Shown here in pieces: positions 1 through 64,000 of a stretch of 64,000 nucleotides of DNA. This DNA is from a virus. The stretch lies in the IMG/VR virus record IMGVR_UViG_3300046477_000550; one strand, written 5' to 3'. Under the pieces are notes generated by a model. That model was not told the origin of the DNA. It did not search any database and saw nothing but the letters and a program-made list of their open reading frames with translations. The position numbers and the translations under genes were made by a program. How positions within the stretch are numbered: the stretch's first letter is position 1; every line of letters begins with the position of its first letter.

Positions 1-393
1 TCCACCGCTGCCCGCCGGGGCCTTGTAGGCGGAGCGGGGGTCCCAGCCGTTGTCTCCGAGCCAGCCGTCGACGAGGTCGTCCATGTTGCAGTGGGCTTCG
101 TCGAGCGCCTTGGTGAGGTCGATGGCCGCCTTCCAGCGATCCGCCTCCCTGCTGGCCAACCCCTGGGCGATGTGCGTGGAGACGAGGGTGCGGGTGTCGT
201 CGTAGCGGCGGCGGAGCGAGAGGAGCGCCTCCCGCAGGTCCGCGGTCGCACCGGTCTGCTCCTCGTTGCGGGCGAGGGTGGCGTGGACTTGGGCGGCTGC
301 GAGCGCAGTGGTGGGATCGCCGTCGGGGGTGATGAATTCCTTGGCCGCCTGCTTGAGGAGCGCCTCGGCTTCGGCGCGGTGGTCGACGTTCAC
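1..393 (-). CDS. hypothetical early protein (C-terminus beyond window edge)
   Basis: GTG at 393 overlaps the RecT stop (GTGA). The frame is GC3-rich and open to position 1. Confidence 0.6.
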   Translation of the reverse strand, partial: MNVDHRAEAEALLKQAAKEFITPDGDPTTALAAAQVHATLARNEEQTGATADLREALLSLRRRYDDTRTLVSTHIAQGLASREADRWKAAIDLTKALDEAHCNMDDLVDGWLGDNGWDPRSAYKAPAGSGG

Positions 394-1265
394 GCGGCAC
401 CCGCCTTCTGGGCCGCGGCAGCACGCAGCTTGGCGGTGAGCTCACGGATGGCGCCCGCAGCAACGTGATCGAGGGGCGCCCCGAGCTCCTCGTAGGCGAG
501 GGCGTCGATGTCGTCGGCGATGCCCATCTCGTTGCCGAAGTCCCGGAGTTCACGGACTGCGGCGGTGTGCTCGTCGTCGGTGTCGACGTCGACGATGTCC
601 GAGCCGTGCGGCTGCGAGGCGGGCGCAGTCGGCGCGGTGAGGGCGGCGACGGACAGCGGGGCCCGCTTCTGCTGGACGACCTCCCCGTGGGTGTAGCCGT
701 CGAGTTCCTCGGCCGCATACGGCATGCCGTGCAGGACGTCCGCGGCGACCAGGCGGCAGATCTCACCGGTGGCCCGGTTGATCAGCATCGTCTTGGGCTG
801 CTTCTTCCACTGATCCTTGCCCAGCAGCCCCAGCCTCTGGGCGCGAGGGATGTCCCAGACGACTTCCTGCCACGCCTCCCCGTCCTTGCGGCGACCGCGC
901 ATGACGCAGTGCGTGTCGTCGGACTCGACCAGCTCGATCTCGTGGCCCTTCGACTGGAGCAGGCCGCGCATGGCGTGCGCCCGCAGGGCGGGCTGGCCCT
1001 GGATGACGTCGATGGACTTGAGCGAGGTCATCGGCTGAATGCCCAGCTCGTGTCCAGCGAGGATCACAGCGGTGACCTCGTCCGGCTTGCCGCGGTAGGC
1101 GCCGGCGAGGCTGGTGGTGGCGATGTTCGCGGAGATCTGGGAGATGGCGATGGCGTCGCGGGCCCACGCCTCCAGCTCCGACTCGGCCGGCTCGGGGCTG
1201 GCGTTGTAGGCGGCGACGACCGCGGCGGTTTCTTCGGCGCGGGTGGCGATCTCGTTCGAGGTCAC
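390..1265 (-). CDS. recT: RecT-family single-strand annealing recombinase
   Basis: Core sequence is RecT-like (GHELGIQPMTSLKSIDVIQGQPALRAHAMRGLL...KKQPKTMLINRATGE). GTG start overlaps the upstream stop. The longer ORF-track N-terminus is Arg-rich junk. Confidence 0.8.
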   Translation of the reverse strand: MTSNEIATRAEETAAVVAAYNASPEPAESELEAWARDAIAISQISANIATTSLAGAYRGKPDEVTAVILAGHELGIQPMTSLKSIDVIQGQPALRAHAMRGLLQSKGHEIELVESDDTHCVMRGRRKDGEAWQEVVWDIPRAQRLGLLGKDQWKKQPKTMLINRATGEICRLVAADVLHGMPYAAEELDGYTHGEVVQQKRAPLSVAALTAPTAPASQPHGSDIVDVDTDDEHTAAVRELRDFGNEMGIADDIDALAYEELGAPLDHVAAGAIRELTAKLRAAAAQKAGAA

Positions 1266-2122
1266 TTCAGGTATTCCTCTGCCTGTCGGATGGTGGCCCA
1301 GCTCGGCATTCCGATCTGGGGGATCTCGGTGACGGGGCCGGTCCAGTCGGGCCACTCGTCTTTGGCGGTGCACTCGGCGTAGCGGCGCAGGGCGACCTCG
1401 TTGCGCCCGCGGCCGATGTCCTGGTCCTGGTCCTTCAGTTCGCGGACCGTGACCAGGTAGGGGGCCTTCTTCGACTGGACGACGAAGAGGAACCGGCCCC
1501 CCTCCGGGGCGAGCCCTGCGGCCTCGACGCCGTCGAGGTAGAGGGCGCCTTGCTGGTGGTAGCTGTAGGACTCGATGGACTTGCTGAAGCCGTCCGGGCT
1601 GGCGTCCGCCGCGGTCTTCAGGTCGACCACGAGCGTTGTGTCGGGCCGCACCATGAGCCAGTCCGGGCGGACGCGGACGCGGACGCCGGTCTCCGGGTGC
1701 GTCCAGTAGATGGAGCGCTCCGGGATGCCGTTGCCGGGCGTGAACAGTGGTCCGGCCTGCGGGTGCTTCTGGACGGCCTCGGCCATGGCCTGCACCTGCT
1801 CGCCCTCATGGAAGAGCAGCGGTACGGCGCCGCTGGCGCGGATCTCGTCGCGCTCCTCGCGGGCGGCCTTGGTGCGCCAGTCGTCGTATTCGGTGACGAC
1901 GATCTCCTCGCCCTCCCCCAGGACGAGCTTGTGTGCGGCATGCCCGATGTCGAACTCCCGCTTGGGAGCGGCCGGGTGATCACGGTCGTACTTGAATTGG
2001 GCAGGGCAGCCCGGCGCGAGGAGGGCGCGCAGGCCGGTCGAGGAGATCGACGTGACGTCGGCGTGGTACGACTCGGCGGAGAGGCCGTCGACGATGGCGG
2101 GCGCTTCAACGGTGGTGGTCAT
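1262..2122 (-). CDS. PD-(D/E)XK exonuclease (RecE/Cas4-like partner of RecT)
   Basis: 286 aa with a D...DLK nuclease motif (VRPDWL...LVVDLKTAAD) and the YHQQGALY region typical of phage PDDEXK exonucleases. Translationally coupled to recT. Confidence 0.75.
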   Translation of the reverse strand: MTTTVEAPAIVDGLSAESYHADVTSISSTGLRALLAPGCPAQFKYDRDHPAAPKREFDIGHAAHKLVLGEGEEIVVTEYDDWRTKAAREERDEIRASGAVPLLFHEGEQVQAMAEAVQKHPQAGPLFTPGNGIPERSIYWTHPETGVRVRVRPDWLMVRPDTTLVVDLKTAADASPDGFSKSIESYSYHQQGALYLDGVEAAGLAPEGGRFLFVVQSKKAPYLVTVRELKDQDQDIGRGRNEVALRRYAECTAKDEWPDWTGPVTEIPQIGMPSWATIRQAEEYLK

Positions 2123-2412
2123 CGGCGCATCCCCCGCGCCGTGTTGTCGACGATGCGGGCGGCGCTCTCGCAGCCGGGAACGGTGCGGAGCGTGCTGGCG
2201 GTCCGGCCGAGGATGACGGCGGCGTAGGCGCCCATGAGGCGGTCAGCCTTGGCGTCCAACCAGCCACCGTCTTCCAGCGCGCTGCGCAGTGCAGCCTCGG
2301 CGTCGGCGCAGTCCTCGCAGTGGCCGTCCTTGGTGACGAACGGGCCGGCGGTGCCGCCGCAACCCCTGCACTGGAGTGGCGCCGCACGCTTTGTGGTGCT
2401 TTCGGTACTCAT
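2119..2412 (-). CDS. hypothetical zinc-ribbon protein
   Basis: 97 aa with CRGCGG...CEDC. Its stop overlaps the next gene start. Confidence 0.65.
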   Translation of the reverse strand: MSTESTTKRAAPLQCRGCGGTAGPFVTKDGHCEDCADAEAALRSALEDGGWLDAKADRLMGAYAAVILGRTASTLRTVPGCESAARIVDNTARGMRR

Positions 2413-2441
2413 GGGACTCGCTTTCGGGTGTCGTAATGGGC

Positions 2442-2486
2442 GGGCAGCTCGCCCCGGCCAGGGGGGTAGTGCGGGGCGAGCTGCCC
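2442..2486 (-). terminator. 15-bp perfect inverted repeat hairpin
   Basis: GGGCAGCTCGCCCCG (2442-2456) pairs with CGGGGCGAGCTGCCC (2472-2486), in the gap between two minus-strand genes. Confidence 0.5.
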
Positions 2487-2538
2487 TGGTGCGGCGCGGA
2501 GCGGGGGGCTCAACGCGCCGCGGCTATGGGGTTGTTGG

Positions 2539-2724
2539 TCAGCGGAGTTGGCGGATTCGGCTGGCAGTCACGCCGTACTCGGTGGCCAGACCCATGGGGC
2601 TCTCGCCCTCGCCGAGGCGGCGTGTGATCCCCGCGCGCTGCTCGGTGGTCAGCTTTCGCGGCTGCCAAGGGCCCCCTGGATCCGGGCTGCGCCTGTTCCA
2701 GGCTCGTTGCTGGTCATTGGCCAT
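2539..2724 (-). CDS. small HTH DNA-binding protein (sigma-70 region 4-like)
   Basis: 61 aa ending ...GESPMGLATEYGVTASRIRQLR. ATG overlaps the upstream stop (ATGA). Confidence 0.65.
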   Translation of the reverse strand: MANDQQRAWNRRSPDPGGPWQPRKLTTEQRAGITRRLGEGESPMGLATEYGVTASRIRQLR

Positions 2725-3266
2725 CACTCGGCCCCTGCCGCCGTGACGACCTTGTCGTGGGCTTCGTTGAAGTCCTCGGTGTCGAGGCCCATGAACGGCA
2801 CCCGGTACGTCATCGCGAGCAAGATGTCGTAGGCGCTGAACCGGTCGGCCTTGAACTCGTCGGCGGCGTCCTGGATGTCGGCGTCGGTGTAGGTGCCGTT
2901 GTTGCTGACGTCGCCGGGCATGTAGGCGCTGCCGGGCTGCTCGCACCAGGCATAGCTGAGCTTGGTGTACAGGTCGCGGGCCGTCTTGTTGGTGACGACG
3001 GCCTTGATGGTGTTGGTGTCCTGCGTCCAGTCGACGCCGGACTGGGTGAGAATCTCGACGCCCTTGAGGGCGTCTTCGCGGCGCATCGCTTCGGCGATGC
3101 CGAGGCCTTCGTGGTGGCCGATCCGCCAGCGGGCCGGACTGTTCAGGGACTGAATGGCGGGCATCCGGAACACGACGAGTCCGGGCGCGGCCTGGACGGC
3201 GTCGGGGACGGTGTACTGCTGCTCGCCGTGGATGGTCATCCTGTATTCGGTGGTCTCACCGATCAT
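2724..3266 (-). CDS. hypothetical early protein
   Basis: 180-aa ORF with balanced composition and high GC3. Confidence 0.75.
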   Translation of the reverse strand: MIGETTEYRMTIHGEQQYTVPDAVQAAPGLVVFRMPAIQSLNSPARWRIGHHEGLGIAEAMRREDALKGVEILTQSGVDWTQDTNTIKAVVTNKTARDLYTKLSYAWCEQPGSAYMPGDVSNNGTYTDADIQDAADEFKADRFSAYDILLAMTYRVPFMGLDTEDFNEAHDKVVTAAGAE

Positions 3267-3375
3267 CGGAACTCCTGGGATGCTGGTGTCGGATCCCCGG
3301 GCGTCTCAAGCGCTCGGGGCTTCTTGCGTTGTGGCGCCGGGTCCGGTGGCCTGTGTCATCCGCCGGCCCGGCGAG

Positions 3376-3693
3376 TCAGGCGGCGGCGAGTTCGGCTTCG
3401 GTGACGATCGGAATCGGCTGGGTGCGGACCACGTCGGCCTTCAGCCGCCGTTGCAGCTGCTCGATCTGTGAGTCGCGTTCCATCAACTGCCGGACCTGCC
3501 GCTGGATGAGCTGCTCGGCGAGGACCCGCTGCCCGTCGGAGATTTCGGCCTGGGCGGTGAGGGCCCGGCATCGGGCGGTGACCGCCATGAGGCGGCACCG
3601 GTACCAGGCGAGGTCGTCGGTGAGGTTCGCCAACTTCAGCCGCAGCACCACGTTGTCGGCGCCGGCGCGGCGCCTGCCGGTGCCGCGCTTCAC
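3376..3693 (-). CDS. hypothetical coiled-coil protein
   Basis: GTG at 3693 overlaps the upstream stop (GTGA). The C-terminal part is Gln/Arg/Leu heptad-like. Confidence 0.6.
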   Translation of the reverse strand: MKRGTGRRRAGADNVVLRLKLANLTDDLAWYRCRLMAVTARCRALTAQAEISDGQRVLAEQLIQRQVRQLMERDSQIEQLQRRLKADVVRTQPIPIVTEAELAAA

Positions 3694-4067
3694 GACGCCT
3701 CCTTGCGAAGGCGTTCGGCGGCCTCCCACAGGTTGGTGACGACGTCGTCGACGACGCGCTCGGCCTCGTCGTTCCAGCCGGGCGCCGGCTTGCTGACGGT
3801 CTCCTCCAGGGCGAGCACAGCCGCCTGCGCGAGGGGGCTGCCGGGGTGTTCCTCGGACGGCCAGGACGGCTTGCCGAAGACGGCGATGTTGATGGCGCCG
3901 ACGACGTCGACCGGGCATTCGGCGGGCTTGGTGCCCTCGTCGGCTTTGGCCTCGTCGTACAGGTAGCCCTTGTGGAGGCCGTTTTTCTCGACGATCTCGG
4001 CGGCCTTCTCGATGACGTCGGCGATCTCTGTCGTCTTCGGCTTGGTGTCGGTGTCGGTGTCAGGCAC
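3690..4067 (-). CDS. hypothetical early protein
   Basis: GTG at 4067 preceded by GGAGG. Acidic 125-aa product. Confidence 0.65.
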   Translation of the reverse strand: MPDTDTDTKPKTTEIADVIEKAAEIVEKNGLHKGYLYDEAKADEGTKPAECPVDVVGAINIAVFGKPSWPSEEHPGSPLAQAAVLALEETVSKPAPGWNDEAERVVDDVVTNLWEAAERLRKEAS

Positions 4068-4284
4068 GGTCGGCCTCCAGTCCGGTGCGGTCGATGTAGC
4101 CCGAGCGGTCGCTGTCGGCGAAGTCGCGGGCGGTGGCTTCGGCCCGGCTGAGTTCGGTGGCCGCGGCGAGAACCGCTTCCAGCTCGCGGATGCGGGCGTC
4201 GAGGCCGCGGATCGCATGCCGGGCGAGTGCGTTGACGAAGCCCGCGATCGGCGACCGGTACGGGGTCCCGGCGGTGGCGCTCAC
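4060..4284 (-). CDS. hypothetical early protein
   Basis: 74-aa ORF coupled to its neighbours. Confidence 0.6.
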   Translation of the reverse strand: MSATAGTPYRSPIAGFVNALARHAIRGLDARIRELEAVLAAATELSRAEATARDFADSDRSGYIDRTGLEADRA

Positions 4285-4532
4285 GAGGCGGCCCCTTCCG
4301 GCTGCTGCCGTGTGGCGGCGAGCCCGAGCACGTCGAGGAGTTCGAGCACCCCAGCCGCTACGGCCGGCTGCCGGGCGAGCTGCTTGCCGGCGAGCTTGGG
4401 CATGACGTCGTCCAGCGGATGCGGGTGCTCGGCGGCGATCCGGTCCGCGACATGCACGGCCGCGGCACGGGTCTGCCGGAAGGTGGGTGCGCTGACCGCC
4501 CCCACGGACTGGCCCAGCTCGCCGCCGCTCAC
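4281..4532 (-). CDS. hypothetical early protein
   Basis: GTG at 4532 overlaps the upstream stop (GTGA). The ORF-track N-terminal extension is Arg-rich junk. Confidence 0.6.
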   Translation of the reverse strand: MSGGELGQSVGAVSAPTFRQTRAAAVHVADRIAAEHPHPLDDVMPKLAGKQLARQPAVAAGVLELLDVLGLAATRQQPEGAAS

Positions 4533-4843
4533 GAGGCGGCCCCCCTGAGTGCGGCGAGCACGTCGGCCTCGCTGCGGCCCGGCTGGCGTTCCCACAAGGT
4601 CAGCGGCTCGTCGCCGGACCCGTCGGGGGCGCCGAGAGTGAGATGGCCGGTGAGCATGTCCAGAGCGAGGACGGTGGCGTTCTCGGCGCTGGTGCTGCTC
4701 TTGCCGGGTGTGAAGCCGGCGGCCCGGTCGATGGCGTCGGCGATCGGGGAGCGGAGCGGGTCCCAGCCCTCGACGTCGAGGATTGTGGCGGCCCTGGCGA
4801 GGGTGGCGGCCACCCGGGAGCGGGTCACGGACAGGGTCACCAT
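4529..4843 (-). CDS. hypothetical early protein
   Basis: ATG at 4843 overlaps the upstream TAA (TAATG). An alternative ATG lies at 4858. Confidence 0.6.
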   Translation of the reverse strand: MVTLSVTRSRVAATLARAATILDVEGWDPLRSPIADAIDRAAGFTPGKSSTSAENATVLALDMLTGHLTLGAPDGSGDEPLTLWERQPGRSEADVLAALRGAAS

Positions 4844-5016
4844 TACGCCGCCACCCATCCGGCATCGACGCGTGCGGCGTCGGCGCGGAGCAGGTATTCG
4901 CGGACCTGGGCGGGCGTCCAGTCGGCCTCGCGCGGCCCGAAGTCCACGTGGGCTTCCTCGTTGACGGCGATGAGCGCGTTCTCGACCGTGTCGGCGAGAC
5001 GGGCGGGGGCCTTCAT
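4843..5016 (-). CDS. hypothetical early protein
   Basis: 57 aa starting MKAPARL. ATG overlaps the upstream stop. Confidence 0.55.
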   Translation of the reverse strand: MKAPARLADTVENALIAVNEEAHVDFGPREADWTPAQVREYLLRADAARVDAGWVAA

Positions 5017-5318
5017 GCCGCCACCGCCGTCAGTGCGACCGGCGCCGGGACCGGGCTGGAGTAGGCGACCAGAGCGACCGTCACACCGGCGAACTCGGTG
5101 TCGGCGCGCATCGTGGTGCCGTCCGCGCGGGGATGGAACGACACCTCCTCGACGCCGATGACGAGGGCCTCCCGCCAGGCCTCGAAGTCGGCGAGCCCAC
5201 CGTGTAGATGGACGCTCACCCCGGCCGTCGACGGCACGATCTCGTCGGCGGGCAGCAGCGGGTGCTTGGCGATGAGGGCGTTGACGGCGGCGACAGACGT
5301 CGCGAGGTCGAGCAGCAT
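5013..5318 (-). CDS. hypothetical early protein
   Basis: 101-aa GC3-rich ORF in the coupled series. Confidence 0.65.
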   Translation of the reverse strand: MLLDLATSVAAVNALIAKHPLLPADEIVPSTAGVSVHLHGGLADFEAWREALVIGVEEVSFHPRADGTTMRADTEFAGVTVALVAYSSPVPAPVALTAVAA

Positions 5319-5569
5319 TACGCCTCCTGGGCGGTCGGGTAGGGGAAGGCGGGGACGCTGGCGTCGTCGTCGGCGTCGTAGAGCAGGTGCCGCATCTCGG
5401 CGCCCTCGCCGGATGTGGCGTGCTGGCCGTGGACACCGGCCTGCGGGTCGGCCAGCAGCAGACGGAGGCGTTCGGCTGCGGCGTCGACCTTCTGCCGGGC
5501 CACCAGGGCGGCCATGCGCTCGCGCAGCGTCGGCTCCGGGACGTCGAGGTCTTCGATCGGGCGGGTCAT
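5318..5569 (-). CDS. hypothetical early protein
   Basis: 83-aa ORF in the coupled series. Confidence 0.6.
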   Translation of the reverse strand: MTRPIEDLDVPEPTLRERMAALVARQKVDAAAERLRLLLADPQAGVHGQHATSGEGAEMRHLLYDADDDASVPAFPYPTAQEA

Positions 5570-6036
5570 GACGTGGCCGCTGTCAGGTCGTAGTGGCTGA
5601 TGACCACCTTGGTGACCGGCGTCAGGTGTCCCTCGGCGACCAGGGCTTCAAGGTCGGCGGTCGCTGTGCGCGTACCGGCCCAGCCGAATCCGGCCTGCTT
5701 CGCAGCGAAGGCCGCACGGTCTGGCGTCCAACCACCGCCCGGGTAGGCGCGGATGGCGTCGAGGAGAGAGGCGCGCCGGGCCGCCGTGGTCGCATCGCGG
5801 TCGATCCGCGCCTGCTGCCACTCCTCCTCGGTGACCGGGTCGATGTGAGTGAGGGCGATGTAGGCGCCGTGGCCCTCGACCCAGACGACGCCGTCGCCGC
5901 TGGCGGAGTGCAGGGCCTCGGTACGGGTGCGGGTGATCAGCATCTCGTCACTCGGGCCGCCATGCGGCCGGGCGCCGGGGTAGGCGAGCACCGGAGTGCC
6001 GACCGGGTGCAGGGAGTTGAAGGCCTCGGCGTTCAC
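5566..6036 (-). CDS. hypothetical early protein
   Basis: 156-aa ORF in the coupled series. Confidence 0.7.
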   Translation of the reverse strand: MNAEAFNSLHPVGTPVLAYPGARPHGGPSDEMLITRTRTEALHSASGDGVVWVEGHGAYIALTHIDPVTEEEWQQARIDRDATTAARRASLLDAIRAYPGGGWTPDRAAFAAKQAGFGWAGTRTATADLEALVAEGHLTPVTKVVISHYDLTAATS

Positions 6037-6410
6037 GCGGCACCGCCCAGCTCGACGAGACTCGGGTCCCAGCCCTCGGGGAACTCATCAGCGATCAAGT
6101 CCGTCAGCCACTCCGGGCGGTTGACGTAGCCCCAGCGCCCTTCGACTCGGCTGCGCTCCCAGCCGATCGACGTGATCGGCTTCCCGGCGTCCTCGGACTT
6201 GAGGCGGCGCGGGCCGATGACCGCGACGTGAACCCATTCGCGGGCTCCGCGCGGCGTCCCCTCCTCTCGATAGAAGTGCAGCTCCACACGGGCCGGGATG
6301 ACGACGCGACGGTTGGACGGGTCGGTCAGGTCGGGGTGACCCGACGCCGGGGTGACCAGATCGAGTCCGGTCACCCGGGTGAAGCTCTCAGGCAGGAAGG
6401 TGATCGTCAT
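6033..6410 (-). CDS. hypothetical early protein
   Basis: 125 aa starting MTITFLPESF. ATG overlaps the upstream stop. Confidence 0.65.
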   Translation of the reverse strand: MTITFLPESFTRVTGLDLVTPASGHPDLTDPSNRRVVIPARVELHFYREEGTPRGAREWVHVAVIGPRRLKSEDAGKPITSIGWERSRVEGRWGYVNRPEWLTDLIADEFPEGWDPSLVELGGAA

Positions 6411-6964
6411 GCCGTCACCGCCTTGGCGTGCTCTTCGGTCCAGCGGTTGCCGCACGCGCACCAGTGGCATCCGTCCAGCGGGTCCGGCGTCTTGTCGTAG
6501 TGCTGCGGCGTGGAGGTGGGCGGCTGGACGCCGTCGTACTCGTGGAGCCACTGGCCGAGGTTGCAGACGGTGGGCCGGTGCCACTCGCCGCGCTCGGACA
6601 GCCAGCCCATGGCCAGACGCTGTCCGGTAGTGGGGTGGGCGGTGACAGCAACGCAGTGGAAGTCGCTCCAGCCGTTGCGGTGGCTGTAGGAGTGGCCGGG
6701 CTCGAAGAAGTCCGGGGGCAACATCCGCAGGTTGTCCGGCCGGACCGCGCCGCGCTCCACCTTCGAGGCGAGCTGCCACAGCGGTGTCTCCTCGCGGGCC
6801 TTCTTCGTCAGCCAGGCGACGACATCCGCCTTGGGCAGCAGGTCCGCCTCGGCGAGTACCTCGGCGCGGCAGTCGTCCAGCTTCTCCCTCAGGTCGGCGA
6901 GGGTTCCGAGGGGCGCGGTGTTGGCCCGCCCGTACTCGTCGATCAGATCGTCGCGGGCGCTCAC
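6407..6964 (-). CDS. hypothetical early protein (C-terminal Cys/His cluster)
   Basis: 185 aa ending ...DGCHWCACGNRWTEEH. Confidence 0.7.
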   Translation of the reverse strand: MSARDDLIDEYGRANTAPLGTLADLREKLDDCRAEVLAEADLLPKADVVAWLTKKAREETPLWQLASKVERGAVRPDNLRMLPPDFFEPGHSYSHRNGWSDFHCVAVTAHPTTGQRLAMGWLSERGEWHRPTVCNLGQWLHEYDGVQPPTSTPQHYDKTPDPLDGCHWCACGNRWTEEHAKAVTA

Positions 6965-7569
6965 GCCGTCACCGCCTTGCGGCTAGCGTCCCAGCGGTCG
7001 ATGCCGAACAGCACTGCGTGGCAGGCGAACAGGAACTCCCAGGAGTAGTCCTCGAAGTCCTTCTCCCAGTCGTGAGGAATGCGGAGCCGGAAATCGCCGT
7101 GATCGAACGAGGCGACCGCGTACTCGGCCGTCCCTCGGTACTCCAGGTTGTGCTCGTCGGAGTCGAGAATCTGCCCCTTGACCGCCTCGACGGCGCCAGG
7201 GTGGTTGTTCTCAGCCCTGGCGGCCTCGTCCAGCACCCAGGCCCGGAACAGCTCCTCCGACCAGTCCTTGACGTCGCCCCGCCCAGCAGTCACCTTCTCC
7301 TGCCAGTAGCTGGGGTTGATGCCGCCGCTGCGCGATCCCCGGAACACGTCGAAGATGTCCTCGGTCGGATAGACCGAGAAGCCGAAGCTGAAGCCGTCAC
7401 CGCGCAGGAACACGTTGTGCGGCCACGTCAGCAGGTCGAAGCGGTAGAAGCCGCCCGTCGGATCGGCGAGCACGAGATGGCGGTACAGGCCGTCGTCGTG
7501 ACGGACCTCCAGCCGGTGGTTTCGCGTCTCTCGGGCGAACCGGGCGGCGGACTCGGGGTAGTTGGTCAT
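6961..7569 (-). CDS. hypothetical early protein
   Basis: 202-aa ORF with well-balanced composition. Confidence 0.75.
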   Translation of the reverse strand: MTNYPESAARFARETRNHRLEVRHDDGLYRHLVLADPTGGFYRFDLLTWPHNVFLRGDGFSFGFSVYPTEDIFDVFRGSRSGGINPSYWQEKVTAGRGDVKDWSEELFRAWVLDEAARAENNHPGAVEAVKGQILDSDEHNLEYRGTAEYAVASFDHGDFRLRIPHDWEKDFEDYSWEFLFACHAVLFGIDRWDASRKAVTA

Positions 7570-7847
7570 GCTGCACCGCCGTCAACCGTGGGGACGGTGA
7601 CCACCAAGTACTGAGTCCACGAGAAACGCTTCCGCTCCTCGAAGCGGGCCATCAGCCGCCACTCGCCCGGACGGAACTCGGACCAGTGGTACTCGCACTC
7701 GTCCTCTCCGCGAGACTTCGTTGCGCGGGTGGACGCCTCATCCTTGGCTGCCTCCAGAGACGAGGCCGCAGCGATCGGGACATTGCCGAGCATGACCACA
7801 TGAGTCACTGGCTCTGGCGTCTGGGATGATTGAGGCACGTGAAGCAC
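7566..7847 (-). CDS. hypothetical early protein
   Basis: 93-aa ORF in the coupled series. Confidence 0.6.
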   Translation of the reverse strand: MLHVPQSSQTPEPVTHVVMLGNVPIAAASSLEAAKDEASTRATKSRGEDECEYHWSEFRPGEWRLMARFEERKRFSWTQYLVVTVPTVDGGAA

Positions 7848-7945
7848 CTTTCGTTTCGTCTGTTCGTGAGGTGTGGATCGCGCGGCCTTTGGCCGCTGGC
7901 CCCGGCTGCCGGTGTGCGAACCGGCGGGTGGGGCCGTTTGGTGTT

Positions 7946-8257
7946 TCAGGCGGCGATGGGCCTGGCGTACTTGCTGGGCTTGACTTCGCCTTCGGCCCGG
8001 ATCTGGCGGATGTGGTCCGCGGTGAGCCGGGGGGAGCGGCCGACGTAGGTGAAGGGGATGCGGCGTTCCCGTATCGCCTCGACGACCCAGTTCTTAGTCA
8101 CGCCGAGCAGGGCGCCAGCCTCTTCCGGGGTGAAGCACTTGATCTCCAGCTCGGCTGCGGTGGGGGCCGTGTTCAGGCGCTCAACGGCTGCCGCAAGTTC
8201 CGCCAAGCGCAGAGTCAGAGTCGTCTCGGTGGGGGGATCCAGGTCGTTCCTGGTCAC
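7946..8257 (-). CDS. excisionase-family (HTH_17/MerR-like) DNA-binding protein
   Basis: Motif FTPEEAGALLGVTKNWVVEAIRERRIPFTYVGRSPRL. The N-terminus overlaps the cro-like ORF, so the start is uncertain. Confidence 0.65.
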   Translation of the reverse strand: MTRNDLDPPTETTLTLRLAELAAAVERLNTAPTAAELEIKCFTPEEAGALLGVTKNWVVEAIRERRIPFTYVGRSPRLTADHIRQIRAEGEVKPSKYARPIAA

Positions 8258-8441
8258 GGGGTGTCTCCTCGTGGGTGATTGCTTTGATGGGCACGTTCAG
8301 ACGCTTGGCGTAGAGGTGGAGGGTTCCGTCCCCTGCTCCCTGTTGGCCGTTCTCAATGCGGGAGAGGTAGCCGGGGTCTCGGCCAATGTCTTTGGCGAGA
8401 CGTTGAAGGCTGATCCCCCGTGCCTCGCGGATGGCCTTCAT
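8181..8441 (-). CDS. Cro-like XRE-family HTH regulator
   Basis: Begins MKAIREARGISLQRLAKDIGRDPGYLSRIENG. Divergent from the CI-like gene. Confidence 0.75.
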   Translation of the reverse strand: MKAIREARGISLQRLAKDIGRDPGYLSRIENGQQGAGDGTLHLYAKRLNVPIKAITHEETPRDQERPGSPHRDDSDSALGGTCGSR

Positions 8442-8722
8442 TGCGTCTCCGTTGGGTCTCACGAGACACAACGTAGACCCAAAGATGCAGCGAATGCAAG
8501 GTGTTGAGCTGGGTTCGTTGGGTGTTCGTCTGGATTCGTTGGGTGTCGCGTGACGTCTAGAGCGCAAAGCCGTGGCCAGAGATGCACGCAGTGCGCCGGA
8601 GCGCGAACGGGGCGCAAGCGCAATAAGGCGCTAACGAGGCAACAAAAAAGCCCCCCAAAGACCGATCAATCCTGGTCAATTAGGGGATTCAGTGGGTGCG
8701 TGTTGCCTAGCCGTGGTGCATC
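8442..8722. promoter_or_regulatory. cro/cI divergent intergenic switch region
   Basis: 281-nt gap between divergent HTH genes. It holds an AT-richer stretch, tandem operator-like repeats and a GTCTC-N2-GAGAC inverted repeat near 8455-8470. Confidence 0.7.
8511..8548 (+). repeat. two tandem operator-like repeats (core TTCGTTGGGTGT, 21-nt phasing)
   Basis: gggTTCGTTGGGTGTtcg at 8511-8528 and tggaTTCGTTGGGTGTcg at 8531-8548. Confidence 0.75.
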
Positions 8723-9277
8723 ATGGCCGTCATGACGAGGGATCTGAGCAAGCTCCAGTGGGGCCGGCTCGCAGACGCCATCCGGACGGCACGCGAAGCT
8801 CGCGGCCTCACGCAGCCCCAACTGGCCGAGCGCGCCGACGTCAGCGAAGGCAGTGTTCAGAACCTCGAAAGCGGCAAGCCGCGCAGCCGCATGCCCCAGA
8901 CGCTCTCGAAGATCGAGCCGCACATCGGGTGGGCGGAAGGGTCCGGCCGCCTGGTCCTCGACGGCGGCGACCCCGTCCCCGTCTCGGACGCGCCCGCCGA
9001 CAGTCACGCCGACACGGACGCGGACAGGCTGCGGCGCAAGTACTCACTGCGGATCGTCGACGAGCTGGTGTCCGATGATCCCCTGGTCGACTCCGCCGTC
9101 ATTCAGCTGCCCGGCGCCAACGGGGCCCGCATGACCGTCGTCGTGCACGGCAGCCGCGACGCCACGCCGCAGGAGATCCAGGACGCGCTGCTCGCCTGGC
9201 GCCGCACCGAGGAAGGCCTGCGCCGCCTCCCCGACGACGACGACAACGGCGACCCCCAAGCTGCCAACGGTTCGTAA
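8723..9277 (+). CDS. CI-like repressor (XRE HTH N-terminus plus C-terminal domain)
   Basis: Motif LADAIRTAREARGLTQPQLAERADVSEGSVQNLESG. Sits between cro and int. Confidence 0.75.
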   Translation: MAVMTRDLSKLQWGRLADAIRTAREARGLTQPQLAERADVSEGSVQNLESGKPRSRMPQTLSKIEPHIGWAEGSGRLVLDGGDPVPVSDAPADSHADTDADRLRRKYSLRIVDELVSDDPLVDSAVIQLPGANGARMTVVVHGSRDATPQEIQDALLAWRRTEEGLRRLPDDDDNGDPQAANGS

Positions 9278-9381
9278 TACCCCCTGCACAGATTGTGCAC
9301 AACCCCTCCCCCAACGCCCGAACCTGTGATGTCCTGTGCGGACCCGCAACGGAGGGCGCCCGCGTGGTCTTTGGGGGACCT

Positions 9382-9597
9382 ATGTGCCTGCGGGTTCAAC
9401 GCGTGACAGGGATGCCGTGCAACGTCGACATCTGGGTCGATGACGGCGTCGACTGCTTCACGATCTACATCGACAAGCAGCTGATCACCGAGCGGGGTGC
9501 GAGCGCCCTGCAGCGGATACTGCGCACCACCGCCGCCGGCTGGCAGCGTGTCGACGAGGGCGTGGTCCTGCGCACACTCAAGGCAGTCACTGGCTGA
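9382..9597 (+). CDS. hypothetical small protein
   Basis: GC3-rich ORF between cI and int. Start uncertain (ATG at 9382 or about 9412). Confidence 0.45.
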   Translation: MCLRVQRVTGMPCNVDIWVDDGVDCFTIYIDKQLITERGASALQRILRTTAAGWQRVDEGVVLRTLKAVTG

Positions 9598-9662
9598 TGG
9601 CCAAGATCCCCCAGGTCGTGCCAGAGTTCTGCCATTCGAGTGATCAATGCGCGAGGTGACCG

Positions 9663-10964
9663 ATGGCGCACGCGGAGAAGCGCACCTACGACAAGCGTGC
9701 ACGAAAGTGGCGCTGGCGCGGAAGGTACAAGAAGCCCGACGGCAGCTGGGGCTCCGTCTCCCGCGACGACAACAAGCAGCCGTTCTACACGGAGAAGGCC
9801 GCCGAGGACTTCGCCGCCGGCCTCGAAACCGACGTGCGCCGCAAGGTGTACCTCGACCCGAAGGACGGCCGCATCACGGTCGGCGAGTGGTCGGAGTTGT
9901 GGATCGAGTCGGTGGAGCTGGCCAACCGCAGCGACAAGACGTACCGGCAGCGCCTGCGGTCCGTGATCCTCCCCAGGTGGGAGGCGACCGCGATGGCCGA
10001 CGTGTCCGAAGTCGTCGTGAAGATCTGGGAGCAGCAGCTGCGTAAGCGGTACAAGCCCCGCTATGTCAAGTCGGTCATGTCGGTGATGCGGGTCATGTTC
10101 GACGACGCCGTCGCCTCGAAGGTCCGCGCCGACAACCCGGTCCCCACGCTGAAGGCGCGCCGTCGCGGCAAGTACAAGGGCAAGCCGAAGAAGGACGAAA
10201 CCGTCCTCGCGACCCCGCGCCAGGCCTTGCTGCTGGCCCGCAATGCCCGGGAGATGCGCGGCGTCGTCGGCTACGGCCTCGTCCTCACGATCGCCTACTG
10301 CGGGCTGCGCATATCGGAGGCGGCCGGCCTGCGCCGGGAACATCTGGTCCTCGAAGACCACGGGCAGGGCTTCCGGCTGCTGGTGGAGGAGCAGCACCAG
10401 TACGTCGACGGCAAGCCCGCCCAGGTCGATCCGAAGTACGGGAGTTCGGGCAGCATCATCCTGCCGCCGTTCCTCGCCGAGCTGCTGCGCGAGGTGCTGG
10501 CCTCGCACAAGTCGCCCTGGGTGTTTCCGTCGGCCAACGGCAAGAAGATGTCGACGTCTGCCTACTTCTACTCGGACATCTGGCGCCGCTGGGTGGATGG
10601 CCACACGGCCACACCCGACAAGCTCGGCCGCCCGGCGCGGCTCCCGGACATGAAAGCGGTCGCCGGGATCGAGGACATGGTGCCCCACGGGCTGCGCCAC
10701 AGCATGAAGACGTGGCTCGACGAGCTGAAGCACCCGCGGGTTGCGGTCGAGGAGCGGATGCGGCACGTTATCCCTGGAGTTGAGGGGACCTACAGCCACA
10801 CGACGCTGCCGATGGAGCTGGATATCGCGGCGGATCTGCAGAAGCTGTGGGAGGCCTCGGCGGGAGTGAAGGACCACCACCGGGAGTGGGAGGAGCCTCG
10901 CCCGCGGCGCTCGGAGCGCGGACCGAAAGTGGATCTCCCAGAAATCTCCCAGGACGAAGAATGA
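9663..10964 (+). CDS. int: tyrosine integrase
   Basis: 433 aa with the catalytic signature GLRISEA...HGLRHSMKTWL...GTYSH. Its 3' end faces a non-coding, palindrome-rich region. Confidence 0.9.
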   Translation: MAHAEKRTYDKRARKWRWRGRYKKPDGSWGSVSRDDNKQPFYTEKAAEDFAAGLETDVRRKVYLDPKDGRITVGEWSELWIESVELANRSDKTYRQRLRSVILPRWEATAMADVSEVVVKIWEQQLRKRYKPRYVKSVMSVMRVMFDDAVASKVRADNPVPTLKARRRGKYKGKPKKDETVLATPRQALLLARNAREMRGVVGYGLVLTIAYCGLRISEAAGLRREHLVLEDHGQGFRLLVEEQHQYVDGKPAQVDPKYGSSGSIILPPFLAELLREVLASHKSPWVFPSANGKKMSTSAYFYSDIWRRWVDGHTATPDKLGRPARLPDMKAVAGIEDMVPHGLRHSMKTWLDELKHPRVAVEERMRHVIPGVEGTYSHTTLPMELDIAADLQKLWEASAGVKDHHREWEEPRPRRSERGPKVDLPEISQDEE

Positions 10965-11164
10965 AGATCACGCAGGCGGGTTCAGGATCATCGCTCTACG
11001 CGTGTCCTGCTGCATGGAAAAGGGGGCCGCGCGACCTTGCGCAGACCCCCGTACCGCCCGCCTGAGACGATCCCCCGCGTCGCCCCAGACCCTTCGTTGA
11101 GTGCTCCTTACCTGCGACGATTCAGCGTCTCGCCAGTACAGCACCGGAACGCACTCGCGTTCGA

Positions 11165-11182
11165 CTGGATTCGTTGGGTGTC
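11165..11182 (+). repeat. third copy of the operator-like 18-mer CTGGATTCGTTGGGTGTC
   Basis: Identical to 8530-8547. Confidence 0.8.
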
Positions 11183-11234
11183 CGGTTGGGTCCGGCCCGG
11201 GTGGCCGTCTCCCAAACCGTCTCCCAAAACGAGC

Positions 11235-11266
11235 GCGCACCCCCAGTCTCTCGACTGGGGGTGCGC
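11235..11266 (+). terminator. 14-bp perfect stem hairpin downstream of int
   Basis: GCGCACCCCCAGTC-tctc-GACTGGGGGTGCGC. Confidence 0.6.
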
Positions 11267-11501
11267 TCGCGCCGGCCACCACAACGGAGGGCGCCCCACC
11301 GTGGCTCACCGGCACGTTCTGGGTGCCTGACCTTCCGTATTGCCTAACGGTTGCAGGTCAATGCGGTTGTTCACTCTTTCGAGTGAACACCTGTTCGAAT
11401 CTAGGACACTACATCGAGCCCTGCGGCATATGCCACACCCGCAAGGCTGCATGTGTGCATGGGGGTCGGAAGCGACAGTTTAGGTACTGACGCAAGATCA
11501 C

Positions 11502-11768
11502 TTGACCGAGACCGTTTGCCGGGTGCCAGCCCGCCGCAACGTCAGACCTGACTGGGTCCGCGTCCGCCAGATCGCCCTCGGCCGCCGCATCGCCGACCTC
11601 CGTCACGCCGCCGAACTCTCCCAGGAGGAATTAGGGAACCTCGCCGGCGTAGAACGGCGGACCGTGCAGCGGTATGAGAACGCGGTCACCGACCCGAGGT
11701 ACGCGGATCTGCTGCTCATCGCGCACGCGCTGCGAGTCCACGTGACAGACCTCCTCGGGGGCAGCTGA
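11502..11768 (+). CDS. XRE-family HTH regulator
   Basis: Motif LGRRIADLRHAAELSQEELGNLAGVERRTVQRYENA. Start uncertain (TTG 11502 or GTG 11523). Confidence 0.7.
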   Translation: MTETVCRVPARRNVRPDWVRVRQIALGRRIADLRHAAELSQEELGNLAGVERRTVQRYENAVTDPRYADLLLIAHALRVHVTDLLGGS

Positions 11769-11976
11769 ATAGGCAGCTCCGGCGGGGTCTGGGCCGGGCT
11801 ATCAACTATTAGTCAACAGGTAAACCCACGGTAAGGGAACCGTGCCCGATGCATATACCTGTGCGGAATCGGCGTACCCCATGTGAACATCTAGCCCACC
11901 GCGACCCTCTGGCCAGAGCGTTCCCGTTCGCGCCCCGTGTGACCCGTACCGCCGCACCGTCCACGGCGGCCGGGGG

Positions 11977-12291
11977 TCAGCGCGGCATCTGCCGGTACGC
12001 GTCGTCGCCCACCGCCTGATAGGCCCGCCACAGCTCCCCCGCGGTGTCGCAGGCGCTGCGGTCGAGGTCCCGGCATTCGTCGCAGGTGGTGGCGTGCGTG
12101 ACGTAGGCGCTCCAGGCCTGCTGGAGGGGGGTGAGCGTCCCGGCGCCGGAGGTTATGACGGGCGGCCGGGTTACCGGCTCGGGGGGTCCGTCTCTACGCT
12201 CTTCCATGGCGGCGCTCCACGTCGGTGTCGTCCACGCCCCCGGACTGCCGTGCGAGCGGTCGCGGGGGCTTCGTTTTAGCAGCTTAGACAT
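11977..12291 (-). CDS. hypothetical protein
   Basis: 104-aa ORF whose C-terminal half is well composed (CDECRDLDRSAC). Start may be an internal Met. Confidence 0.5.
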   Translation of the reverse strand: MSKLLKRSPRDRSHGSPGAWTTPTWSAAMEERRDGPPEPVTRPPVITSGAGTLTPLQQAWSAYVTHATTCDECRDLDRSACDTAGELWRAYQAVGDDAYRQMPR

Positions 12292-12302
12292 AGCATGCTA
12301 TG
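12289..12302. promoter_or_regulatory. 14-bp perfect palindrome CATAGCATGCTATG (candidate operator)
   Basis: Lies in an AT-rich divergent gap directly upstream of the GntR-like gene. Confidence 0.5.
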
Positions 12303-12313
12303 CCGTGCCTCGT

Positions 12314-12604
12314 ATGCGACATCTCGCGTGGCATGGGATGGCGTGTCACGTTGACGGTGTGATCGAATTCGAGGCGGATGTGCCCAGGTGGAAGCAGGTA
12401 GCCGCGGTGATCCGGCAGCGGATTGCCGACGGCACCTACCCGCCGCGCACGCGCGTGCCCTCGGTCATCCAGTTGAGTGCCGAGTTCGGCATCGCCCAGG
12501 CGACCGCACAGAAAGTGCATGGCGGGCTGCGGGATGAGGGGCTGATCTACACGGAGCCGGGGCTCGGGTCGTTCGTCGCCCGGCAGCCGCCCGCCGAGGG
12601 GTGA
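12314..12604 (+). CDS. GntR-like winged-helix regulator (DNA-binding domain only)
   Basis: Motif KQVAAVIRQRIADGTYPPRTRVPSVIQLSAEFGIAQATAQKVHGGLRDEGLIYTEPGLGSFV. Alternative start at 12338. Confidence 0.7.
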   Translation: MRHLAWHGMACHVDGVIEFEADVPRWKQVAAVIRQRIADGTYPPRTRVPSVIQLSAEFGIAQATAQKVHGGLRDEGLIYTEPGLGSFVARQPPAEG

Positions 12605-12663
12605 CATGCCGAAGCCCCGCGCGAGAATCGGGCGGGGCTTCGGGGTGAGCCGGAGCGTCACAC

Positions 12664-13047
12664 TCACAGGTCGGGGTCGATGGCGACGGCGGACTCGATG
12701 AAGCTGTCGAGTGCATCCCATCGTCGGCGCCCGGCCAGCCTCATGCGGGAGTTCTCCAAGGCTTCCGTCTCAATCCACCACGTTTCGCCGTCCCAGCGCG
12801 TGTCGGTGATGCGCACCCTGGTTTTGAGGAGTGGGCGCAGCGGCTCCCAGCACCACTGACTGTGGGTGTGGATTGGTGCGGGTAGCGGCGGGGCGGGGGT
12901 GCGTTCCTCGTCCTCATCGGCGAGATCGCGGCAGGCCGGGCAGGAGTCGGGGCGGACTGGGGTCATGTGGACGCAGCACTCGACACCGTCGTCGCGGACA
13001 TAGTGCACAGGCGGAACGAACGACGCGTGGCCCGGCTGTTCGGTCAT
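12664..13047 (-). CDS. hypothetical Cys-rich protein
   Basis: 127 aa starting MTEQPGH. Last gene of a 4-gene coupled operon. Confidence 0.65.
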   Translation of the reverse strand: MTEQPGHASFVPPVHYVRDDGVECCVHMTPVRPDSCPACRDLADEDEERTPAPPLPAPIHTHSQWCWEPLRPLLKTRVRITDTRWDGETWWIETEALENSRMRLAGRRRWDALDSFIESAVAIDPDL

Positions 13048-13286
13048 CAGACCTCGTCCTCGCTCTCGCGGTCGGCGACGTACTCGACACAGTTCGGACA
13101 GCCGCACAGGCTGCTGCCGTTGTAGGTGTCGGCGAGGCTGGCGTACTCGGCGGCACGACAGGCGGGCTCTTCGGCCGGATCGATGGCGCCAGGATTGTTG
13201 GTGCGGGCCGCGATGTGGGTGTCACGCTGGATGTCACGTTCGCGCTCTTCCGCCTCAGGGTCGCGTAGCTCGAAGTCGTCCGTCAC
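13047..13286 (-). CDS. hypothetical acidic protein with CGCPNC motif
   Basis: GTG at 13286 overlaps the upstream stop (GTGA). Confidence 0.55.
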   Translation of the reverse strand: MTDDFELRDPEAEERERDIQRDTHIAARTNNPGAIDPAEEPACRAAEYASLADTYNGSSLCGCPNCVEYVADRESEDEV

Positions 13287-13657
13287 GGCTTCCTTCCTCC
13301 TGCTCGCCTTGCGAGCATCCGGTTGTTGATCTGCTGCTTGGTGGGCGCGGTCCATGCGTGCCAGCCAACTGGCCATCGCCACTGGCGGGCGTGGCCGCGC
13401 TCCTCGATGCCGCACAGTCCGCAACCGTTCGGGCTGGCCGTTGCGGAACCGCCGCTGCCGTTGATCCGGCGGGCAGCCGTGAGAGCCACAGCATCGATGC
13501 CGGTCTCGAATCCTCTGGCATCACGAGCGGCGACAACAGCCCGCTCCTCGAAGAGTTCAGCGAACGGATCCGCCAAACCGGCCAGCGGCCCCCGCAGCTC
13601 AGGACCTACCTCACGTAGCGTCCGGGCTGCGGCGGCCAGTTCCAGGGCGACGCTCAC
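13283..13657 (-). CDS. hypothetical protein
   Basis: 124-aa ORF in a coupled operon, with CGLCG...H..W motifs. Confidence 0.6.
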   Translation of the reverse strand: MSVALELAAAARTLREVGPELRGPLAGLADPFAELFEERAVVAARDARGFETGIDAVALTAARRINGSGGSATASPNGCGLCGIEERGHARQWRWPVGWHAWTAPTKQQINNRMLARRAGGRKP

Positions 13658-14148
13658 GCCGCGTCGCCGAGGAGTCGGTCGATGGGTCCGGTGTAGGCGC
13701 GCATGCTGGCGAGGTTCTCATCGATGACGGCGGTGATGGCGTCGTTGGCGGCACCTTCCCAGTGGTCGAGGACTTCGGCTCGGCGGATGATCTCGCCGAG
13801 TTCCTGAAGGCGTTCGGTGTCCTCGCAGATGCCTTCCGCGAGGTCCCGGATCACCTTGGCGGCGATCTCGCGGGCGGCGAGCGCGGCAGGGCTCAACGCC
13901 TCCACCACATCCGGGAGCACGACGCCGTTCTCGTCGATGAGCACGAGGCTGTGGAAGCCGTAGCGGCCGAGGAGGTAGCGGCCGACGGGGCGTCCGTCTG
14001 CGAGTTCGAACAGTTCCTCGCGGCGAGAGCGGCGGATGCGGCGGGCGATGTCGCAGTGGTCGCCATCCGAGCAGTCGTCCGGGTGCGTCCAGTCGACGCT
14101 GCGCTCACCGTCGAACTCTGTGACGGTCAGGTGGTGCGGGTGTTCCAT
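13654..14148 (-). CDS. hypothetical protein
   Basis: 164 aa starting MEHPHHLTV. First gene of the operon. Confidence 0.65.
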   Translation of the reverse strand: MEHPHHLTVTEFDGERSVDWTHPDDCSDGDHCDIARRIRRSRREELFELADGRPVGRYLLGRYGFHSLVLIDENGVVLPDVVEALSPAALAAREIAAKVIRDLAEGICEDTERLQELGEIIRRAEVLDHWEGAANDAITAVIDENLASMRAYTGPIDRLLGDAA

Positions 14149-14224
14149 GGGATCTCCTTGGTGGCTTGCCACCATCATTGCGCATCCCTTTGACCGGTGG
14201 CAAGCCACCTGTCATGATTCGCAC

Positions 14225-14443
14225 ATGACCAGCGAAGAGGAACGCCGACGCCAGCACAGGCACCGCCACAAGCAGCGGGTCCTGCGCGGCATCGACGACG
14301 AGCTGGTCAACGACTTCGACGCCGCCGCACACGCGGCAGACGGCGACCGGAGCAGCATCACGCGGCAACTGTGGGAGTGGTTCGTCCGACGCGACGGCGC
14401 CGAGCTACCCGAGCGGCCCAACCCGCCCGAACAGACGCTCTGA
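14225..14443 (+). CDS. ribbon-helix-helix (CopG/Arc-like) protein
   Basis: Basic N-terminus followed by RVLRGIDDELVNDFDAAA...SSITRQLWEWFV. Confidence 0.55.
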   Translation: MTSEEERRRQHRHRHKQRVLRGIDDELVNDFDAAAHAADGDRSSITRQLWEWFVRRDGAELPERPNPPEQTL

Positions 14444-14462
14444 CAGTGGCCGCCGATAGACT

Positions 14463-14657
14463 TTGACCATGCCCACCACTCCCCCCACCCCGGGCTCTCT
14501 ACGCCCTGCCGCTGTGGTGAACGAGGAGATCCGCGCCCTCGTCGCCGCAGCGGGCTGCTGGCTGTACGGGGAGACGCGGCAGCGGTACGAGATGCTGCGA
14601 GACGAGTGGACGGTGGCGGTGGCGGCGGAGCGGGACGGGCTTGTTGAGGCGGCTTAG
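14463..14657 (+). CDS. hypothetical small protein
   Basis: 64-aa ORF located 20 nt after the RHH gene. Confidence 0.5.
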   Translation: MTMPTTPPTPGSLRPAAVVNEEIRALVAAAGCWLYGETRQRYEMLRDEWTVAVAAERDGLVEAA

Positions 14658-14841
14658 CGCCGTCCGGGTCCCGCCGTCGGACGGCCACAGGGGGTGGGCG
14701 CAGTACAGCTCTCCCGTTCAAGTCCGGCCGCCGCCGGACCCCAGCCCCCTGCTCTTGAGGGCGCACGCTGATCAGTCGCACGCGGGACGCCCCTGGGGCG
14801 AGGGTACTGGGGGCTATGCGCGCGCACGCCACGGAAGCGGC

Positions 14842-15054
14842 TCAGCTCTCCTCGACGGGCGGCCAGATGAAGTTGAGGACGCTGACGTGGCGCCGCGCAT
14901 CCAGTAGACGGTCAATGTCAGGGTGGTCCGGGCGTGCCCGCATGCTGTCGAGGTTTCCGTCGATCGACTCAACTGTGTCGACGTTGTAGGTGACCCCGTA
15001 GACGCCATCCATGACGAGCATGCCGTCGAGGCACCTCATGTAGTCGCTGGCCAT
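14842..15054 (-). CDS. hypothetical small protein
   Basis: 70 aa starting MASDYMRCLDG, preceded by GGGAGG. Confidence 0.55.
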   Translation of the reverse strand: MASDYMRCLDGMLVMDGVYGVTYNVDTVESIDGNLDSMRARPDHPDIDRLLDARRHVSVLNFIWPPVEES

Positions 15055-15133
15055 CGCGCTGCCTCCCTGATCGGTGACGCCCTCACTTCCTCTGACGTCA
15101 TACCGGCGAGATCGTCCGGCATAGGATCCCCCG

Positions 15134-15328
15134 GTGACCATCGACTTCCCTGCCGACCTGCTCGCCCTCGAAGCCCGCGCCTGGGAGGAGATCCAGGCCG
15201 GGCAGCTCACCGTGGAGACGGCGCAGGCCGTACATGAGGCCGTCAGCGCGTTCGCGGCCGAGGCCGGGCTGCGGCGGATCGACGTCGAGCTCGGGCTGAA
15301 GCAGCGGGTGCGGGGCGAGGCGGGCTGA
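15134..15328 (+). CDS. hypothetical small protein
   Basis: 64-aa helical ORF. Confidence 0.5.
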   Translation: MTIDFPADLLALEARAWEEIQAGQLTVETAQAVHEAVSAFAAEAGLRRIDVELGLKQRVRGEAG

Positions 15329-15335
15329 ACTACTA

Positions 15336-15370
15336 GTGATCTACCAGCTGATCCCAGACTGGTAGATCAC
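15336..15370. terminator. 12-bp perfect inverted repeat between convergent genes
   Basis: GTGATCTACCAG (15336-15347) pairs with CTGGTAGATCAC (15359-15370). Confidence 0.55.
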
Positions 15371-15477
15371 GGCATCCATTTGCAGAACCAGAGGTAGTCG
15401 ACGCCGTTCCAGAAGCCGTCGTATGACTCCTGCGCCCAGCGGGCCAGGAAGTCCCCCACCAAGCGGACGGTAGCCAT
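15367..15477 (-). CDS. 36-aa Trp-rich micro-protein
   Basis: GGAGG RBS then ATG. Product is MATVRLVGDFLARWAQESYDGFWNGVDYLWFCKWMP. GC3 is very high. Too short for the ORF track. Confidence 0.5.
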   Translation of the reverse strand: MATVRLVGDFLARWAQESYDGFWNGVDYLWFCKWMP

Positions 15478-15811
15478 CAGTCCTCCAAGTCGCGACGCCC
15501 CGCCCGGGCGCTGTACCGGACGAGGCGTCAATCGAGTAGCCACCAAAGATGGATGCTGGCCATGCTACGGGGCGCCACCGACAACGCGGGGTCAGCTGCG
15601 ATGTGCGTGCGCCCACCAGCGGCTGAGGTGAAGAGCGAGACGGCCGCGCCACGTTGCCGACAGGGCCCACTCAAGCTCCGCCCGGAGACGGGACACGTGA
15701 GCATCCACGCCGGCAGCAGCCAGAGCGGGCAGGTCGTCGACAGGGTGCGGGCGGTAGGTCACACCCCCAGGATGCCAGCCGGCCGCTGTCAGGCCCGGCA
15801 GCGTGACGCAC

Positions 15812-15839
15812 GAACGCCCCTCCCGGAGGAGAGGCGTTC
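15812..15839 (-). terminator. hairpin downstream of the recombinase operon
   Basis: GAACGCCCCTCC-cgga-GGAGAGGCGTTC, 12 bp with one mismatch. Confidence 0.4.
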
Positions 15840-16010
15840 GGTTACGTCCAGTGCCCGCGGTGGCGACCCCGGGATCGCCGACACCAGACGGTCAACACCA
15901 GTCTGGCAGAGCGCGGCCGGGAAAACTCACGGGCGGTGGGGGAAGTTGAGCGACCGCCTCGACGGGGGTTGCGAGGCGGCCGTAGGGCAAGTGTGGCACG
16001 GTGCGGTGGG

Positions 16011-17027
16011 CTACAGCCCGATGTCCTCGCTGGCGGCGTCGGTCCACTTGTCGGCTTCGCGGATGTATCCCCAGAAGGCGGGGCTGTTCTCGGCGTGCCC
16101 GGACTGGGCGCGGATCTTCTCTTCGCGTTTCCCGGCTTTGCGGCTGGTGGTGATGAATCCGGCGCGCATCGAGTGGCCGGTCAGCCGGACGGCGACGCCT
16201 GCGCGCTCGGCGTTGCGGGCGATGATTTCGCGGACGGCTTCGGGGGACAGGGCGCGGTCGCCCATGTGCCCCCAGACGTCGATGGGGAGGAAGGCGGGTC
16301 CGGCTGTGATGGCTGCGGCGGCGCGCCAGTTGAGCCATGCGCGGACGGGGCAGGTGTCGACGTTCTTGCCGTAGCTGACGACGACGTCTCGGGGTGGCCG
16401 TCCTTTCACGGCGGGTACGTGCACGTCGAGGCCCTGGCTGACGTGGACGATGGATTCGGCGCGGAGTTCGGCGACTTCGGCGGAGCGTCCGGCGATGCCG
16501 AAGGCCATGAGCCAGAGGGCTCGGTCGCGGAGTCCGGTGAGTCCGTCGGCGACGGTGTTGTTCATTTGCCGGAGTTGTTCGGGGGTGACGGCGGCGGCTT
16601 TGCCGCGTCCGCGCGCCATGCGTTCGGGGTCGTTCTTCAGCGGCTTGAGTGCTTGCCGGGCGGCGACGGTGGCCGCCTTGGGGACTTCAACGCCGAGCCC
16701 GCGCGCGGTGACGGTAACGCCGGTGATCCTCCGGTCGATGGATGTGGGTGCGGCGAGTTTGATGGTGTCGAGCCAGACGACGAAGCCGACGAGGTTGCCT
16801 CTGGTGACTGCGGTCGACGGCATGCGGTGGCCGGTGCGTTCGGCGAGCCAGTCGTGGAACTCTTCCCAGAGGCCCCAGTCGTTGGCGTAGCCGCGCTTCG
16901 TGTTGTGGGGGCGGATGGCGTCGAGGTGCTTGTCGGCTGCCTCTTCCATCGCGGCGAGGACGGCGAGCGTCGCAGCGTCGTAGACGGCCGGGGTGGCGTC
17001 CGGCTGGTGCGGAACGAGGTCGGTCAC
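16011..17027 (-). CDS. second tyrosine recombinase (Xer/integrase-like)
   Basis: 338 aa with motifs AGRSAEV...LTGHSMRAGF...FWGYIRE. GTG overlaps the upstream stop (GTGA). Confidence 0.85.
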   Translation of the reverse strand: MTDLVPHQPDATPAVYDAATLAVLAAMEEAADKHLDAIRPHNTKRGYANDWGLWEEFHDWLAERTGHRMPSTAVTRGNLVGFVVWLDTIKLAAPTSIDRRITGVTVTARGLGVEVPKAATVAARQALKPLKNDPERMARGRGKAAAVTPEQLRQMNNTVADGLTGLRDRALWLMAFGIAGRSAEVAELRAESIVHVSQGLDVHVPAVKGRPPRDVVVSYGKNVDTCPVRAWLNWRAAAAITAGPAFLPIDVWGHMGDRALSPEAVREIIARNAERAGVAVRLTGHSMRAGFITTSRKAGKREEKIRAQSGHAENSPAFWGYIREADKWTDAASEDIGL

Positions 17028-18157
17028 GGCCGCCCCGTCCCAGCGGCTGCGACCATCTGCCGCAGCCCGGCCACGACCGCAGCAGCGCGCTCCCGGTACA
17101 CGGGCTCGGTGTCGCTCTCCCGCAACGGCACAAGCCATCCCGGGTGATCGTGGGCGTACAGGTCCTCGGCGATCCGCTCCCGGAACGTGGCGAGATCGGG
17201 GCGACTGTCAGGCGGCGGCCACGGAAGCGGGCCACTGAACATGGCGGCGAGCTTCTCGTACAGGGTGGGGCCGTCAAGGTCGGGCAGCGGTGCACCCTCG
17301 GCGATCGGCGCGAGTACGTCCAGGTGCACCCGCGCTTCCGCCTCGTCGTGTGCTGCCTGTGCCTCTACGGCCAGGTCGTCCAGGTACTCGGCGGCCCTCT
17401 CCACGTCGTGATTGCCGCCCATGGAATGGATCTGCTGGGCGCACCAGCGGATGATGCCGGGACGGTCCGGGACAGGCGTCGTGTCGACCTGGGCGCGGGT
17501 GGAGAGGTCATGCAGGTAGTCGGCGGCGTCCTGTACCGCCGGGTCGTCGTCGACGGACCGCACTCGGTCGGCGCACCAGCGGATGACCGCCGAATGGTCG
17601 GTGCACTCTTGGGCGAGGGTCGCGGCGGCTCGCCCCTCTGATCGAAGGGATCGGATCTCGGCAACGAGCGCCGGAACCGCCGCCCGGGCGGCAGTAATGA
17701 ACTCGGCGTCCTCCCTCTGCCAGATGCGCCCGATGGACTCCTCTCGGACGTCGACCACTTCGGCAGGCTGGCCCTGCCTCCAGAGCCGCCAGGGCCCAGG
17801 CGTTGCGGCGCGGGCGACCGCCTCGTATTCACTTAGTTGCTGATCGGTGACGGCGCCATTTGCCGTCAGACGCACAACGACCTCACGCAGGCGAGCGCTC
17901 TCGGTCTCGGCCCGGTCGCCGCGCTCCTGCCACGCGAACCGCTCGGCAGCCATCTCTTGTCGCTGAGCGATGGACCGCCGGGTGACCTCGTTGGCCTCGT
18001 CGACCTCAACGTCGGCTACGGCCATCACGGCATCGATCAGGTCGGTCGGGCAGATGCCGCCTGTTACGGCATCCATGGCTGCGGCGTATCGCTTGCGGCG
18101 CCCTGCGGCGCTCATTCCGGGGGGCGTCTCTGCGTTCCTCAACGGGTTCTGGGCCAT
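17024..18157 (-). CDS. hypothetical protein with PGPW motif and an internal duplicated segment
   Basis: 377 aa. The duplicated pair is VIRWCADRVRS...AADYLHDLSTRAQ and IIRWCAQQIHS...AAEYLDDLAVEAQ. Translationally coupled to the recombinase. Confidence 0.75.
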   Translation of the reverse strand: MAQNPLRNAETPPGMSAAGRRKRYAAAMDAVTGGICPTDLIDAVMAVADVEVDEANEVTRRSIAQRQEMAAERFAWQERGDRAETESARLREVVVRLTANGAVTDQQLSEYEAVARAATPGPWRLWRQGQPAEVVDVREESIGRIWQREDAEFITAARAAVPALVAEIRSLRSEGRAAATLAQECTDHSAVIRWCADRVRSVDDDPAVQDAADYLHDLSTRAQVDTTPVPDRPGIIRWCAQQIHSMGGNHDVERAAEYLDDLAVEAQAAHDEAEARVHLDVLAPIAEGAPLPDLDGPTLYEKLAAMFSGPLPWPPPDSRPDLATFRERIAEDLYAHDHPGWLVPLRESDTEPVYRERAAAVVAGLRQMVAAAGTGRP

Positions 18158-18250
18158 GGCTAATTGTACCAATTTTTCGCCCGCGATACCGCATGTTATC
18201 GAGAGCTGTCACCGAGCCCGGCCACCCCAACCCTCATGCAGACTTGCGGC

Positions 18251-18412
18251 ATGACGACGTGTCGAACCTGCCGCCAGGACTACGACGAGACGGACGAGGT
18301 GGCCGTGAAGCGCCACACGGAGCCCATCGACTGCGGGCAGTCGTGCCGCTGCAACGGGAGGCCGGGCTGCTACTTCTGCGCGGGCTCGTTCTGCGTGTGC
18401 ATCTCGCACTGA
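18251..18412 (+). CDS. 53-aa cysteine-rich small protein
   Basis: MTTCRTCRQDYDETDEVAVKRHTEPIDCGQSCRCNGRPGCYFCAGSFCVCISH. Very high GC3. Convergent with rsr. Confidence 0.6.
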   Translation: MTTCRTCRQDYDETDEVAVKRHTEPIDCGQSCRCNGRPGCYFCAGSFCVCISH

Positions 18413-18431
18413 TGGGCCCAGGACGCAGCGA

Positions 18432-18459
18432 AGCCCCGTCCTCCGGAGAGGGCGGGGCT
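18432..18459. terminator. bidirectional hairpin between convergent genes
   Basis: AGCCCCGTCCTC-cgga-GAGGGCGGGGCT, 12 bp with one G-U pair. Confidence 0.55.
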
Positions 18460-18473
18460 GCTTCACGTTCGGG

Positions 18474-20147
18474 TCAGGCGGCGCGGTTCTCCCACGGCCA
18501 GGCAGCGTCACGGGACGCTTCGAGCAAGGGGATCATCCGGAAGGCGGCGTCGGTGAGCCCGCCGAACGTGTGCCGCTGTCCGTGACCGGATGGCGCATGC
18601 CCGGCCTGGTACCCGGCGAGATTCCAGGTGTAGAGCGGCGTCGTCTGCGGGATGGACTGGTCGACTTCGGCGTGGTCGTGCCCGGCCTGCTCGTCGGTGA
18701 CGATGACGACGCGGTCGTGGCCGTGGAACTCCTGCCGGAGTGCAGCCGCCGTGTCGGTGCCGCCGCCGAGGAACCAGCCGCCGTCCTTCCACTTCTTCAC
18801 GTCGCTGAGGAGCGATCCGCCGCGGGTGAGCGGGAACGCCTTCGTCTTCGCGCCCGGAGCGTCGTTCACGTAGTAGCGGGCGCTGGAGAAGGACACGACG
18901 TCGGCCGTGGCGCAGCGTCGGCCGAGGGCGATCCCGAACAGGGCCGCGGCGTCCCAGCGCATCAGTGACCCGTCCTTGGAGAACGCGTCGTCCATCGAGC
19001 TGGACGTGTCCACCAGGATCAGCGTCCGGCCGCCGAGCTGCGGAATGTTGGCGAGTGACGCGGTCAGCGCCTTCTCCAGTGCGTGACCCCACCGCAGGGA
19101 CGGCGCCGCGTTGAACGCGGAGTAGAACCGCATCGGCAACTGCCGGGACTTCGCGACCTGCTCCGGGTCAGCGAGCATCGACACGACCTGTGCCGCGACC
19201 TTGTCGGAAACTCCAGCCTCGTCGAAGTTGCGCAGGTTCCGCAGCCGGGCCATGAACGGCATCGACGGGATGACCGCCTCCCACGCGGCCTTGTCCATCG
19301 GGCCCTGGAGCCAGCCGGCCACTGCTTCCCAGGTCATCTCCGCCATCGCCAGACGTCCGGGCGCGTCCAGCAGGATGCGGCGCCGGTCGGCCACGGGGTG
19401 CGCCATCAGGTTCGCCCGCCACCGGATTGTCATCAGCGACTCGGAGATCTCTCCGTTGCGGCCGTGGCGGCGGTCGATCGCATGCCGGAACAGGTCGCCC
19501 TGCCACGCCTTGCCCGTAGCCGGGGCCGCATGCACGAGTTCGAGGACGTCGCCGAAGCGGTAGCCCTTGGTCGCGGTGTCGTATTTCAGCAACGACCGCT
19601 CCGAGTAGAGCCGCTGGACGGCGTCGGCGATGCCGCGCTTCACCGGCTTGGGCAGCTTGCGGCCGTAGCGGGACGTCCAGTAGCCGAGCAACTCCCCCGG
19701 CTCGTCAGGACGCTGGAGGACGACGTCGATGACGCGACGGTTCCAACCGCCGTTCGTGGACGCGTCGGCCGCAGTCTCGCGGTTCCATCCCGCAGGGTCC
19801 GCTCCCTTGTCGCCTTCGAGCCGCGCCTTCACGAACTCGGCCGCACCGACGATCGCCGCAGTCCGCATGTTCCCTTCGCCGCGCAGCCAGCCGAGCAGGC
19901 CGACCGTCCACTCGGGGTCTTCGACGGCGAGCTGCCGGACGAGCTGGGTGAAGCGGTCGTCGCGGTCGCCGCCCTTCTCGTAGAACGCGTCCTGGCCAAC
20001 GAAGTTGGAGACGGCGAGCAGGAACAGCTCGGAGCGCGCGTCCCGGAGATGCCCGGTGGCGCCCTGGTGGGTGAGGGTCCGCTCCCCGGTGGTGGTCACG
20101 GGCGAGTGGGCGGCGGGTCGGGTCGAGCGCGTGTTGAAGCGCGACAT
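18474..20147 (-). CDS. rsr: Ro60 orthologue Rsr (TROVE domain plus vWA/MIDAS)
   Basis: 557 aa. TROVE-like N-terminal two thirds, then a vWA domain with the MIDAS motif LILVDTSSSMDD. Start taken as ATG 20147 after GAGGGG. Flanked by Y-RNA-like elements. Confidence 0.85.
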   Translation of the reverse strand: MSRFNTRSTRPAAHSPVTTTGERTLTHQGATGHLRDARSELFLLAVSNFVGQDAFYEKGGDRDDRFTQLVRQLAVEDPEWTVGLLGWLRGEGNMRTAAIVGAAEFVKARLEGDKGADPAGWNRETAADASTNGGWNRRVIDVVLQRPDEPGELLGYWTSRYGRKLPKPVKRGIADAVQRLYSERSLLKYDTATKGYRFGDVLELVHAAPATGKAWQGDLFRHAIDRRHGRNGEISESLMTIRWRANLMAHPVADRRRILLDAPGRLAMAEMTWEAVAGWLQGPMDKAAWEAVIPSMPFMARLRNLRNFDEAGVSDKVAAQVVSMLADPEQVAKSRQLPMRFYSAFNAAPSLRWGHALEKALTASLANIPQLGGRTLILVDTSSSMDDAFSKDGSLMRWDAAALFGIALGRRCATADVVSFSSARYYVNDAPGAKTKAFPLTRGGSLLSDVKKWKDGGWFLGGGTDTAAALRQEFHGHDRVVIVTDEQAGHDHAEVDQSIPQTTPLYTWNLAGYQAGHAPSGHGQRHTFGGLTDAAFRMIPLLEASRDAAWPWENRAA

Positions 20148-20183
20148 GAAAAAGCCCCTCACGTGGAGGGGAGGTCCAGCAGT

Positions 20184-20327
20184 GGGTGCCCGAGATCAAG
20201 GTCGGCTGCGGAGACGAAGCGCTCTGGGCCGCTGAGCTACGGAAGCCGTCAGGCTCCCGACGGGATTCGAACCCGCGTCTCTCTCTTAGCAGGAGAAGTA
20301 TCCGCCGCCTGCGCACCGGGCACCCCC
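20184..20327 (-). ncRNA. YrlA-like Y RNA with a circularly permuted tRNA-like module
   Basis: Minus strand shows a terminal helix GGGTGCCCG/CGGGCACCC and a T-arm GCGGGTTCGAATCCCGT (20260-20276). A closed acceptor stem GGGAGCC-TGAC-GGCTTCC lies at 20241-20258 and a D-arm GCTCAGCGGCCCAGAGC at 20221-20237. Ends are approximate. Confidence 0.75.
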
Positions 20328-20333
20328 GATGCT

Positions 20334-20409
20334 GTGCCTCCCGAGATCAAAGACGGGACCGGTATCACTTTTCCAAAGAAGTAACCGGACCCTGCGCACC
20401 GGGAGGTGC
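20334..20409 (-). ncRNA. second, small Y-RNA-like hairpin (YrlB-like)
   Basis: Terminal helix CCTCCCG/CGGGAGG. Shares the motifs CCCGGTGCGCAGG (5' side) and TTGATCTCGGG (3' side) with the larger RNA. Ends are approximate. Confidence 0.55.
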
Positions 20410-20425
20410 ATGAAGTTGTGGCCCC

Positions 20426-20456
20426 ACTCTACTCAGCAAACCGTGTTGCTTGTCCA
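20426..20456 (-). promoter_or_regulatory. candidate promoter for the Y RNAs (TGGACA-N19-TAGAGT)
   Basis: Lower-GC patch immediately upstream of the small Y RNA. The spacer is longer than optimal. Confidence 0.25.
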
Positions 20457-20653
20457 GCAAGTTCCGCGACACCGGCCGCAGACGCGACGAAGCGCCCTCC
20501 ACCGCCCGGAGGCGGCGGAGGGCGCAGTCGTGCCGGTCAGAGGCAGACGAGTACGACGAGGTGCAGGAACAGATGCAGCACGGGGTCACCCCCTTCCAGC
20601 CGGGGCGGACAGGGCAACCGGCATGGAGGGGCAGCCGGTGGCGCGGGGGCCCG

Positions 20654-20866
20654 TCAGTCGTCCTCCTCATACGGCGGCAGGTCGGGCGACAGGAACGGGC
20701 TGATGCTGGGCGCCGGGACCGGCTGCGGGTCGAGGCGCCCCGCACGCTCCAGCGACCCGGCATCGGCCGCCGTGTCGTCGCGGCGCGGCTGGCGCGGGGC
20801 CGGTTCAACGGTGGGCGCCGCGGCGGCGGACCGCCCGGTGACGGCCACGGGTACTGCTCGGGGCAT
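20654..20866 (-). CDS. hypothetical 70-aa protein with acidic C-terminus
   Basis: AGGAGG RBS then ATG, high GC3. Overlaps the 3' end of the collagen-like gene. Confidence 0.55.
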   Translation of the reverse strand: MPRAVPVAVTGRSAAAAPTVEPAPRQPRRDDTAADAGSLERAGRLDPQPVPAPSISPFLSPDLPPYEEDD

Positions 20867-21536
20867 CGATCCTCCTGCGGGCGAGCGCGGCACTGAGCAC
20901 CAGCACTGCGGCTTCCGGGTTCGACGGGCTGGGTGTGGGGCTCGCCGGAGCGGGCGTGCACGTGTAGTGGGTGGAGCCGTCCGAGTCGGGCGTGCACGTG
21001 TAGGTGACGCCCGCCCCGTCCGTGTACGTCCAGCCGGACGGTGCCGGGCCGGTCGCGCCGGTGTCGCCCTTCTCGCCGCGGTCGCCCTGCGGGCCGACAG
21101 GTCCGGCCACGCCTGCCTCGCCCTGAGGTCCGGCGACCGTCGAGTCCGCCCCCGGCGGACCGGTCGGGCCAGCCACTGTCGAGTCGGCGCCCGGCTTCCC
21201 CGGGGACCCGGACGCGCCAGATGTGCCCGGCTTCGGCGTGATGGTGGGCGCCGGCTTACCCGACGCCCCCGTATCGCCCTGCGGTCCGCGCGGCCCGACG
21301 ACCGATGCGCCTGCCTCGCCGCGCGACCCGGGCGGTCCGGCGACCGGCTTATGCCCGAGGGACTGCACCTGCCGGGCGAGCGCGTCGCGGGCCTGGTTGG
21401 AGACCCGCAGGTCGTCGGAGAGGCCTTGCATCCAGATCGCCATGGTGGCGAAGGAGCCGACCGCGACGACTGTGACCGCCGCATACCGCAGATCGGCCTT
21501 GCGGCGTTCCTTCGCCGGGGATGCGTGTTCGCTCAC
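20805..21536 (-). CDS. membrane-anchored collagen-like (G-X-Y repeat) protein
   Basis: N-terminal TM segment (AAVTVVAVGSFATMAIW), then GPPGSRGEAG...GPQGDRGEKGDTGATGP repeats and a duplicated ADSTVAGP unit. Confidence 0.7.
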   Translation of the reverse strand: MSEHASPAKERRKADLRYAAVTVVAVGSFATMAIWMQGLSDDLRVSNQARDALARQVQSLGHKPVAGPPGSRGEAGASVVGPRGPQGDTGASGKPAPTITPKPGTSGASGSPGKPGADSTVAGPTGPPGADSTVAGPQGEAGVAGPVGPQGDRGEKGDTGATGPAPSGWTYTDGAGVTYTCTPDSDGSTHYTCTPAPASPTPSPSNPEAAVLVLSAALARRRIDAPSSTRGRHRAVRRRGAHR

Positions 21537-21880
21537 GAACCGGCCCCCCGCGACGAGAGGTACACCTGCAACAGCACGATGAGCACGGGCACGATCAGCG
21601 CGGAGAAGACGAGGCGTTTGTCGGCGCGCCGCTCATCTTCCCGCTTCCGGCGTTCCAGTTCGGCGTCCCGCTTCTCCGATGCCCGCTCGGCCTCGATCGC
21701 CGCCACCCTCTCGATGAGCGCGCGATGTACCGCGTCGGCGGCCCGCCGTTCCAGCTCGTACCGTTCGACGGACACCTTGGCGTCGAGCCGTTTGGCGACC
21801 TCCCGGAAGTCCTCTTTGAGGTCCAGGCGCATGGCCTCGATGCGGTGGGCGAGCTCGCCGTTCGTCGGATCGGTGGGCAC
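21533..21880 (-). CDS. lysis-cassette coiled-coil protein with C-terminal TM anchor
   Basis: 115 aa with a charged helical region, then LVFSALIVPVLIVLLQVYL. Confidence 0.65.
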   Translation of the reverse strand: MPTDPTNGELAHRIEAMRLDLKEDFREVAKRLDAKVSVERYELERRAADAVHRALIERVAAIEAERASEKRDAELERRKREDERRADKRLVFSALIVPVLIVLLQVYLSSRGAGS

Positions 21881-21897
21881 GTGCTACTCCGTCTGGC

Positions 21898-22272
21898 TCA
21901 GACGACGTCCTGTACGGGCCGGTTGGCCCGCGGCACGACGGCCGGGCTCGCCGGGGATACCTGGCCGCGGGTGATGAACATCAGGACGGCGAGGACCAGG
22001 CCGTTGATGGCTGCGGTCGTCGTGGGTGCGACGTTGTACCCAAACGCGGCCACGGCGGAGGCGATGGTGGCGACGAGGGTGGTGAAGGCTTGCACGGCGA
22101 TCGGCCGGGTCACCGCAGCGGCGATCGCGCCGAGGATCGCGGAGACACCGGCGACGGTCCAGCCCGCTTCGTTCTGGGTGAGGCCGACGTTGAACGTGAC
22201 GACGAGGCCGAGGATGGCGCTGAGGGAGTTCAGTGCCAGCGCGGGCTCTCGCCCGAAGATCAGGATCTTCAT
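21898..22272 (-). CDS. holin (multi-TM small membrane protein)
   Basis: 124 aa with about 4 hydrophobic segments, directly downstream of the endolysin. Confidence 0.7.
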   Translation of the reverse strand: MKILIFGREPALALNSLSAILGLVVTFNVGLTQNEAGWTVAGVSAILGAIAAAVTRPIAVQAFTTLVATIASAVAAFGYNVAPTTTAAINGLVLAVLMFITRGQVSPASPAVVPRANRPVQDVV

Positions 22273-22290
22273 GGGGTTCTCGTTTCTGGT

Positions 22291-23115
22291 TCAGGCGACG
22301 ACGGTGAAGCCGTGTCTCGCCGCGAGCTTGCTGAGGGACGTCTGGCCGGGGATGCCGTCGGCCGAGCTGCCGCTGTAGGAGCCGCCCGCCTTGGAGCGCT
22401 GCCATGCCTTGTAGGCGGTGACGGTGAGGCTGCCGAAGCTGCCGTCGACGTACTGCTGGTCGAGGAGGCCTTCGGCGTGCAAGGCCTTCTCGACGAGGAG
22501 GGTCTCCGCCCGGTAGGTGGCGTGGCCCTGCGCGGCCGACGGGTCCTTCTTCGCCGCGGCCACCACGTGGGCGACGCTGACCTTCGGCTTGGCGGCGGGC
22601 TTGGGGGTGGGCGTGATGCCGAGGATCGCCTTGGCGCGCGCGATGATCGCAGGTCGCTGCGCCTTGATCGCGTCGCCGGGGCATCCGGTGTGGCCGCCCC
22701 AGGCTGCGCCGCCCATGCCGTGCCAGCCGAGGCCCTTGCCGTTGGGGTCGTCGATCGACTGGAGCGGCACCGCGTACTCGGTGTGCAGCCACGCGAGCAG
22801 GTGCGCGGCGTTCTCGACCTGGGAGGCGGTGAGAGCGGCCGGAACGAACCCTTCGTTCTCGATCGACACCCAGTGACTGTTGCCGTCAGCCTCTGCCCAG
22901 GCTCGATCCTTGGTGTCGACGAGCTGGCGCAGGCCGCCGGTCTTCGGGTTGAGGAAGTGGCTGGACGCCTGCGACTTGGGGTTCTTGAACCAGGCCTCCG
23001 ATCCGGCTTCGGTGCCCTGCTGGATGTGAAGGAGGAGGCCACGGACCTCGACCATGCCGTCGACGCGCTTGTTCGGGGTGGGGCCAATGAAGGTGGCCCC
23101 GGGCATGAGCGCCAT
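22291..23115 (-). CDS. endolysin: N-acetylmuramoyl-L-alanine amidase (PGRP/Amidase_2) plus PG_binding_1 domain
   Basis: Motifs GNSHWVSIENEG, GHTGCPG and a C-terminal LVEKALHAEGLLDQQYVDGSFGSLTVTAYKAWQ. Start ATG 23115 after GGAG. Confidence 0.85.
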   Translation of the reverse strand: MALMPGATFIGPTPNKRVDGMVEVRGLLLHIQQGTEAGSEAWFKNPKSQASSHFLNPKTGGLRQLVDTKDRAWAEADGNSHWVSIENEGFVPAALTASQVENAAHLLAWLHTEYAVPLQSIDDPNGKGLGWHGMGGAAWGGHTGCPGDAIKAQRPAIIARAKAILGITPTPKPAAKPKVSVAHVVAAAKKDPSAAQGHATYRAETLLVEKALHAEGLLDQQYVDGSFGSLTVTAYKAWQRSKAGGSYSGSSADGIPGQTSLSKLAARHGFTVVA

Positions 23116-23117
23116 GG

Positions 23118-24065
23118 TCAGGCTCCGTTCGCGTTGTTGCTGGGCGCCCACGGCCGCATCAGATCCGCCAACTCCTGGGCAGCAACAGCCGCCTCAGCCA
23201 GTCGAGGATTCGGAGCAGGAGTGGGCGCGGGAGGAGGGGTCGGCACCGGGACGGGCTGGGGCTGCGGCACGGGGTTGGCGGCGCCGGTCAGCGCCGCGAA
23301 GTCCGTGCCGAGGGTGTACAGGTCGAATCCGGAGATGTCCTTGCCGGACTTCGGGTCGATCATGTCGGGGGTGACGATGACCCAGCCCTCGTCGAAGTAC
23401 TTCCGGAAGAACGCCCAGGTCAGCTTCTGGACGGCACCCCAGGTGACGCACTCCAGTTCGGTCTCGTCGTAGGCGCCGACGGTGACGCAGTGGCCGTCCC
23501 TCGGTGCGGGCGCGCCCTTGACGACGTCCCACCGCTGCCCGTTGTTGAACTGGCTCATCGCGTAGTCGGGGAAGTTGAACCCGCAGTAGATCTGCCCGAA
23601 CAGGGTGATGGCCTGCTTGACCTGGGTCTGGTTGGACAGGTCGACCTTGGCGAAGGCGACGATCTTCTCGCCGAGGAAACCGTGCTTGCGCCAGTAGTCG
23701 AGGACGTCCTGACAGACCGCGCCCTGGTCGGTGTTCGGGTCGGTGGGGTCGTATCCGGTGATCGCCGTGTAGAAGGCGAGCGCCTGGGCGGTGTCGACCT
23801 TCAGGACGGTGCCCTGATTGACGTACACGTCGCCGATCCGCTTGTGAGCCACACCCGCACAGGTGCAGTCGCCGGCAACATCGTTCCCAAGCATCCCCCA
23901 GGCGCTGGCGGGAACCGGGTTGAGCCAGTCCGCCGAGGCGGGCGGGGCGGGCAGTGCGACGGCGTAGTTGCCGAACGCGAGGTGCAGCCGGGCAGGTTCG
24001 GCCGGACGCCGACCGCCCCGGAAGATGATGGTCAAGGGTGGCTCCGAGAGGGCGCGTTGGGGCAT
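23118..24065 (-). CDS. putative papain-like cysteine peptidase (second lysin)
   Basis: GNDVAGDCTCAGVAH nucleophile-like motif with a downstream DGHCVTVGAYD, and a Pro-rich C-terminal linker. Start uncertain. Confidence 0.55.
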   Translation of the reverse strand: MPQRALSEPPLTIIFRGGRRPAEPARLHLAFGNYAVALPAPPASADWLNPVPASAWGMLGNDVAGDCTCAGVAHKRIGDVYVNQGTVLKVDTAQALAFYTAITGYDPTDPNTDQGAVCQDVLDYWRKHGFLGEKIVAFAKVDLSNQTQVKQAITLFGQIYCGFNFPDYAMSQFNNGQRWDVVKGAPAPRDGHCVTVGAYDETELECVTWGAVQKLTWAFFRKYFDEGWVIVTPDMIDPKSGKDISGFDLYTLGTDFAALTGAANPVPQPQPVPVPTPPPAPTPAPNPRLAEAAVAAQELADLMRPWAPSNNANGA

Positions 24066-24111
24066 GCGAAAGGCCCGCGCACCATGCACGGGCCTCGGGG
24101 TGACGGTGGGG

Positions 24112-24372
24112 TCAGACGAAGACGGGCGGAACGGCCGCCAGGTCGGTCACGTAGCTGATCTGGTTGACGTCCGTCTTCTGGATGGTGATCTGCGCCGACG
24201 TTCCGGCAGGTGTCGCCACCCCGCGCAGCGCCGACAGCAGCGCCAGGGCCGTCGTGTCGTCGACGCCCGACTCGCCCCACAGTGTGAATGATCCGCTGGA
24301 CTCGGCGCCGGTCGCATTCTTCGTGAACCCGACAGTGAAGTCGTAGCGGGTCTGATCGTTGTTGCTGCTCAC
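24112..24372 (-). CDS. hypothetical tail-region protein
   Basis: 86-aa ORF between the fibre-like gene and the lysis genes. Confidence 0.6.
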   Translation of the reverse strand: MSSNNDQTRYDFTVGFTKNATGAESSGSFTLWGESGVDDTTALALLSALRGVATPAGTSAQITIQKTDVNQISYVTDLAAVPPVFV

Positions 24373-24388
24373 AGGACTCCTCGCTTAG

Positions 24389-24919
24389 TCAGCTGGAGAT
24401 CCGCCACAGGGACATGGTGGTCAGGATCGCGTTGGTTGTGGACGTGGCCAGCGTGCTGCCCGAGTTCTGCCACGCCGCCAGCTCGACGTAGTCGCCCACC
24501 GCCATCTGCACCATCGTTGCCGTGAACACGCTGGTGCCGTTGCTGCCTGAGGCAGCCGACTGCACGGCCGACCCGGTGACACCGACCCCGTTCAGGAACA
24601 CCTGTAGCGTGCGCGTGCCGGTCGCGTTGGAGGCGAAGCACACGGAGCCGGTGACGATGTACAGGCCCGCGGTCTGGGCCGTGTAGCGGGACGTGTTGGT
24701 GGTGGTGGAGTGGCCGCCGTCGCTGTCGACGATTTCGGTGTCGAGGGTGAGGACCGCGGATGTGGTGGTGCTGGTGAAGGACTGCCCGGTGCTGGCGTAG
24801 CCCTTGAAGCGGACCGGTGCGAACAGGTAGTTGAGGCCACCCAGGATGTTGGCGTTCCACAGGGCGCTGGTGTTGAAGTTTCCGGGGACTTCGGTCGGGA
24901 CGCTCGGGATGGTGGCCAC
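24389..24919 (-). CDS. tail fibre-like protein (C1q/TNF-like beta-sandwich)
   Basis: 176 aa, Ser/Thr/Gly-rich beta pattern ending ...GDYVELAAWQNSGSTL. Confidence 0.6.
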   Translation of the reverse strand: MATIPSVPTEVPGNFNTSALWNANILGGLNYLFAPVRFKGYASTGQSFTSTTTSAVLTLDTEIVDSDGGHSTTTNTSRYTAQTAGLYIVTGSVCFASNATGTRTLQVFLNGVGVTGSAVQSAASGSNGTSVFTATMVQMAVGDYVELAAWQNSGSTLATSTTNAILTTMSLWRISS

Positions 24920-24928
24920 AGGCCCTCC

Positions 24929-27900
24929 TCAGTAGGCGAAGGCCGTGTAATCGAACCGGCTCGACTGGTCGTAGGTGGTGGGGTCGGTGACTCCGGCCGG
25001 AAGCGGCTCGCAGATGATGTCGGCCGCCGTGTGGGCTTTGGTGGTGGCGGCGGTCAGGGTGATGACCGCCGTGGTCCAGCCCGGGGACGTGGCACCGACA
25101 CTGAGAACCGTCACCGTCTCCTGGTTGGCGGTGTTCTGGCCGAGCACCAGCGTCTGGCCGGGGCCGAGCTGGGTCGCGAGCGGGTTGGTGGTGTCGGCCG
25201 ACGCGTTCACCGTGATCGACGTGACGCCTGACGACGGCGACGTGGCGAATGTGGTGTGCCACGCGGCGAAAACCCCGTAAGAGGTGAGGTCCGCCGGAGA
25301 GCACTGGAGCGTGCACCAGGCGTCGCCGTCGTTGCCGAAGTCCCACTGGATGTTCTCGGCGAAGCAGTCCACCTGGATAGTCGGCAACCCGGGCGGCCGG
25401 CGCATCACCCGGACCCGGGTGCCGAGTTCCAGGCTCAGGCAGACCGCCCACAGCGCGGGGTTCGCGGACGGGTGCAGTTTGATGGAGCTGACGCGGGTGG
25501 CGGGCGCTTTGTAGCGGGAGAGCAGGTATCCGGCCGCGTCCTGGCATTCGGAAGTGCTGGTCGAGTTGATGGTGCGGGTCAGAGTCCTCGGGAAGTAGTT
25601 CGCAATCGAGGTGGCGTCGGTGTTGTAGAAGTTCTGGCCGCTCGACTCCTGGGTGACCGTGATCTGGTTCGACAGGTGCGTGCTGTCGAAGTCCAGCGTC
25701 ACTTCCTCGTAGGGCCACTCGCCTGCCGACGTGTTCTCGCCGAACGTGTACATCGGGACCATGGAGTTGTAGCGACCGGAGCGGGCCTTGAACTGGACAG
25801 TCCCGGCCCGGTCGACGAAGTGGGCGCCGTTCTCTGTATCGACGACGGCCTGCAACGCCGACATGGCGTCCTGGCCGTCGAGGTTCGCCGGACCCATGCT
25901 TGCCGTCAGTCCGGTCTGCAGCGACGAGGCGCCGCTGAAGCCCGCGTAGCGCAGGATGCGGGCGTAGCGGGCGTTCGTCGACTCTCCGGAGCAGGAGGAC
26001 TTCCACGCTGAGTACAAGTTACCCATGGCCGTCGACGACAGTTGCGTGGGAAATTCTGCCGCGAACGCGAGGTCGCCCTTGTAGTTGAAGGTGGTGCCGT
26101 TGCCGACGGTGATGTCGACAAAACCTCCCAGATTGTCGCCGACGAGCCCGCTCGGCATCGTTGCCGGGTTGACGCTGCCGAACGCCCAGGTGGTGCCGTC
26201 CAGTGACAGCCGGAATGTTGCACTTGCCGCGTCGTAGCCGAAGATCGCAAGATGCCAGTCGCCGTTCACGACGTTCACGGCGCCGGGAAAATCGAGTGCC
26301 ACGCTGGCTCCGGTGGGACCGTAGAGCCACACCTGGAGCAGGCTGCCGCTGGTGATCACGAGATACAGCTGCGAGCCGGACGGGTTTCCGCTCGCGCGCT
26401 GCGAGTCCATCGACGACCACAGTGTCGCGTGTGCGGTCGGCACGGGCCCCGTGTATTTGAAGGCCAGCATGCGCGAGTACGAGCCGCTGTTGGCGGGCCC
26501 GGCGATCCCGGCGCTGGTCAGTTTGATGAAGGTGGCGCCGCCGGTGATGAGGACGGTGCCGGGATTCGAGTTGTTGAATGTGGCAACGGTTCCGCTGGAT
26601 CCCGTGTAGAGACCAGTCGCATCCGTGGCCGTGATCGAGCTCCCGAACACCAGCGACCCGGCGCCGTATTTGCTGACGGCGAGCTGTGCGGCCGGATTGT
26701 TGCCCGTCCAGTCCGTCACCGCCACGGAACCGGCGGGGTCATCCAGCTTGTACACGAACCGCGGCGAATTCGCGTTGATCTCCTGCGTGAGCGGATCCGA
26801 CAACGTCTGCTGCGAGAGCAGCGAAAACGTGTCGACCGCGGTCGGCTGCACGACGCCGTAGGTGCCGGACATGTCCCACGACGACGGCCAGCGTTCCGTC
26901 CAGCCCGCATACACCGGGAACCAGACGCCGGGCGCCGTCCAGGTGGTGGCCGTGGCGCCCTTCTCCAGCTGCCAGCCATCTACCTGGATGCTGCAGGTGG
27001 CCGCAGCCGCGGACGTGTCCAGTGCGAGGCCGCAGTTCATGGCTCCGGCCCCGGCCGGCAGCGTGAACGTTGCCGTGAATGTCGTCCAGGCTGCGGTCGC
27101 CGACCCGGTCAACGTTGCCGGGGTGCCGAAGTTGAGGGTGTTGGTGCTCACGGACGTGTAGTTGCCGATGAAGGCGCGAACCGCGAGCGTCGTCGCCGGG
27201 GTGATGTTCCTCGCCCGCAGCTGCACGGTGTACGTCTGACCAGGGAGCGCCGACCAGCGGGGCGTGTACACGATGCGTGTCGACCCGGCGGTGGCGTTGG
27301 GCACGCTGAACTGCATGACCGTCGAGCCCTGCCAGGCCGTCGCCGAGGAGACGAAGCTGCCGCCCGTACTGTCGCTGATGGAGAAAATGTCCGGGCCGGT
27401 CACGCCCTGCGGAATGGCGCCGAGCGCATAGCCGCCCAGGTCGCCCGCGGTGGCCATGACCTGGTCGAGCACGTTGCGGGTGGCTGGCCACTGGGCGCGA
27501 CGCCGGTAGGGCTGGTAGGGGGCGATGTGCCCGTACCAGGGGCCGGCCGCGTTGGTGGGGTCCAGGGCCGCGTCTGTGTTGGCGAGTGTCAGCGATGCTT
27601 CGCCGGTTCGTACCTGGTCGATTTCGTACTGCCGCCCCCGGGATACGGTCACGGTCTGCCGGGTGCGGTCGGAGACTTCGACATACCTGTCGAGTGGCTG
27701 GGTGCCCCCGTTGGCGTTCCAGAAAGCACCCCAACCGTCTTCGATGAGCGGCCAGTTCAGGTTGGGCATGCTGGGTGCCGACGTGGTGGTGTTGACGTGG
27801 TCGATGTAGGCGAACTGGCCTGCGGTTTCGGTGGCGTAGTAGCCGGTGACGAACTGGAACTTCGTGGCGGTCGCCGCCCAGGTGTAGGCGATAGTCGCGC

Positions 27901-28378
27901 GGGTGGTCCACGTGTACGCGTCCGGCGACGTGGCGAACACGAAACTGCCGGAGACCTCCTGGATGCGCCACCAGGCGTAGCTATAGGCGTCGTAGGCGGC
28001 GGCCGACGCGGCGATCGTGATGGTGCTGTTGACGGCGGCGTTGACGACCCGGGCCTGGAACACCCCGCCGGAAACGAAGAGGCTGGCTTTGTTGTTGGCG
28101 TCGAGGAGCACCTCGAAGAACGTCTCAGTGCTGCCGTTCCCCACCGGGGTGGGTACGACGCGCGCGTAGATCCCGTTCGGGTTGGCTGAGGTGGCGGAGG
28201 TCGCGTCCCAGGGGGTAGAGGCGAGCGAGTAGTAGTTCGTGGTGCACGACACCGCCACCCGGTCCAGCACGGTGTCGACCTGGACGTTCGGGCTGGCCGA
28301 GGATGCGTTCCACAGGGTCGTGTTGAGCGCTGCCGCGCCGAACGTGTCGGCGAGCGTGGACAGCTTCGGGTTCGCCAC
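24929..28378 (-). CDS. large minor tail protein
   Basis: 1149 aa directly after the tape measure gene. Has an N-terminal LamG-like region and a Thr/Ala/Gly-rich beta composition. Confidence 0.85.
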   Translation of the reverse strand: MANPKLSTLADTFGAAALNTTLWNASSASPNVQVDTVLDRVAVSCTTNYYSLASTPWDATSATSANPNGIYARVVPTPVGNGSTETFFEVLLDANNKASLFVSGGVFQARVVNAAVNSTITIAASAAAYDAYSYAWWRIQEVSGSFVFATSPDAYTWTTRATIAYTWAATATKFQFVTGYYATETAGQFAYIDHVNTTTSAPSMPNLNWPLIEDGWGAFWNANGGTQPLDRYVEVSDRTRQTVTVSRGRQYEIDQVRTGEASLTLANTDAALDPTNAAGPWYGHIAPYQPYRRRAQWPATRNVLDQVMATAGDLGGYALGAIPQGVTGPDIFSISDSTGGSFVSSATAWQGSTVMQFSVPNATAGSTRIVYTPRWSALPGQTYTVQLRARNITPATTLAVRAFIGNYTSVSTNTLNFGTPATLTGSATAAWTTFTATFTLPAGAGAMNCGLALDTSAAAATCSIQVDGWQLEKGATATTWTAPGVWFPVYAGWTERWPSSWDMSGTYGVVQPTAVDTFSLLSQQTLSDPLTQEINANSPRFVYKLDDPAGSVAVTDWTGNNPAAQLAVSKYGAGSLVFGSSITATDATGLYTGSSGTVATFNNSNPGTVLITGGATFIKLTSAGIAGPANSGSYSRMLAFKYTGPVPTAHATLWSSMDSQRASGNPSGSQLYLVITSGSLLQVWLYGPTGASVALDFPGAVNVVNGDWHLAIFGYDAASATFRLSLDGTTWAFGSVNPATMPSGLVGDNLGGFVDITVGNGTTFNYKGDLAFAAEFPTQLSSTAMGNLYSAWKSSCSGESTNARYARILRYAGFSGASSLQTGLTASMGPANLDGQDAMSALQAVVDTENGAHFVDRAGTVQFKARSGRYNSMVPMYTFGENTSAGEWPYEEVTLDFDSTHLSNQITVTQESSGQNFYNTDATSIANYFPRTLTRTINSTSTSECQDAAGYLLSRYKAPATRVSSIKLHPSANPALWAVCLSLELGTRVRVMRRPPGLPTIQVDCFAENIQWDFGNDGDAWCTLQCSPADLTSYGVFAAWHTTFATSPSSGVTSITVNASADTTNPLATQLGPGQTLVLGQNTANQETVTVLSVGATSPGWTTAVITLTAATTKAHTAADIICEPLPAGVTDPTTYDQSSRFDYTAFAY

Positions 28379-28429
28379 CGGGCACCGCCAATCCGGCGCC
28401 CGGTGGCGCCCTCGAACGTGTCTGCTGGG

Positions 28430-31400
28430 TCAGCGCTTGTAGGCGGCGTATGTCGTGGAGTTGCGCATGCCGAGCTTGAGCATCGACGACTCGACGACGT
28501 CCCGCAGATTTCGTTCCGTCATGACGTGGCCCTCGACAGTGAGGTGGAGGTGGTTGTGGACCACCGCTCCGCCCCCGCCGCCCGCCACGGCGAGGCCGGC
28601 ACCCCCGAACCCTCCTTCCCCCACCACGGAACTCGCCAGCCGGCCGATGGCCCGCGTGGCGTGCTCGGCGCCGCTGTCGACCCCCTTGGCGAGGCCTTGC
28701 GGGATCCAGGTTCCGATCTCCGCGAATACGGTGCTGGGGGACTTGATGCCGAGGGCCTTCTTGATGGCCTTCTCCATAGATTTGGCGATCTTCATCATCT
28801 GCTTCTCGATCGCCTTCTCCTGCGACTGCAAGCCCTTGACGAGACCCTGGGCGGCCTTGATTCCGGCCCCATACATACTGTCCGCAACGGCCTTCCCTGC
28901 ACTGGTGGCAGCAGACTTGGTGGTGTTGTTCAGGCTGTTGATCTGCTTGATCTGGGACGCCGACGCGTTCTGGAGCGCCGCCGCGGTGGCCCCGCCCTGG
29001 TCCACGCCGGCCGCCGCGATCTGTGCGATCAGATCGGAGGACAGCCCCTTCTTCTTCAGAGCCTGCAACTCGGCCGCGAACTGCACGGCCTTGGCCATCT
29101 GGTCGCGCATTTTGTTGACGACGTCCTGCGCGGTCAGCGCGAAGCCTTCCTGGGGGGCGTCGGTGACGATGGAGAAGCCCTGCATGACGCCGTCGGCAAC
29201 CGACTTGACCTCGTCGGACCATTCCTTCTGGAGGGTGGCCAGCCTGGTCTGCGCCGACTTCAGCTTCGCGGCGACACTGTCCCTCTTGGCCGCGAGGCCG
29301 CGCAGGATCTTGTCTTCCTTGTGGGCGTAGCTCTCAAGGCGCTTGATGGCCTTCTCGTGAGAAGCCACCCACTTGTTGGAGACGCCCTTGTGGCCCTTCT
29401 GGTCGGCGACCTTGTTGTAGGTCTGGATGAGCAGCGACTCGATGCGCCGCGTTGCGGCCTTCACCTTCGCCATCGACCCGGTGAGGCCGTCGACGAGGCC
29501 CTCGTTGATGTAGATGCCGAGGCTGCGGAACACTTTCGACGGAGAGCTGATACCCATGGCGCTCTTGAAGGCACTGACTGCGCCGTGCGCGATGTTGGAC
29601 AGCACTGACGACACGGAGACCGATTTGATGCCGCTTATCAGACCTTCGATCAGGGCCCGTCCCGCGCTGGTCAGCAGGTTGGCGAAACTGGAGCCCACAT
29701 GCCGGAGCAGCGAGACCGTGTCGCTCATCTGCTGGCCGACCAGCTTCTTCAGGTCGCCCCAGACCCGGGACCACTTGCCGGTGATCAGATCGAGAACCAG
29801 GCCGATCGTGTTCAGCACCAGGTGCATCGCGGTCGTCGTGATGCCGGAGATGAGCGCCCAGGCCGTTTTCACGGTGGCCCCGACGACGCGCCACGTCGAC
29901 TTCCAGGACGACGCCAGGATCGACAGCATCGGCCGCATGACGTTCGTCCACCAGGTTTTCGCGATCAGCCCGACGGCTCCGAAGGCGACCTTGGCGATCG
30001 TTTCGATCTGCGCGCCGTGGACCTTCCACCAGGCGGTCAGGTCCGCGATCCGGGCCTTCACCCACGCGATCACGTTCGTGTTGAACCAGTGGACGAGCGT
30101 CTGTACGCCCTTGACCATCGAGTTCCAGGCGCCGACGAAGGTCTGCTTGTGCGCGGTGAACCATGTCACCAGTGCTTGGAAGCCCCGCTTGATGAGCGGG
30201 AGCACGCTGGTCACGAACCAGCGGACGACTGTTGCTGTGGCCTGCCAAGCCACCTTGAAGACGGTGCCCAGAACGCGGGCGAGATCGTTGACGATCCGGC
30301 GGAACGTTGCGAAGTGGTTGTAGGCGTATACGAGGGCCGCGCCCACGGCCATGATTCCGGCCGCGATCAGCAACTCCGGCCCCAGGGCCGCGTACAGGGC
30401 ACCCCCGAGGGCGATGACCGCTGCGACCAGGGTGGTGCCCAGCGCGCCCGCGAGGGCCATCACGGCACCCTTGTGCTGCGACAGCCAGGTCACCCCGGTG
30501 CGGATCCAGCCGAGGAACGTCTGCACATAGGGCAGCAGCATCGTGCCGAGGCGGATGCCCATGTTGACCAGGGCGGCCTCGGTCTGCTGCAGCTGAGTGC
30601 GGAACGTCTTCTGCGTCTTCGCCCACGATGCGTCGAACGCTGATTCCTTCGACGCCTTCTGGATGTCCCCGAACTTGGTCTTCAGACCGTCCAGGTTCTG
30701 CATCAGCGACATGATCGCCTTGTCGCTGCGGCCACCGCCGAAGATCTTCGCCAGGACCGAATCCGCCTCCGTGCCGCTGACCCCGGCCTTCTCCAGCGAC
30801 GTCTTCAGATCGGTGAGCGCCACGTAGAGGCCGTCAGGCTTCTTCAAGTCCATGGCCAGCCGGTTCTGCGTGATCCCGGCCTTTTCCATCGCCGACTGCA
30901 TCGCCGCGCTCGACGCATGCACATCCGTCGATGCCACACCGAGCGCCGTCAGCATTTTCGTGGCCTTCTGCGACGGCGTGGTCATCATCGAGATGCCCAT
31001 CGTCAACCGCGTCGCCGCAACCTCCGCGCTGTTGCCGCGGTCCGTCAGGTAGGCGAGGCCGGAACCCATCGAGTTGACGGAGATCCCCATCTGCGCGGCC
31101 GTCGGCGCCCAGTTCTTGATGGACTCGTTGAAGTCCTGGAAACGCATGTCGCCCTGGCCGACGATGGCATTCAGGCTGGCCATCGTCTGCTTCGCCGACG
31201 TCGCCGGGAAGTTGAACGCCTTCATCACGCTGGATAGCGAGTAGGTGGTGTCCTCCAGCGACGCGCCGGAGATCTTCGCCTCCTTCGCGGACTCCGTCAC
31301 CACCGCCAGCGCCGACTTCAAGTCCAGGCCGGCGGAGATCGGGTGGTAGAGGGCCTCGGCCATCTGCGTGCCCGTGAAGCCGACCTGGGTGCCGAGCTTC

Positions 31401-31705
31401 AGCACCTGCTCGTTGAGCTGAGAGGAGGTCAGCCCAACCTTCTTCAGCTGGTCGTTCGTCAGCCCGGCCGCCGTCTGGAGGCGGGTCATGTGCTCCTGGA
31501 AGTTGGCGGCGGCCTTCACCGATGCGACGCCGATCGCGATCGTTGCCGCACCGGCGATCATGCCGAACCCGGCGAGTTTCTTGAACGCGCCGCCCATACG
31601 GGAGGTGGCGGCCTCGCCCTCGGCGGCGGCCCCCTTCATGCCCGCCTTGAAGGGGGCAGTCACCGCGCGGAGGACTACGTAGAGGTCTCCGACTTCACTG
31701 CCCAT
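28430..31705 (-). CDS. tail tape measure protein
   Basis: 1091 aa with a helical Ala/Lys/Gly-rich sequence and a central multi-TM-like stretch. Sits after the G/GT genes. Confidence 0.9.
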   Translation of the reverse strand: MGSEVGDLYVVLRAVTAPFKAGMKGAAAEGEAATSRMGGAFKKLAGFGMIAGAATIAIGVASVKAAANFQEHMTRLQTAAGLTNDQLKKVGLTSSQLNEQVLKLGTQVGFTGTQMAEALYHPISAGLDLKSALAVVTESAKEAKISGASLEDTTYSLSSVMKAFNFPATSAKQTMASLNAIVGQGDMRFQDFNESIKNWAPTAAQMGISVNSMGSGLAYLTDRGNSAEVAATRLTMGISMMTTPSQKATKMLTALGVASTDVHASSAAMQSAMEKAGITQNRLAMDLKKPDGLYVALTDLKTSLEKAGVSGTEADSVLAKIFGGGRSDKAIMSLMQNLDGLKTKFGDIQKASKESAFDASWAKTQKTFRTQLQQTEAALVNMGIRLGTMLLPYVQTFLGWIRTGVTWLSQHKGAVMALAGALGTTLVAAVIALGGALYAALGPELLIAAGIMAVGAALVYAYNHFATFRRIVNDLARVLGTVFKVAWQATATVVRWFVTSVLPLIKRGFQALVTWFTAHKQTFVGAWNSMVKGVQTLVHWFNTNVIAWVKARIADLTAWWKVHGAQIETIAKVAFGAVGLIAKTWWTNVMRPMLSILASSWKSTWRVVGATVKTAWALISGITTTAMHLVLNTIGLVLDLITGKWSRVWGDLKKLVGQQMSDTVSLLRHVGSSFANLLTSAGRALIEGLISGIKSVSVSSVLSNIAHGAVSAFKSAMGISSPSKVFRSLGIYINEGLVDGLTGSMAKVKAATRRIESLLIQTYNKVADQKGHKGVSNKWVASHEKAIKRLESYAHKEDKILRGLAAKRDSVAAKLKSAQTRLATLQKEWSDEVKSVADGVMQGFSIVTDAPQEGFALTAQDVVNKMRDQMAKAVQFAAELQALKKKGLSSDLIAQIAAAGVDQGGATAAALQNASASQIKQINSLNNTTKSAATSAGKAVADSMYGAGIKAAQGLVKGLQSQEKAIEKQMMKIAKSMEKAIKKALGIKSPSTVFAEIGTWIPQGLAKGVDSGAEHATRAIGRLASSVVGEGGFGGAGLAVAGGGGGAVVHNHLHLTVEGHVMTERNLRDVVESSMLKLGMRNSTTYAAYKR

Positions 31706-31788
31706 CGCGGGTGCACCCCTCTTCCCTCAGGCCGATCAGGAGAGGTGTGGCGCAGGCGGGTGCAGCGAAGAGCGCCGGGCCGGCGGGG

Positions 31789-32253
31789 CTAGAACACGCG
31801 GCCCCATGCCGAGCCGTACAGCCGGTTGTAGATCGTCACCGCGCTGATGCGGCAGGCGAACTCGGCCGCCGGCTTCAGCCACGGATAGGTGGCCCCATTC
31901 CTGAGGCCGGTCTCCAGGTAGTAGCCGTACTTGTCGGCCGGCGTGGGGCGGGTCCCGTAGGGCGGGGTGAAGCCGAGCGTGGGTCCGACTTTCGTGATCC
32001 AGCCGAAGCCGTACTTCTCGATCGGCGTGTGCCCAATGGACTTCTTGAGCGTTCCCGAGATGACCGCGGGCCCGGCGCCGGGGTGGGCCGGGGTTTTGGT
32101 GCCGTACCTATGTCTGCCGACGGAGGCGTTGATGCGGGCCTGGCGTTCGACGGCGAGGGCGAGCGGTTCGAGCGCCAGGCGGGTGCGTGCGTCGCCCTCG
32201 ACGGCGAGTTTCGCGAACCCGGCGGTGAAGACGCCTGGCCTGAGTTCCGTCAC
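31789..32253 (-). CDS. HK97 gp10-like tail-completion family protein (unusual position)
   Basis: GTG at 32253. The GPAVISGTLKKSIGH segment resembles the gp10 family. Lies between GT and the tape measure. Confidence 0.5.
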   Translation of the reverse strand: MTELRPGVFTAGFAKLAVEGDARTRLALEPLALAVERQARINASVGRHRYGTKTPAHPGAGPAVISGTLKKSIGHTPIEKYGFGWITKVGPTLGFTPPYGTRPTPADKYGYYLETGLRNGATYPWLKPAAEFACRISAVTIYNRLYGSAWGRVF

Positions 32254-32266
32254 TCGGTCACCCCGT

Positions 32267-32922
32267 CTACGGCTGGCGTTGGGCCTTGGTGCGCTCGCGC
32301 TGCGCCTGTCGTTCCTCGTGCTCGGCGGCCATGTTGAGGAAGTCGAGGGCGTATCGGCGCACATACCAGGGGGTGGCCTGCAGCTCGTCCCATGACCAGC
32401 CCATGCGTTTCATCAGCAGGAAGTCGGACCATTCGGCCGGGGCTGTGTCGCCGCCCCACGTGCCCTCGATGATGGACTCAACGGGGATGAGGACGTCCTC
32501 GTAGTACGGCGAGCCCGGCCCTACTGAGGGTTTGTGACGCGCTGCACCTCATCCATGAGGCGGCCGAGGATGGCCATGGGGAGGCGGCCGACAGCGTCGG
32601 GAGTGACCTTGCCGAAACGTTGCTGGGTGCCGATGCCGAGGCTCGCGAAGAGGGCTTCCGGGTCGGCGTCGGCGTCGACTTCCAGGGCGTCGGCGGGGTC
32701 GAAAACTTCGTAGACCTTCCAGGCGACGATCAGACCGGCCAGGAGTTTGTAGCTGGCCGCCAGGCCGTCCTTCGGGTTGAGGGGCTCACCCTTGTCGTTG
32801 AGCGGGACGTCCTCAGGGGAGAGCATGTCGGGGGGCAGGAGCTGCGGGTTCTTGATGAGGACGCTGACGTCGTCGCCGAGTTCGGGGAATGTCAGCAGCC
32901 TGTAGGGCTCGGTGTAGCTCAC
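32267..32922 (-). CDS. tail assembly chaperone -1 frameshift product (GT-like)
   Basis: Slippery heptamer A_AAC_CCT (32533-32527) lies just before the TAG. The -1 frame is open, GC3-rich (33 of 36 codons checked), lacks its own start, and ends at TAG 32267-32269. Confidence 0.7.
32521..32922 (-). CDS. tail assembly chaperone (G-like)
   Basis: AAGGAG RBS then GTG at 32922. Acidic 133 aa. Sits between the major tail and tape measure genes. Confidence 0.75.
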   Translation of the reverse strand: MSYTEPYRLLTFPELGDDVSVLIKNPQLLPPDMLSPEDVPLNDKGEPLNPKDGLAASYKLLAGLIVAWKVYEVFDPADALEVDADADPEALFASLGIGTQQRFGKVTPDAVGRLPMAILGRLMDEVQRVTNPQ

Positions 32923-33014
32923 GGTGGTTCTCCTTGCGGGTGAGGACGTTGAGGGCGTAGACCCTGGCCGTGCCGCGACGCCCTCATGCGCGGGCACGGC
33001 CAGGGAGTTACTGA

Positions 33015-34178
33015 TCAGTAAGCAGCGGCGGTGTAGTTCTTCAGCACGGCCTGCACCGAACCCGAGTCGGTGGCGTTGTAGATGCCGTTGATCGAGAAGT
33101 CGGCCGCCACATAGGTGCCACTGATGTCCGGCTTGCCCTTCGACCAGCCGCCCTGTGTCGTCGTCAGCGTCAGCGACGACCCGTTCGCATCGACACCGGC
33201 GCCGACCGGGGCGGTGAGCGCCATCGTCGTCGGGTTGCCCTGCAGGGCCTGCAGGTAGAGGTTGTAGTCGACGTCGGACTCGTAGATCGCCTTGTAGGTG
33301 ATGTCCGCGTCGAGGACGCCGGAGAACACCTCACGCGGCTGCTGCGTGCCGTTACTCGCATGGATGGCCTCGATGGGCCGCTTCAGCGCCAGCTCGTAGG
33401 ACAGGCCGCGCGTCGAGGTGGCGCCCGCATTGGTCATGGCGAACTGCCAGCCCAGCAGCGGCGCAGGCTGCGAGAACGCGGGCGTGAACGGGCCCGCCTG
33501 GATGGCAGGGATCCACCCCATGTACTTGGCGCTGCAGGTGACGATGCCCTTCGGGTCCACCTTGAGGCTGACGTCGGAGAGCATGCAGCCGGTGTAGCCC
33601 CACGCCTCCAGCACGTTCGACTCGGTGATCGAGTACGTCGGCTTCGCGACGGTCGCCGACTGCTTGAACGTGTGCGTCGTCTGCGAGACGACCGCCACGG
33701 CCGAGGTGTGGGCATACGTCAGGCCGGTGGCGGGGGTGGCGATGGGGATCGTGTACGGGCCGGACCCGGTGGGGGTGCCGGTGGTGGCGTACTCGATCTT
33801 CGTACCGGTGTCGATCATGATGGTGGAGCCGAGAGGAATCGACGCCGCCACACTGATCGATGTGGCCCCGGCGATCGTCGAGGCGGACAGGGTCGTCGAG
33901 ATGCCCGCCGACACGGTGTCCGGCCCGATGATCCGCAGGGCGTAGCCGAGCGCGTCCGGGTAGCCGTTGAACTCAAGGTCGACCGTCGAGTCCCCGGCGC
34001 CCTGGTAGAGGCCCTGCAGGTTGGAGTCGTTGCTGCGGTACGACGTGTCCTGCAACTGGTCGTAGTTGATCTCGGGGTCGATTTTCGTGCAGGCCAGGAA
34101 GTACGAGGGCGTCACCCACGTGCCCTGCACAGTCTCCTTCGCGAGGCCCACATATCCGAGCCGTCCCAGCAGCGTCAC
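33015..34178 (-). CDS. major tail protein
   Basis: 387-aa beta-rich ORF immediately upstream of the chaperone genes. Confidence 0.7.
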   Translation of the reverse strand: MTLLGRLGYVGLAKETVQGTWVTPSYFLACTKIDPEINYDQLQDTSYRSNDSNLQGLYQGAGDSTVDLEFNGYPDALGYALRIIGPDTVSAGISTTLSASTIAGATSISVAASIPLGSTIMIDTGTKIEYATTGTPTGSGPYTIPIATPATGLTYAHTSAVAVVSQTTHTFKQSATVAKPTYSITESNVLEAWGYTGCMLSDVSLKVDPKGIVTCSAKYMGWIPAIQAGPFTPAFSQPAPLLGWQFAMTNAGATSTRGLSYELALKRPIEAIHASNGTQQPREVFSGVLDADITYKAIYESDVDYNLYLQALQGNPTTMALTAPVGAGVDANGSSLTLTTTQGGWSKGKPDISGTYVAADFSINGIYNATDSGSVQAVLKNYTAAAY

Positions 34179-34435
34179 CGCGACTCACCTTCGTCCTTCG
34201 TGTCGGTGTCCGCGGTGGTGGTGCGCTTCCTGGTGGGCTTCGGCGTCTCGTCGGCCTTCGCCTCGGCCTTCGGCGCCTCGACTGCCGTCCAGCCGTCGAG
34301 GAGCGCCGGGAAGGTGGCCTCGTCGCCCGGCAGGACGGCGTAGGCCGGGTGGCCTTCGGTCTCGGCGACGTTGTAGATGTAGGGGGTGGTGTTGCGCTGC
34401 CGCACCGGAGGCGGCGTCTCTTCGGACTCGGGCAC
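34175..34435 (-). CDS. hypothetical head-tail region protein
   Basis: 86-aa ORF coupled to the major tail gene. Confidence 0.6.
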   Translation of the reverse strand: MPESEETPPPVRQRNTTPYIYNVAETEGHPAYAVLPGDEATFPALLDGWTAVEAPKAEAKADETPKPTRKRTTTADTDTKDEGESR

Positions 34436-34510
34436 GGGGGCTCCTCGCGGACATCTGCGGGCATGAAAAAGGGCCCCCGCGAGGCGAGAGCCAGAAGGAA
34501 GGGCGCCGGG

Positions 34511-35002
34511 TCAGGACGTGTAGTCCTGGTCGTCCGCCTGGTAGGTGATCGAGCACGTCAGGTCGGCGTTCGCCTGGATGGTCTGTTCCGGGTCCGCGAA
34601 GACGACGTTGATCGTCGTCGGATCCTCGGCGACGGACAGGAATCGCGCCCCGTGGGTCTTGTCCTGGAACAGGCCCGACACGCGCTGGATGACCAACTCA
34701 ACGGCGACATCCAGGTCGGCCTGAACGGACTCGGCCTGCCCGGACGACGAGGTTTGCGGCCAGACGATCTGCAGCTCGAACCCGTAATGGTTGATCTTCC
34801 GGTTGAAGCCGAAACGCTCCGCTACGATCGATCGCCGCAGCACGTACAGGGACCGGCGCCGCTTGGCCGGAGTGCGCGGGCGACGCGCCTGCACCACATC
34901 GAACGGGCCGCCGTATGCCGCCAGCAGCCCAGGCAGACCGTCGGCAGCGTCGTAGGCGGCCAGCCATGCTGCCTCGCGGTCCACGGCATCCGCTGAACTC
35001 AC
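34511..35002 (-). CDS. head-tail joining protein (assigned by position)
   Basis: 163-aa ORF between the capsid and tail genes. Confidence 0.6.
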   Translation of the reverse strand: MSSADAVDREAAWLAAYDAADGLPGLLAAYGGPFDVVQARRPRTPAKRRRSLYVLRRSIVAERFGFNRKINHYGFELQIVWPQTSSSGQAESVQADLDVAVELVIQRVSGLFQDKTHGARFLSVAEDPTTINVVFADPEQTIQANADLTCSITYQADDQDYTS

Positions 35003-35015
35003 CAGGCACCCCCGC

Positions 35016-35684
35016 TCACGTGCGCTGGTAGTTGCAAAGGATCTTTTCCGCCTGCGCGGCTAGCGCCCCCTGGTCGTGAGAGAACTGCGTCCCGGCCGGG
35101 TCGATCTCACCGAGCGCGAGGACGGCGGCCTGCAACTTGCCGGCCCGCCCCAGATCCGCCGGGACGGTGGTGTAGCCGCCGTCGTAAACGGTTCGGATCA
35201 GGGAGCCGAGCGGGAGGAACGTGCCGAGCGTGAACCAGATGTGCCCGGAGTCCGGCTCGGCGCCGATCAGCGACGCGGCATTCATGATCTGCGAGCCGCC
35301 GTATGACCGCAGAATGGTGACCTGCAGGCCGGAGTAGGTCCACATGTCCGGGTAGCGGCCGGCGAACTCGTTGAGCCACACGTGCCGGACCTGGTCGCCA
35401 GCACCGAGCGCATTGGAGTACGACCTGCCGAGAGTCCCCTGAAGGTCCATGGGGAGGTTCGCGGCATCGGTGTACTCATCCGGGTCGATGCCCGTCGCCC
35501 TGTGAGTCTCCGGCAGGCCCGTGAAAGGCGCCAGGCGGCGTCCGCACATGCCCTCACACTGCCGGGTGGACTCGATCATCAACTGATCGAGGGCGTCCGC
35601 ACTGTAGTCGCGGACCAGGTCGGCGAACTGCCCGGTCTGCATGTCCGCCGAGGTCGCAAGCGGGACCGGAGAGTCCGCGGCCAT
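35016..35684 (-). CDS. head-tail connector/adaptor (assigned by position)
   Basis: 222-aa ORF. Confidence 0.6.
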   Translation of the reverse strand: MAADSPVPLATSADMQTGQFADLVRDYSADALDQLMIESTRQCEGMCGRRLAPFTGLPETHRATGIDPDEYTDAANLPMDLQGTLGRSYSNALGAGDQVRHVWLNEFAGRYPDMWTYSGLQVTILRSYGGSQIMNAASLIGAEPDSGHIWFTLGTFLPLGSLIRTVYDGGYTTVPADLGRAGKLQAAVLALGEIDPAGTQFSHDQGALAAQAEKILCNYQRT

Positions 35685-35687
35685 CGG

Positions 35688-36041
35688 CTACTCCTCGACA
35701 GAGGCAGGCTTGCGGGCGGCCGTCTTCTTCGCCGCGGTCTTCTTCGCTGCAGGCTTCGCCTCGGGCTCGGCGGGCGGCGCGTCCGGGTCGATCTCAGAGA
35801 TCTCCGGGTTCATGTCCGGCTCGACCGGCGATTCCGGGTCGTCGTCGACCGGCGGTTCCGGGTCGGTGTCGTCGGGCGCCGAATCGTCCTCAGCGTCCGG
35901 CAGTACGAGGGTGAACCCGCCGTCGGGGATGGCGAGGAGTTCCTCAGCCTCCTCGTGCGGCATGTCGACGACTGCGCCGTCTTCGTCCCAGGCGTGACCG
36001 AACGAGTCGCTGCCCGCCCGGTCCTTGCGGATGAGCGGCAT
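35688..36041 (-). CDS. hypothetical acidic/Pro-rich protein with Lys-rich tail
   Basis: 117-aa ORF after the capsid gene. Confidence 0.6.
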   Translation of the reverse strand: MPLIRKDRAGSDSFGHAWDEDGAVVDMPHEEAEELLAIPDGGFTLVLPDAEDDSAPDDTDPEPPVDDDPESPVEPDMNPEISEIDPDAPPAEPEAKPAAKKTAAKKTAARKPASVEE

Positions 36042-36105
36042 GAGCGCGCTCCTTTCGGCGTTGGGACGGTGGCGCGCAGCCGTGTGCCGCGCGCCACCGT
36101 GGGAG

Positions 36106-37482
36106 TCAGCTCGTCAGCGACGAGGAGACGCGGCTGATCCGGCCCGTGTACTTCGGCGCCCGCACCGCGAGCGCGCAGTCCGAGACGATCGCGTAGGGCA
36201 TCTGGTCCGGGGCGGACGTCGTCGGATACACATCCAAGGGCTCCAGCTCTCGGACGTAGGGCCGCAGCAGGAACTGGGGGTCGCGGGCGATGAGGTAGAT
36301 GTTCTCCGACCCCGCCGCCTGCGGCTTCATGGCCGCATTGGTGCCCACGTAGGCGGCCGGGATGTTGGCGGGAACGGTGGAGCCGTTCTTCGGGGTGAGC
36401 TTCGCGCCGTCGTCGAGGATCGACGTCGTGAGGATCGGCGTGACACCGTCCGCAGCGATACCGACGGTGGCGTCGACGTAGCCGAGGAACGTCTCCGCAG
36501 TCGTCGCCGTGGACCGGAACACCTTGTACAGGTTCGGCTGCGCGCCGTCGTAGCCGCCCGGCGTCGAGAACGACAGGGTGACCGTCGACGTGGCGCCCGT
36601 GGTGGTCTGGGAGACCTCGACGGACGGCAGGATCTCGCCCTGGCGGGCGATGACCGGCGCGATCTGGTAGTAGTACGTGGCCGCGGCCAGAGTGCCGCCG
36701 GTGGTGGCGGTCGCCGTGGTGACCGCACCCATCTGGTAGGACCGCGCCGACAGGAACGAGCTGGTCACCATCGGGATACCCCGGTAGGCCTGCACGTTGA
36801 GACCCGCGGCGACCTCGGTGGGGCTGAGGTAGCGCTGGTTGGCGATGGCGAGCTGCGCGATGCGCGACTCGGCGGTGGAGGACATGACGAACATCCAGCC
36901 CGGACCGTTGATCTTCATGGCGGCCTGCTGCTCCACCATGTCGATGAGCTTGTCGAGCCAGCCCAGCGACAGCGAGGCGTTCGCGGCGTCGGCCGCGTTC
37001 TGGGTGCCGCCGGAGAACGTGGACACGAGGCTGTCGAGGCCGTCGAACTGCGGGTAGCCGCCCAGCGACGTGGACCCGGAGTTGCCCCACAGGACGGCGT
37101 TCTCGATGTCCCAGTACAGGCCCTGGATGGAGCCCTCGATCTCCTGCGCCCGCAGGTCCCCGGCAAGTCCGCGGGTGACGGCCTGCGCGTAGCCGGTGAC
37201 GGCGCCGACGGACTGCAGGTTGCGGATCGTGAACTGGTTCTGCACGTAGGTCGAGTTGGTGACCGGGCGGGCCCCGCCGTCGGACACGAAGCCGCCTGCC
37301 GCGCGGGCGGTGCGCTGGTTGAAGTAGTAGACGTTGGAGTCCCACTTGCGGGTGGGGATGGCCCGCACGAGGGGGGCGTAGCGCCGCTGGTACTCCAGCA
37401 GCATCGGGTCGACGATGGTCGGGGTGAGGGCGGCTGCGCCTGCGGCGGTCAGCGCCTCGCGGAGTTCGGCCTGGCTGGGCAT
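36106..37482 (-). CDS. major capsid protein
   Basis: 458 aa starting at ATG 37482 after GGAAGG. Position and composition fit an actinophage major capsid protein. Confidence 0.8.
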   Translation of the reverse strand: MPSQAELREALTAAGAAALTPTIVDPMLLEYQRRYAPLVRAIPTRKWDSNVYYFNQRTARAAGGFVSDGGARPVTNSTYVQNQFTIRNLQSVGAVTGYAQAVTRGLAGDLRAQEIEGSIQGLYWDIENAVLWGNSGSTSLGGYPQFDGLDSLVSTFSGGTQNAADAANASLSLGWLDKLIDMVEQQAAMKINGPGWMFVMSSTAESRIAQLAIANQRYLSPTEVAAGLNVQAYRGIPMVTSSFLSARSYQMGAVTTATATTGGTLAAATYYYQIAPVIARQGEILPSVEVSQTTTGATSTVTLSFSTPGGYDGAQPNLYKVFRSTATTAETFLGYVDATVGIAADGVTPILTTSILDDGAKLTPKNGSTVPANIPAAYVGTNAAMKPQAAGSENIYLIARDPQFLLRPYVRELEPLDVYPTTSAPDQMPYAIVSDCALAVRAPKYTGRISRVSSSLTS

Positions 37483-37609
37483 GGTGTTGCCTTCCGGCAG
37501 TGGTGGGTATGGCGAAGCCCCGCGCACGGGGTGCGGGCGGGGCGGCGTGACCATCTCTGCCGAGCGGCACCAGCAGACGGCTGGCGGTCAGGTGGGGCGG
37601 GGCTGCGCG

Positions 37610-39451
37610 TCAGGCACGGTCTCCGAGAATGGCGCTCACGGTCGCCGGGGAGACGTGCGTGCGGAACTCCTCGTCGGTGTACTCGTGGAGCGGCTTCGCG
37701 GGCCAGCCCTCAGGGAGGCCCGCACCGGCGACCGGCGCAGTGTGCTCGGTGACCGGGGCGACGAGACCCTTGCGGGCCGGCCCGCCGGTCGCTTCGACGT
37801 GCTCCTGCACGGCCTTCGGCAGGGCGGCGGCGAGACCTTCGGAGACGAGGCGGCTGATGCGCTGCTCTTCGGTCTCGGCCACCTCCGCCGCAGCCGGGGC
37901 CGCGGCCTCGACGACGGTGTCGGCCGCCGGAGCGGACTCGGTGGTGGGTGCCGGAACGGCGGCCGGGGTGACGGCGGCGAGGAGCTGCTTGAACTGGTCG
38001 TCGGTCAGGTGGACCCCACCAGCGGCGGGGGCGGCGGCCGTGTCGGCTGCCGGGGTGGTGGACTCCGCCATGGCGGGCTCCTCTTCCTGGGTGGGGGTTT
38101 CGGCGACCGGTGAATCCGGCGCCGGAGTCTGGGTGCCGCCGTCGGCCAATCCAGCGGCAACAGCCGAACCGCTCTCGGCGAGTTGCACAGTCGGCGACTC
38201 AACGGCGGTCTCCATCGCGTCGTCGTCCTCGCCCATGCAGTGCACGCACTGGCCCTCGGCGCACTCGCACGGGCAGGCGCCAGGCGTCTCGGGGATCGCG
38301 CAGCCGCAGTCGCACGGGCACGGGGCGCCCGCGGCGGTCGCCGGTTCGTCGCCGTCCGGCGAACCCGGGGTGTCGACGTCGCCGTCCATGTCCGGGTCGA
38401 TGTTCGCCAGGGTCTGGGCGGCACCGGCCATCGCAGCGCGGCCGACGGCGTCGAGGTCGTGGGGGTCGAGCGAGTACGAGGAGACGGTGACCGTGGTCGG
38501 CCCGTTCGTCAGCGACACGTACAGGTTTCCGGCATCACCGGAGTCCATGCCCCAGCACTCGGCGAGAGCCTCGGTCACCTGGATGGCGGGCTCGATCAGC
38601 CAGCCCTCTTGGGTGTCGACCGTGACGCCGAACTTCTTCAGGGCCTTGACGATGCGCTGCTTGATCCGCTTGAGCTGGGCGGAAGTGTAGTCGCGGGCGT
38701 TATCGGCCTGCCCGATGTACGCCCATGCGGCTTTCGCCTTGGCCTTACTGGAGATGTCGTAGCGCTGCTTCTTGTCGGACTGGTAGCCCGGGTCGGCGTA
38801 GGCGGTGCTGTCTCCGGATAGGCCTGAGCCGCGCTTCGACACGGCCGGAGTGTCGGCCTCGGTCGTGGTGGTCACCAGCGCCTCCTGTACTGACTCATGG
38901 ATCAGCACCCGTCCGTCGGATGCCGTCTCCGCCGGGGCGCTGGCGGCCTCCGCGGGGGTGAATGTGTCGACCTGAGCGCCGGGCACGCCGGGCTTCCTCG
39001 TGAAATCAAGCCCATCGAGTTCCAAGTCGTCACTGGTCTCAACGGGCGAGCCGTCTGGTCCCGGCTCCCGCCGCACCTTTCCCACCCACGCCCCGCGGAT
39101 CGACACTCCGCGCAGGAACGGCGGCCCGTCGGTGTCGTCGACGAGAGCGGCGATCGTCTGGCCCGCCACCGTATTCACCAGGTCCGCGGTGTACTTCGCC
39201 GATCCGTCCTCCGCGAGGGTGACCGACGTGAGTCGACCGGCGATCTGCGTGGAATCGTCGTCGGCTGCATGGTGGGTGAGCATCGCCAGGGGCATCGAGC
39301 CCTCGTCGATGCGCTCTCGGGCCCGCTGTACGGCCTTCGCGATGTTCTCGACGGTGTAGAGGCGCCGGTTGCGGCTGATGCCGGGTACGAGCGCGGTCCC
39401 GGAGATGGTGCCGATCCGGCGCCCCATGATGCGTGCGGCCACTGCGGTCAC
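37610..39451 (-). CDS. capsid maturation protease / scaffold fusion
   Basis: GTG overlaps the upstream stop (GTGA). N-terminal prohead-protease-like region (GTALVPGISRNRRLYT...). C-terminal Ala/Pro/Glu-rich scaffold-like region with a Cys-rich insert. Confidence 0.65.
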   Translation of the reverse strand: MTAVAARIMGRRIGTISGTALVPGISRNRRLYTVENIAKAVQRARERIDEGSMPLAMLTHHAADDDSTQIAGRLTSVTLAEDGSAKYTADLVNTVAGQTIAALVDDTDGPPFLRGVSIRGAWVGKVRREPGPDGSPVETSDDLELDGLDFTRKPGVPGAQVDTFTPAEAASAPAETASDGRVLIHESVQEALVTTTTEADTPAVSKRGSGLSGDSTAYADPGYQSDKKQRYDISSKAKAKAAWAYIGQADNARDYTSAQLKRIKQRIVKALKKFGVTVDTQEGWLIEPAIQVTEALAECWGMDSGDAGNLYVSLTNGPTTVTVSSYSLDPHDLDAVGRAAMAGAAQTLANIDPDMDGDVDTPGSPDGDEPATAAGAPCPCDCGCAIPETPGACPCECAEGQCVHCMGEDDDAMETAVESPTVQLAESGSAVAAGLADGGTQTPAPDSPVAETPTQEEEPAMAESTTPAADTAAAPAAGGVHLTDDQFKQLLAAVTPAAVPAPTTESAPAADTVVEAAAPAAAEVAETEEQRISRLVSEGLAAALPKAVQEHVEATGGPARKGLVAPVTEHTAPVAGAGLPEGWPAKPLHEYTDEEFRTHVSPATVSAILGDRA

Positions 39452-39843
39452 CTTCCGATCAGCGCGATGGATGCCTGCGGGTAGACCGGGTTGGTGCCGC
39501 CGAGGGTCCAGGTGACGCGGCCCAGGTTCGGGAGGACCATGGCCGCCGTGCTGGGCATGTGGAGTCCGGCGAACGCGGAGGCACGCCCGGCCGATGTGGT
39601 CATCTGTGTGATCTTCGCGATGGCCGGATACCAGTTGCCGTCGGGGTCCTGCACGTCGAGTCCGACGTCGAGCGTGGGGGTCGTGCCGGTCGGCGTACCG
39701 ACAACTGCGACGGCGAGCCACACATCGCTGATGTCGGTCAGGCTGATGACCGGGCCGTTCGTTGTGGCGGCGCCGGACAGGGTGGGCGGCGTGCCGGATG
39801 GGGTCAGGTTCCACAAGACCCGGGCCGGGCGGTAGATGCTCAT
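39448..39843 (-). CDS. hypothetical head-module protein
   Basis: 131-aa beta-rich ORF. Confidence 0.65.
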   Translation of the reverse strand: MSIYRPARVLWNLTPSGTPPTLSGAATTNGPVISLTDISDVWLAVAVVGTPTGTTPTLDVGLDVQDPDGNWYPAIAKITQMTTSAGRASAFAGLHMPSTAAMVLPNLGRVTWTLGGTNPVYPQASIALIGR

Positions 39844-39856
39844 CGGGGTCTCCAGG

Positions 39857-41323
39857 TCATGTGAACCAGGCGGCGAAGTGGCCGAGGTCGACGGATGCGG
39901 ATACGAAGCACCGGCATCGCGGGTGCGCGGGCCACTCCGGCAGGTCGCCGGGCGCCCACGGATTTCCGGCTTCGTTGGCCTCGCAAGCCGGACAGACGCG
40001 GCCGTCGCCGACTGACAGCCAGTCGCAGGTCAGTACGCCTTCGGACTGGTACAGGGCGAGCGCTCCCCCGGCGGCTGCGCTGGTGATGGCCCAGTCGGTG
40101 ATGAAGCCGACGTCGTCGTCCGGATCGTCTTCGTCGGGGGTGAGAGCGTCTTCGGCGGCGTCGGTCATGGTGTCGCGGTCGTCGCCACGGTCGGCGCTCT
40201 GCTGAAGGATCCGGGCGAGCGAGGCTTCTGCTCGCCGGATGAGGCGGGTGAGCCATGTGTCCACGGCTGCGCCTGCGTCGTCGAGGCGTTGCACGTCCTG
40301 GTAGGCGTCGGCGAAGGCGGCGTTCCAGTCGAGGCCTGCGCGTCCTGCCTGCTCGGCGGCGACGGCCACAGCGTTGACCATGCCCTCGGCGTGGCCTGCA
40401 TTGAGGGCGTCCCGGAGTGCGGCGCGGAGGGTGTGCCATGCGGGGAGGTTGGGGAGCGCGGCGAGCATGGCGGTTGCGGCCAGGGCTGCGGCGGTCTTCT
40501 GATCGTCGCTGTTGGCTTCGGTGAGTCCGACGCTGCGGCGGAAACTGTCGACGGTGGCGGTGATCGCGTCGCGGTCGACGAGTTGCCGCCAGGCGTCGGC
40601 GACGATCCGGGTGTGCTCGCGCAGTTTCTCCTCGCGGCGCCGGAAGAGGAGCGCCCACATCCCTTCGAGCTTGCCGAGGTCAACGGCGACTTCGAGGATG
40701 CGCGGATCGTCGGCATACTCGATCGCGGTCTGGACGGCGGCGGTGCTCGCGGCCTTCACTCGTTCCGTGAGCGGGCCTCCCGAGGCGGCCCACCCGGCAG
40801 CGAACGCCTCCCGCGCCGGGGCCGCGATGGGATGTTCCAGTGGGCTGTCGGTGCGGTCGGCGCCGTGGACTGCGGCCAGCGCGGCGAATTCCACCGGGGT
40901 AGCTTCGAGGCGGTCGAGAGGTGACGGCTCGTCGGCGGCGATGTAGGTCACGGTCATGTGGGCGCAATAGCCGTGGTCTCGCGGGATCTGGATGCCTCGT
41001 TCGGCGAGTGCGTCCAGGGTGTCGCGCCGCAGGTCTTCGAGGTCGGACGAGTCGATGAGAGCGACGATGACGTCCTTGTCACCGCCGGTGAAGCGAGCCA
41101 GTCCGGAGATCTGCGCCTTGACCGGCTTGCGGGCCGCCAGCTCTGCGACGACCTCGCGGAACTCGTCGCCATCAATGTCGTCCGCATCACCGAGGTAGAC
41201 GACCGTGACGTGCATTTCGTCGGGCGGGAGGCCGCCTTCGACTGCCAGCTTCTCGGCGACTTCGGGCGGCGGATAGAGGGCGATCATGCAGCCGTCGGAG
41301 TAGTCCGGGGATGTCACGGCCAC
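39857..41323 (-). CDS. 2H phosphoesterase (LigT-like) :: MuF/SPP1 gp7-like head morphogenesis fusion protein
   Basis: N-terminus has two H-x-T-x motifs (HVTVVY, HMTVTY). C-terminus has the MuF-type RVCPACEANEAGNPW...HPRCRC motif. Lies directly after the portal gene. Confidence 0.75.
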   Translation of the reverse strand: MAVTSPDYSDGCMIALYPPPEVAEKLAVEGGLPPDEMHVTVVYLGDADDIDGDEFREVVAELAARKPVKAQISGLARFTGGDKDVIVALIDSSDLEDLRRDTLDALAERGIQIPRDHGYCAHMTVTYIAADEPSPLDRLEATPVEFAALAAVHGADRTDSPLEHPIAAPAREAFAAGWAASGGPLTERVKAASTAAVQTAIEYADDPRILEVAVDLGKLEGMWALLFRRREEKLREHTRIVADAWRQLVDRDAITATVDSFRRSVGLTEANSDDQKTAAALAATAMLAALPNLPAWHTLRAALRDALNAGHAEGMVNAVAVAAEQAGRAGLDWNAAFADAYQDVQRLDDAGAAVDTWLTRLIRRAEASLARILQQSADRGDDRDTMTDAAEDALTPDEDDPDDDVGFITDWAITSAAAGGALALYQSEGVLTCDWLSVGDGRVCPACEANEAGNPWAPGDLPEWPAHPRCRCFVSASVDLGHFAAWFT

Positions 41324-41405
41324 CCCCTACCGTCAGCCGACTCGCTTCTTGATGAGCGGGAGGACGTCCTTTGCCCGCAGCGGGTGCGGGGGTTCCGGTG
41401 GCGGT

Positions 41406-42950
41406 TCAGGCGGCGTGCTCATCGACACCACCTCCCGGCAGTGATTCGAGCGCCTCACACAGGCGGCGCCGGTACAGGTCGCGGGCGGACTCGCGGGGTG
41501 GGTCGGCGCCCGGCGGCGGCTGACCTGCGGCCACCGCCTGCAACTGGGGCGGAACTGGGACCGGTTCCGGCTTCTGGACCGTTACCGGTTCGCCGTGTGC
41601 CGGGTCGGCCGGTTCCAAGGCGGTGCCACGCAGCTTGTTGGCGATGTTCGCCTTGCTCGCAGCGTCCATGTCCGCCCACTTGACCAGGTTTTCCCGGTCC
41701 ACGAGCACGGCCTGGTCGCCACCGTCGACGGCAGGTTCGCCAATGTCGGCGCGGTAGCGGTCGAGCGTCCAGGAGCCGTTACGGAGCCGTGTGTCGCGGA
41801 TCTTCTCGACGGTCTCACTGTCGCGCATGTCGACATCACGGAACTTCAGCTTCCAGCCCTCGACGCCGAACCCGTTCTTCGCCAGGTGGAAGTTGAGGGC
41901 TTCCAGGACCAGTTCGGCGAGCGGCTGGCAGGTGTTGAGCATGAAGGTGCGGTCCTGCGCCTCACCCGTTCCGCCACCCAAGTTGCCGCTTTCGATGATG
42001 CCGACCTTCGACGGGGGCACACCGTAGGAGGCGATGATCTCGTCGCGCTTCTGGTTGAGGAACGCCAGGTAGTCCATGGTGCGGGACTGCGACAGCTCAT
42101 CGACTGTCGCGCCGCCCTTGGTGTTGATCGGGTTGCCGATGTTGCGGGGTCCGATGTTGCGCTGTTGATACTGCGCGTTCCACCGGTTGATGTCCCCCGG
42201 CGAGGCCCCGGCCGGGTGGTCCACGTGCAGGACCGGCGGGCAGCCCTTCCGGAAGATCTCCTTCGACGTAGCAGCCGAGAAAAGCCACGACACGATCGGC
42301 AGCATCGCGGCCTGCGTCGGGCTGACACCGAACACCCCGGAGCGCGGCGAATCCAGCGAGATGTGGATGACGTCGCGCGGCTCGAACGTGGCCCGCTGGC
42401 CCAGCTCGGTCACCTGCACATAGCTGGTGATCGTGCCGTGCTCGTCGGCGATCGGCAGCATCGACGGGCAGTCCAGCGAATACAGGGCCACCGGCTGCTT
42501 ACCGACCCACACCACCTCAATGAACGCGTCACCGAAGACGAGGAGGTCGGTGATGACGCCGCGGAGGATCTGCCGGATGTTCTCCCGCGGATTGCAGTAG
42601 CCGATCATCCGCTCCAGCAGCAGCACCTGCTGCGGCTTGTCCGGCTGCTCGTCGTCGCCTTCACCGTCATCGGTATCCCAGTCGGTGACGAGACCGCCCG
42701 CGGTGATGGTGCGGGAGATGGCGTTGACGGACGCCCACGACCAGGGGCAGGCGAGATAGGCCTCGTAGAGCTGGTTGAGCGTCGAGCGGCGGTCGGACTG
42801 GGTGGCCGCGCCGATGCCCTGGTTGGATTCGGTGAGGCCGCCGGGGCTGATGCCGTACTCGTAGCCCGCACGTTCCGGAAGCTTCGCCGGGGCGGTCTCC
42901 AGTACTTCGTCGCTGGAGCGCAGGCCGTTCCACCAGGTGCGCAGACTCAT
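41406..42950 (-). CDS. portal protein
   Basis: 514 aa coupled to the terminase (ATGA overlap), with portal-like length and sequence. Confidence 0.85.
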   Translation of the reverse strand: MSLRTWWNGLRSSDEVLETAPAKLPERAGYEYGISPGGLTESNQGIGAATQSDRRSTLNQLYEAYLACPWSWASVNAISRTITAGGLVTDWDTDDGEGDDEQPDKPQQVLLLERMIGYCNPRENIRQILRGVITDLLVFGDAFIEVVWVGKQPVALYSLDCPSMLPIADEHGTITSYVQVTELGQRATFEPRDVIHISLDSPRSGVFGVSPTQAAMLPIVSWLFSAATSKEIFRKGCPPVLHVDHPAGASPGDINRWNAQYQQRNIGPRNIGNPINTKGGATVDELSQSRTMDYLAFLNQKRDEIIASYGVPPSKVGIIESGNLGGGTGEAQDRTFMLNTCQPLAELVLEALNFHLAKNGFGVEGWKLKFRDVDMRDSETVEKIRDTRLRNGSWTLDRYRADIGEPAVDGGDQAVLVDRENLVKWADMDAASKANIANKLRGTALEPADPAHGEPVTVQKPEPVPVPPQLQAVAAGQPPPGADPPRESARDLYRRRLCEALESLPGGGVDEHAA

Positions 42951-44469
42951 GGGGCTTCCACCGTCCCCCCGGCGCGCGGCGCGTCATCGTCGTCGAACCA
43001 CCAGGCGTCATCGTTCGGTGCGGTCTCCGCGGGGCGGACGGCCATCGTCGGGCCAAGCGGCTGCAGCACCTCGCCGATGGGCGCGGTCGGAACGTCGTCG
43101 AGGATGACGAATTCCGGGCCGGTGCCGAGGTTGGACAAGAGATAGCGAACAGCGTCGCTCGCATGATCATCTGCTGTGGTGTCGGCGTCCTCGGGGTCGC
43201 CCTTGGTGGCGTGCGGCAGGTTCGACAGCTCCCGGTACAGCTCGGTGACCGTCGAGAACATGTGCAGCTTCGGGCAGGTCGTCCAGCCGTGAGCCCGGTG
43301 GTGCGCACAGGCGGGCGCCTCGCCGAGGTAGGAGTGGACTCGCTGCCAGCCGTTGACGCGGCTCCCGGCGCCCTTGCCGGCCGGGGAGAGGTGTACGCCG
43401 TTGTCGGCGTACACCGAGGAGATCGGTTTGGCGTCGCCGCGGGTGGCCCACATGGCGTCGTCGGCGTACCGCACGGCGACATGTTCGCCGTCGGCTTCCG
43501 CTGCGAGGATCTGCTTGGCCTGCTCGTTTTCGCCGATGCCCCGCTGGTATATCTCCCGGTAGACCCAGACACGGCCGTCTTCGTCAACGGCTGCCCACAG
43601 GACAGCCCAGGGGGCGCTGAAGCCCCAGTCGATGCCGTTGTACCGCCGCCACGAGGCGGGCAGTGCGATCGGCTCGATGACGTGCCGGTCGCGCTTCAGC
43701 TCGGGGAACATCATTCCGGCGAACACGTCCCAGTCACCGTCCAGGAAGGCGGAGCGGAGTTTGCCGTCGAGGGCTTGGAGGTCTTGGGCGTACTCGGGGT
43801 TGACGTGCGGGTTGTCGGACAGCTTGGACGGGATGAAGCGCACGGTGCGGTTGCGGATGTCGGTGACGACGTTCGCCCCGTAGTTCGTGGGCTCGATATA
43901 GCGGGCCTTGACCGCGCCGTGGCCGGGGCCTCCCGGGTTGGTTCCGGAGCGGATCCCGAGGACGGGGATGTCGCGGCGGCCGGAGCGGAGGCGGGACTCC
44001 AGGAAGGAGCACACGTCGGGCGGGGTCAGGGTCCGCTCGTCGAAGATGAGCAGCTGGTACTGGCCGCCCTGACGCCGGGTGGCGTCCTGGACAGTCTCGG
44101 CATACCGGAACATGATCAGGCTGCCGTTCGGGAACCGCAGCTCGTACTCGGTACCGTTCCAGCGAGCCCCAAGATCCTTCGCGAAGTTGAGGTTGACCAA
44201 CTCGGCGATGAGCGACTCTTTCAGCTCGCCGTAGGTGCGGCGGAAGGCGCCGACGCGCAGCCCCGGGTACTGCATACACTCCCGGATCGCGTGCGCGGTC
44301 AGCGCCCTACTTTTCCCCCACCAGCCGCCCCACCGAACAGCACATCGAACTCGGTCGCGGCGTGGAACTCGTGCTGCTTCGGTGTCGGTATGTAGCCGAG
44401 CTGCCCGAATACGTCCTTCGGCTCGAAGGCCTGGGCTGCGAACTCAGCCCATTCGAGGGTGGCGGACAT
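42947..44469 (-). CDS. terminase large subunit, interrupted: needs a -1 shift at 44317-44311
   Basis: The N-terminal 56 codons (AAGGAGG RBS, ATG 44469) end ...FGGAAGGGKVGR-stop. The -1 frame continues GGGKSRALTAHAIRECMQYPGLRV... into the 442-aa ORF 42947-44275. Confidence 0.8.
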
Positions 44470-44485
44470 CCGCAGCCTCCTTGCT

Positions 44486-45157
44486 TCAGGCCGAGGCGAG
44501 CGCCCGCAGATGCCTGGGGACAATCTCGGGAACGCGGGCTTGCTGCTCCGTTGTCAGCTGGAGGTCGCCGAGGATCGCTCGGATGGCCTGCGCGATCAGG
44601 GCGCCCTGCGACTCCGCCAGCCGGATCCGCCGCTCTTCGATGCCGGCCTTGATGGCTTGGGAGCACACCGTGACGAGGTGCGAGCGTTCCTGCTGGTAGA
44701 GCTTCAGCCACACGTTGGGGACGGCTTCCGAGGTGGTTCCGTAGTCCTCCCCGCCCGACTTCTCCTTGGTGATGCCCCAGACGAGGGGATGCCCAGTGTC
44801 CGTTCCGGCAACGACTGTGGCGGATTCGATCTCTTGCACGCGTTCGCGGAGCCATGCGACATGGCCGGCGGTCCACTGCACTTCGTCCAGCAAGGCTTCG
44901 CTGGCCGTGGTTTCGATCTTGCGGCCGTAGGTTTCCACGAGCACCCGGGCCTTCTCCTCGGTGAGCCGTTCCTCGGCCTTGGCGAGGTTCTGAGGCGCCA
45001 TTCCGCCATGGTTTTTACACACGTTCTGGCCGCGCATCGCGATCTGCCCGCACTGGTCGCCAGTGTTTTTGCGTCCCCAGCAGCGGCGTTGCCCGCTGGG
45101 GCGGAGTTCTTCGAAGCCTTCCGGTAGCTGGCGGCCCCACCCTCTGTCGGTGGCCAT
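44486..45157 (-). CDS. terminase small subunit (N-terminal Zn-ribbon type)
   Basis: CWGRKNTGDQCGQIAMRGQNVCKNHGG motif, which I recall as common in actinophage small terminases. Immediately upstream of TerL. Confidence 0.65.
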   Translation of the reverse strand: MATDRGWGRQLPEGFEELRPSGQRRCWGRKNTGDQCGQIAMRGQNVCKNHGGMAPQNLAKAEERLTEEKARVLVETYGRKIETTASEALLDEVQWTAGHVAWLRERVQEIESATVVAGTDTGHPLVWGITKEKSGGEDYGTTSEAVPNVWLKLYQQERSHLVTVCSQAIKAGIEERRIRLAESQGALIAQAIRAILGDLQLTTEQQARVPEIVPRHLRALASA

Positions 45158-45609
45158 CACGCGCCGCCGGTCTGCCAGTGCGCGGGCAGGGAGGAGGCAG
45201 GCTCGGGCTCGGCGACGGGCTCGGGCGGCGCTTCGGCGGTGCAGTCGCAGCCGTGCATGCCGTCCCCATTGGGGGCGGTGCAGCGGGCCTCGTGGACGAG
45301 CGCGGCATCGTCCATGGTGATCGCATGCTCCGCGCAGGCGTACACAGTGCGGGTGTCGTCGGAGCCGTCGGGTAGCGGCGGGAAGACGGGCGGCGGGAGC
45401 TGCTTGTCGGCCAGCAGTAGCGCCTGCTCGCGGCGCTCCCGCTCCAGGCGGACATGCTCGGCGAGTTCGTCGTCGGTCAGACGGCGCCGCCAGTTGACGA
45501 CCGCAGTGTCGCCGCATGCACCACAGACGGGCCCGGTCGGCGCGGCCGGGGCTACCGCTTCAAGGGCTGGGGCCGGTGCAGGATCGGGCTTCGGGTTGAG
45601 GGCGTCCAT
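45157..45609 (-). CDS. hypothetical Cys-rich protein
   Basis: 150 aa with CGACGD...CAEH...CDC motifs. Coupled to TerS (ATGA). Confidence 0.65.
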   Translation of the reverse strand: MDALNPKPDPAPAPALEAVAPAAPTGPVCGACGDTAVVNWRRRLTDDELAEHVRLERERREQALLLADKQLPPPVFPPLPDGSDDTRTVYACAEHAITMDDAALVHEARCTAPNGDGMHGCDCTAEAPPEPVAEPEPASSLPAHWQTGGA

Positions 45610-45619
45610 GCCGGCCTCC

Positions 45620-45940
45620 TTACGTGACGGTGAGCTGCCCGATCGGGATGACGGGCTGCTCTGGGTTGTCGGTGATGCGGATGAAGATCGCGTACATGCC
45701 AGGGGTCAGTGTCGGGCCGGTACTGCCAGGGCCGATCAGAACTTGCGCCCGGTAGGCGGTGCTGCCCGAGATCGGGCCGGTGCCGTCCCAGCCGCCCGGA
45801 TACCAGGTCACGGGGCGTCCGGACACTTCGGTGAACGCGAACTCGACGGTGTCGCCGGTCGGGTTGTACGGCTCGCCCTGCATGCTGGCCTTGACTGCGG
45901 CCTCAACGAATTCGCGGGAGGAGCGGTCGATTCGCTGCAC
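45620..45940 (-). CDS. hypothetical Ig-like/beta protein
   Basis: 106-aa ORF. Confidence 0.6.
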   Translation of the reverse strand: MQRIDRSSREFVEAAVKASMQGEPYNPTGDTVEFAFTEVSGRPVTWYPGGWDGTGPISGSTAYRAQVLIGPGSTGPTLTPGMYAIFIRITDNPEQPVIPIGQLTVT

Positions 45941-45959
45941 CCGGCTCCCCCTCTCCTGT

Positions 45960-47210
45960 TCAGTTGTCGGCGTCCCAGCGGGTCCCCGTCAGCTGTGGTT
46001 GCCACCGGCCGGGCCGATCCGAGGCGGCCCAGCCCGGGCCGATGAGTTCGGCCTGCCACCGGGCGGGCCCGTCCTCGGCATCCCACCGGAGGTGAGGGCC
46101 GGTGACGTGGAACAGCGGGGCGGCCTGCCCCCCGGCCTGCCCCCCGGTCGGTACGGCGCCGGTGAATGCCCCGCCGCGGATGGGCAGCAGGCGCCGCCGA
46201 TGCGACCGGACAAACGGCACGGGCCACGCCGCCGCCTGTGCCTGCTGAAGCACGGGGGCGGCTATCCGGCCCCGTCGTGCCGCCGCCACGCGGGTTGCCC
46301 GCCGCGACAGCCACGCGGGCACCCATGCGGGTGCGGTAGGCGCTACGCCGGCGGGCGCGATCCTGGTGAACATGCCGCGGCGTGCCGGGGCCACGCGTCG
46401 TGCAGGCTGCCTGTACGGGGCCTGTACGGGCGGTACGGGACCGGTCGGAGCGGGTGTGGGGGTGAAGTAGTCGCTGCGTCGCCCGCACAGGGGGCGTGGG
46501 CGACGCGCGGACAGGTATCCGGGCGGCGCGGGCTGCTGTGCGGGAGCGGCTGCGGGCTGGGGCGTCCAGGTGAACCGGCCGCGGCGAAGGAACGCCAGCC
46601 GGATGCGCGGGCGGACCGGCTGCGGTGCGGCAGCCGGGGCAGTGCCGGCGGGCGGCACGGGTAGAAAGATGCCGCGGCGCCCACCTGTGGAACGCAGACG
46701 GCTCCGGGAGACCGTACCGGGCGCCCAGGCCGGGGTGGCGGGTGCTGCTACTTGGGGCGGGGTCCAGGTGAACTCGCCCCGGCGTGCGAACAGGGCCCGC
46801 AGGCGCGGGCGCGACATCTGCGGCACCGTCGACGGCTGGGTGGGCGCTGCTGTCGGGGGTGTCCAGGTGTAGTGGCCCCGCTGGGCGGGGAGTGAGCGGC
46901 GGCGCGCGGAGGGCGCCCGGACTGGCGGTGCCGGGGTGAGCCATGGCGGGTCGAAGTAGTCCCGGCGCCGGACTTGGACCAGCCGGACCGTTACGCGCCG
47001 GATGAAGCCGGGGACGGCGGCCGGCGCAGCCGGGGCGGACGGCGGGGGCGGTGCGGTGAAGGAGCGGCCTCGCCGGAGCCACAGAGCCCGGGGGCGCCGC
47101 CCCTCGACGAAAGCCGGAGCCCAGGGCGGCACCTGGGCCGTCTGCTGGGCTGGAGGAACGTATTGGAATCTGCCGCGGCGGACATAAGGGCCGCGCCACC
47201 GCCGCGACAT
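45960..47210 (-). CDS. Arg/Pro-rich tandem-repeat protein
   Basis: 416 aa with about 10 copies of the degenerate unit RRG-x-F-(T)W-TPP...AP. The C-terminus carries RW(D/Q) repeats. An alternative frame is also open. Confidence 0.55.
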   Translation of the reverse strand: MSRRWRGPYVRRGRFQYVPPAQQTAQVPPWAPAFVEGRRPRALWLRRGRSFTAPPPPSAPAAPAAVPGFIRRVTVRLVQVRRRDYFDPPWLTPAPPVRAPSARRRSLPAQRGHYTWTPPTAAPTQPSTVPQMSRPRLRALFARRGEFTWTPPQVAAPATPAWAPGTVSRSRLRSTGGRRGIFLPVPPAGTAPAAAPQPVRPRIRLAFLRRGRFTWTPQPAAAPAQQPAPPGYLSARRPRPLCGRRSDYFTPTPAPTGPVPPVQAPYRQPARRVAPARRGMFTRIAPAGVAPTAPAWVPAWLSRRATRVAAARRGRIAAPVLQQAQAAAWPVPFVRSHRRRLLPIRGGAFTGAVPTGGQAGGQAAPLFHVTGPHLRWDAEDGPARWQAELIGPGWAASDRPGRWQPQLTGTRWDADN

Positions 47211-47217
47211 GGGCTAT

Positions 47218-47685
47218 CTACTCCTCGTACTCGACGGCCAGGACCAGGGAGTGGTTCGCGGGCAGCGCGGTGACCCGGTTGACGAAGACGAGCGGGTTGG
47301 CGGTGCCGACGTCGGAGAGGAACTCCTCCATCAGTTCCCACGGCAGGTCGACGCCGCTCTGGGAGTTGAACGCGACCCGGAAGGCGTCCGCGGCGGCGAG
47401 CGTGGGGGCGACGGACCAGACCGTGTCCAGGCCGGTGATGCCGGACGCCCCGGAGCGGGGATCGAGCCGCTGCCCGGTGACGGTAGTGCTGGCGGTGCCG
47501 CGTGCGGTGCCGCGGTTGATGGCCACCACGACTTGCTGCGAGGTGATCGAGCCGGACGCGACGGCGATACCGAGGGTGACTCGCCGCAGCTTGCAGGCGA
47601 CGGCCGCGGCGGGCACGAGTGCGGCGAAGGCCGTGTCGACGGCGAGCGCCGCCGCGGACGTCACCTGCGCGTTGTAGCGGGCCAT
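47218..47685 (-). CDS. hypothetical beta-rich protein
   Basis: 155 aa starting MARYNAQV. Confidence 0.65.
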   Translation of the reverse strand: MARYNAQVTSAAALAVDTAFAALVPAAAVACKLRRVTLGIAVASGSITSQQVVVAINRGTARGTASTTVTGQRLDPRSGASGITGLDTVWSVAPTLAAADAFRVAFNSQSGVDLPWELMEEFLSDVGTANPLVFVNRVTALPANHSLVLAVEYEE

Positions 47686-47696
47686 TGCGGTCCCTT

Positions 47697-48266
47697 CTAG
47701 AAGTAGCTGCCGTATTGGCTGAGCGTGCTGGGGGTTTTGGTGGCGCTGCCGGCGGACACGTCCGCGCCGGTGAAGTCGTCGAACTTCAACAGGGGCGACG
47801 ATTCGGCGCGGAGGCCGGTGCTGGTTCCGGTCGTAACAGCCGTGTTGGTGACGGTGACGCGGGCGACGTTGTTGACGTAGCCGGTGATCGTCGAGCCGAC
47901 GGCCTGGACCTTGGCGATGTCGCCTGCGACGGCCGCCCCGGCGAAGGAGCCGATGCTGGTGAAGCTGCCGCCGACGTTCGAGAAGAGCACCCACGAGGTG
48001 CCGTCATTTCTCCACAAGTAGCCCTGCGTGAAGCCGGTGTTGCCGCGACACCACACGCCGTGGGAGACGGCGCCGGTGGCGGCGATCGTGGTCTGTGCCG
48101 AGTTGTCGTTGGTGGCCATCGCGGTGGCGGCACGGATGACGATCGTGCCGCCTGCGCTGCCCGGGGAGAGCTGATTGGAGACGATCGTCCAGAGGCCGGT
48201 CCCGTCAACCCAGCCCGCTCCGGGTGCGCCGTTGGCCCGGTTGAAGTCGTCGGTGAAGGTGGTCAC
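47697..48266 (-). CDS. LamG/ConA-like lectin-fold protein
   Basis: GAGGAGG RBS then GTG at 48266. The TTFTDDFNRANG...GYLWRNDGTSWVLF pattern resembles the N-terminus of the 1149-aa minor tail protein. Confidence 0.65.
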   Translation of the reverse strand: MTTFTDDFNRANGAPGAGWVDGTGLWTIVSNQLSPGSAGGTIVIRAATAMATNDNSAQTTIAATGAVSHGVWCRGNTGFTQGYLWRNDGTSWVLFSNVGGSFTSIGSFAGAAVAGDIAKVQAVGSTITGYVNNVARVTVTNTAVTTGTSTGLRAESSPLLKFDDFTGADVSAGSATKTPSTLSQYGSYF

Positions 48267-48300
48267 GACGGCCTCCTCGGGTGGGGCGCCGCGTGGCGGG

Positions 48301-48453
48301 TCAGTGGTGTTGCAGCGTGTGCACGGTCGTCGGCAGCAGCCAGAAGGCGAGCCCCGCGTAGGCCATGCGGTCGCGGTGCGGAACGCTCGCCGGGAGCAGC
48401 GCGGCGAGGACCAGGAGGACGAAGCCGAAGCTGTAGCAGACGATTTCGAGCAC
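48301..48453 (-). CDS. small membrane protein
   Basis: 50 aa, GGAG then GTG, with one or two TM segments. Confidence 0.5.
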   Translation of the reverse strand: MLEIVCYSFGFVLLVLAALLPASVPHRDRMAYAGLAFWLLPTTVHTLQHH

Positions 48454-48467
48454 GGCATCTCCAGGTG

Positions 48468-48635
48468 TCAGCGGCGCCGGATGCTGCGCCAGGCGTGCGG
48501 AACGTCGACGACGAGCAGGCAGCCGACCGCGCACAGTCCGAGCGGCAGCACGACGACGCCGACGGGGACGACTTCGAGCAGCAGGAAGACGAACAGGCAG
48601 GCGGCGGTGAAGGCGAGGCGGGAGCGGGGGCGCAT
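48468..48635 (-). CDS. small membrane protein
   Basis: 55 aa, MRPRSRLAFTAACLFVFLLLEVVPVGVVVLPLGLCAVGCLLVV... Confidence 0.5.
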   Translation of the reverse strand: MRPRSRLAFTAACLFVFLLLEVVPVGVVVLPLGLCAVGCLLVVDVPHAWRSIRRR

Positions 48636-48650
48636 GGTCACCGCCCGTCG

Positions 48651-48722
48651 TTGGCCCGGCAGGACTTGAACCTGCAACTCGCGGCTGGGGGCCGCTGCTC
48701 TGCCGTTTGAGCTATCGGGCCA
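48651..48722 (-). tRNA. non-canonical tRNA-like gene (5-nt or C33 anticodon loop; Gly-CCC-like at best)
   Basis: Acceptor TGGCCCG/CGGGCCA, D-arm GCTC-AAACGGCA-GAGC and T-arm GCAGG-TTCAAGT-CCTGC look normal. The anticodon arm is GCGGC-CCCCA-GCCGC, and there is an extra nucleotide at positions 8-9. Confidence 0.55.
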
Positions 48723-48774
48723 AAGCGACCGCCGGTTCGCGGGGCGAAGATCCGCGACTAACCGGCGACCACCC

Positions 48775-48859
48775 GAGGACGCTCTAGGCCACTGAGCTAC
48801 CAGCAGGCCGCGCGCGGCCCTTTCTGTGGCTGGACGGGATTTGAACCCGCGCCTTCCCC
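48775..48859 (-). ncRNA. circularly permuted tRNA-like element, paralogous to the tRNA-like module of the Y RNA at 20.2 kb
   Basis: Minus-strand order: GGGGA, AGGC, T-arm GCGGG-TTCAAAT-CCCGT, CCAGC, GC hairpin GGCCG-CGCG-CGGCC, GCTGG, TA, D-arm GCTC-AGTGGCCTA-GAGC, G, TCCTC. A 38-nt nested hairpin follows at 48730-48767. Confidence 0.6.
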
Positions 48860-48863
48860 TACG

Positions 48864-48937
48864 TTGGCCCGCCAGGTCTCGAACCTGGCGCCTCCGCCTT
48901 ATCAGGACGGCGCTCTAACCAGATGAGCTACGGGCCA
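48864..48937 (-). tRNA. tRNA-Ile (GAU), no encoded CCA
   Basis: Clean cloverleaf: acceptor TGGCCCG/CGGGCCA, D-arm GCTC-ATCTGGTTA-GAGC, anticodon arm CCGTC-CTGATAA-GGCGG, T-arm CCAGG-TTCGAGA-CCTGG. Confidence 0.85.
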
Positions 48938-49044
48938 CCACTGTCTATCGGCTTCGTCCAGGCTAGCTGTTGCCCGACCCTGGGCTGATCGGTTTCCTGG
49001 TTCCGCCGTCGGCCGCGACCCTCGACGCGGCGGACGGCGGACGA

Positions 49045-49416
49045 CTATGCGCGGCCTTGGCCGTAGCGCCGCATCGACTTCTCGACGGAGTCCCGCAGCG
49101 TGCCCTCGTCGATGACGCGGCCCTCAACGTGCACGGTCACGGTGGCGTCCGGGTGGGGCGGGAGGTCGCGCGCTGCCCGGTAGGCGTTGATGCTCTTCTC
49201 GCCGGAGACGACCTGCTCGAAGGTGACGGAAGCCTCGCGCGCCTGCCGGTTGTGCTGCACCAACTCACAGACCGGGCAGTGTTCGACGCCGACGTGCAGG
49301 ACGAAGGCGTGACCGCACTCCTGGCACGCCCCTTTGAGGATCTCCCCCGGGAGCGGCTGGTACGTACAGAGTGCGGGCTGCTCAGCGTCGGCCATCACGG
49401 GCTCCTCGCTGCTCAT
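49045..49416 (-). CDS. hypothetical zinc-ribbon protein
   Basis: 123 aa with CQECGH...CPVC. ATG overlaps the upstream stop (ATGA). Confidence 0.65.
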   Translation of the reverse strand: MSSEEPVMADAEQPALCTYQPLPGEILKGACQECGHAFVLHVGVEHCPVCELVQHNRQAREASVTFEQVVSGEKSINAYRAARDLPPHPDATVTVHVEGRVIDEGTLRDSVEKSMRRYGQGRA

Positions 49417-49628
49417 GCGACGGCGTGTACGCGGCCAGCGCGTTCCCGGGTGGCCTTCTCGGCCTGGAGGACGTCCATGGCCCGATAGCGGGGCCAGCCG
49501 CGCCGGTTGACCGGCTTGATCTTGCCGCGCCGCTTCCACTGGTAGATGACGTCGGTGGTGACGCCCGCCGCTTCGGCGGCCTCGGCAGTGGTCCAGATGG
49601 CGTGTTCCAGGTCGCAGTCGAGGAGCAT
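49413..49628 (-). CDS. excisionase-family (HTH_17) DNA-binding protein, first gene of the late-side operon
   Basis: Motif WTTAEAAEAAGVTTDVIYQWKRRGKIKPV. GAGGAGG then ATG at 49628 (the ORF track starts at GTG 49634). Confidence 0.7.
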   Translation of the reverse strand: MLLDCDLEHAIWTTAEAAEAAGVTTDVIYQWKRRGKIKPVNRRGWPRYRAMDVLQAEKATRERAGRVHAVA

Positions 49629-49652
49629 GGCCACCTCCTCAGGGAACGCGAA

Positions 49653-49682
49653 CAGGCCCCGAGCTGGGGGCTACGGGGCCTG
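49653..49682 (-). terminator. 9-bp GC hairpin in the leader of the late-side operon
   Basis: CAGGCCCCG-N12-CGGGGCCTG, located between a candidate promoter and the RBS at about 49640. Confidence 0.45.
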
Positions 49683-49709
49683 CTTTAGAGCATGATCGGC
49701 GTGGCCCAA

Positions 49710-49738
49710 ATCTGACACAGATTGGCCTATTAGGTCAA
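49710..49738 (-). promoter_or_regulatory. candidate promoter TTGACC-N17-TCAGAT
   Basis: Lies in the lowest-GC patch of this region. The -35 element overlaps the stop codon of the upstream gene. Confidence 0.35.
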
Positions 49739-50448
49739 GCGGCTGCCACCGACTTGTACTGCTGGGCCAACTTGCCGGTGTGTTCCAGATACTCCCCAGG
49801 CGTGAGCAGTGTCTGACAGTTGATGTTCCGGCACTCGATGTAGTCGTCGCCGTCGGTGCGGAAAAGGGTGAGCAACTCGCAGCGCGGGCACGGGATTCGG
49901 TGGTGTTCCAGGCGCGCGTCCCGGCGGGTGAAGCGCTGCGCTGCGCGGTGCCAACTGCCGATCTGCGCGGCCGGATTGCCGGACAGCCGGTCGTGGACTT
50001 CGGCGGCGAGCGGGTGCTCGACGAGCGCCCACGTGAGCTGCGCGGTCAGGAACCGTGTGACACCGGTGACGTCGCCGCCCTCCGTGCCGCGCCCAGGCCG
50101 AACGCGGAAGCGTCGCAGCTCGCGGATGTCGTCCTCCAACTCCAGCAAGCCGCCCACGATGTGGTCGATGAGGATCCGTGAGGCTTGTCCGGGCCACGCC
50201 GGGATTGAGGTGCGGCCGATCATGCCGGTCGTCTTCGCGGCCGTGCCGTACACGGCTTCCAGGCTGACGGCGACGACGAGTTCGGGGAGTTCGGCGAGCT
50301 GGCTGTGGGCGCGGTTCGTGCAGCGGTCGCAGTGGACGGGCTGGCCCCAGGTGACGGGGACGTCGTGTTCGGCGCCGGTGGCGGCGAGTTGGGCTTCGGC
50401 CTTACGCCAGCCGTTGTTGCACGACCCCGGGCACGGCGCTGGGGTCAC
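49735..50448 (-). CDS. hypothetical protein with two zinc-ribbon motifs
   Basis: 237 aa from GTG 50448 (GTGA overlap), with CDRC and CPRC...CRNINC motifs. Confidence 0.7.
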   Translation of the reverse strand: MTPAPCPGSCNNGWRKAEAQLAATGAEHDVPVTWGQPVHCDRCTNRAHSQLAELPELVVAVSLEAVYGTAAKTTGMIGRTSIPAWPGQASRILIDHIVGGLLELEDDIRELRRFRVRPGRGTEGGDVTGVTRFLTAQLTWALVEHPLAAEVHDRLSGNPAAQIGSWHRAAQRFTRRDARLEHHRIPCPRCELLTLFRTDGDDYIECRNINCQTLLTPGEYLEHTGKLAQQYKSVAAA

Positions 50449-50600
50449 CGTCCACTCTCCATGCCTGCGGCAAGAACGGCTATGACGATCTGCATGGCCT
50501 GCGCCTCGCTGAATCCGGCGCCGACGTAGGAGAGGAACACTTCGTGGAGTTGGGCGGCGCCTGCGGCGAGTTCGGTGAGCGGGTCCTGGGGATCGGGCAT
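50445..50600 (-). CDS. hypothetical small protein
   Basis: 51 aa starting MPDPQDPLTEL. Confidence 0.5.
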   Translation of the reverse strand: MPDPQDPLTELAAGAAQLHEVFLSYVGAGFSEAQAMQIVIAVLAAGMESGR

Positions 50601-50677
50601 GACGCGTCTCCCGGTGTGCGTGAGGGTTCTGCACCCCATTGTGCACACTCAGCGTGACAACGGCGGGGTTCCGTGAC

Positions 50678-51022
50678 TCACAGCACCGGCGCGTAGCGCC
50701 CGGCCCTGAGTTCCTCGCGCAGCATGAACTCCCGCAGCCACGCCGGGTTCCGGCGGCTCTCGACCTGAAGTACCCGGGAGACCTGCGCGCGGTTGCATGG
50801 GTCGGTGAGGGCGCGGGCGATCTCCTCGTCGGCCAGTGCGGGTTCGGGCCGGCTGATCCATCCCCAGGCTGTGGGTTCGGTTTCGGTGTGGGTGTCGGCG
50901 TTGTCCAGCCACCAGTCGAGGCAGTCATGGCAGACGTGCAGGGTGGTTGCGGCCGGGCTGGTGGTCAGCCATGCGACGGCCGGACCGCAGGCGCCGAGCT
51001 GCATGTAGCAACGGGCGGTCAT
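50678..51022 (-). CDS. hypothetical protein
   Basis: 114-aa ORF. Confidence 0.6.
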   Translation of the reverse strand: MTARCYMQLGACGPAVAWLTTSPAATTLHVCHDCLDWWLDNADTHTETEPTAWGWISRPEPALADEEIARALTDPCNRAQVSRVLQVESRRNPAWLREFMLREELRAGRYAPVL

Positions 51023-51354
51023 CGCGTCTCCCCCTCGGTCGGGAGGTGCCGTCCGCTCGGGTCCGAGTAGAGGATCTCAACGCGCCCGTCTGGCGTGACG
51101 TGGGTGAACGAGTTCGCGGCGGCGTGTTCGTAGGTGGCACACCACATGTCGATCTCGCTGCGGCGCATGCTGTGGGGGAAGTCGACGACTCCGGCCCGCT
51201 CGCCGTTGCTTGGCCCGAAAAATCGCCGCAGGCCGATGGCGAGTTCGGCGGCCGTGCCGGGCTTCGGCTCGATGCCGAACAGCTCATACTCCAGGACGGC
51301 GATCGCGAGCCGGTCCGCGCGGCGCGGGGGCGGCTTCCGCCACGGCCACTTCAC
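51019..51354 (-). CDS. hypothetical protein
   Basis: GTG at 51354 overlaps the upstream stop (GTGA). Confidence 0.6.
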   Translation of the reverse strand: MKWPWRKPPPRRADRLAIAVLEYELFGIEPKPGTAAELAIGLRRFFGPSNGERAGVVDFPHSMRRSEIDMWCATYEHAAANSFTHVTPDGRVEILYSDPSGRHLPTEGETR

Positions 51355-51806
51355 GTCGTCTCCCCGGCCTGGGTGTTGCTCTCGGCGGGCGCCTGTCCGC
51401 CTCCGGAGCAGGCGATGAGGAGCGGCGTGCTGTAGGGCCACATGTGCGGCGGGATCATGCCGTCCGTCAAGCGGATGGATTCGCCGCATCCCGTACAGCG
51501 GCCGAAGGCTTCAGGAGGCCTCTCAGCGGTACCAGTGGCGGCCTCCCGAGCCTCGGTGCGCACCAGCCACGGGGCCATCGGGGTCGCGGCGATCTCGGTG
51601 ATGTAGACGGCTCGCGCCGGGCAGTCGGGGCAGGCGACGTCGAGCACCGGCCTGCCGGGCACGGCGAACGTCCGCAGTACCCAGCGTCGGGGCCCGGTCT
51701 TCCGCCGTTCACGGACGCGCCGGGACGGGGACTGGCGGCGCGCGCTGGTCTGGCTCGGGTGCAGGCAGAGGGCGACGCCGTCGCCGAGCGGGGTGTACGT
51801 GGTCAT
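51351..51806 (-). CDS. hypothetical Cys-rich protein
   Basis: 151 aa with CPDCP...CTGCG. Confidence 0.65.
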   Translation of the reverse strand: MTTYTPLGDGVALCLHPSQTSARRQSPSRRVRERRKTGPRRWVLRTFAVPGRPVLDVACPDCPARAVYITEIAATPMAPWLVRTEAREAATGTAERPPEAFGRCTGCGESIRLTDGMIPPHMWPYSTPLLIACSGGGQAPAESNTQAGETT

Positions 51807-52021
51807 CGGGGCACTTCCGGGTCGATGAGGTCGGCAGCGTAGTCCGCGCCGTCCGTGGCGTGTGCCGGGTAGTCGGCGTTCCGAATCTGCTCGGCAAGCT
51901 CGCGGGCCACGGCGTCGTAAACACGCTGAGCCGTACCGTCACCGCGCTGCCAATACTCTCCGGCAAGGTCTTCGATCTGATCCAGTGCGGTGGTCGTATC
52001 GCGGGGATCTCGGTAGACCAT
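51803..52021 (-). CDS. hypothetical small protein
   Basis: 72 aa starting MVYRDPRD. Start abuts the upstream stop (TGATG). Confidence 0.55.
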   Translation of the reverse strand: MVYRDPRDTTTALDQIEDLAGEYWQRGDGTAQRVYDAVARELAEQIRNADYPAHATDGADYAADLIDPEVPR

Positions 52022-52452
52022 CAGCTCGTCGCCTCCCCGGTCCAGCCCCAGCCCTCGGCGAGGTTGCTGACGTGGCGTTCGACACGCTCGTCTCGTCCGC
52101 AGGTGCAGTCCTGGTTGCCGTCGCGGTCTCCGTTGTCGGCGGCGGCGAGACAGCTGTACCAGGAGTCTTCGCACACGTCGTGCTTCTCGGCGAGCAGGTC
52201 GCCGAGCATCTTTCGGTCGGCGGCGATCCGGCGCAGGACGGCAGCCGGGGAGTTGGCGACCACGAAGGCGCCGATCTCCGGGTGGTAGATGGTCGCAAGC
52301 GTGTTGCCGTTGTTCAGGTCGCGGATCTCGTGGACCAGCTCGTCGTACTCCCAGTGCGGCGACCAGGCGCGTTCTGCTGCCGCTTCCGCGTCGCGCTGGG
52401 CCGCGTCCATGGCCTCCCGCAGCCGCACCACCATGCGGTCTGTGTCCGTCAT
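52021..52452 (-). CDS. hypothetical protein
   Basis: 143-aa ORF with balanced composition. Confidence 0.7.
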   Translation of the reverse strand: MTDTDRMVVRLREAMDAAQRDAEAAAERAWSPHWEYDELVHEIRDLNNGNTLATIYHPEIGAFVVANSPAAVLRRIAADRKMLGDLLAEKHDVCEDSWYSCLAAADNGDRDGNQDCTCGRDERVERHVSNLAEGWGWTGEATS

Positions 52453-52566
52453 CGTCGCTTCACCGCCAAGACAAAGGACGGCGCGTCAGAAGCCAGATCG
52501 TGCTGCAGATGAGGCCACACACGCAGAACCCGGTCAGAGCCCCGAACCACCAGTCCGTCGTCACCG

Positions 52567-52854
52567 CTACCTCCCCAGCGTGCACAGGACGTGCAGCGCG
52601 GCGCGGAAGTCGTCGTCGGTTGGCGTGCCGCCCGCACGGTCGCCCTGCACCTCGTGCACGGCCTCGATGGCGCGCTCACGGCCGATACCGACGGCAGCCG
52701 CGCGCACAAGGTAGGAGTCCGCTGCCACTGCGAGCTTCAACGTCTCCGTGACGGCTGACGCAAGCGGGGCCAGCATCAGACCCGCGCTCGCGGCGGCAAG
52801 GCGCGGAAGGTCGTCGATCACATGCGGACGCTGGTCCGCTGGCAACTTGCTCAC
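52567..52854 (-). CDS. hypothetical protein
   Basis: GTG at 52854 overlaps the upstream stop (GTGA). Confidence 0.55.
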   Translation of the reverse strand: MSKLPADQRPHVIDDLPRLAAASAGLMLAPLASAVTETLKLAVAADSYLVRAAAVGIGRERAIEAVHEVQGDRAGGTPTDDDFRAALHVLCTLGR

Positions 52855-53027
52855 CGTTCCGCCTCCAGAATCGTGCCGTCCTCGGCGATGACGCACGCCT
52901 TGCGGAACAGCCGCGTGTGCTTGTGCCGCACGACGGCATGCGCGCACCCGGTATTCGGGCACCACGGGTCGGGAGGATTCCCGGCCCCGTACATCAGCGC
53001 GTCGTCGACAGCATCCCAGCCGCTCAT
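52851..53027 (-). CDS. hypothetical small protein
   Basis: 58 aa starting MSGWDAVDD, with an ATGA overlap. Confidence 0.5.
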   Translation of the reverse strand: MSGWDAVDDALMYGAGNPPDPWCPNTGCAHAVVRHKHTRLFRKACVIAEDGTILEAER

Positions 53028-53221
53028 CCCTGCTCCGCCCACTCGAACCGGATTCCGGCCGCGCGCATCTCCGGCGGCAGCAGCCCCGTCAACTCGTCGG
53101 CCATCGCCGGAAGCGCCTCGTCGAGCCACGCCCGGTACGCGGCCTCACGGGCGCGACCCTCCCGGCACGCCTCGTCGAGGGTGGCGAGGGAGTCGTTCAG
53201 CGAGTCGGGGTAGGCGGTCAC
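53024..53221 (-). CDS. hypothetical small protein
   Basis: 65 aa, with a GTGA overlap. Confidence 0.5.
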   Translation of the reverse strand: MTAYPDSLNDSLATLDEACREGRAREAAYRAWLDEALPAMADELTGLLPPEMRAAGIRFEWAEQG

Positions 53222-53562
53222 GTCTGCTCCCGAGGCGGGACATCCCCGTACTTCCGCTGCCATTCGTCGTCTTGGACGCCGAGCCCGTACTCGTGCATGG
53301 TGCGGTCGCAGACGACATCGGTGTACGCCTTGTCGATCTGCTCAATGGTGCGCCCCATGGTGCGGGCGATCCTTTCCGGGTCGCTGGGCCACTCCGTGTG
53401 CTGCGCCAGGTAGTCGAAGTCCTTCAGGCGCCGCTCGTAGTGGTACTGAAAGTCGGCGCACTGCCTGGCGAGTGCCTGGACGAGCTGGGCGAAGTGGTGC
53501 GCAGGATCGCCCTCCCTGTAGAGGCGGCCGGATGCTGGGTGGGAGTAGCCGGAATCGCTCAT
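53218..53562 (-). CDS. hypothetical protein
   Basis: 114-aa ORF. Confidence 0.7.
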   Translation of the reverse strand: MSDSGYSHPASGRLYREGDPAHHFAQLVQALARQCADFQYHYERRLKDFDYLAQHTEWPSDPERIARTMGRTIEQIDKAYTDVVCDRTMHEYGLGVQDDEWQRKYGDVPPREQT

Positions 53563-53586
53563 GCCGTCAGTATGCAGCGCGGCCGG

Positions 53587-54093
53587 TCACGCCCCGTTGG
53601 GATTCCTCGGTGGGCAGCACATCGGCCACGGGCAGTCGGCTGCGATGTGGTAGTCGCCACGGCACAGGCAGTCCGTACAGCCGCCGAGCAGGCCACGCCG
53701 CCCGAGTCGCCGCGCCTTCGCCAGGAACAGGCGCTCCGGCAGCAGGCCCACCTCTACTTCGAGGGCCTCCTGCACCTTCCACCGGAGCCGCCACACAGAC
53801 CCGTTCGTCGACCCGTCGTAGCCAGGCGTCCGCCGAACCGCGTCCAAGAACACGTCATCGGCGATGTCCTTGCACTGCATGCGACGGCCGTCGACCATGC
53901 GGATCGACGGCGGCTCCGGCTGCGGCTCGGGCGCAGGAACATCCGGACGCGGAAGCCACAACGCGCCCGACCGCCAGAAGACCGACATCGGCACCGGGTC
54001 CACGACGACAGGGTCCATGACCGCCAGTATGCGACCGCCCCGCGACGCCCCGCTCAGCAAAACGGCCCCACCCGAATCGGGCAGGGCCGTCAC
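53587..54093 (-). CDS. hypothetical Cys-rich protein
   Basis: 168 aa ending CTDCLCRGDYHIAADCPWPMCC. Start may be internal. Confidence 0.6.
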   Translation of the reverse strand: MTALPDSGGAVLLSGASRGGRILAVMDPVVVDPVPMSVFWRSGALWLPRPDVPAPEPQPEPPSIRMVDGRRMQCKDIADDVFLDAVRRTPGYDGSTNGSVWRLRWKVQEALEVEVGLLPERLFLAKARRLGRRGLLGGCTDCLCRGDYHIAADCPWPMCCPPRNPNGA

Positions 54094-54103
54094 ATCGCCG
54101 TCG

Positions 54104-54694
54104 CTACTCCCAGCCGCCGGTGAAGTTGGAACTCAGCTGGGCGTCGCAGATGTTGTAGCCACCCGACGCGTGCCCCGTCTTCGTCTTCCCGCCGATCGTG
54201 ATCGAGCAGTGGATGTCGCCCGACCCTTGCAACTGGGCGTTGACGTTGAAGTACATCGCACCCTTGGCCAACGGCAGCGTCGCAGTGAACTTGCCGTCCT
54301 TGAACGCGCCCTTGCGGGTGTCCGAGTCGGAGCCGTAGCCGATGTCGAGCGGCCCGAGCGCGCCGGCCGGGGCGGTACCCCACACCTTGAAGGTGACGAC
54401 ATCGGCCGGCTTGCTGGTCTTCGCGCCGCCGACCTTCGCCTTGCCGCTGCCGCTGCCGCTGGCGCTGTGGGTTGCGGTGGTGGTACTCGGGCTGCTGCTG
54501 GTCTTGTTGCTGCTGCCGCCGCTGTTGACGGCTGCGGCGATGACGCCGATGGCGACGAGCAGTCCGACGATGCCGAGGCATCCGAACCCGATGATTTTCC
54601 CGGCGCTGCGGCCTTTCGGCGGCGGGGGCGGGGCGCCCCATGCGGGTTGTTGCGGTCCGCCCCATTGCGGCTGCTGCGGATGCTGCTGGCTCAT
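54104..54694 (-). CDS. membrane-anchored secreted protein (Gln/Pro-rich N-terminus, one TM, beta domain)
   Basis: 196 aa starting MSQQHPQQ, with a TM segment IIGFGCLGIVGLLVAIGVIAAAV. Confidence 0.7.
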   Translation of the reverse strand: MSQQHPQQPQWGGPQQPAWGAPPPPPKGRSAGKIIGFGCLGIVGLLVAIGVIAAAVNSGGSSNKTSSSPSTTTATHSASGSGSGKAKVGGAKTSKPADVVTFKVWGTAPAGALGPLDIGYGSDSDTRKGAFKDGKFTATLPLAKGAMYFNVNAQLQGSGDIHCSITIGGKTKTGHASGGYNICDAQLSSNFTGGWE

Positions 54695-54831
54695 GCCGTC
54701 CCCCGTTGATGCTGTCCGTCCGAGGTGGGCGAATGTAGTGGATGTGAGCGCGGCGTAAAGGTGATGCGAGCGACCTGTGACACGAACGGGACGAACGGAT
54801 GTGGGGCGCACTGACGGCCAGCGCTAGCCGA

Positions 54832-55038
54832 CTACAGCTCCGGCGTCTCCACGTGCGCGGCTTGGATCTCGATTTCGACCCCGAGCCGCTGAAGCTTGCT
54901 GCCCCAGGAGACGGAGACCGTGACGGGCTCGCTGCCGTTGGCGCCGGACCGCATGGCGTCCTGGACGAACGCGGCCAGCTCGTCGAGGGTCATGACCTGC
55001 CCCTTGGGGGCCTTGTGCTCGATCTTTTTGAGGGACAT
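54832..55038 (-). CDS. hypothetical small protein
   Basis: 68 aa, with AGGAGG 9 nt upstream of ATG 55038. Confidence 0.6.
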   Translation of the reverse strand: MSLKKIEHKAPKGQVMTLDELAAFVQDAMRSGANGSEPVTVSVSWGSKLQRLGVEIEIQAAHVETPEL

Positions 55039-55043
55039 GCGGC

Positions 55044-55295
55044 TCATCCTCCTGCACGTAGGGCGCCAACTGGCGCTTCCGATGATGCGACAGCCCGCGC
55101 GCATCCCCGGCATTCGCCGACCGCCCCGACGACGTACCCGCCGGCAAGCAGCCCGCTCTTCCCGCAGGCGGCGTGCAGCACCCGCCACCACTCCTGCTCC
55201 TCGGGCCGGCGGACGTGGTGCCCGGTGCGGCCGTTCTCGAACCGGACGCCCGGGATCGGGAACTCGTCGGCCAGCGTCGGAGCGGGGGCAGTCAC
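55044..55295 (-). CDS. hypothetical protein
   Basis: 83 aa, with a GTGA overlap. Confidence 0.5.
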   Translation of the reverse strand: MTAPAPTLADEFPIPGVRFENGRTGHHVRRPEEQEWWRVLHAACGKSGLLAGGYVVGAVGECRGCARAVASSEAPVGALRAGG

Positions 55296-55648
55296 CACTG
55301 ACCTCCCATGTGGGAGAGACCGCTGGTCGCGCGGTCGAGGGCGACCCCGGCTTTCGCGAGGAGTTGGCGGGCTTCGTTCAACTCCTGCCGGGCCTTCTCC
55401 GCCTCTTCGCGCACGTCGCTGCCGTTGTCCATGCGGATGGTGTCGGCGTCCCGCATGGCGCGGAGTTCGCCCCAGATCTGTTCGATGGCTTGCGGCATGC
55501 CCCACACGGCCTGCTTGATCTCATTGATGGTGCTGTAGATCTGGGAGGGCTCCTCGAAGGCGCCGCCGCCGATGGTGCGGTGGTTGAGGGCCCGGGTCTC
55601 CTCGGCCACGCTTCGGGCGATGGCGGCGGGTTCGCGGTTCAGGTCCAT
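55292..55648 (-). CDS. hypothetical helical protein
   Basis: 118-aa ORF. Confidence 0.7.
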   Translation of the reverse strand: MDLNREPAAIARSVAEETRALNHRTIGGGAFEEPSQIYSTINEIKQAVWGMPQAIEQIWGELRAMRDADTIRMDNGSDVREEAEKARQELNEARQLLAKAGVALDRATSGLSHMGGQW

Positions 55649-55655
55649 GAGTTCC

Positions 55656-55829
55656 TCAGCAGTAGTAGTGATCGGTCGGGTCGTCGGGCTCGTCGTCCCA
55701 GTCGCGGTCGGCCCAGTGCGCGTCGTCGTACCGGGCGGCTTCGGCCGGGGTTTCGTCCCAGTCCCGCGCCTCGGGTTCGGTCGGCGGCTCCGGGACGGGC
55801 GCCGGGGCGGGCTCGGGCGGGGCGGTCAC
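55656..55829 (-). CDS. hypothetical acidic 57-aa protein
   Basis: GTG overlaps the upstream stop and GC3 is very high. Too short for the ORF track. Confidence 0.5.
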   Translation of the reverse strand: MTAPPEPAPAPVPEPPTEPEARDWDETPAEAARYDDAHWADRDWDDEPDDPTDHYYC

Positions 55830-56368
55830 TGAACGTCCTCTGCTTCGGCGGGGTTGGTGACGGTGACGCCGTCGCGGGTGCGGGACAGAACGCGGTCGTA
55901 GGTGCGCTTGGGGTCGTCCCGGCCGCCTCCGCCGCCGTCGAGGGTGAGCGTCTTCTTGTTGACGCGCTTCACGCGGTAGGTGTCGGCGTGAGTCTCAAAG
56001 GTGCGGACGGTGACGATGTCGCCGACCTGGAAGTCGGCGGGTTCCCATGGGCGGGACCGGGTGGCGACGGTGTCGGCTATCGCGGCCCGCGCGTCGGCGT
56101 CCGCCTTCGCCCACTTCGCTTTCGCCTGGGCGCGTTCGGCGGCCTTGTAGGCGTCGATGGCACGCTCGGAGGCGGCGTCGGCACGGTCCTTGTCGCGCCG
56201 GGCGCTGCGGTAGGAGTGGTGACCGCGAAGGAGGGGCTGACCACCAGCGAACCGGCCGTACATGCCGCGCGCGCGCTCACTCCGCTGTTGCGCTTCGACT
56301 GAGAGTCGGTCGGCCTGCTGCTGGAGTTGTTCTGCTTTGAGCTGCTTGGGCGTCTTCTCTTCGGCCAT
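55826..56368 (-). CDS. DUF3560-like protein (recollection; common on actinobacterial plasmids and ICEs)
   Basis: AGGAGA then ATG 56368. Has GHHSYRSARRDKDRA and a C-terminal GDIVTV...YRVKRVNKKTLTL. Confidence 0.6.
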   Translation of the reverse strand: MAEEKTPKQLKAEQLQQQADRLSVEAQQRSERARGMYGRFAGGQPLLRGHHSYRSARRDKDRADAASERAIDAYKAAERAQAKAKWAKADADARAAIADTVATRSRPWEPADFQVGDIVTVRTFETHADTYRVKRVNKKTLTLDGGGGGRDDPKRTYDRVLSRTRDGVTVTNPAEAEDVQ

Positions 56369-56379
56369 CAGCGGTTCTC

Positions 56380-56655
56380 CTATCGGTTGAGGCCGGGCAG
56401 GTCGCCCCAGCCGTGTACGAGGCCGGGGTTGCAGGCGGCCAAGGTCTTGTTCGCGGTACAGAGTCGGGCGTGCAGCCGTATCGCCGCTTCGGCGCGCACC
56501 TCGGCGGTGCAGGCGGCCAGCGTCCGCCCGGTGAGCAGCCTGCCGCAGAGCCCGGCCTCGTCGACGGCTTCGAGCACGTGGGCGGGGAGTTGCCGGGCGG
56601 CGAGGTCGGCGACCGCATCCGGGACGGGGATGGTGCGCGGCGGGCGGGCGATCAC
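56380..56655 (-). CDS. hypothetical protein
   Basis: 91-aa ORF. Confidence 0.55.
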   Translation of the reverse strand: MIARPPRTIPVPDAVADLAARQLPAHVLEAVDEAGLCGRLLTGRTLAACTAEVRAEAAIRLHARLCTANKTLAACNPGLVHGWGDLPGLNR

Positions 56656-57098
56656 GGCTTGGTCTCCGCTCGCTCCAGCCAGAAACCGTCACTGTGCTCG
56701 TCGCGGTAGCGGCGGCCAATCTCCCAGCCGTTCAGGCGGGCCAGGTCCTGCCACGTCCACCGCAGCCCAAGGGATGCCCAGCCGTCCTCGGGCCGGTTCA
56801 TCAGGTACAGCCGACCGTCATGCGGGTGGACGCGGACCAGGATGCGGTTGTCGAGTGACTGCAAGTCCAGCGGTGCCGCCTGGAAGATCGGGCACGTTTC
56901 GCACTTTCCGTCGGCGATGCACGGCCCGTATCCGCCGTACCCGGCCCGTCGGGTGTCCTGCGACTCGACGAGGTGGCTGTAGTCGCGGGGACGCAGCGCG
57001 CACTGGTCGCCCGCGAGAGATCCGAGCGCGATGCGGTTCCAGCCCTGCCCGTCGGGGCCGCCGTTGCGGTGGCTGGGCGCCGGAAGGTAGATCGGCAT
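56652..57098 (-). CDS. hypothetical protein
   Basis: 148-aa ORF. Confidence 0.7.
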   Translation of the reverse strand: MPIYLPAPSHRNGGPDGQGWNRIALGSLAGDQCALRPRDYSHLVESQDTRRAGYGGYGPCIADGKCETCPIFQAAPLDLQSLDNRILVRVHPHDGRLYLMNRPEDGWASLGLRWTWQDLARLNGWEIGRRYRDEHSDGFWLERAETKP

Positions 57099-57262
57099 CA
57101 GGGGGTTCCGCCCTCGTCGAGGAGTTGGTCGATAAGGGCGCGGGCGAGTTCGGCGTTTCCGTCGTAGTAGATGGTCAGAGCGTGCTCAATGACGGGGCGG
57201 ACGCTCGGGGCGACATCGGGGCGGCTCTGCTCGCGGTGCTTGTTGTCGATGGTGTCGGCCAT
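57098..57262 (-). CDS. hypothetical small protein
   Basis: 54 aa starting MADTIDNKH. Confidence 0.5.
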   Translation of the reverse strand: MADTIDNKHREQSRPDVAPSVRPVIEHALTIYYDGNAELARALIDQLLDEGGTP

Positions 57263-57330
57263 GGCGATCTCCTCGGCGTCGGCGGCAATTCGGTGGTGGG
57301 GCCCGGCCTCGAAAGGCCGGGCGGGGCGGG

Positions 57331-57651
57331 TCAGAAGTTCGGGTCCCGCCGGGGGCACTTGGCGTGGTGCTCGTCGGTGACCCACTTGACCGACGTGACG
57401 GGGGCGCCACAGTCGGTGCACTCGGCGGGGAAGATGGCGATGGTGTCGAGGAACTCGGGGTCGGCGATCCGGACGATCCGCATGAGGAGTCCGCTGCGGT
57501 CGGTGGCGTGCCACTCGTCGATGTCTTGACCGGTGATCTGGGCCTGCTCGATGCCGATCTCGGCGTCTTCGACGGTGTCGTATCCCCAGAAGCTGCCGTA
57601 GTTGTCGAAGTTGACGACGTTCGTCCAGTCGATGCGGGCCTTGGTCTTCAT
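57331..57651 (-). CDS. hypothetical protein, first gene of the 57.6-to-49.7 kb operon
   Basis: 106 aa, GGGGAG then ATG, with a C-terminal CTDCG...HHAKC. Confidence 0.7.
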   Translation of the reverse strand: MKTKARIDWTNVVNFDNYGSFWGYDTVEDAEIGIEQAQITGQDIDEWHATDRSGLLMRIVRIADPEFLDTIAIFPAECTDCGAPVTSVKWVTDEHHAKCPRRDPNF

Positions 57652-57693
57652 GTGAATCTCCCCTGGCTTGCCGTCCTTGGCGATGACTCCATA

Positions 57694-57793
57694 GTTGCAT
57701 CCTCATGTTGCATCGTCAAGAGGTCTCGCAAGGTGACAACTGGAAGATGCATCGCTAGGGTGCCTAGTGAAGATGCGACAGGACGTGGCATCC
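57694..57793. promoter_or_regulatory. divergent promoter region with an array of GATGCATC-type half-sites
   Basis: GTTGCATC at 57694 and 57707, palindromic GATGCATC at 57746, GATGCGAC at 57772, GTGGCATCC at 57785. AT-richer than the flanks. Confidence 0.55.
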
Positions 57794-57801
57794 TTATGGG
57801 C

Positions 57802-58089
57802 ATGACCGCGACCGAGAAGAAGCAGCAGGCAGCGCGCGAAAGGCTCGACGAGCTCGCCTCGGCGTTCGTCAAGGCCGAGGAGCAGCTGGAGACCGCGCGT
57901 ACCGCCCTGAACGAGGGCATCGTCGACGTCCTCAAGGCCCGGACCCTGGGCCCATCGGAGGTCACGCGCCACGTCCCCTACGAGCGCCAGCACGTCGGAC
58001 GCATCTCCAAGGCGGCAGGCATCCCACCCCTGCGCGAACGGACCGTCGTCAGCGCCAAAAGGGCTGCGCCAGAGCCGCCCCCCGAGTAG
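57802..58089 (+). CDS. putative regulator (helical, basic C-terminus)
   Basis: 95 aa starting MTATEKKQQAARERL. The only plus-strand gene at this divergent node. No clear HTH recognised. Confidence 0.6.
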   Translation: MTATEKKQQAARERLDELASAFVKAEEQLETARTALNEGIVDVLKARTLGPSEVTRHVPYERQHVGRISKAAGIPPLRERTVVSAKRAAPEPPPE

Positions 58090-58142
58090 CCCGCTTCCCG
58101 ATTCCCGCCCCGCTCCCCCACCGCCCGCGCCACACTGCCGAC

Positions 58143-58307
58143 ATGACGCTCAGGTTCACGGTCCAGGGCGACGACGAGGCGGAGACGGCCGAGGGCTACC
58201 AGCTGCTGCTGTCGCTGGGCCTCACGCCCCACATGCCGCCGAAATGCCTCACCGACGGGCGATGGATGGCGCGCCGTACCCGATACGACGAAAGCCCCGG
58301 CCGATGA
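58143..58307 (+). CDS. hypothetical 54-aa protein
   Basis: ATG at 58143 with high GC3. Too short for the ORF track. Confidence 0.45.
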   Translation: MTLRFTVQGDDEAETAEGYQLLLSLGLTPHMPPKCLTDGRWMARRTRYDESPGR

Positions 58308-58317
58308 TGGTCGGGGC
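58294..58317. terminator. hairpin between convergent genes
   Basis: GCCCCGGCC-gatgat-GGTCGGGGC. Confidence 0.45.
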
Positions 58318-58332
58318 CCTGCCGTTGTCTGA

Positions 58333-58578
58333 TCAGGCGCCCGCCGCTCCCTTCGCTGCGACCGCGTCGGCCCGCCAGTTGGCGAGGGACTCGGCGCCGT
58401 AGGTGAGGGCGAGAATCCCGGCGAGGGCGGTGAGCGCCGCCGGGACCGCGGCGACAATCTCCGGCACGCCAACCGCCATCAGGGCGACGGTCACGGCGTA
58501 TCCGGCCGACAGCGACGGGGCGAACACGGCGACCGCGATGAACAGTCGGGCGATCGGGCCTAGCTCGGGATGGAACAT
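58333..58578 (-). CDS. small multi-TM membrane protein (Spd-like by position)
   Basis: 81 aa, almost entirely hydrophobic. Confidence 0.6.
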   Translation of the reverse strand: MFHPELGPIARLFIAVAVFAPSLSAGYAVTVALMAVGVPEIVAAVPAALTALAGILALTYGAESLANWRADAVAAKGAAGA

Positions 58579-58594
58579 GGCGGGGCTCCTAGGG

Positions 58595-59047
58595 CTAGTT
58601 GTTGACGTTGGTCTTGCCGAACCACTTCTGGTGGACGTGGACTTCCTTGCGGACGGAGGCCGGCCCGCGGGAGCCGAGGTTGGCGGCGAGGAGGACCAAG
58701 CCGAGGAGGATGGCGAATCCGCTGGTGCCCATGAGGGCGATACCGGCGAACATCTGGCCGGCGCCGAAGCCGACTCCAGCGCCGGCGGCACCGATGCCGA
58801 AGCCGGTGGCGAGGATCTTTTGGGCCTGCGGGTCGACGAGCGGAATAGGCGTGAGGTCCCGAACCGGCTGCGGCTGCATGGCGGCCGGGACCTGCGATTT
58901 CCGCATGGGCACCATCTGGCCGTAGGCGTCCGGCACGTAGACGACGGGGTCACGGTCGTCGTACAGCTCGATTTCGGCGGACTGGTACTGCCGCTGCCCG
59001 TCGGGGGCGGCGTAGCGCTGGTACCGCTCAGGCAGCGGACTGGGCAT
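58595..59047 (-). CDS. membrane protein (Spd-like by position)
   Basis: 150 aa with a Gly-rich TM region GFGIGAAGAGVGFGAGQMFAGIALMGTSGFAILLGLVLL. Confidence 0.65.
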   Translation of the reverse strand: MPSPLPERYQRYAAPDGQRQYQSAEIELYDDRDPVVYVPDAYGQMVPMRKSQVPAAMQPQPVRDLTPIPLVDPQAQKILATGFGIGAAGAGVGFGAGQMFAGIALMGTSGFAILLGLVLLAANLGSRGPASVRKEVHVHQKWFGKTNVNN

Positions 59048-59078
59048 CAGGTCGGGTCTCCTTCGGGCCGGGGTGGGT

Positions 59079-59696
59079 TCAGTTCCAGGGGGCGGCGTTG
59101 CGCTGGCCGCGAATCCAGGCGGTGAGGCGGGTGTCGTCGACGGTGGTTATGCCGACGCGTTCGGCGAACTCGCGGGCGTCTTTGGTGAAGTGGGAGGTGG
59201 TGACGACGGCCGCCCTCTGGCAGCGGTGGATGTCGCGGTAGGTGCCGTTGACGCACTGCACGTCTCCGGATTTGACGTTGTTGCCGATGGCGTACCGCTT
59301 GGCCTGAATGAGGATCCGGTGCTGTGACCTGCTCCAGGGCTGCCACCAGATCGCGTCGGGGGTGGTGGCGAGGACGTCGGCGGCAAGGTCTCCGGCGCCG
59401 CCGACGACCTGCACGTCGGTGCATCCGTCGCGGCGGCACAGGTCGGCGATGTAGTGCTCGAACTGGCCGGCCGACAGACGGTGGGGGTCGGTGGCGCCGG
59501 ATAGGCGTGGCCGTCGTCGCAGTAGAGATCGCAGCCGCTTTCGGAATGCGACCGCGGGGACGAGCACGAGCGCGCCGACCGTGAGGGTGATGACGAGGTG
59601 GTCGGCGACCCACTGTGCGGCGACGATCGCGAGCACGACGAAGACGACGACGGGCCACAGGCTGGTGCGGGTCGCGTGGCGGTTGGCTGCGGACAT
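59079..59696 (-). CDS. membrane-anchored Mrr-like restriction endonuclease-fold protein
   Basis: Two N-terminal TM segments, then GAGDLAADVL...ILIQAKRY (D...QxK of the PD-(D/E)xK fold). Confidence 0.65.
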   Translation of the reverse strand: MSAANRHATRTSLWPVVVFVVLAIVAAQWVADHLVITLTVGALVLVPAVAFRKRLRSLLRRRPRLSGATDPHRLSAGQFEHYIADLCRRDGCTDVQVVGGAGDLAADVLATTPDAIWWQPWSRSQHRILIQAKRYAIGNNVKSGDVQCVNGTYRDIHRCQRAAVVTTSHFTKDAREFAERVGITTVDDTRLTAWIRGQRNAAPWN

Positions 59697-59707
59697 GGTG
59701 GGCCCCT

Positions 59708-61942
59708 TCAGTGGTTGACGAGCTGGTAGGTGCCGCGACTGCCGGCGGGTTCGACGTGTCCGGCCTGGTGGAGGTCACCCATGACGTTGTTGATGCTGCC
59801 GGGGGCGACGTCGGGCATCCGCTTGCGGACGTCCCTGAGGGCCATGGGTCCGTCGGCGAGGAGGTCGAGGATGCGGTCCTTGATGCTGCCGGCGGAGGGC
59901 TCGTCGTCGTCGTCGAGGAAGTCGCGGTAGGCCGCGTCGCCGTCCTCAGCCCCGGAGTCGAGGTCCCCGGCGAGGAGCGCTTCGGCGTGGGGTAGCCAGC
60001 GGGCGTAGGCATCCCGGAAGACGCGGTCCTCTTCCGGGGTGAGGGTGGGCGTGGGCGCCGATTCCATGAGGGCGATGAGACCCGGGTAGGTCTTGTCCAC
60101 CTTGCGGGCCTTGAAGACCCGGGAGAGGAAGAGGACGCCGCCCTGGATGATGTTGGCCATGCCTGCGGTGATCGGACCGTTCTTTGCCTCCTCGCCGCTG
60201 AAGGCGGCGTCGATGTCGCTGCCGGTTTTGAAGTAGCGCTGGATCGGGTCGAGGGTGACGCCGGGCGGGAGTACTCCGTCGGTGGCCATGTGCTGGGTTG
60301 TGCTGCTGTTTGTCCTGCCCAGCCAGACCGTGCCGTTTTTCGCGTTGGCGCGGATCTTGTCCTTGTCGCCGAGTTCAGCCAAGTGGATGTTCTGGGCGGC
60401 GAAGCGGATGCCCTTGCCGAGCTTGCGGCCGGTTGCCTGGGCATCGCTGACGAGGCCGGACACCCAGTTGCGGAAGGCGCGGGGGACGTCTGCATCGGAG
60501 GACAGGATCCGGTTGAGCTCGTCGAAGGTGCCGTTGACCAGGGCCCACGGTTTGCCGATCTCGAAGGAGCCCCAGCCGTTGGCGGCGGAGATCTTCTCCC
60601 GGTAGGCGCCGAGTTCGTTGAAGGCGGCGAGGGTCGCGCCGGTGGCTGCGATGCCTTTGCCGAAGTGGCAGACGCGGCCGTCGGCCTCAGGCAGGGACAT
60701 GCCGTTCTGGGCGTCGGCGACGATGGATACGACGCCGGAGAGCCGTTCGGCGACGAGCACGGTGAGCAGGGCTACCGACTTGCCGGCTCCCATGGCGCCG
60801 ACGAAAAGGTCGGTGACCGCACCCATCTCGGGGTCGTACAGCGCCATGCGGGCGGGGCGGCCGTCGTGACGGACGCCGATCTGAATGGTGCCGTCGGTAC
60901 GCATGGTGAGGTCTTCGGCGGTGGCTTCGCGGACCTCCATCAGCGGATGGTTCTTGTAGATGGAGATGATGCCGTCGCCGAGGCCATCGGTTTCGACCAT
61001 GACCAGCGACTTGTCCTTGTAGCCGATGGCGCGGGTGATCTGCGTCTGGTTCAGCTGGATCATCTGACCGTCGGGAGCGGTGACGCGCAGAGCGGTGCGG
61101 TTGAGTTCGGTCTTGTAGCCGGTGAGGTGCATGCCAGCGGCGCCCCCGTTGGGGCGGGCCAGCCGCTCGTAGAAGAGGCGCTCGGCCGGGTTCTGCTGCG
61201 CCTGCTCGACGGCGTCGAGGGTGGGCCGGGCGGTGAGCAGCTTGCGTCCGGGGCCGGAGCCTTTGATGAGGCTCAATGTGACGGTGCCGGGCGGCAGGTC
61301 GAAGACGGCGGCCAGCGCGGTCGCGTTGAGGTCGGGGACGGCTTCACCGGCTGGGGCGACGACGATGCCCCAGAAGTCGGGGTGCCGGGCGTCGTACTGG
61401 GTGACGGTGGTCAGCAGCGTGCTGCTGGTGGACCGGGCGTCGGCCCACTGCCGCGTCCGGTGCGCGCCGTAGGTGGCGAGCGGTGCGGCCTCCAGGGCGG
61501 GGATTTCCGCCGAAGCGTTCGGGAGTGCATCGGGCATCAGGTTGGTGGAGTGGGTGAGCGGCACGGTGGCCGCCATGAGCGCGCCCCATCCGGCGGGCAG
61601 CACGTACTCCCACCAGGGGGCGCCGGGGTGGAGCAGGTCGGCGAGGTAGACGAGGGCGCCGGTCAGCGGCGGCACGACACGCTGGGCGGCGCGCAGGAAC
61701 CCTGAGTGGCCTTCCGGGTGCTCCCACTTGCCGTACAGCCAGGCGAACGAGCCGATGGCGACACCGGCGGCGCCGAGGTGGGCGGGCCACCAGCCGTCAT
61801 GCTGGGGGGTGACGGTGATGCCGAGGGTGGCCGCACCGTAGAGGAGGCGCTCGAAGCGGGCACGGCGCCGGATGCTGCGGGCGGGAACGAGCCGCGGGCC
61901 GTCGTGTACGGCCAGGTCGGGCGTCTTGTCGGTGACGGCCAC
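59708..61942 (-). CDS. traB: TraB-type FtsK/SpoIIIE dsDNA translocase
   Basis: 744 aa with N-terminal TM segments, Walker A VGAMGAGKS and a C-terminal winged-helix-like tail (MALRDVRKRMPDVAPGSINNVMGDLHQAGHV). Confidence 0.8.
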   Translation of the reverse strand: MAVTDKTPDLAVHDGPRLVPARSIRRRARFERLLYGAATLGITVTPQHDGWWPAHLGAAGVAIGSFAWLYGKWEHPEGHSGFLRAAQRVVPPLTGALVYLADLLHPGAPWWEYVLPAGWGALMAATVPLTHSTNLMPDALPNASAEIPALEAAPLATYGAHRTRQWADARSTSSTLLTTVTQYDARHPDFWGIVVAPAGEAVPDLNATALAAVFDLPPGTVTLSLIKGSGPGRKLLTARPTLDAVEQAQQNPAERLFYERLARPNGGAAGMHLTGYKTELNRTALRVTAPDGQMIQLNQTQITRAIGYKDKSLVMVETDGLGDGIISIYKNHPLMEVREATAEDLTMRTDGTIQIGVRHDGRPARMALYDPEMGAVTDLFVGAMGAGKSVALLTVLVAERLSGVVSIVADAQNGMSLPEADGRVCHFGKGIAATGATLAAFNELGAYREKISAANGWGSFEIGKPWALVNGTFDELNRILSSDADVPRAFRNWVSGLVSDAQATGRKLGKGIRFAAQNIHLAELGDKDKIRANAKNGTVWLGRTNSSTTQHMATDGVLPPGVTLDPIQRYFKTGSDIDAAFSGEEAKNGPITAGMANIIQGGVLFLSRVFKARKVDKTYPGLIALMESAPTPTLTPEEDRVFRDAYARWLPHAEALLAGDLDSGAEDGDAAYRDFLDDDDEPSAGSIKDRILDLLADGPMALRDVRKRMPDVAPGSINNVMGDLHQAGHVEPAGSRGTYQLVNH

Positions 61943-61983
61943 GGTGGTGTCCTCCTTCAGGTCAGGTCAGGTCAGGGTGCGGG

Positions 61984-62496
61984 TCAGTAGACTTCGTTGA
62001 ACTGGGCTTTCGGCTGCTTTACGCCGCCGGGCAGGGCCTTGACGGTTTCGTGGATGCCGCCGTACTCGGACTGGTGGGCGTCACGGACGCCGTTGGCGTT
62101 GGCTTCCATGCCGTCGGCGGCGTTGGCAACTTCGCCGGAGGCTTCGGCAACCCGGTCGAAGGCGGCGGCGACCTCAAGAGCCTGGGCCTGGAAGCGGGCG
62201 TCGACGCCGGCCTGGGCGAGGTGTCCGGCGAGGCGTCGGGCACGCTGCGCGTCGTGGTGCATGCGCGCCTTGAGGAGGTGCAGCTGCTCCTTGAGGATGG
62301 CGGCCGCGGCGGCGAGGGCCATGATGCGCAGGGCGAGGGTGACGAAGTTGAGGATGCCGCTGATGGCGCCTCCCCAGCTCATCCGCTGGGGCTGGTTGTT
62401 TCCAGTGGCGGCCGGGAGGTTGTCGCTGTCTGCGGCGGCAGCTTCGGCGCCGGTCTGGACGGAAGTGGGTTCGATCGCGTTACTGTCGTCGCTCAT
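61984..62496 (-). CDS. hypothetical protein with a central TM segment
   Basis: 170 aa starting MSDDSNAIEP. The ORF-track upstream extension is Arg-rich junk. Confidence 0.65.
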   Translation of the reverse strand: MSDDSNAIEPTSVQTGAEAAAADSDNLPAATGNNQPQRMSWGGAISGILNFVTLALRIMALAAAAAILKEQLHLLKARMHHDAQRARRLAGHLAQAGVDARFQAQALEVAAAFDRVAEASGEVANAADGMEANANGVRDAHQSEYGGIHETVKALPGGVKQPKAQFNEVY

Positions 62497-62507
62497 CGTC
62501 GTCTGCC

Positions 62508-64000
62508 TCAGGTCTGGTTGTGGATCGGCGCGGAGGGGGTGGTGAGGCCGGCGTCGGCGGTGGCCTGGGTGATGGGCCGGTAGGTGTCGTTGAGGTCGTT
62601 GTCTGCGGTCTCGGACTGTTCTGCTGCTTCGAGGGAGGAGACCTGCATTTCGTCGGACATGCGGGCGACCAGGTCCATGGACTCGGCCATGCGGGCCATC
62701 GCGCCGGAGAACAGCGGGCCGATGAGGTTGTGGTTGACGGCGAGGTCTTCGGCGAACAGGGCGAGGATGTCGCGGAGTTTGCGGCCGCGGTCGGCGAGCT
62801 TGGCGGCCTGGTCGTGGGTTTTGAATCCGTCGTCCTTGAAGTCGCCGTATTCGTCGAGGGCGTCGTCGAGGTTGATTTCGGTGGCGTGTTGGGCGTCCAT
62901 GTGGCGGGCGGCGGTGATGATGCCGTGGCCGGTGCGGGCGGCCTGGTTGCGGGCCTTCGCGATGCGGCGGTCGGGCTTGGCGGGGGGCATGGCGATGGGC
63001 TCCTTGGGGCGGGTGGTGCCGGGGCGGGGCGGGTTCACGGTCGGTGCGGTGTCGAGGGCGGCCGGACCGTTCTTGGGCAGCGCCGGAGTGCCGGTGCCGA
63101 GCGCGTCGGGTTCCCACCGTTTGGCCTGCGCGCCCGGATAGTCGTCGCGTTCGACGGTGATGGTGGCGGCTGCCTGGCCGGCGGCCTGGCCTGCGTTCTG
63201 GAAGGGGCTGCGGCGCGTCCGGCCCGCCGATCCGCCAGGGGCTCCGGCGCTGCCGGTGCCGGTGTTGGTGCCGGTCGGGCCCGTGGTGCCGCCGAAGCAG
63301 CCGCCGTTCTTCCGGGTGCGGGCGCGGGCGTTCGCCCACCACGCGCCGGCCTTCCGTCCGGCATTCCTGAACCGTTTGTTCTTCCGCCGACTGCCGCTTC
63401 CCGTCGCGCCGGGGGCCGCGCCTGGCTTCTTCGGCTTGTTCAGGTTGACCTTCGGCGTACCGCCGTTGCCCGTCTTCGACTTTCCGTTCTTCGGGGCGGA
63501 CCAGATGGGCGGGGTGACCGTTTGACGGCGGCGCTTCAGCCGTTTGCGGGCGGCCCGGTGTGCAGCCTTCCGCAGCGCCTGGGCCAGCGTGGTGCGTCCG
63601 GCGGCCTGCGTGTTGCTCTTCCCTGCGGCGGCCCCCGGAGTGGCGCTGCCGGGCCGGCCCGGAGCCTTCGTCAGGTTGACCTTGGCGGGCTGCCCGGGGG
63701 CGCCCGTCGGGTTCTTCGGCGCGTTCTTCTGGCTCTTCTGGCCGCTGCCCCACAGGGCGGGGGTGGCTCCGCCCTGCTTCTGCCGCTTCTTCCAGCGGCG
63801 CGCCGCGGCCTTCTGGGTGTCCTTCTTCAGTGCGGCGCCCAGCCCGGTCCTGCCCGAGCCGCTGTCGCTGCCGCCGTCAAGCTGCTTGCGGCGCTGCTTG
63901 TCCAGGCCGGCCTTCGATCCGGCCTGCGAGTTATGGAGCGGACTCTTCTTCGGCTTCGGCCCGACGGTGGTGTCGGGCTTCTTCGGCTTCGGGCCTGCAC
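62508..64000 (-). CDS. large basic low-complexity repeat protein (N-terminus beyond window edge)
   Basis: The frame is open from 62508 to 64000. It has Lys/Arg/Gly/Pro-rich repeats (GRT-x-L-xx-AL-[KR]K...KRxxQ...W) and a helical acidic C-terminal domain. An internal GTG at 63038 is an alternative start. Confidence 0.5.
   Translation of the reverse strand, partial: AGPKPKKPDTTVGPKPKKSPLHNSQAGSKAGLDKQRRKQLDGGSDSGSGRTGLGAALKKDTQKAAARRWKKRQKQGGATPALWGSGQKSQKNAPKNPTGAPGQPAKVNLTKAPGRPGSATPGAAAGKSNTQAAGRTTLAQALRKAAHRAARKRLKRRRQTVTPPIWSAPKNGKSKTGNGGTPKVNLNKPKKPGAAPGATGSGSRRKNKRFRNAGRKAGAWWANARARTRKNGGCFGGTTGPTGTNTGTGSAGAPGGSAGRTRRSPFQNAGQAAGQAAATITVERDDYPGAQAKRWEPDALGTGTPALPKNGPAALDTAPTVNPPRPGTTRPKEPIAMPPAKPDRRIAKARNQAARTGHGIITAARHMDAQHATEINLDDALDEYGDFKDDGFKTHDQAAKLADRGRKLRDILALFAEDLAVNHNLIGPLFSGAMARMAESMDLVARMSDEMQVSSLEAAEQSETADNDLNDTYRPITQATADAGLTTPSAPIHNQT

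What the first reader, a model, noticed from the sequence alone, without database searches (positions are those of the whole stretch)
18474..20456. Ro60 (Rsr) gene with two tandem Y-RNA-like ncRNAs carried as a phage accessory module after the lysis cassette
The sequence shows a 557-aa TROVE plus vWA (MIDAS DTSSS) protein. About 35 nt upstream on the same strand sits a roughly 144-nt element with a 9-bp terminal helix (GGGTGCCCG/CGGGCACCC).

Its interior is a tRNA in permuted order: T-arm GCGGG-TTCGAAT-CCCGT, an acceptor stem closed by a tetraloop (GGGAGCC-TGAC-GGCTTCC), then D-arm GCTC-AGCGGCCCA-GAGC.

A second roughly 76-nt hairpin lies immediately upstream. It shares both flanking motifs, CCCGGTGCGCAGG and TTGATCTCGGG, which are presumably the two strands of a Ro-binding helix.

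A 6-bp hairpin plus U5 (20149-20171) abuts the rsr ATG, and its 3' arm is also the RBS. This suggests coupling of Y RNA termination with rsr translation.

Bacterial Rsr with YrlA-type tRNA-mimicking Y RNAs is established knowledge (Wolin laboratory work). The context here, at the end of a late operon in a Streptomyces-like temperate phage, would probably be missed by standard annotation.
Basis: partly seen in the sequence, partly recalled or inferred. Interest (0 to 1): 0.75.

Follow-up and report, generated by a model that had tools for sequence, protein, structure and literature searches.

The report
Phage Ro60 gene with Y RNAs
A temperate Streptomyces-type phage carries a self-contained cassette with a Ro60 (Rsr) RNA-binding protein and two small Y RNAs, one mimicking a tRNA; this is real and well conserved, but such phage cassettes have been described before.

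Summary
Window 18474-20147(-) encodes a 557-aa Ro60/Rsr protein: a TROVE domain plus a vWA domain with an intact DxSxS MIDAS motif. Directly upstream on the same strand lie a 70-nt short Y RNA (20337-20406) and a 142-nt YrlA-type Y RNA (20184-20325). The interior of the longer RNA is a permuted tRNA: T arm, closed 7+1-bp acceptor stem, D arm.

Both RNA structures are supported by covariation across more than 100 related loci in Streptomyces genomes and viral contigs. The cassette sits between the lysis genes and an integrase. It is not simply the tail of the late operon: a very strong hairpin and a conserved promoter-like element precede it, and another hairpin follows rsr.

This kind of system is already known. 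Chen et al. 2014 reported YrlA-like RNAs next to Ro60 in 254 bacteria and 22 phages. Hu et al. 2025 solved a phage Ro60 that binds two upstream Y-like RNAs and host PNPase.

New here:
- the temperate Streptomyces prophage setting;
- the tRNA-less short partner RNA;
- a conserved hairpin that sequesters the rsr ribosome-binding site;
- Rfam and ARAGORN miss these RNAs or call them tRNAs.

Verdict: new member of a known kind.

The parts
20492..20525 (-). Strong G+C hairpin (15 bp, tetraloop) followed by CUUCG. It is the likely intrinsic terminator of the upstream lysis/late genes.
   Evidence: The fold gives -43 kcal/mol, z = -7.45, with 0 of 200 shuffles as good. Relatives carry different but equally palindromic sequences at the same position.
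20426..20456 (-). Promoter-like element: TGGACA (20456-20451), a 19-nt spacer, then TAGAGT (20431-20426). The palindrome TTGCTGGACAAGCAA (20446-20460) overlaps the -35. The predicted transcript start is near 20419.
   Evidence: T(G/A)GAC(A/G), exactly 19 nt, TAnnnT, then CACAAC occurs at the same distance (278-314 nt before the rsr start) in the window and 12 related loci. The generic sigma-70 scan, which allows 16-18 nt spacers, found nothing. The palindrome is unique in the window. This rests on pattern only, with no expression data.
20337..20406 (-). Short Y RNA with no tRNA-like domain. It has a terminal helix CCUCCCG/CGGGAGG, a Ro-binding-type region GGUGCGCAGG / UUGAUCU, an inner helix, and a hairpin carrying the conserved UACUUC motif.
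   Evidence: R1 scores it at 49.5 bits, E 1.1e-9. It is near-invariant in 73 Streptomyces and viral loci. With distant phage copies added, 93.4% of cells pair, 9 of 17 pairs show compensatory change, and slid controls reach at most 57%. MFE z = -2.7.
20184..20325 (-). YrlA-type Y RNA. It has a terminal helix plus a Ro-binding-type region, helix P2, a variable 'V' region (register unresolved), and a permuted tRNA-like core: T arm 20260-20276, closed acceptor-like stem 20240-20259, D arm 20221-20237.
   Evidence: On a MAFFT alignment of 25 sequences, 93.8% of cells pair, 25 of 39 pairs show compensatory change, 0 of 500 shuffles reach this, and slid controls give 40-51%. On 111 distinct sequences, 93.7% pair and 28 of 39 pairs are compensatory. 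Rfam YrlA gives a sub-threshold hit of 25.7 bits, E 0.0024.
20148..20171 (-). Hairpin CCCCUC-CACGU-GAGGGG followed by CUUUUUC, directly before the rsr ATG. The 3' arm GAGGGG is the Shine-Dalgarno sequence, 7 nt from the ATG.
   Evidence: It is the only terminator-like site in 18200-21600. It folds at -11.3 kcal/mol. The stem is invariant and the loop variable in 27 phage-lineage loci. At least 25 chromosomal loci have a different hairpin (CCUCCGAA..UUCGGGGG) that also holds the SD but has no U run.
18474..20147 (-). rsr: Ro60 orthologue, 557 aa, TROVE/HEAT ring plus a vWA domain with MIDAS DTSSS.
18427..18462 (-). Hairpin after the rsr stop codon. It is the likely terminator, shared with a convergent small Cys-rich ORF (18164-18412 +).
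   Evidence: The fold gives -28.9 kcal/mol, z = -2.7. The ORF is listed.

Best explanation
This is a phage-borne Ro60-Y RNA ribonucleoprotein cassette.

**Transcription (inferred).** One transcript is predicted to start near 20419. It would carry a short Y RNA, then a YrlA-type tRNA-mimicking Y RNA, then rsr.

**Processing and binding (inferred from M. smegmatis).** The two RNAs would be cut out of the precursor, and each would be bound by Rsr through the conserved helix formed by its 5' and 3' ends (GGUGCGCAGG opposite UUGAUCU).

**Function (inferred from D. radiodurans, S. Typhimurium and Thermus phage phiLo).** The Y RNAs would gate the Rsr ring and tether it to host polynucleotide phosphorylase. 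This would redirect or dampen host RNA decay.

**The tRNA-like core.** It has a 7-bp acceptor stem. It is therefore a candidate substrate for RNase P, the CCA-adding enzyme and tRNA-modifying enzymes.

**The hairpin at the rsr start.** It holds the ribosome-binding site in its 3' arm. It probably limits rsr translation, marks the end of the Y RNA precursor, or both.

**Shown here:** the identity of the protein, the conserved structures of both RNAs, gene order, and the recurrence of the cassette in a lineage of temperate Streptomyces phages.

**Not shown:** expression, RNA processing, Rsr binding, PNPase recruitment, and what the phage gains.
For: **Protein identity.**

**RNA structures.** Covariation in both RNAs.

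**Conserved architecture.** The order short RNA, tRNA-like RNA, rsr on one strand is the commonest arrangement among 108 loci scanned: 44 's T' and 15 'T s T'.

**Recurrence in phages.** The cassette lies between lysis genes and an integrase in several viral contigs. Their integrases are 86-91% identical to the window's in L085, L086, L088, L089 and L093.

**Precedents.**
- M. smegmatis YrlA and YrlB lie upstream of rsr, come from one precursor and are Rsr-bound. YrlA has a 7-bp acceptor stem that RNase P cleaves and that receives CCA (PMC4201824).
- YrlA-like RNAs lie next to Ro60 in 22 bacteriophages.
- Thermus phage phiLo Ro60 binds two upstream Y-like RNAs and host PNPase, and attenuates PNPase (PMC12135203). 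It is the closest solved relative of this protein.
Against: - No expression or binding data exist for this cassette.
- The Rfam YrlA model does not reach its gathering score (25.7 against 69 bits).
- The window's 5'-strand motif is CGCA rather than the CGAA of the published GNCGAA motif, although relatives vary between CGAA, CGCA, CGCG and CGAU.
- The 'V' region has no supported pairing register: helix 3 is 77-79% paired with no compensatory change.
- The short RNA is so conserved among close relatives that only 3 pairs covary there.
- The direction of the effect on PNPase is unknown. It is stimulated towards structured RNA in D. radiodurans and attenuated in phiLo.
Confidence: 0.8

Rival explanations
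1. The two structured elements are only a cis-acting 5' leader of the rsr mRNA (an attenuator or translational control region). They are not stable trans-acting Y RNAs.
For: They lie in the same predicted transcription unit as rsr. They end in a terminator-like hairpin that also sequesters the ribosome-binding site.
Against: - The same elements occur as arrays of two to four copies, some more than 1.5 kb from rsr and interleaved with tRNA genes, in other phage contigs (L098, L103, L104).
- Each copy has its own closing helix with the Ro-binding-type motifs.
- The homologous M. smegmatis RNAs are stable and Rsr-bound.
Confidence: 0.07
2. The long element is a real tRNA or tRNA pseudogene, or a tRNA fragment that marks the phage attachment site.
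For: ARAGORN calls a tRNA-Ser(GCU) at 20251-20324. GenBank records of related phages annotate the equivalent element as tRNA-Arg (VanLee) or tRNA-Thr (prophiGD43A-5). An integrase lies about 1.3 kb beyond the rsr stop.
Against: - The Rfam tRNA model does not reach threshold here, although it finds the two real tRNAs at 48.6-48.9 kb.
- The covarying structure has the order T arm, closed acceptor stem, D arm, with no anticodon loop.
- The same element sits upstream of rsr in non-prophage chromosomal loci flanked by PhoX, GntR and TerD genes.
Confidence: 0.02
3. This is a rival about purpose. The cassette is a lysogenic-conversion 'moron', expressed from the prophage to improve host survival of RNA-damaging stress. 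It would not be a lytic-cycle or counter-defence function.
For: It lies at the prophage end next to the integrase. Hairpins bound it and it has its own conserved promoter-like element. Bacterial Rsr aids survival after UV in D. radiodurans (background cited in PMC4201824).
Against: - A palindrome overlaps the -35, and other phages carry different palindromes over the same promoter. The promoter may therefore be repressed rather than constitutive.
- Most Streptomyces loci retrieved already carry a chromosomal Y RNA-rsr cassette.
- The two phage Ro60 proteins studied so far point to lytic-cycle roles: PNPase attenuation and countering the Ppl defence system in phage Bas63.
Confidence: 0.35

Closest known systems
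Mycobacterium smegmatis YrlA/YrlB-rsr locus (Chen et al. 2014, PMC4201824)
   Same: - Actinobacterial.
- Two Y RNAs lie upstream of rsr on the same strand, made from one precursor.
- YrlA has T, acceptor-like and D arms in the same permuted order.
[quoted passage not shown]
- It is not under RtcR control.
   Different: - The order is reversed here: the short RNA comes first and the tRNA-like RNA lies next to rsr.
- The short RNA here has no T arm, whereas M. smegmatis YrlB has one.
- Both strands of the Ro-binding helix are strongly conserved here.
- The cassette is carried by a temperate phage.
Thermus phage phiLo Ro60 with Yrl1 and Yrl2 (Hu et al. 2025, PMC12135203; PDB 9KOP, 9L5Y)
   Same: - A phage-encoded Ro60 with two Y-like RNAs in the upstream non-coding region.
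- It is the closest solved relative of this protein (profile E 1.2e-52).
- It gives the only biochemical model for a phage Ro60: it binds both RNAs and host PNPase.
   Different: - The protein is only distantly related in sequence (phmmer E 6.5e-21).
- The terms YrlA and tRNA-like do not occur in that paper's text, so no tRNA-like domain is described for Yrl1 or Yrl2.
- Its host is a thermophile.
- The genomic setting next to lysis genes and an integrase is not described there.
Ro-like RNA binding proteins of sequenced actinobacteriophages: mycobacteriophage clusters C and L2, Streptomyces phages BRock/GiJojo/Alone3, Gordonia phages VanLee and BearBQ
   Same: - Homologous protein, 37-48% identity.
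- R1 finds Y RNAs directly upstream in VanLee, BearBQ and prophiGD43A-5.
- BearBQ is a 55-kb phage with Ro close to a tyrosine integrase.
   Different: - None is closer than 48% identity, and no DNA-level relative of the phage exists in that collection.
- Most are large phages of 75-200 kb.
- Their Y RNAs are unannotated or annotated as tRNAs.
Salmonella Typhimurium rsr-yrlBA-rtcBA operon and D. radiodurans Rsr/Yrn1/PNPase (RYPER)
   Same: Same protein family. YrlA has the same kind of tRNA-like domain. These systems supply the mechanistic model of a Y RNA tethering Ro60 to PNPase.
   Different: - In Salmonella the Y RNAs lie downstream of rsr, and the operon depends on sigma-54/RtcR and includes RtcB and RtcA.
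- No rtc genes lie next to the window's cassette.

Membership tests
Ro60 / Rsr proteins | TROVE (HEAT-repeat ring) domain | tested here: met
   Pfam TROVE scores 54.3 bits against a cut-off of 23, though only residues 285-347 align. The profile of 20 homologues matches phiLo Ro60 (1.2e-52), Xenopus Ro60 (6.7e-13), human RO60 (9e-13) and D. radiodurans Rsr (1e-8) over about 320 residues.
Ro60 / Rsr proteins | C-terminal vWA domain with MIDAS motif DxSxS...T...D | tested here: met
   D380-T-S382-S-S384, T464 and D485 are invariant in alignment A4. Pfam VWA_2 is only sub-threshold: 17 bits against a cut-off of 27.
Ro60 / Rsr proteins | Doughnut-shaped fold that binds Y RNA on its outer surface | not tested
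   No structure prediction was run. RNA binding is not testable with these tools.
YrlA-type Y RNAs (Chen et al. 2014) | Encoded within 4 kb of the Ro60 gene on the same strand | tested here: met
   The 3' end lies 36 nt from the rsr ATG on the same strand. The same holds in more than 100 loci.
YrlA-type Y RNAs (Chen et al. 2014) | tRNA-like domain: T arm with a GGUUCGAAUCC-type loop, a closed acceptor-like stem, and a D arm, in that order | tested here: met
   The T arm is 100% paired, the acceptor-like stem 91-94% paired with 7 of 8 pairs compensatory, and the D arm 95-98% paired with 3 of 4 pairs compensatory.
YrlA-type Y RNAs (Chen et al. 2014) | Helix formed by the 5' and 3' ends, carrying the GNCGAAN0-1G (CGAA) motif in the 5' strand | tested here: inconclusive
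   The helix is present and covaries: 8 of 12 pairs in helix 1. The motif is GUGCGCAGG in the window and GUGCGAAGG in many relatives. This is close to the published pattern but not an exact match.
Rfam RF02553 (YrlA) | Score at or above the family's gathering threshold (69 bits) | tested here: not met
   The score is 25.7 bits, E 0.0024, in a 461-nt search, and nothing reaches gathering. The model also finds none of the Y RNAs in 10 related loci. I therefore file the RNA as YrlA-type by architecture and by homology with actinobacterial YrlA, not as a member of the Rfam family as currently modelled.
YrlA-type Y RNAs (Chen et al. 2014) | Bound by Rsr; carries tRNA-type modifications; substrate of RNase P or the CCA-adding enzyme | not testable with these tools
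   This needs co-immunoprecipitation, modification mapping and RNase P assays. The 7-bp acceptor stem (G1-C72 to G7-C66, 20241-20247 with 20253-20259) is the only sequence-level pointer.
Phage 'moron' (autonomous accessory transcription unit) | Own promoter and terminator, inserted between conserved phage modules | tested here: inconclusive
   Flanking hairpins and a promoter-like element conserved in 13 loci fit. The neighbouring cargo varies among relatives: the 382-aa ORF had no match in any locus. There are no transcription data.

The most novel reading that the evidence does not exclude
The cassette is an autonomously regulated unit that a lineage of temperate Streptomyces phages keeps at the prophage end. 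It uses a tRNA-mimicking Y RNA and a minimal tRNA-less Y RNA to capture host PNPase or tRNA-processing enzymes. This would serve either as lysogenic conversion or as counter-defence.

The hairpin at the rsr start would set the ratio of Y RNA to Rsr. The orphan tRNA-like core in the phage's tRNA cluster (48779-48859) would be a third, Ro-independent member of the same mimicry system.
Probability: 0.2. Interest if true: 0.55.

Novelty: new member of a known kind. Interest (0 to 1): 0.3.

Why it matters
It adds a well-defined family of Ro60-Y RNA cassettes in temperate Streptomyces phages and chromosomes to a system whose function in bacteria and phages is still unclear.

It also gives a covariation-supported structure for two RNA types: a tRNA mimic and a minimal partner.

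On the practical side, the current Rfam YrlA model misses this whole actinobacterial and actinophage clade. tRNA finders and some GenBank records label these RNAs as tRNAs. Phage 'tRNA' counts in actinophages are therefore slightly inflated and their Y RNAs under-reported.

Because the host genus is genetically tractable, such a prophage would be a reasonable system for asking what a phage gains from Ro60.

Tried and rejected
- **Rfam at gathering thresholds** found only two real tRNAs in the window and no YrlA in 10 related loci.
- **Single-sequence MFE folding** does not recover the tRNA-like core of the long element and is not significant (z = -1.1).
- **Generic promoter scan** found nothing. 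The conserved element has a 19-nt spacer, outside the scan's range.
- **Megablast** of the 23.6-kb structural and lysis region against sequenced phages gave no match.
- **NCBIfam and PADLOC** gave nothing for Rsr or its neighbours.
- **'V' arm pairing.** I tried a register of CUUC with GAAG for the long RNA. It is not supported: no compensatory change and 77-79% paired.
- **DNA-damage promoter.** I searched for a RecA-NDp-type motif (consensus recalled from memory). It occurs in only 4 of 107 loci and not in the window.
- **Operator test.** I asked whether the palindrome over the -35 recurs elsewhere in the window, as an operator of the phage repressor would. It does not.
- **Orphan tRNA-like core at 48779-48859.** Two pattern scans of viral contigs and one neighbour-protein search found no relatives.
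- **tRNA-Ser call.** I rejected the ARAGORN call because the Rfam tRNA model fails there and the covarying structure has no anticodon loop.
Full report
**What is in the sequence**

Read on the minus strand, the region runs in this order:
- a long G+C hairpin, 20525-20492
- a promoter-like element, TGGACA (20456-20451), 19 nt, TAGAGT (20431-20426)
- a 70-nt hairpin RNA, 20406-20337
- a 142-nt structured RNA, 20325-20184
- a 6-bp hairpin with a U run, 20171-20148
- the ATG of a 557-aa ORF, 20147-18474
- another hairpin after the stop, 18462-18427

The one correction is that the closed acceptor-like stem has 8 pairs (CGGGAGCC/GGCUUCCG), not 7. In tRNA numbering this is a full 7-bp acceptor stem plus a pair between positions 73 and -1.

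**The protein**

The ORF matches Pfam TROVE above threshold and VWA_2 below it. It matches PHROG 850 'RNA-binding protein' at 3.6e-50 over nearly its whole length.

tblastn finds 87 phage records. The best are 'Ro-like RNA binding protein' genes of Streptomyces, Gordonia and Arthrobacter phages at 37-48% identity.

A profile of the protein and 19 homologues matches these solved structures:
- Ro60 of Thermus phage phiLo (9KOP/9L5Y, 1.2e-52)
- Xenopus Ro60 (1YVP, 6.7e-13)
- human RO60 (9NEN)
- D. radiodurans Rsr (2NVO, 1e-8)

The MIDAS residues D380, S382, S384, T464 and D485 are invariant. The protein is a Ro60/Rsr orthologue.

**The long RNA**

Rfam finds nothing here at gathering thresholds. 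A permissive search gives YrlA (RF02553) at 25.7 bits against a gathering score of 69, E 0.0024. ARAGORN calls a tRNA-Ser at 20251-20324. That call uses one strand of the terminal helix as an acceptor arm, and I reject it. Single-sequence folding is uninformative (z = -1.1).

The decisive evidence is comparative. Searching with the protein returned 80 loci in Streptomyces genomes and 32 viral contigs. Nearly all carry the same motifs upstream of rsr.

I imposed the structure read from the window on a MAFFT alignment of 25 diverse copies:
- 93.8% of cells form standard pairs.
- 25 of 39 pairs show compensatory change.
- No shuffle out of 500 reaches this.
- Sliding the partners by 1-3 columns drops pairing to 40-51%.

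A covariance model built from this alignment (R1) then collected 111 distinct copies. The result is the same: 93.7% paired and 28 of 39 pairs compensatory. That alignment is fitted to the model, so it leans towards the structure.

The terminal helix, helix P2, the T arm, the acceptor-like stem and the D arm are all supported. The 'V' region between P2 and the T arm is not.

**The short RNA**

Among 73 close relatives it is almost invariant, so only 3 pairs covary. When copies from distant phage contigs are added, 9 of 17 pairs show compensatory change. These include six pairs of the terminal helix, for example CCUCCCG/CGGGAGG against CCGCUAG/CUAGCGG. In that set 93.4% of cells pair, and slid controls reach at most 57%.

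It shares three things with the long RNA: the 5' strand GGUGCGCAGG, the 3' strand UUGAUCU, and a UACUUC motif just after helix P2. It has no T or D arm. It is therefore a minimal Y RNA and differs from M. smegmatis YrlB, which has a T arm.

From memory, both strands of the shared helix resemble the Ro-binding helix of human Y1 RNA (GGUCCGAAGG and UUGACU). I did not test this resemblance.

**Context**

The window is 68.8% G+C. It comes from a 66.6-kb metagenome contig. It encodes these functions:

| Function | Coordinates |
|---|---|
| RecT and exonuclease | 390-2122 |
| Second integrase | 9663-10964 |
| Integrase | 16011-17138 |
| Holin | 21898-22272 |
| Endolysin | 22291-23151 |
| Tape measure | 28430-31705 |
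| Major head protein | 36106-37554 |
| Portal | 41406-42950 |
| Terminase | 42947-44275 |

The metagenome's gene calls leave 20148-20653 empty.

The same placement recurs in viral contigs. Holin or endolysin homologues lie 2-4 kb upstream. Integrases 86-91% identical to the window's lie downstream in L085, L086, L088, L089 and L093.

The bulk of the Streptomyces loci have Rsr at 57-60% identity. The one I examined is chromosomal and not prophage-borne: in L035 the neighbours are PhoX, a GntR regulator, a PLP enzyme and TerD. There thus appear to be two lineages of the cassette, one in phages and one chromosomal.

**Is it the end of the late operon?**

Probably not. The upstream hairpin folds at -43 kcal/mol (z = -7.45). 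Relatives have different palindromes at the same place, as expected for a terminator.

Thirteen loci, including the window, share T(G/A)GAC(A/G), exactly 19 nt, TAnnnT, then CACAAC, at 278-314 nt before the rsr start. A second hairpin follows rsr.

This is the layout of an autonomous accessory unit, but no transcription data exist. A palindrome (TTGCTGGACAAGCAA) overlaps the -35 and is unique in the window. Other phages carry GTAAC/GTTAC palindromes over the same promoter. This hints at regulation by a DNA-binding protein.

**The hairpin at the rsr start**

Its stem CCCCUC(C)/GAGGGG is invariant and its loop variable in 27 phage-lineage loci. At least 25 chromosomal loci instead have CCUCCGAA...UUCGGGGG, followed by AAUUCA rather than a U run.

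What is common to both is that the Shine-Dalgarno sequence lies in the 3' arm. That favours control of rsr translation, or a processing or stability role. Termination may be an added feature of the phage lineage.

**How it most likely works**

The model comes from precedent.
- In M. smegmatis, YrlA and YrlB lie upstream of rsr, are cut from one precursor and are bound by Rsr. YrlA, with its 7-bp acceptor stem, is cleaved by RNase P and receives CCA.
- In D. radiodurans, a Y RNA tethers Rsr to PNPase (abstract of PMC4201824).
- In Thermus phage phiLo, Ro60 binds two upstream Y-like RNAs and host PNPase and attenuates the enzyme.
- In E. coli phage Bas63, a Ro60-like protein counters the Ppl defence system.

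I therefore take the cassette to make two Rsr-Y RNA particles that engage host PNPase. Through the tRNA-like core they would also engage tRNA-processing enzymes.

Whether the cassette acts in the lysogen or during lytic growth is open.

**Comparison with what is known, and novelty**

Phage-encoded Ro60 with adjacent YrlA-like RNAs was reported in 2014 for 22 bacteriophages. It has been studied structurally and biochemically since 2025.

'Ro-like RNA binding protein' is a routine annotation in actinophages, including temperate ones. Examples are subcluster L2 mycobacteriophages and Gordonia phage BearBQ, where the gene lies about 1 kb from a tyrosine integrase.

The finding is a correct and careful identification of a new member of a known kind. 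The new points are modest:
- a temperate Streptomyces phage lineage that keeps the cassette between the lysis genes and the integrase;
- the minimal short Y RNA;
- conservation of both strands of the Ro-binding helix;
- the hairpin that sequesters the ribosome-binding site;
- an annotation gap: R1 shows that the 'tRNA-Arg' of phage VanLee and the 'tRNA-Thr' of prophiGD43A-5 lie inside Y RNAs, and that BearBQ has an unannotated one.

Noticed in passing
window 48779-48859 (-), between tRNA-Ile (48863-48937) and tRNA-Gly (48650-48722): This is a third permuted tRNA-like core: T arm GCGGG-UUCAAAU-CCCGU, a long closed acceptor-like hairpin, D arm GCUC-AGUGGCCUA-GAGC, and a 5-bp closing stem GGGGA/UCCUC. 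It has no recognisable Ro-binding helix. R1 scores it at 29.7 bits and Rfam YrlA at 22.9 bits over the core only. It lies about 28 kb from rsr. No relatives were found, so conservation could not be tested and its nature is unexplained.
   Followed up: partly
GenBank phage records: VanLee NC_073474 65454-65525; prophiGD43A-5 MW584167 26001-26079; BearBQ OR253908 near 32783-32926: Features annotated as tRNA-Arg (VanLee) and tRNA-Thr (prophiGD43A-5) lie inside full-length Y RNA matches directly upstream of Ro-like genes (113 and 60 bits). BearBQ has an unannotated Y RNA at 65 bits. ARAGORN also miscalls tRNAs on Y RNAs in L113 and L114.
   Followed up: yes
window 39857-41323 (-): This 488-aa protein lies just after the portal gene. 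Its N-terminal domain resembles LigT / 2',3'-cyclic phosphodiesterase (phrog_2659 'RNA ligase' 4.8e-18; TIGR02258 3.4e-9, below cut-off). It is fused to an SPP1 gp7/MuF-like minor head domain. It is a second RNA-end-processing function in the same phage.
   Followed up: no
window 8503-8547 and 11159-11182: A 24-bp direct repeat, GTTCG(T/A)CTGGATTCGTTGGGTGTC, occurs as two tandem copies at 8503-8547 and one copy at 11159-11182 that is 96% identical. It brackets a helix-turn-helix regulator (8723-9277 +) and a second tyrosine integrase (9663-10964 +). It may be operator sites or the ends of a small integrated element.
   Followed up: no
L005, L094, L109 (about 302-306 nt upstream of rsr) and L016 (649 nt upstream of rsr): In these loci the Y RNA-rsr cassette is preceded by TTGTCA-N3-N8-TACAGT (TACCGT in L016). 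This resembles the RecA-independent DNA-damage promoter of actinobacteria, a consensus I recalled from memory. The background rate is 0.0045 per kb. The motif is absent from the window.
   Followed up: partly
L098, L103, L104 (large viral contigs): In these phages several Y RNAs of both types are interleaved with tRNA genes in long arrays upstream of rsr. L098, for example, has four Y RNA matches and three tRNAs within 2 kb.
   Followed up: partly
window 18164-18412 (+): A small ORF converges on rsr. It ends in a cysteine-rich tail (…GCYFCAGSFCVCISH) and shares the terminator hairpin with rsr. It has no family match.
   Followed up: no

Follow-up and report, generated by a model that had tools for sequence, protein, structure and literature searches.

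The rsr gene and its Y RNAs

The window, the 64,000-nucleotide stretch of a virus record (IMG/VR IMGVR_UViG_3300046477_000550) that was analysed here, is part of the genome of a temperate Streptomyces siphophage, the whole of which, judging from relatives, is probably about 90 kb long. An initial annotation had placed three RNA-related loci in it: rsr with two Y RNAs at 18.5-20.4 kb, a 2H phosphoesterase on a head protein at 39.9-41.3 kb, and one tRNA with two aberrant tRNA-like RNAs at 48.65-48.94 kb. All three are present at these positions on the minus strand, spaced 20 and 8 kb apart and in different transcription units. The first consists of the following features:

18474..20147, minus strand: rsr, a Ro60 orthologue (TROVE + vWA); probable start ATG at 20147, the reading frame being open from a GTG at 20162
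20155..20171, minus strand: terminator-like hairpin with CTTTTT directly behind it, separating the Y RNAs from the start of rsr
20186..20321, minus strand: YrlA-like Y RNA (model R1, 152.7 bits)
20337..20405, minus strand: short, YrlB-like Y RNA (R1, 46.4 bits)

The features by which membership among the Rsr proteins was judged, namely a TROVE domain, a vWA domain with a MIDAS and adjacent Y RNAs, were all found. The protein matches Pfam TROVE (PF05731) at E 1.8e-14 and 54 bits against a cut-off of 23, residues 24-558 match phrog_850 (E 3.5e-50), and the C-terminal vWA domain carries at residues 385-389 the sequence DTSSS, an instance of the MIDAS motif (DxSxS) that is the defining mark of such domains. 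Relatives with 41-83% identity are encoded at 32 IMG/VR loci and also by cultured actinophages. The cassette lies between the lysis genes and an integrase, and the two Y RNAs, located 40-260 nt upstream of rsr, keep this arrangement in more than 25 related phage and prophage loci.

The YrlA-like RNA is composed, in order, of a terminal helix, a second helix, an anticodon-arm-like hairpin with the loop CUGCUAA, a T arm, a closed acceptor-like stem and a D arm. Model R1 was built from 18 homologous loci, and in an RNAalifold analysis of 18 homologues 14 of the 34 pairs exhibit compensatory change; covariation backs both the terminal helix and the tRNA-like domain (T arm, closed acceptor stem and D arm), the acceptor-like stem being the most variable part of the 18-sequence alignment. 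Against the Rfam YrlA family (RF02553) the RNA scores 25.7 bits, under the gathering score of 69, and it is a diverged actinophage branch of YrlA. The short Y RNA has the same terminal helix sequence and lacks the tRNA-like module; it is kept in 16 loci with an invariant terminal helix and has an MFE z-score of -2.4. The sequence of the terminator-like hairpin is conserved in almost all related loci. This hairpin parts the Y RNAs from rsr within a cassette presumably driven by its own promoter; its 3' half reads GAGGGG and might provide a ribosome-binding site for rsr. By analogy with bacterial Rsr and Y RNAs, the cassette may give rise to a Ro ribonucleoprotein acting on RNA that is structured or damaged.

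Bacterial and phage Rsr with YrlA/YrlB Y RNAs have been described previously, and actinobacterial phages were already known as carriers (Chen et al. 2014, RNA 20:1715; PMC4201824). Like those systems, the window encodes a TROVE and vWA protein next to Y RNAs, one of which has a tRNA-like domain. Unlike them, it has the order Y RNA, Y RNA, rsr, in a temperate Streptomyces phage, and lacks rtcBA, while its YrlA adds the anticodon-arm-like hairpin with a conserved 7-nt loop. More than 25 loci, with covariation, now define the cassette of Streptomyces temperate phages, which comprises a presumed promoter, the short Y RNA, the YrlA-like RNA, an attenuator-like hairpin and rsr, and this family offers a clean system for studying the part that Ro and Y RNAs play in a phage or its lysogen.

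A 2H domain on a head protein

On the minus strand, the portal gene (41406-42950) is followed by the gene of the second locus and then by the protease/scaffold and major capsid genes:

39857-41323, minus strand: whole 2H-MuF gene, with the 2H domain N-terminal and the MuF-like part C-terminal
40835..41323, minus strand: 2H phosphoesterase domain, residues 1-163 (PF13563, E 2e-11)
39857..40834, minus strand: head morphogenesis part resembling MuF/SPP1 gp7 (matches phrog_2662 over the C-terminal part of that family)

Both HxT motifs of the 2H domain are intact (HVTV at residues 38-41 and HMTV at 122-125, that is, H38-x-T40 and H122-x-T124) and conserved among 34 homologues, in which H38, T40 and H122 are invariant. 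When an AlphaFold2 prediction of the domain (pLDDT 90.9) was compared using Foldseek, the best matches were 5h7e, 1iuh and E. coli LigT, with a probability of 1.00 against 5h7e, 1iuh and 5ldm; the predicted fold is closest to LigT-type cyclic phosphodiesterases. The phage and poxvirus cyclic-nucleotide phosphodiesterases 9q2g, 9ciw and 7t27 also appear among the fold matches, with the match to 7t27 weaker than that to LigT. The Acb1 profile PF23474 reached only 21.3 bits against a cut-off of 27; this profile matches 24 of the 34 relatives at E <= 0.1. Matches of the C-terminal MuF part are weak (TIGR01641, E 4e-4, 19.5-20.7 bits against a cut-off of 39.65, positions 3-105 of 109), and PF04233 is matched in 11 of the 34 relatives, at best with E 3.6e-4. 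Precisely the 2H segment (40835..41323) is absent from the phage record G048 and from L058-L065, and the fusion itself occurs in more than 100 Streptomyces homologue clusters and is common in Streptomyces prophages. Here a LigT-like 2H domain has been grafted onto the N-terminus of a MuF-like head protein.

The domain is probably packaged in the virion and would act early during infection. Of its possible targets we favour host-defence molecules, either nucleotide second messengers or species with a 2',3'-cyclic phosphate, with RNA-end processing as an alternative role. In the latter scenario, it would heal RNA ends by opening 2',3'-cyclic phosphates on cleaved tRNA for resealing by a host ligase, for which one can cite the top structural and profile matches, all LigT-type RNA 2',3'-cyclic phosphodiesterases (including TIGR02258), as well as the low Acb1 profile score. 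However, the scanned window ORFs yielded neither an RNA ligase nor a kinase that could act as its partner, cyclic-nucleotide phosphodiesterases are likewise among the fold matches, and Iyer et al. (2017, J Bacteriol; PMC5512222), who analysed 2H domains joined to MuF or portal proteins, report no association with RNA ligases and favour an RNase role or the degradation of 2'-5' or cyclic nucleotides. We therefore regard end healing as rather unlikely. The initial annotation had viewed the domain as a cyclic-phosphate-processing family present in place of RtcB/RtcA. A LigT-like 2H domain is indeed encoded, but the role of a LigT may not fit this proposal: LigT-type enzymes leave 2'-phosphate ends, which RtcB cannot join, and if that holds here, the 2H protein would be no stand-in for RtcA/RtcB.

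Compared with the 2H-MuF and portal fusions of 2017 and the anti-CBASS nuclease Acb1 (Hobbs et al. 2022; PMC9117128), considered together, the window protein similarly joins a head protein, encoded beside the portal gene, to a 2H domain that has both HxT motifs; delivery alongside the DNA and action on RNA ends or nucleotide signals are predicted. It differs from them in having the 2H domain N-terminal to MuF, and from Acb1 in being nearer to LigT-type cyclic phosphodiesterases in both sequence and fold.

Distribution of the three loci among related phages

It had been proposed that the Rsr/Y RNAs, the virion 2H enzyme and the tRNA-like cluster jointly buffer the phage against host abortive-infection nucleases that cleave tRNA or rRNA, with co-occurrence in related genomes suggested beforehand as a check. 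Of the 11 phages and prophages that share this head module, the window alone has the complete set of three loci, and almost every other combination is represented; samples are small and many viral records fragmentary, and absence was counted only for records that are complete or cover the region. G033, with 95% and 89% nucleotide identity over 36-48.3 kb, has 2H-MuF, its homology ends at 48265 and it has no tRNAs. In G002, where identity is about 75% over 18.5-50.4 kb, Rsr, the Y RNAs and 2H-MuF are present and the tRNA cluster is missing; G051 likewise lacks the cluster, and its Rsr and 2H-MuF lie 20 kb from each other. In G209 and G263, 2H-MuF is present and the sole Rsr (60-61% identical) lies on a separate contig. 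G044 (100% complete) encodes an Rsr with 79% identity and a MuF protein without 2H, the complete G043 (terminal repeats) has neither Rsr nor 2H, and G048 (82% complete) has the cluster, with no 2H and no Rsr found. A MuF relative occurs in just 3 of 32 Rsr-bearing viral records, two of which have the 2H domain, and PF13563 was detected in none of five cultured Rsr-bearing actinophages.

The joint presence of the three loci is no more than chance. Since they have been gained and lost independently among relatives, they are not a co-inherited kit, and the proposed counter-defence unit did not survive this comparison. Rsr and 2H-MuF do occur together in three relatives (the window, G002 and G051), which may reflect a weak association within one sublineage and is equally well explained by descent. 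In favor of a shared role, all three parts touch or mimic RNA, and rsr in lytic actinophages is often found within tRNA arrays or beside RNA-repair genes, such as those encoding an ATP-dependent RNA ligase (Kela) or RlaP (Neville), which indicates that a general link between Rsr and tRNA is real, even though the window cluster is 28 kb away. Published surveys also group such functions as a phage RNA-repair repertoire. Set against these points are the independent assortment of the parts, the cultured Rsr phages devoid of 2H, the lack of a ligase or kinase among the scanned ORFs and the separate transcription units, and we consider a joint buffering function highly improbable. It is instead likely that the window carries three accessory modules, each at its own typical variable spot, which are inherited independently and form no functional unit.

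Contrary to the initial annotation, the combination is not new to the literature either. Phage tRNAs, RNA ligases, TROVE proteins with a tRNA-like partner and 2H domains have been discussed together as RNA-repair repertoires of jumbo phages (Iyer et al. 2021, Viruses; PMC7824862), and the 2H-MuF fusions earlier still. The window resembles these repertoires in having the same kinds of components within one phage genome; unlike them, it has its components dispersed and independently gained or lost, and no ligase or kinase was found. As the parts are independent and each is of a described kind, the kit as such is without importance. Among the parts of the three loci, the unusual item is the orphan module alone.

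An orphan tRNA-like module in the tRNA cluster

The third locus, upstream of the packaging genes, falls within a hypervariable region and contains four elements:

48864..48937, minus strand: canonical tRNA-Ile(GAU) (RF00005, 60.3 bits; ARAGORN)
48775..48863, minus strand: orphan permuted YrlA-type tRNA-like core (Rfam YrlA, 30.5 bits, E 1.7e-4; R1, 34.4 bits, E 5e-5)
48723..48774, minus strand: long hairpin of about 21 bp identified by folding, separating the orphan module from the tRNA that comes after it
48650..48722, minus strand: aberrant tRNA (RF00005, 44.6 bits, above the gathering score; called Gly(CCC) by ARAGORN)

The middle element had been taken for a paralogue of the YrlA tRNA-like module, and the two covariance matches bear this out. 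Its core consists of a 5-bp closing stem, a T arm, an acceptor-like stem closed by a 24-nt insert and a D arm, and it aligns to R1 with high posterior probability in the order T arm, acceptor, D arm; in T arm and acceptor stem it hardly differs from the modules of L014, L015 and L029. The Ro-binding terminal helix is absent: the helix sequences common to all Rsr-linked Y RNAs examined here are missing and the corresponding model positions align poorly. Furthermore, the module is not adjacent to rsr. The aberrant tRNA has the same acceptor stem as tRNA-Ile, followed by one extra base, and an anticodon loop of 5 nt (opening one G-C pair would extend it to 7 nt with C33), so it is not a standard cloverleaf with a 7-nt loop; on sequence comparison, it is the apparent degenerate counterpart of the G048 tRNA-Trp(CCA). 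As in other phage tRNA clusters, there is a short tRNA operon with a canonical tRNA in a variable genome region, whereas the permuted, non-chargeable YrlA-homologous core and long hairpin between tRNAs, along with a second tRNA with a 5-nt anticodon loop, set it apart.

One could view the orphan and the aberrant tRNA as decaying remnants of a tRNA/Y RNA array captured by recombination and presently functionless. The neighbouring tRNA certainly looks degenerate, the closest relatives lack the cluster, and searches of 401 Streptomyces genomes and of INPHARED, as well as a pattern scan of metagenomes, did not recover it, with the orphan recurring in only one other phage record, G048. The comparison with G048 argues otherwise. 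The two orphan cores are 93.3% identical, with no indels and no helix disrupted, whereas the head genes of the two phages are 76-78% identical and the orphan's own flanks 54-85%. All six substitutions in the core are located in loops or keep their pairs, and the core has been retained although the tRNA upstream of it differs (Ile in the window, Met in G048). The long hairpin is 90.4% identical in G048 and every stem change keeps its pair. Decay consequently seems unlikely, and the module appears to be under purifying selection.

Another scenario is that the orphan, as a third Y-type RNA, remains a partner of Rsr, either the phage protein or a host copy, in which case the Rsr/Y RNA locus and the cluster would be linked and the 2H protein separate. 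Homology of the core to YrlA modules is clear, and 7 of the 17 Streptomycetaceae genomes checked encode an Rsr of about 61-64% identity unlinked to a 2H-MuF prophage, making a host partner possible where the phage has none. Nonetheless, the orphan lacks the invariant terminal helix and no Rsr was found in G048, the sole other record with the orphan (82% complete), which renders this scenario decidedly unlikely in our estimation.

The pattern of conservation points instead to an RNA with a role of its own. The cluster is probably a small tRNA operon with one working tRNA-Ile and a degenerate tRNA, between which lie an orphan YrlA-type mimic of the tRNA elbow and the hairpin, and ordinary tRNA processing would free the mimic. 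The orphan, then set free from a tRNA operon, is probably functional as a tRNA-mimic RNA. A YrlA-type mimic parted from both Rsr and the Ro-binding helix, and yet conserved at this level, suggests that the tRNA-like module may have a function of its own. More tentatively, and as a possibility that we hold to be less than even, the core and hairpin (48723-48863) could represent a novel class of phage RNA mimicking the tRNA elbow, freed by tRNA processing enzymes, selected independently of phage Rsr and directed at a host factor that recognises the shape of tRNA, for which it would be a decoy or an adaptor. Candidates for such a factor include a host Rsr, a tRNA-modifying enzyme and a tRNA-targeting defence enzyme.

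Co-occurrence of the three RNA-related loci

As the initial annotation had noticed, Rsr (a Ro60 orthologue) with its Y RNAs, a 2H phosphoesterase domain on a MuF-like head protein (2H-MuF) and a tRNA cluster are all encoded within a single phage genome. Its further proposal, that the three form one counter-defence unit, was not borne out: among the tabulated records, all three are found together only in the window. All three loci belong to kinds already described, and the only feature that we could not match to anything on record is a YrlA-type core within the tRNA operon, away from rsr (the orphan core).

Presence of the three loci in phages and prophages having the same head module and the relevant region covered
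Record; Rsr + Y RNAs; 2H on MuF; tRNA cluster
Window; yes; yes; yes
G002; yes; yes; no
G051; yes; yes; no
G033; region outside coverage; yes; no
G209; no; yes; no
G263; no; yes; no
G052; no; yes; (row limited to the first two columns)
G044; yes; no; no
G043; no; no; no
G050; no; no; no
G048; no; no; yes

A MuF relative is encoded by 3 of 32 Rsr-bearing viral records, two of the three having the 2H domain; Rsr occurs in one of 18 further MuF-bearing records, itself devoid of 2H. The PF13563 domain was found in none of five cultured Rsr-bearing actinophages, which represent five clusters, and an Rsr ~61-64% identical and unlinked to the 2H-MuF prophage is encoded by 7 of 17 Streptomycetaceae genomes examined. 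The window ORFs scanned yielded no match to an RNA ligase, RtcB, a polynucleotide kinase or a cyclase.

The window has a G+C content of 68.8%. Between ~16 kb and 64 kb the minus strand carries nearly all genes, arranged in typical temperate-siphophage order:

42947-44275 (-), terminase (phrog_2)
41406-42950 (-), portal
after the portal and before the protease/scaffold (-), 2H-MuF gene
37610-39814 (-), protease/scaffold
36106-37554 (-), major capsid protein
down to ~24 kb (-), tail genes
22291-23151 (-), amidase
between amidase and tyrosine integrase (-), rsr cassette
16011-17138 (-), tyrosine integrase

Related sequences are Streptomyces prophages and viral contigs from soil, ~80-90 kb in length. 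A megablast search of INPHARED with the rsr region returned no close cultured relative, and the portal protein has distant cultured relatives only. Since sequence at 6.5 kb in the window corresponds to the far right arm of the G002 provirus, the window looks like a non-integrated form of the genome, either circular or virion. Two tyrosine recombinases are encoded ~5 kb apart (9663-10964, +, and 16011-17138, -); between and around them are genes for an HTH repressor-like protein (8723-9277) and a GntR-like protein (12131-12604). The large terminase frame is interrupted within its Walker A motif (44299-44323, -), as the upstream frame ends with ...FGGAAGGGKVGR and a stop, and the 442-codon body resumes in another frame past a GGGGGAAAAG run; candidate explanations are programmed slippage, sequencing error and a broken gene. 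The early region also encodes an Mrr-type restriction endonuclease domain protein (59079-59696, -; PF04471, E 2e-22), which adjoins a 744-residue protein without a family match.

The Rsr and Y RNA cassette

The ORF at 18474-20162 has a TROVE match, matches phrog_850 end to end and contains the vWA MIDAS motif DTSSS. Two RNAs sharing a common terminal helix sequence lie upstream of rsr on the same strand:

20337-20405 (-), short Y RNA, upstream of rsr
20186-20321 (-), longer YrlA-like RNA; interior with an anticodon-arm-like hairpin, T arm, closed acceptor-like stem and D arm

Phage-encoded Rsr with YrlA-like RNAs is already established (PMC4201824), and the same protein is annotated in cultured Streptomyces, Gordonia and Arthrobacter phages. 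The two-RNA layout occurs directly upstream of rsr in >25 IMG/VR loci. The longer RNA scores only 25.7 bits against the Rfam YrlA model, and a covariance model from an 18-sequence alignment gives 152.7 bits for the longer and 46.4 bits for the short RNA. Within the consensus fold of that alignment, 14 of 34 pairs exhibit compensatory change, with pair variation mostly in the acceptor-like stem and the second helix; the terminal helix of the short Y RNA is without variation across 16 loci. In the anticodon-arm-like hairpin of the YrlA-like RNA, the loop CUGCUAA is conserved and the stem covaries between CUC/GAG and CCA/UGG. This hairpin, together with the T arm, accounts for the tRNA-Ser(GCT) called by ARAGORN at 20251-20324 (-), which we reject as an artefact.

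A terminator-like hairpin followed by CTTTTT separates the Y RNAs from the rsr ATG and is kept in relatives. A strict sigma-70 scan yielded no promoters; from conservation judged by eye among related loci, we propose a candidate Y RNA promoter upstream (TGGACA, 19 nt, TAGAGT). Six larger relatives (G018, G022, G024, G025, G029 and G031; loci L016, L020, L023, L024, L028 and L031) each contain 6-8 Y RNA model matches, several of them in tandem and adjoining rsr, and some of the weaker ones are perhaps ordinary tRNA genes. At L023, one Y RNA has a tRNA-like insert in normal order (D, anticodon, T arm), not permuted.

A 2H domain on the MuF-like head protein

The 2H-MuF protein comprises 488 residues and retains both HxT motifs, which are conserved in 34 homologues (H38, T40 and H122 invariant). 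It matches PF13563 and, below the respective cut-offs, TIGR02258, LigT_PEase and Acb1. In a confident AlphaFold2 model (pLDDT 90.9), the predicted N-terminal domain has LigT-type cyclic phosphodiesterases as its nearest folds (5h7e, 1iuh, 5ldm), with viral 2'-5' phosphodiesterases, a Burkholderia phage phosphodiesterase, a poxvirus cGAMP phosphodiesterase and Acb1 ranked lower. Judged from its sequence, the C-terminal 325 residues have the character of a MuF-like head protein: matches to TIGR01641 are weak and nearly full length, PF04233 is matched by 11 of the 34 relatives, the C-terminal part of a portal-MuF phrog is matched as well, and the gene sits directly after the portal gene. By sequence comparison, the 2H domain is a detachable addition to MuF. 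The match to 2H-MuF starts at about residue 161 in eight IMG/VR relatives and in G048, whose MuF lacks 2H, exactly window 40814-41332 being absent. The fusion is common: its homologue clusters number >100, mostly from Streptomyces, and are annotated as "2'-5' RNA ligase family".

Fusion of 2H to MuF or portal proteins was described in 2017 (PMC5512222) by authors who favour an RNase function or the breakdown of defence nucleotides and who found no association with RNA ligases. Degradation of defence nucleotide signals is a reading that we put at slightly short of even; that the domain would instead process RNA ends seems rather unlikely, and the remaining probability falls to other roles.

An orphan YrlA-type core within the tRNA cluster

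The third locus, in minus-strand reading, is arranged as follows:

first (-), tRNA-Ile(GAU), canonical
48775-48863 (-), orphan core, 4 nt past tRNA-Ile; 5-bp closing stem GGGGA/UCCUC, T arm, acceptor-like stem, D arm
between the orphan core and the second tRNA (-), hairpin of ~21 bp
last (-), second, aberrant tRNA; one extra base after the acceptor stem, 5-nt anticodon loop

The acceptor stem of the second tRNA is that of tRNA-Ile. The orphan core matches both Rfam YrlA (E 1.7e-4) and R1 (34.4 bits), a covariance model built from 18 homologous Rsr-linked Y RNA loci, by its core part only, and its T arm and acceptor stem differ little from those of the YrlA RNAs at three related loci (L014, L015, L029). 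It has neither the YrlA terminal helix nor the anticodon-like hairpin, and we consider it quite improbable that it would work with Rsr. A permuted tRNA gene is rejected because a 24-nt insert containing a G+C-rich hairpin closes the acceptor-like stem (CCAGC/GCUGG) and an anticodon loop is missing, and an attP-type tRNA fragment because no integrase is nearby. The cluster and several small ORFs occupy a hypervariable stretch (48265-53754); in the relative G033 (95%/89% identical), 1.7 kb of unrelated DNA replaces these 5.5 kb.

Outside Rsr loci, R1 yielded one comparable match, in G048 (IMGVR_UViG_2541046981_000004; 70 kb, 82% complete), where the order is tRNA-Met(CAU), orphan core, hairpin, tRNA-Trp(CCA). 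The window and G048 share 93.3% identity over the orphan core (no indels), 90.4% over the hairpin, 84.7% over the downstream tRNA, 61% over the upstream tRNA (a different isoacceptor), 54-68% over the cluster flanks and 76-78% over the head genes. All six substitutions in the core are in loops or change G·U to A-U, and all three in the hairpin stem keep pairing; thus, as a comparison of two sequences only, these pair-sparing changes argue for purifying selection on the RNA. The aberrant tRNA corresponds to tRNA-Trp of G048, having lost two anticodon-loop bases, with C replacing U33. Rsr was not found in G048, within a record that is 82% complete. The orphan core is probably a functional RNA of some kind, with function independent of Rsr a tentative and somewhat doubtful proposition; that it is a remnant appears unlikely.

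Its origin may be explained by the link of Rsr to tRNA and RNA repair, which is already published (PMC7824862). This link is real in general, since among five cultured lytic actinophages (GiJojo, VanLee, Kela, Atuin and Neville; L074-L078) rsr lies within tRNA arrays in GiJojo, Atuin, Neville and VanLee, in Kela has an ATP-dependent RNA ligase gene (gene 137, PF09414) as its neighbour and in Neville is near an RlaP nucleotidyltransferase gene (gene 85).

The exact-core pattern found no match in IMG/VR, nor did a metagenome pattern scan, a BLAST search of 401 Streptomyces species genomes in which only two candidates were scored for each, or blastn against INPHARED; a D-arm pattern returned G048 alone from IMG/VR. 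A T arm-then-D arm pattern in IMG/VR found no second orphan of this type, its returns being mostly YrlA RNAs linked to Rsr, neighbouring ordinary tRNA genes and YrlA-like RNAs from other lineages. In six IMG/VR viral contigs (L079, L082, L088, L089, L093 and L099), permuted tRNA modules resembling YrlA have closing helices that differ, and the stretch covered around them contains no Rsr relative. Three further loci (L095, L113 and L127) contain odd arrays of tRNA-like pieces.

Follow-up and report, generated by a model that had tools for sequence, protein, structure and literature searches.

A phage minor head protein joining an N-terminal 2H phosphoesterase domain to a divergent MuF/gp7 body, a candidate capsid-carried counter-defence enzyme

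The gene following the portal gene in the 64,000-nucleotide viral sequence analysed here (IMG/VR record IMGVR_UViG_3300046477_000550; hereafter the window) encodes a protein of two modules, in which an N-terminal LigT-like phosphoesterase domain of the 2H superfamily is joined to a divergent MuF/SPP1-gp7 head-protein body (Table 1). Comparison with relatives identifies the 2H domain as an optional, cargo-like add-on to the MuF body. We put at somewhat less than an even chance the reading in which this protein (hereafter 2H-MuF) is a two-module minor head protein whose MuF part docks on the portal and whose 2H part is injected and cleaves an immune nucleotide signal. An earlier sequence-only reading of the gene had suggested that its product might be injected and either break down host cyclic-nucleotide signals or heal the ends of cleaved tRNAs. 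This suggestion is plausible, and since a near-identical hypothesis has already been published for 2H-MuF and 2H-portal fusions (PMC5512222, PMC9503650), the concept is not new.

Table 1. Positions in the window of the 2H-MuF gene, its domains and motifs, and the neighbouring head genes.
Feature	Position	Strand	Basis
2H phosphoesterase + MuF/gp7-like minor head protein, whole gene	39857..41323	-	488-codon ORF, GTG start
N-terminal 2H (LigT-like) phosphoesterase domain, residues ~11-162	40838..41293	-	PF13563, phrog_2659, Foldseek, BFVD
Catalytic motif I, H38-V-T40-V (residues 38-41)	41201..41212	-	translation
Catalytic motif II, H122-M-T124-V (residues 122-125)	40949..40960	-	translation
MuF/SPP1-gp7-like head-protein body, residues 165-488, mostly helical	39860..40831	-	stand-alone relatives, phrog_2662, BFVD
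TIGR01641 phageSPP1_gp7-aligned core, residues 371-474	39902..40213	-	TIGR01641 profile match
Cys/His motif C444-P-A-C447...H467-P-R-C470-R-C472 (CPACEAN...HPRCRC, residues 444-472)	39908..39994	-	conservation
Stop codon of 2H-MuF gene	39857-39859	-	
Portal protein gene, directly upstream of 2H-MuF	41406..42950	-	PF04860 E=1.2e-28; phrog_12 E=2.7e-48
Large terminase subunit gene	42947..44275	-	Terminase_6C, weak; syntenic gene in relatives matches Terminase_6N
131-aa gene, directly downstream of 2H-MuF	39448..39843	-	JGI gene call; GC3 0.89
Head maturation protease/scaffold-like, DUF6582, 605 aa	37610..39427	-	PF20223 E=6.9e-11; phrog_207 E=1.1e-7; JGI start, ATG at 39427
Major capsid protein gene, SU10-type	36106..37554	-	PF17236 E=2.3e-6; phrog_752 E=1.2e-48

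The placement of the gene after the portal gene, which had been read from the sequence, agrees with the PF04860 match of the upstream gene on the same strand, and a MuF/gp7 protein would be expected to dock on the portal. The same post-portal placement is found in a JGI contig, in a Streptomyces aureus prophage and in relatives that have no 2H domain. Within the 2H-MuF reading frame, a second GTG (codon 3, at 41317) has an SD-like AGGGGG 5 nt on its 5' side, so that the product is likely to be of 486 aa. The JGI start lies at Met13, giving 476 aa; the residues ahead of Met13 are kept in homologues, with the consensus MASPDYSDGCMIALYPPP. More than 200 full-length homologues of the protein were found. 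The 131-aa gene that follows 2H-MuF matched nothing in a PHROG search, and as a candidate immunity protein or 2H-linked gene it was rejected, given that behind the 2H-less MuF gene of a relative (L004) there is a similar gene, of 135 aa. Integrase genes are present in the window and the element is temperate; the phage is of Streptomyces type, its clade being found in Streptomyces prophages, where it is common, and in soil metagenomes. A Ro60/TROVE protein, adjoining a possible Y-RNA, is encoded by the same phage.

Sequence and structure together establish the N-terminal domain as a LigT-like phosphoesterase under purifying selection, with its HxT/HxT tetrad intact. The 2H (LigT-like) domain claimed by the sequence-only reading was recovered in the suggested Pfam search of the N-terminus, which matches the 2'-5' RNA ligase/2H superfamily profile PF13563 at 44.5 bits (cutoff 27; E=2.2e-11); 76 of the 82 family members match this profile as well, and the query matches phrog_2659 at E=4.8e-18. 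The two H-x-T-x motifs that had been picked out at 2H-like distance begin at H38 and H122; their 84-residue spacing is that of LigT-type enzymes in alignments. Among 76 full-length homologues H38 and T40 are invariant, H122 is kept in 74 and T/S124 in 72. On the strength of this near-total conservation of the catalytic tetrad a degenerate or inactive 2H domain was rejected, and the head protein is, as far as its sequence tells, apparently an active 2H phosphoesterase.

An AF2/AlphaFold model of 2H-MuF (pLDDT 94.2, pTM 0.81) was compared with solved structures, as had also been suggested, and 2H-fold proteins occupied ranks 1-49 of the best 50 Foldseek matches in the PDB. The best of these was 5h7e (E=2.1e-6, TM 0.68 on the target), and they include 1iuh, LigT (5ldm), a phage BCSR5 phosphodiesterase (9q2g), rotavirus VP3 and Acb1 (7t26), whose 2H fold, mentioned in the sequence-only reading, is documented by Hobbs 2022 (PMC9117128). 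A literature search for 9q2g, entitled 'Phosphodiesterase from Burkholderia phage BCSR5', returned nothing. The best BFVD matches of the 2H domain are actinophage 2H proteins (rmsd 2.2-3.4 A), and a phmmer search of PDB sequences gave marginal 2H matches only (E 0.04 or worse). Two profiles of narrower families were also applied: the LigT/ThpR equivalog TIGR02258 reached 36.8 bits against a cutoff of 65.7 (E=3.4e-9), and the Acb1 family PF23474 reached 21.3 bits against a gathering threshold of 27 (E=2.4e-4), with 62 of 82 homologues matching the latter at E<=0.1 and the best family member at 1.4e-6. Because the domain falls below both thresholds, its substrate is not indicated by sequence.

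Residues ~165-488 are assigned as a divergent SPP1-gp7/MuF head protein, with the query alone below the curated thresholds. Against TIGR01641 it scores 19.5 bits (cutoff 39.65; E=9.5e-4), the alignment being colinear over profile positions 3-105 of 109, and a profile search with the query itself gave no match to PF04233. The C-terminal MuF/SPP1 gp7 identity claimed from the sequence holds at the level of the family, in which 75 of 82 homologues match TIGR01641 at E<=0.1 (best 1.5e-9) and 23 of 82 match PF04233. Among relatives consisting of the MuF body alone, 28 of 78 match TIGR01641 at E<=1e-5 (best 1.1e-10), and no other family is matched. The body also aligns with positions 440-711 of the portal-MuF fusion family phrog_2662 (E=4.7e-7), and its BFVD matches carry the names 'Minor capsid protein', 'Phage head morphogenesis domain' and 'Capsid morphogenesis protein' (Listeria LP-018), or correspond to the Xp12 MuF-ART protein; these MuF-family alignments extend over 270-320 columns at E 5e-5 to 3e-4, with TM values on the target of 0.35-0.47. 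No solved MuF structure was among the best 50 Foldseek matches in the PDB. All of 82 sequences compared have C444, C447, H467, C470, R471 and C472. When two alignments of the family (A1, A3) were compared by hhalign with SPP1 gp7 and with Mu gp30, the short ...NCRC segment alone was aligned, without significance (E 0.04-0.35, probability ~1%), and since this comparison is uninformative, MuF membership rests on the family-level TIGR01641/PF04233 matches, the fold matches and synteny. The MuF assignment follows from the agreement of family-level TIGR01641 matches, BFVD fold, the conserved Cys motif and the post-portal position.

As in SPP1 gp7 and Mu gp30, the protein is encoded after the portal, has a core colinear with TIGR01641 and keeps the P-x-H-P-x-C-R-C motif; it departs from both in an additional CxxC pair, a long helical N-terminal part and the N-terminal enzyme, whereas SPP1 gp7 is a single-domain protein. 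In a tblastn search of 50,697 phage records with the full protein, matches at E<=1e-5 covered the 2H part alone and not the MuF body, which indicates that there is no isolated phage of this MuF clade among these records from which virion data could be drawn.

The modularity of the protein is evident in its relatives. Those without a 2H domain, at 60-61% identity, begin exactly at the 2H/MuF domain boundary, and stand-alone MuF relatives measure 300-345 aa. Of the 150 best cluster representatives, about 35 have an N-terminal extension of ~165-175 aa, and in nearly all of these both HxT/S motifs are present. Elsewhere in the clade an ADP-ribosyltransferase (ART), NUDIX or kinase-like domain is added, and in P0207, a protein of 3,693 aa that occupies this slot, the order is 2H-MuF-SAP/Rho_N-ART-NUDIX. 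The C-terminal extensions of the long relatives are not all effectors, as 10 of 24 are inteins placed before the terminal CRC motif. The clade shows the features of polyvalent-type proteins, namely an effector joined to MuF, a late-gene context and a domain content that varies between orthologues.

The closest 2H domains by sequence belong to actinophage head-module proteins (28-37% identity over about 120-155 residues). BayC gp11, GMA2 orf10, GMA6 orf12 and Chidiebere gp25 resemble the query in having the 2H domain in the head module, but in these actinophages the domain stands after MuF, at the C-terminal end of a large protein or as a gene of its own, whereas in the query it is N-terminal, and their MuF parts are not closely related to the query MuF. 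The names given to these proteins are 'RNA ligase' or, where the 2H domain is hidden, 'capsid maturation protease and MuF-like fusion protein'. In Streptomyces phage BayC, gp11 has a PF04233 MuF domain (residues 120-246) followed by 2H (302-411), while in Gordonia phages GMA6 and Chidiebere a portal-MuF fusion gene is followed by a 2H gene and an ART gene. Gordonia phage GMA2 has a post-portal protein of 883 aa, orf10, with the 2H domain at its C-terminal end. By mass spectrometry orf10 is present in purified GMA2 virions (29.4% coverage), and one peptide, residues 825-846, covers HxT motif II of its 2H domain (PMC4524720 S5 Table). In having a C-terminal 2H domain and no Pfam MuF match, orf10 differs in architecture from the query, and its virion mass spectrometry therefore lends the packaging of 2H-MuF indirect experimental support by analogy only.

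Fusions of 2H to MuF or portal in phage polyvalent proteins have been described by Aravind's group (Iyer 2017, PMC5512222; Iyer 2022, PMC9503650), with the prediction that the 2H domain is packaged, injected and acts as an RNase or as a degrader of host immune (oligo)nucleotides. The query is a minimal two-domain form of this architecture, with 2H N-terminal to a divergent MuF, and the 3,693-aa relative is a textbook polyvalent protein. The addressing role of MuF has precedents in SPP1 gp7, a portal-binding protein that is directed to the inside of the capsid, and in whose absence virions are ~25% infectious (PMC6316719; PMC5576092), and in the MuF polymorphic toxins, where MuF addresses the capsid, the toxin is C-terminal and a small immunity gene follows (Jamet 2017, PMC5576092). 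With these toxins the query shares a MuF module addressing a variable enzymatic domain and a temperate element; in contrast to them, it has N-terminal cargo, no obvious toxin and no immunity gene linked to 2H. Going by what is known of the MuF/SPP1-gp7 family, the C-terminal ~320 residues of 2H-MuF would act as an addressing module, docking on the portal at procapsid assembly and so placing a few copies of the enzyme inside the head. These copies would exit with the DNA at infection, ahead of any phage gene expression, and the 2H domain would then cleave a nucleotide substrate of the host, independently of metal, at phosphodiester or 2',3'-cyclic-phosphate bonds. With low certainty, the preferred substrate would be a signalling oligonucleotide, cyclic or with 2'-5' linkages, made by CBASS, type III CRISPR or related systems, and 2H-MuF would be a pre-delivered counter-defence enzyme.

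Two observations make us lean towards an immune-signal substrate. PHROGs and Pfam scans of ~20 larger window ORFs, several of which matched nothing, identified no RNA ligase, RtcB or kinase, in keeping with the published observation that polyvalent-type 2H domains are never associated with RNA ligases (PMC5512222). Moreover, the degradation of immune nucleotides by 2H enzymes has established precedents, both in the phage anti-CBASS enzyme Acb1 (Hobbs 2022, PMC9117128) and in the LigT-like enzymes of avian poxviruses (PMC11410667). Acb1 of phages T4 and FBB1 has in common with the query the 2H fold, the HxT/HxT tetrad and its phage origin, but its motifs (H44/H113) are 69 residues apart, and it is a stand-alone protein of ~150 aa with a C-terminal lid, whereas the query 2H domain is fused to a 320-aa body. 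Its Foldseek match to the query (E=1e-3) is also weaker than those of the cellular LigT/CPDase enzymes 5ldm, 5h7e and 1iuh. Among solved structures these cellular enzymes match best (E 2e-6 to 1e-4, with TM values on the target of 0.54-0.68) and they have the same motif spacing as the query, although their identity to it is only 16-19% and the query domain is fused to a virion protein. That the nearest characterised 2H enzyme by fold and profile is cellular LigT/CPDase rather than Acb1 argues against an immune-signal substrate. Injection of an effective enzyme is in turn disfavoured by the dose, which would be small if, as with SPP1 gp7, each virion contains one or two copies (PMC5576092). The N-terminal position of the 2H domain also argues against injected cargo, given that the published cargo of MuF toxins is C-terminal. 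Many CBASS systems fire late in infection, and against these an enzyme delivered early would have no special advantage.

The resemblance to cellular enzymes speaks for an alternative that we hold to be rather unlikely, in which 2H-MuF is packaged and delivered as above but acts on RNA, either opening the 2',3'-cyclic phosphates at ends produced by host anticodon nucleases or toxin RNases, after which host ligases would reseal the tRNAs, or cutting crRNAs or other host RNAs in the manner of the RNase Usb1. The best fold and profile matches (drCPDase 5h7e, T. thermophilus 1iuh, E. coli LigT, TIGR02258) are RNA 2',3'-cyclic phosphodiesterases, the HxT spacing is LigT-like and not Acb1-like, an RNase role is one of the two options proposed by Iyer et al. 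2017 (PMC5512222), and the Ro60/TROVE protein with its possible Y-RNA would make RNA quality control relevant in this phage. Set against this are the score far under the LigT/ThpR equivalog cutoff, the reported lack of any link between polyvalent-type 2H domains and RNA ligases, which the query shares, and the lack of an RNA ligase, RtcB or polynucleotide kinase among the scanned window ORFs; healing without sealing is no repair, so that a host ligase would be required.

Delivery itself is dispensed with in a second alternative, which we deem improbable. Here the protein would be made late and act in the producing cell, for instance by clearing immune nucleotides whose synthesis is triggered by capsid, protease or terminase, or would have a role in assembly, and the fusion to MuF would serve only co-expression or local tethering. 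The gene does lie within the late head operon, a low copy number in the head is to be expected, and CBASS activation is tied to virion assembly proteins and phage proteases in the part of the literature that we consulted. A cytoplasmic role, however, would be served equally well by stand-alone 2H genes, whereas the fusion partner is the capsid-targeting MuF and members of the same clade carry classic injected cargo (ART, NUDIX); in GMA2, moreover, the 2H domain of orf10 is physically in purified virions. A part for the 2H domain in an NAD+/ADP-ribose conflict, hydrolysing ADP-ribose 1''-2'' cyclic phosphate or a related compound alongside ART and NUDIX, appears very improbable: 2H, ART and NUDIX do share one polypeptide in the 3,693-aa relative, in Gordonia phages the 2H gene adjoins a VIP2-like ART gene, the fold matches include 1jh6, the plant Appr>p cyclic phosphodiesterase (E=6.7e-3), and 2H has been placed in the NAD-ADPr network (PMC9503650). 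In 2H-MuF itself, however, ART and NUDIX are lacking, and no gene of this kind adjoins it; the 1jh6 match is weaker than those to LigT/CPDase, and polyvalent proteins combine their domains so promiscuously that domains found together need not act in one pathway.

If the 2H domain of 2H-MuF is ejected with the DNA and destroys second messengers, it would provide counter-defence against signalling from time zero. To our knowledge, the anti-CBASS, anti-Pycsar and anti-Thoeris proteins described so far are all made after infection, and delivery at time zero would set 2H-MuF apart from them. Our literature search found no experimental work on packaged 2H or packaged anti-signalling enzymes. It is doubtful that this clade will provide the first demonstrated capsid-carried enzyme against nucleotide immune signalling, one that would be delivered with the DNA and destroy cyclic-oligonucleotide or 2'-5' oligoadenylate-like host signals before phage gene expression. 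The value of 2H-MuF lies in being a concrete, testable example of a known architecture and idea, and its clade is well suited to testing, the protein being compact, its model very confident and its members common in Streptomyces prophages, with the natural 2H-less relatives as a ready panel of controls.

There is also a point of annotation. The only database name for the proteins of this family is '2'-5' RNA ligase family protein', and the GMA2 virion mass-spectrometry table already holds a peptide from a head-associated 2H domain. More than 350 actinophage records match the 2H domain of the query, and the annotated matches among them are mostly named 'RNA ligase', sometimes protease, portal or MuF-like fusion protein; the domain matched is that of a phosphoesterase and lies in or beside head genes.

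The gene directly following the portal gene encodes a protein in which a LigT-like 2H phosphoesterase domain (residues ~11-162) precedes a MuF-type head protein body (residues 165-488). The reading frame and motifs picked out by the sequence-only reading were confirmed and lie on the minus strand, with the portal gene immediately preceding. The frame comprises 488 codons from a GTG start, and a Shine-Dalgarno-like AGGGGG located 5 nt before a second GTG (codon 3) suggests that the product is probably 486 aa long. The JGI gene call, which starts at Met13 and gives 476 aa, probably omits part of the N-terminus, since residues preceding Met13 are kept in homologues. A single 734-codon mechanical reading frame further along (37610-39814, minus strand) was rejected, as it resolves into a 131-aa gene in another frame and a 605-aa DUF6582 gene. 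Tail genes come after the major capsid protein gene in the minus-strand order. The window corresponds to a 66.6-kb contig from a soil metagenome, and close homologues of the 2H-MuF protein come mainly from Streptomyces genomes. Two tyrosine recombinase genes, approximately 5 kb apart, are present in the window, and the element is therefore a temperate phage, its host being a high-GC actinobacterium.

Features of the window, with the head genes first in minus-strand order
Feature	Position	Strand	Remarks
Large terminase gene	42947-44275	-	first in gene order
Portal gene	41406-42950	-	PF04860, E=1e-28
2H-MuF gene	39857-41323	-	between portal and 131-aa genes
131-aa gene	39448-39843	-	no database matches
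Protease/scaffold-like gene, 605 aa	37610-39427	-	DUF6582; ATG start at 39427
Major capsid protein gene	36106-37554	-	SU10-type
Tyrosine recombinase ORF	9663-10964	+	Phage_integrase
Tyrosine recombinase ORF	16011-17138	-	Phage_integrase
TROVE-domain ORF, 562 aa	18474-20162	-	Ro60/Rsr-like; PF05731, E=1.8e-14
Region considered for putative Y RNA	20199-20324	-	YrlA model spans 20199-20308
tRNA genes Gly-CCC, Ile-GAT	48652-48721, 48864-48937	-	bona fide; early region
DUF3799/PD-(D/E)XK nuclease gene	1262-2122	-	
Three ORFs	59708-61942, 61984-63753, 45960-47210	-	323-744 aa with next row; no Pfam match at E<=0.001; no match in PHROGs scan
Two ORFs	390-1373, 23118-24089	-	no Pfam match at E<=0.001

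The proposed N-terminal 2H domain was borne out by profile, conservation and fold evidence. Residues 34-134 match PF13563 (E=2.2e-11, 44.5 bits against a gathering score of 27), with weaker Pfam matches to the LigT_PEase, Acb1 and 2H-SAK profiles, and PHROG families annotated as 'RNA ligase' match with E-values down to 4.8e-18. Across 76 full-length homologues (40-90% identity), H38 and T40 of motif I (H38-V-T40-V) are invariant, and of motif II (H122-M-T124-V), H122 is kept in 74 and T/S124 in 72; R77 is likewise kept in all 76, and F78, H117, G118 and R157 in 75 each. This conservation pattern indicates that the predicted active site is under purifying selection. An AlphaFold2 model built from 82 sequences (mean pLDDT 94.2, pTM 0.81) was compared with the PDB using Foldseek, and ranks 1-49 were all 2H-fold proteins. 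These included Deinococcus radiodurans CPDase (5h7e, E=2e-6, TM 0.68), a Thermus thermophilus 2'-5' RNA ligase-like protein (1iuh, E=3e-6), Escherichia coli LigT (5ldm, E=4e-5), a Burkholderia phage phosphodiesterase (9q2g, E=2e-4), the rotavirus VP3 2'-5' phosphodiesterase (4ye2, E=2e-4), Acb1 (7t26, E=1e-3), human and yeast Usb1 (4h7w, 5v1m, 6d31, 6pgl, E=1e-3 to 1e-2), AKAP18 (5jj2, 2vfk, E=2e-3 to 8e-3) and an Arabidopsis cyclic nucleotide phosphodiesterase (1jh6, E=7e-3). Profiles and predicted fold establish membership in the 2H superfamily, with no functionally defined subfamily established, since the protein scores below both the LigT/ThpR equivalog cutoff (36.8 vs 65.7 bits) and the Acb1 gathering score (21.3 vs 27 bits).

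The MuF/SPP1-gp7 assignment of the C-terminal part held at the family level. On the query alone, TIGR01641 gives a below-threshold match (E=9.5e-4, 19.5 bits) colinear with profile positions 3-105 of 109, and PF04233 gives none. Among 82 homologues, TIGR01641 is found in 75 at E<=0.1 (best 1.5e-9) and PF04233 in 23; 28 of 78 more distant stand-alone relatives match TIGR01641 at E<=1e-5 (best 1.1e-10), with no other family matched among the 78. The C-terminal 270 positions of PHROG 2662, a portal-MuF fusion family, align with residues 199-480, and a Foldseek search of BFVD gives alignments of 270-320 columns to entries called 'Minor capsid protein', 'Phage head morphogenesis domain' and 'Capsid morphogenesis protein', as well as to the MuF-ADP-ribosyltransferase of Xanthomonas phage Xp12. 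The motif C444-x2-C447...H467-P-x-C470-R-C472 is invariant in the homologue alignment; Mu gp30 and SPP1 gp7 have ...NCRC at the aligned position, the pairwise profile alignments being non-significant on their own. As in SPP1 and Mu, the gene occupies the slot directly after the portal. These profile and fold matches place the C-terminal part in the MuF/SPP1-gp7 family as a divergent member, and by sequence and modelled structure the predicted product is shown to join an intact 2H catalytic domain to a MuF-type body.

The protein also has relatives, 323-331 aa long, that share 60-76% identity with its C-terminal two thirds. They are likewise encoded directly after the portal, contain no 2H domain and are accompanied by no separate 2H gene. 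When only the MuF body was used as query against 1.84 billion cluster representatives, 478 relatives were returned at E<=1e-3. The best 150 are mostly stand-alone proteins of 300-345 aa, and about 35 of them carry an N-terminal extension of ~165-175 aa in which both HxT/S motifs are nearly always present. Ten of 24 long members (P0125, P0121 and others in alignment A2) have an intein (PF14890/Hint) just before the C-terminal ...NCRC motif, and others carry ADP-ribosyltransferase (three), NUDIX, PI3/PI4-kinase-like or SAP/Rho_N DNA-binding domains. The 3,693-aa metagenomic relative P0207 (JGI 3300047160 contig, gene 5588-16669) has the architecture 2H-MuF-SAP/Rho_N/HeH-ART-NUDIX and is encoded at exactly the equivalent position, flanked by the portal and DUF6582 protease/scaffold genes of a related phage. 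These predicted architectures mark the 2H domain as optional cargo, and such variable domain content matches the behaviour of 'polyvalent' head-packaged effector proteins. The window's protein has two minor peculiarities, its N-terminal cargo and a MuF clade that has so far turned up only in prophages and metagenomes.

Among isolated phages, 358 actinophage genomes match the 2H domain (Mycobacterium 206, Gordonia 110, Streptomyces 17, Arthrobacter 16, and others). The 60 matching records listed are mostly annotated 'RNA ligase', a misleading name because the 2H family are phosphoesterases; a handful are named protease, portal, 'aldolase' or hypothetical protein instead. Streptomyces phage BayC gp11 (1,197 aa, after the portal) carries MuF at residues 120-246 (PF04233, 43.5 bits, above cutoff) and 2H C-terminal to it, at residues 302-411. 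Gordonia phages GMA6 and Chidiebere encode a portal-MuF fusion with a 2H gene close behind it (after one 72-aa ORF in Chidiebere) and then a VIP2-like ADP-ribosyltransferase gene. Gordonia phage GMA2 orf10 (L010, NC_070761.1, 2829-5480; 883 aa), directly after the portal and annotated as 'head maturation protease', has a C-terminal 2H domain (HLTL at 756, HITA at 836). Mass spectrometry of purified GMA2 virions identified orf10 at 29.4% coverage (Dyson et al. 2015, PMC4524720 S5 Table). We mapped the published peptide SEVGDYDAYTPHITAVTGQQAR to residues 825-846, spanning 2H catalytic motif II; the mature particles of at least one actinophage therefore contain a head-module 2H domain, a finding that for the window's protein is an analogy, not proof.

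SPP1 gp7 binds the portal, thereby entering the procapsid in few copies, and is dispensable for assembly, although virions lacking it are only about 25% infectious; MuF acts as a carrier for fused enzymes whose delivery at infection is presumed (PMC6316719, PMC5576092, PMC5512222). By extension, the 2H-MuF protein would be packaged through portal interaction and exit the head alongside the DNA; the 2H domain would act at time zero of infection. Fusions of 2H to MuF or portal domains, with a proposed role as RNases or in degrading nucleotides from host counter-invader systems, were described by Iyer et al. 2017 (PMC5512222), and Iyer et al. 2022 (PMC9503650) put forward much the same hypothesis. 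Both the architecture and the packaged-effector hypothesis are already in print, and we found no experimental test of the latter in the searchable literature. The suggestion of an injected enzyme directed against immune signals or tRNA damage is reasonable as a hypothesis but not original, and the protein is well suited to experiments on a question that has already been posed.

As to substrate, we lean tentatively towards immune (oligo)nucleotide signals, because no RNA ligase, RtcB or kinase was detected among the larger window ORFs scanned (PHROGs, Pfam), in keeping with a published report that 2H domains of this kind are never associated with RNA ligases (Iyer et al. 2017, PMC5512222), and because other 2H enzymes are proven to degrade cGAMP and other CBASS signals (PMC9117128) and 2'-5' oligoadenylate (PMC11410667). 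Because the characterised enzymes closest to this domain are RNA 2',3'-cyclic phosphodiesterases, RNA end-healing or an RNase activity like that of Usb1 competes seriously with immune-signal degradation; the same lack of repair partners counts against end-healing. The domain may instead act late, within the producing cell, or take part in turnover of ADP-ribose-derived cyclic phosphates alongside ART and NUDIX domains.

Elsewhere in the window, a 74-nt 'tRNA-Ser(gct)' called by ARAGORN and rejected by the Rfam tRNA model lies directly upstream of the TROVE-domain ORF on the same strand. The Rfam YrlA (Y RNA-like) model fits this region end to end below threshold (25.7 vs 69 bits, E=0.003), and the predicted ORF and adjoining RNA may represent a phage-borne Ro60 and Y-RNA pair.
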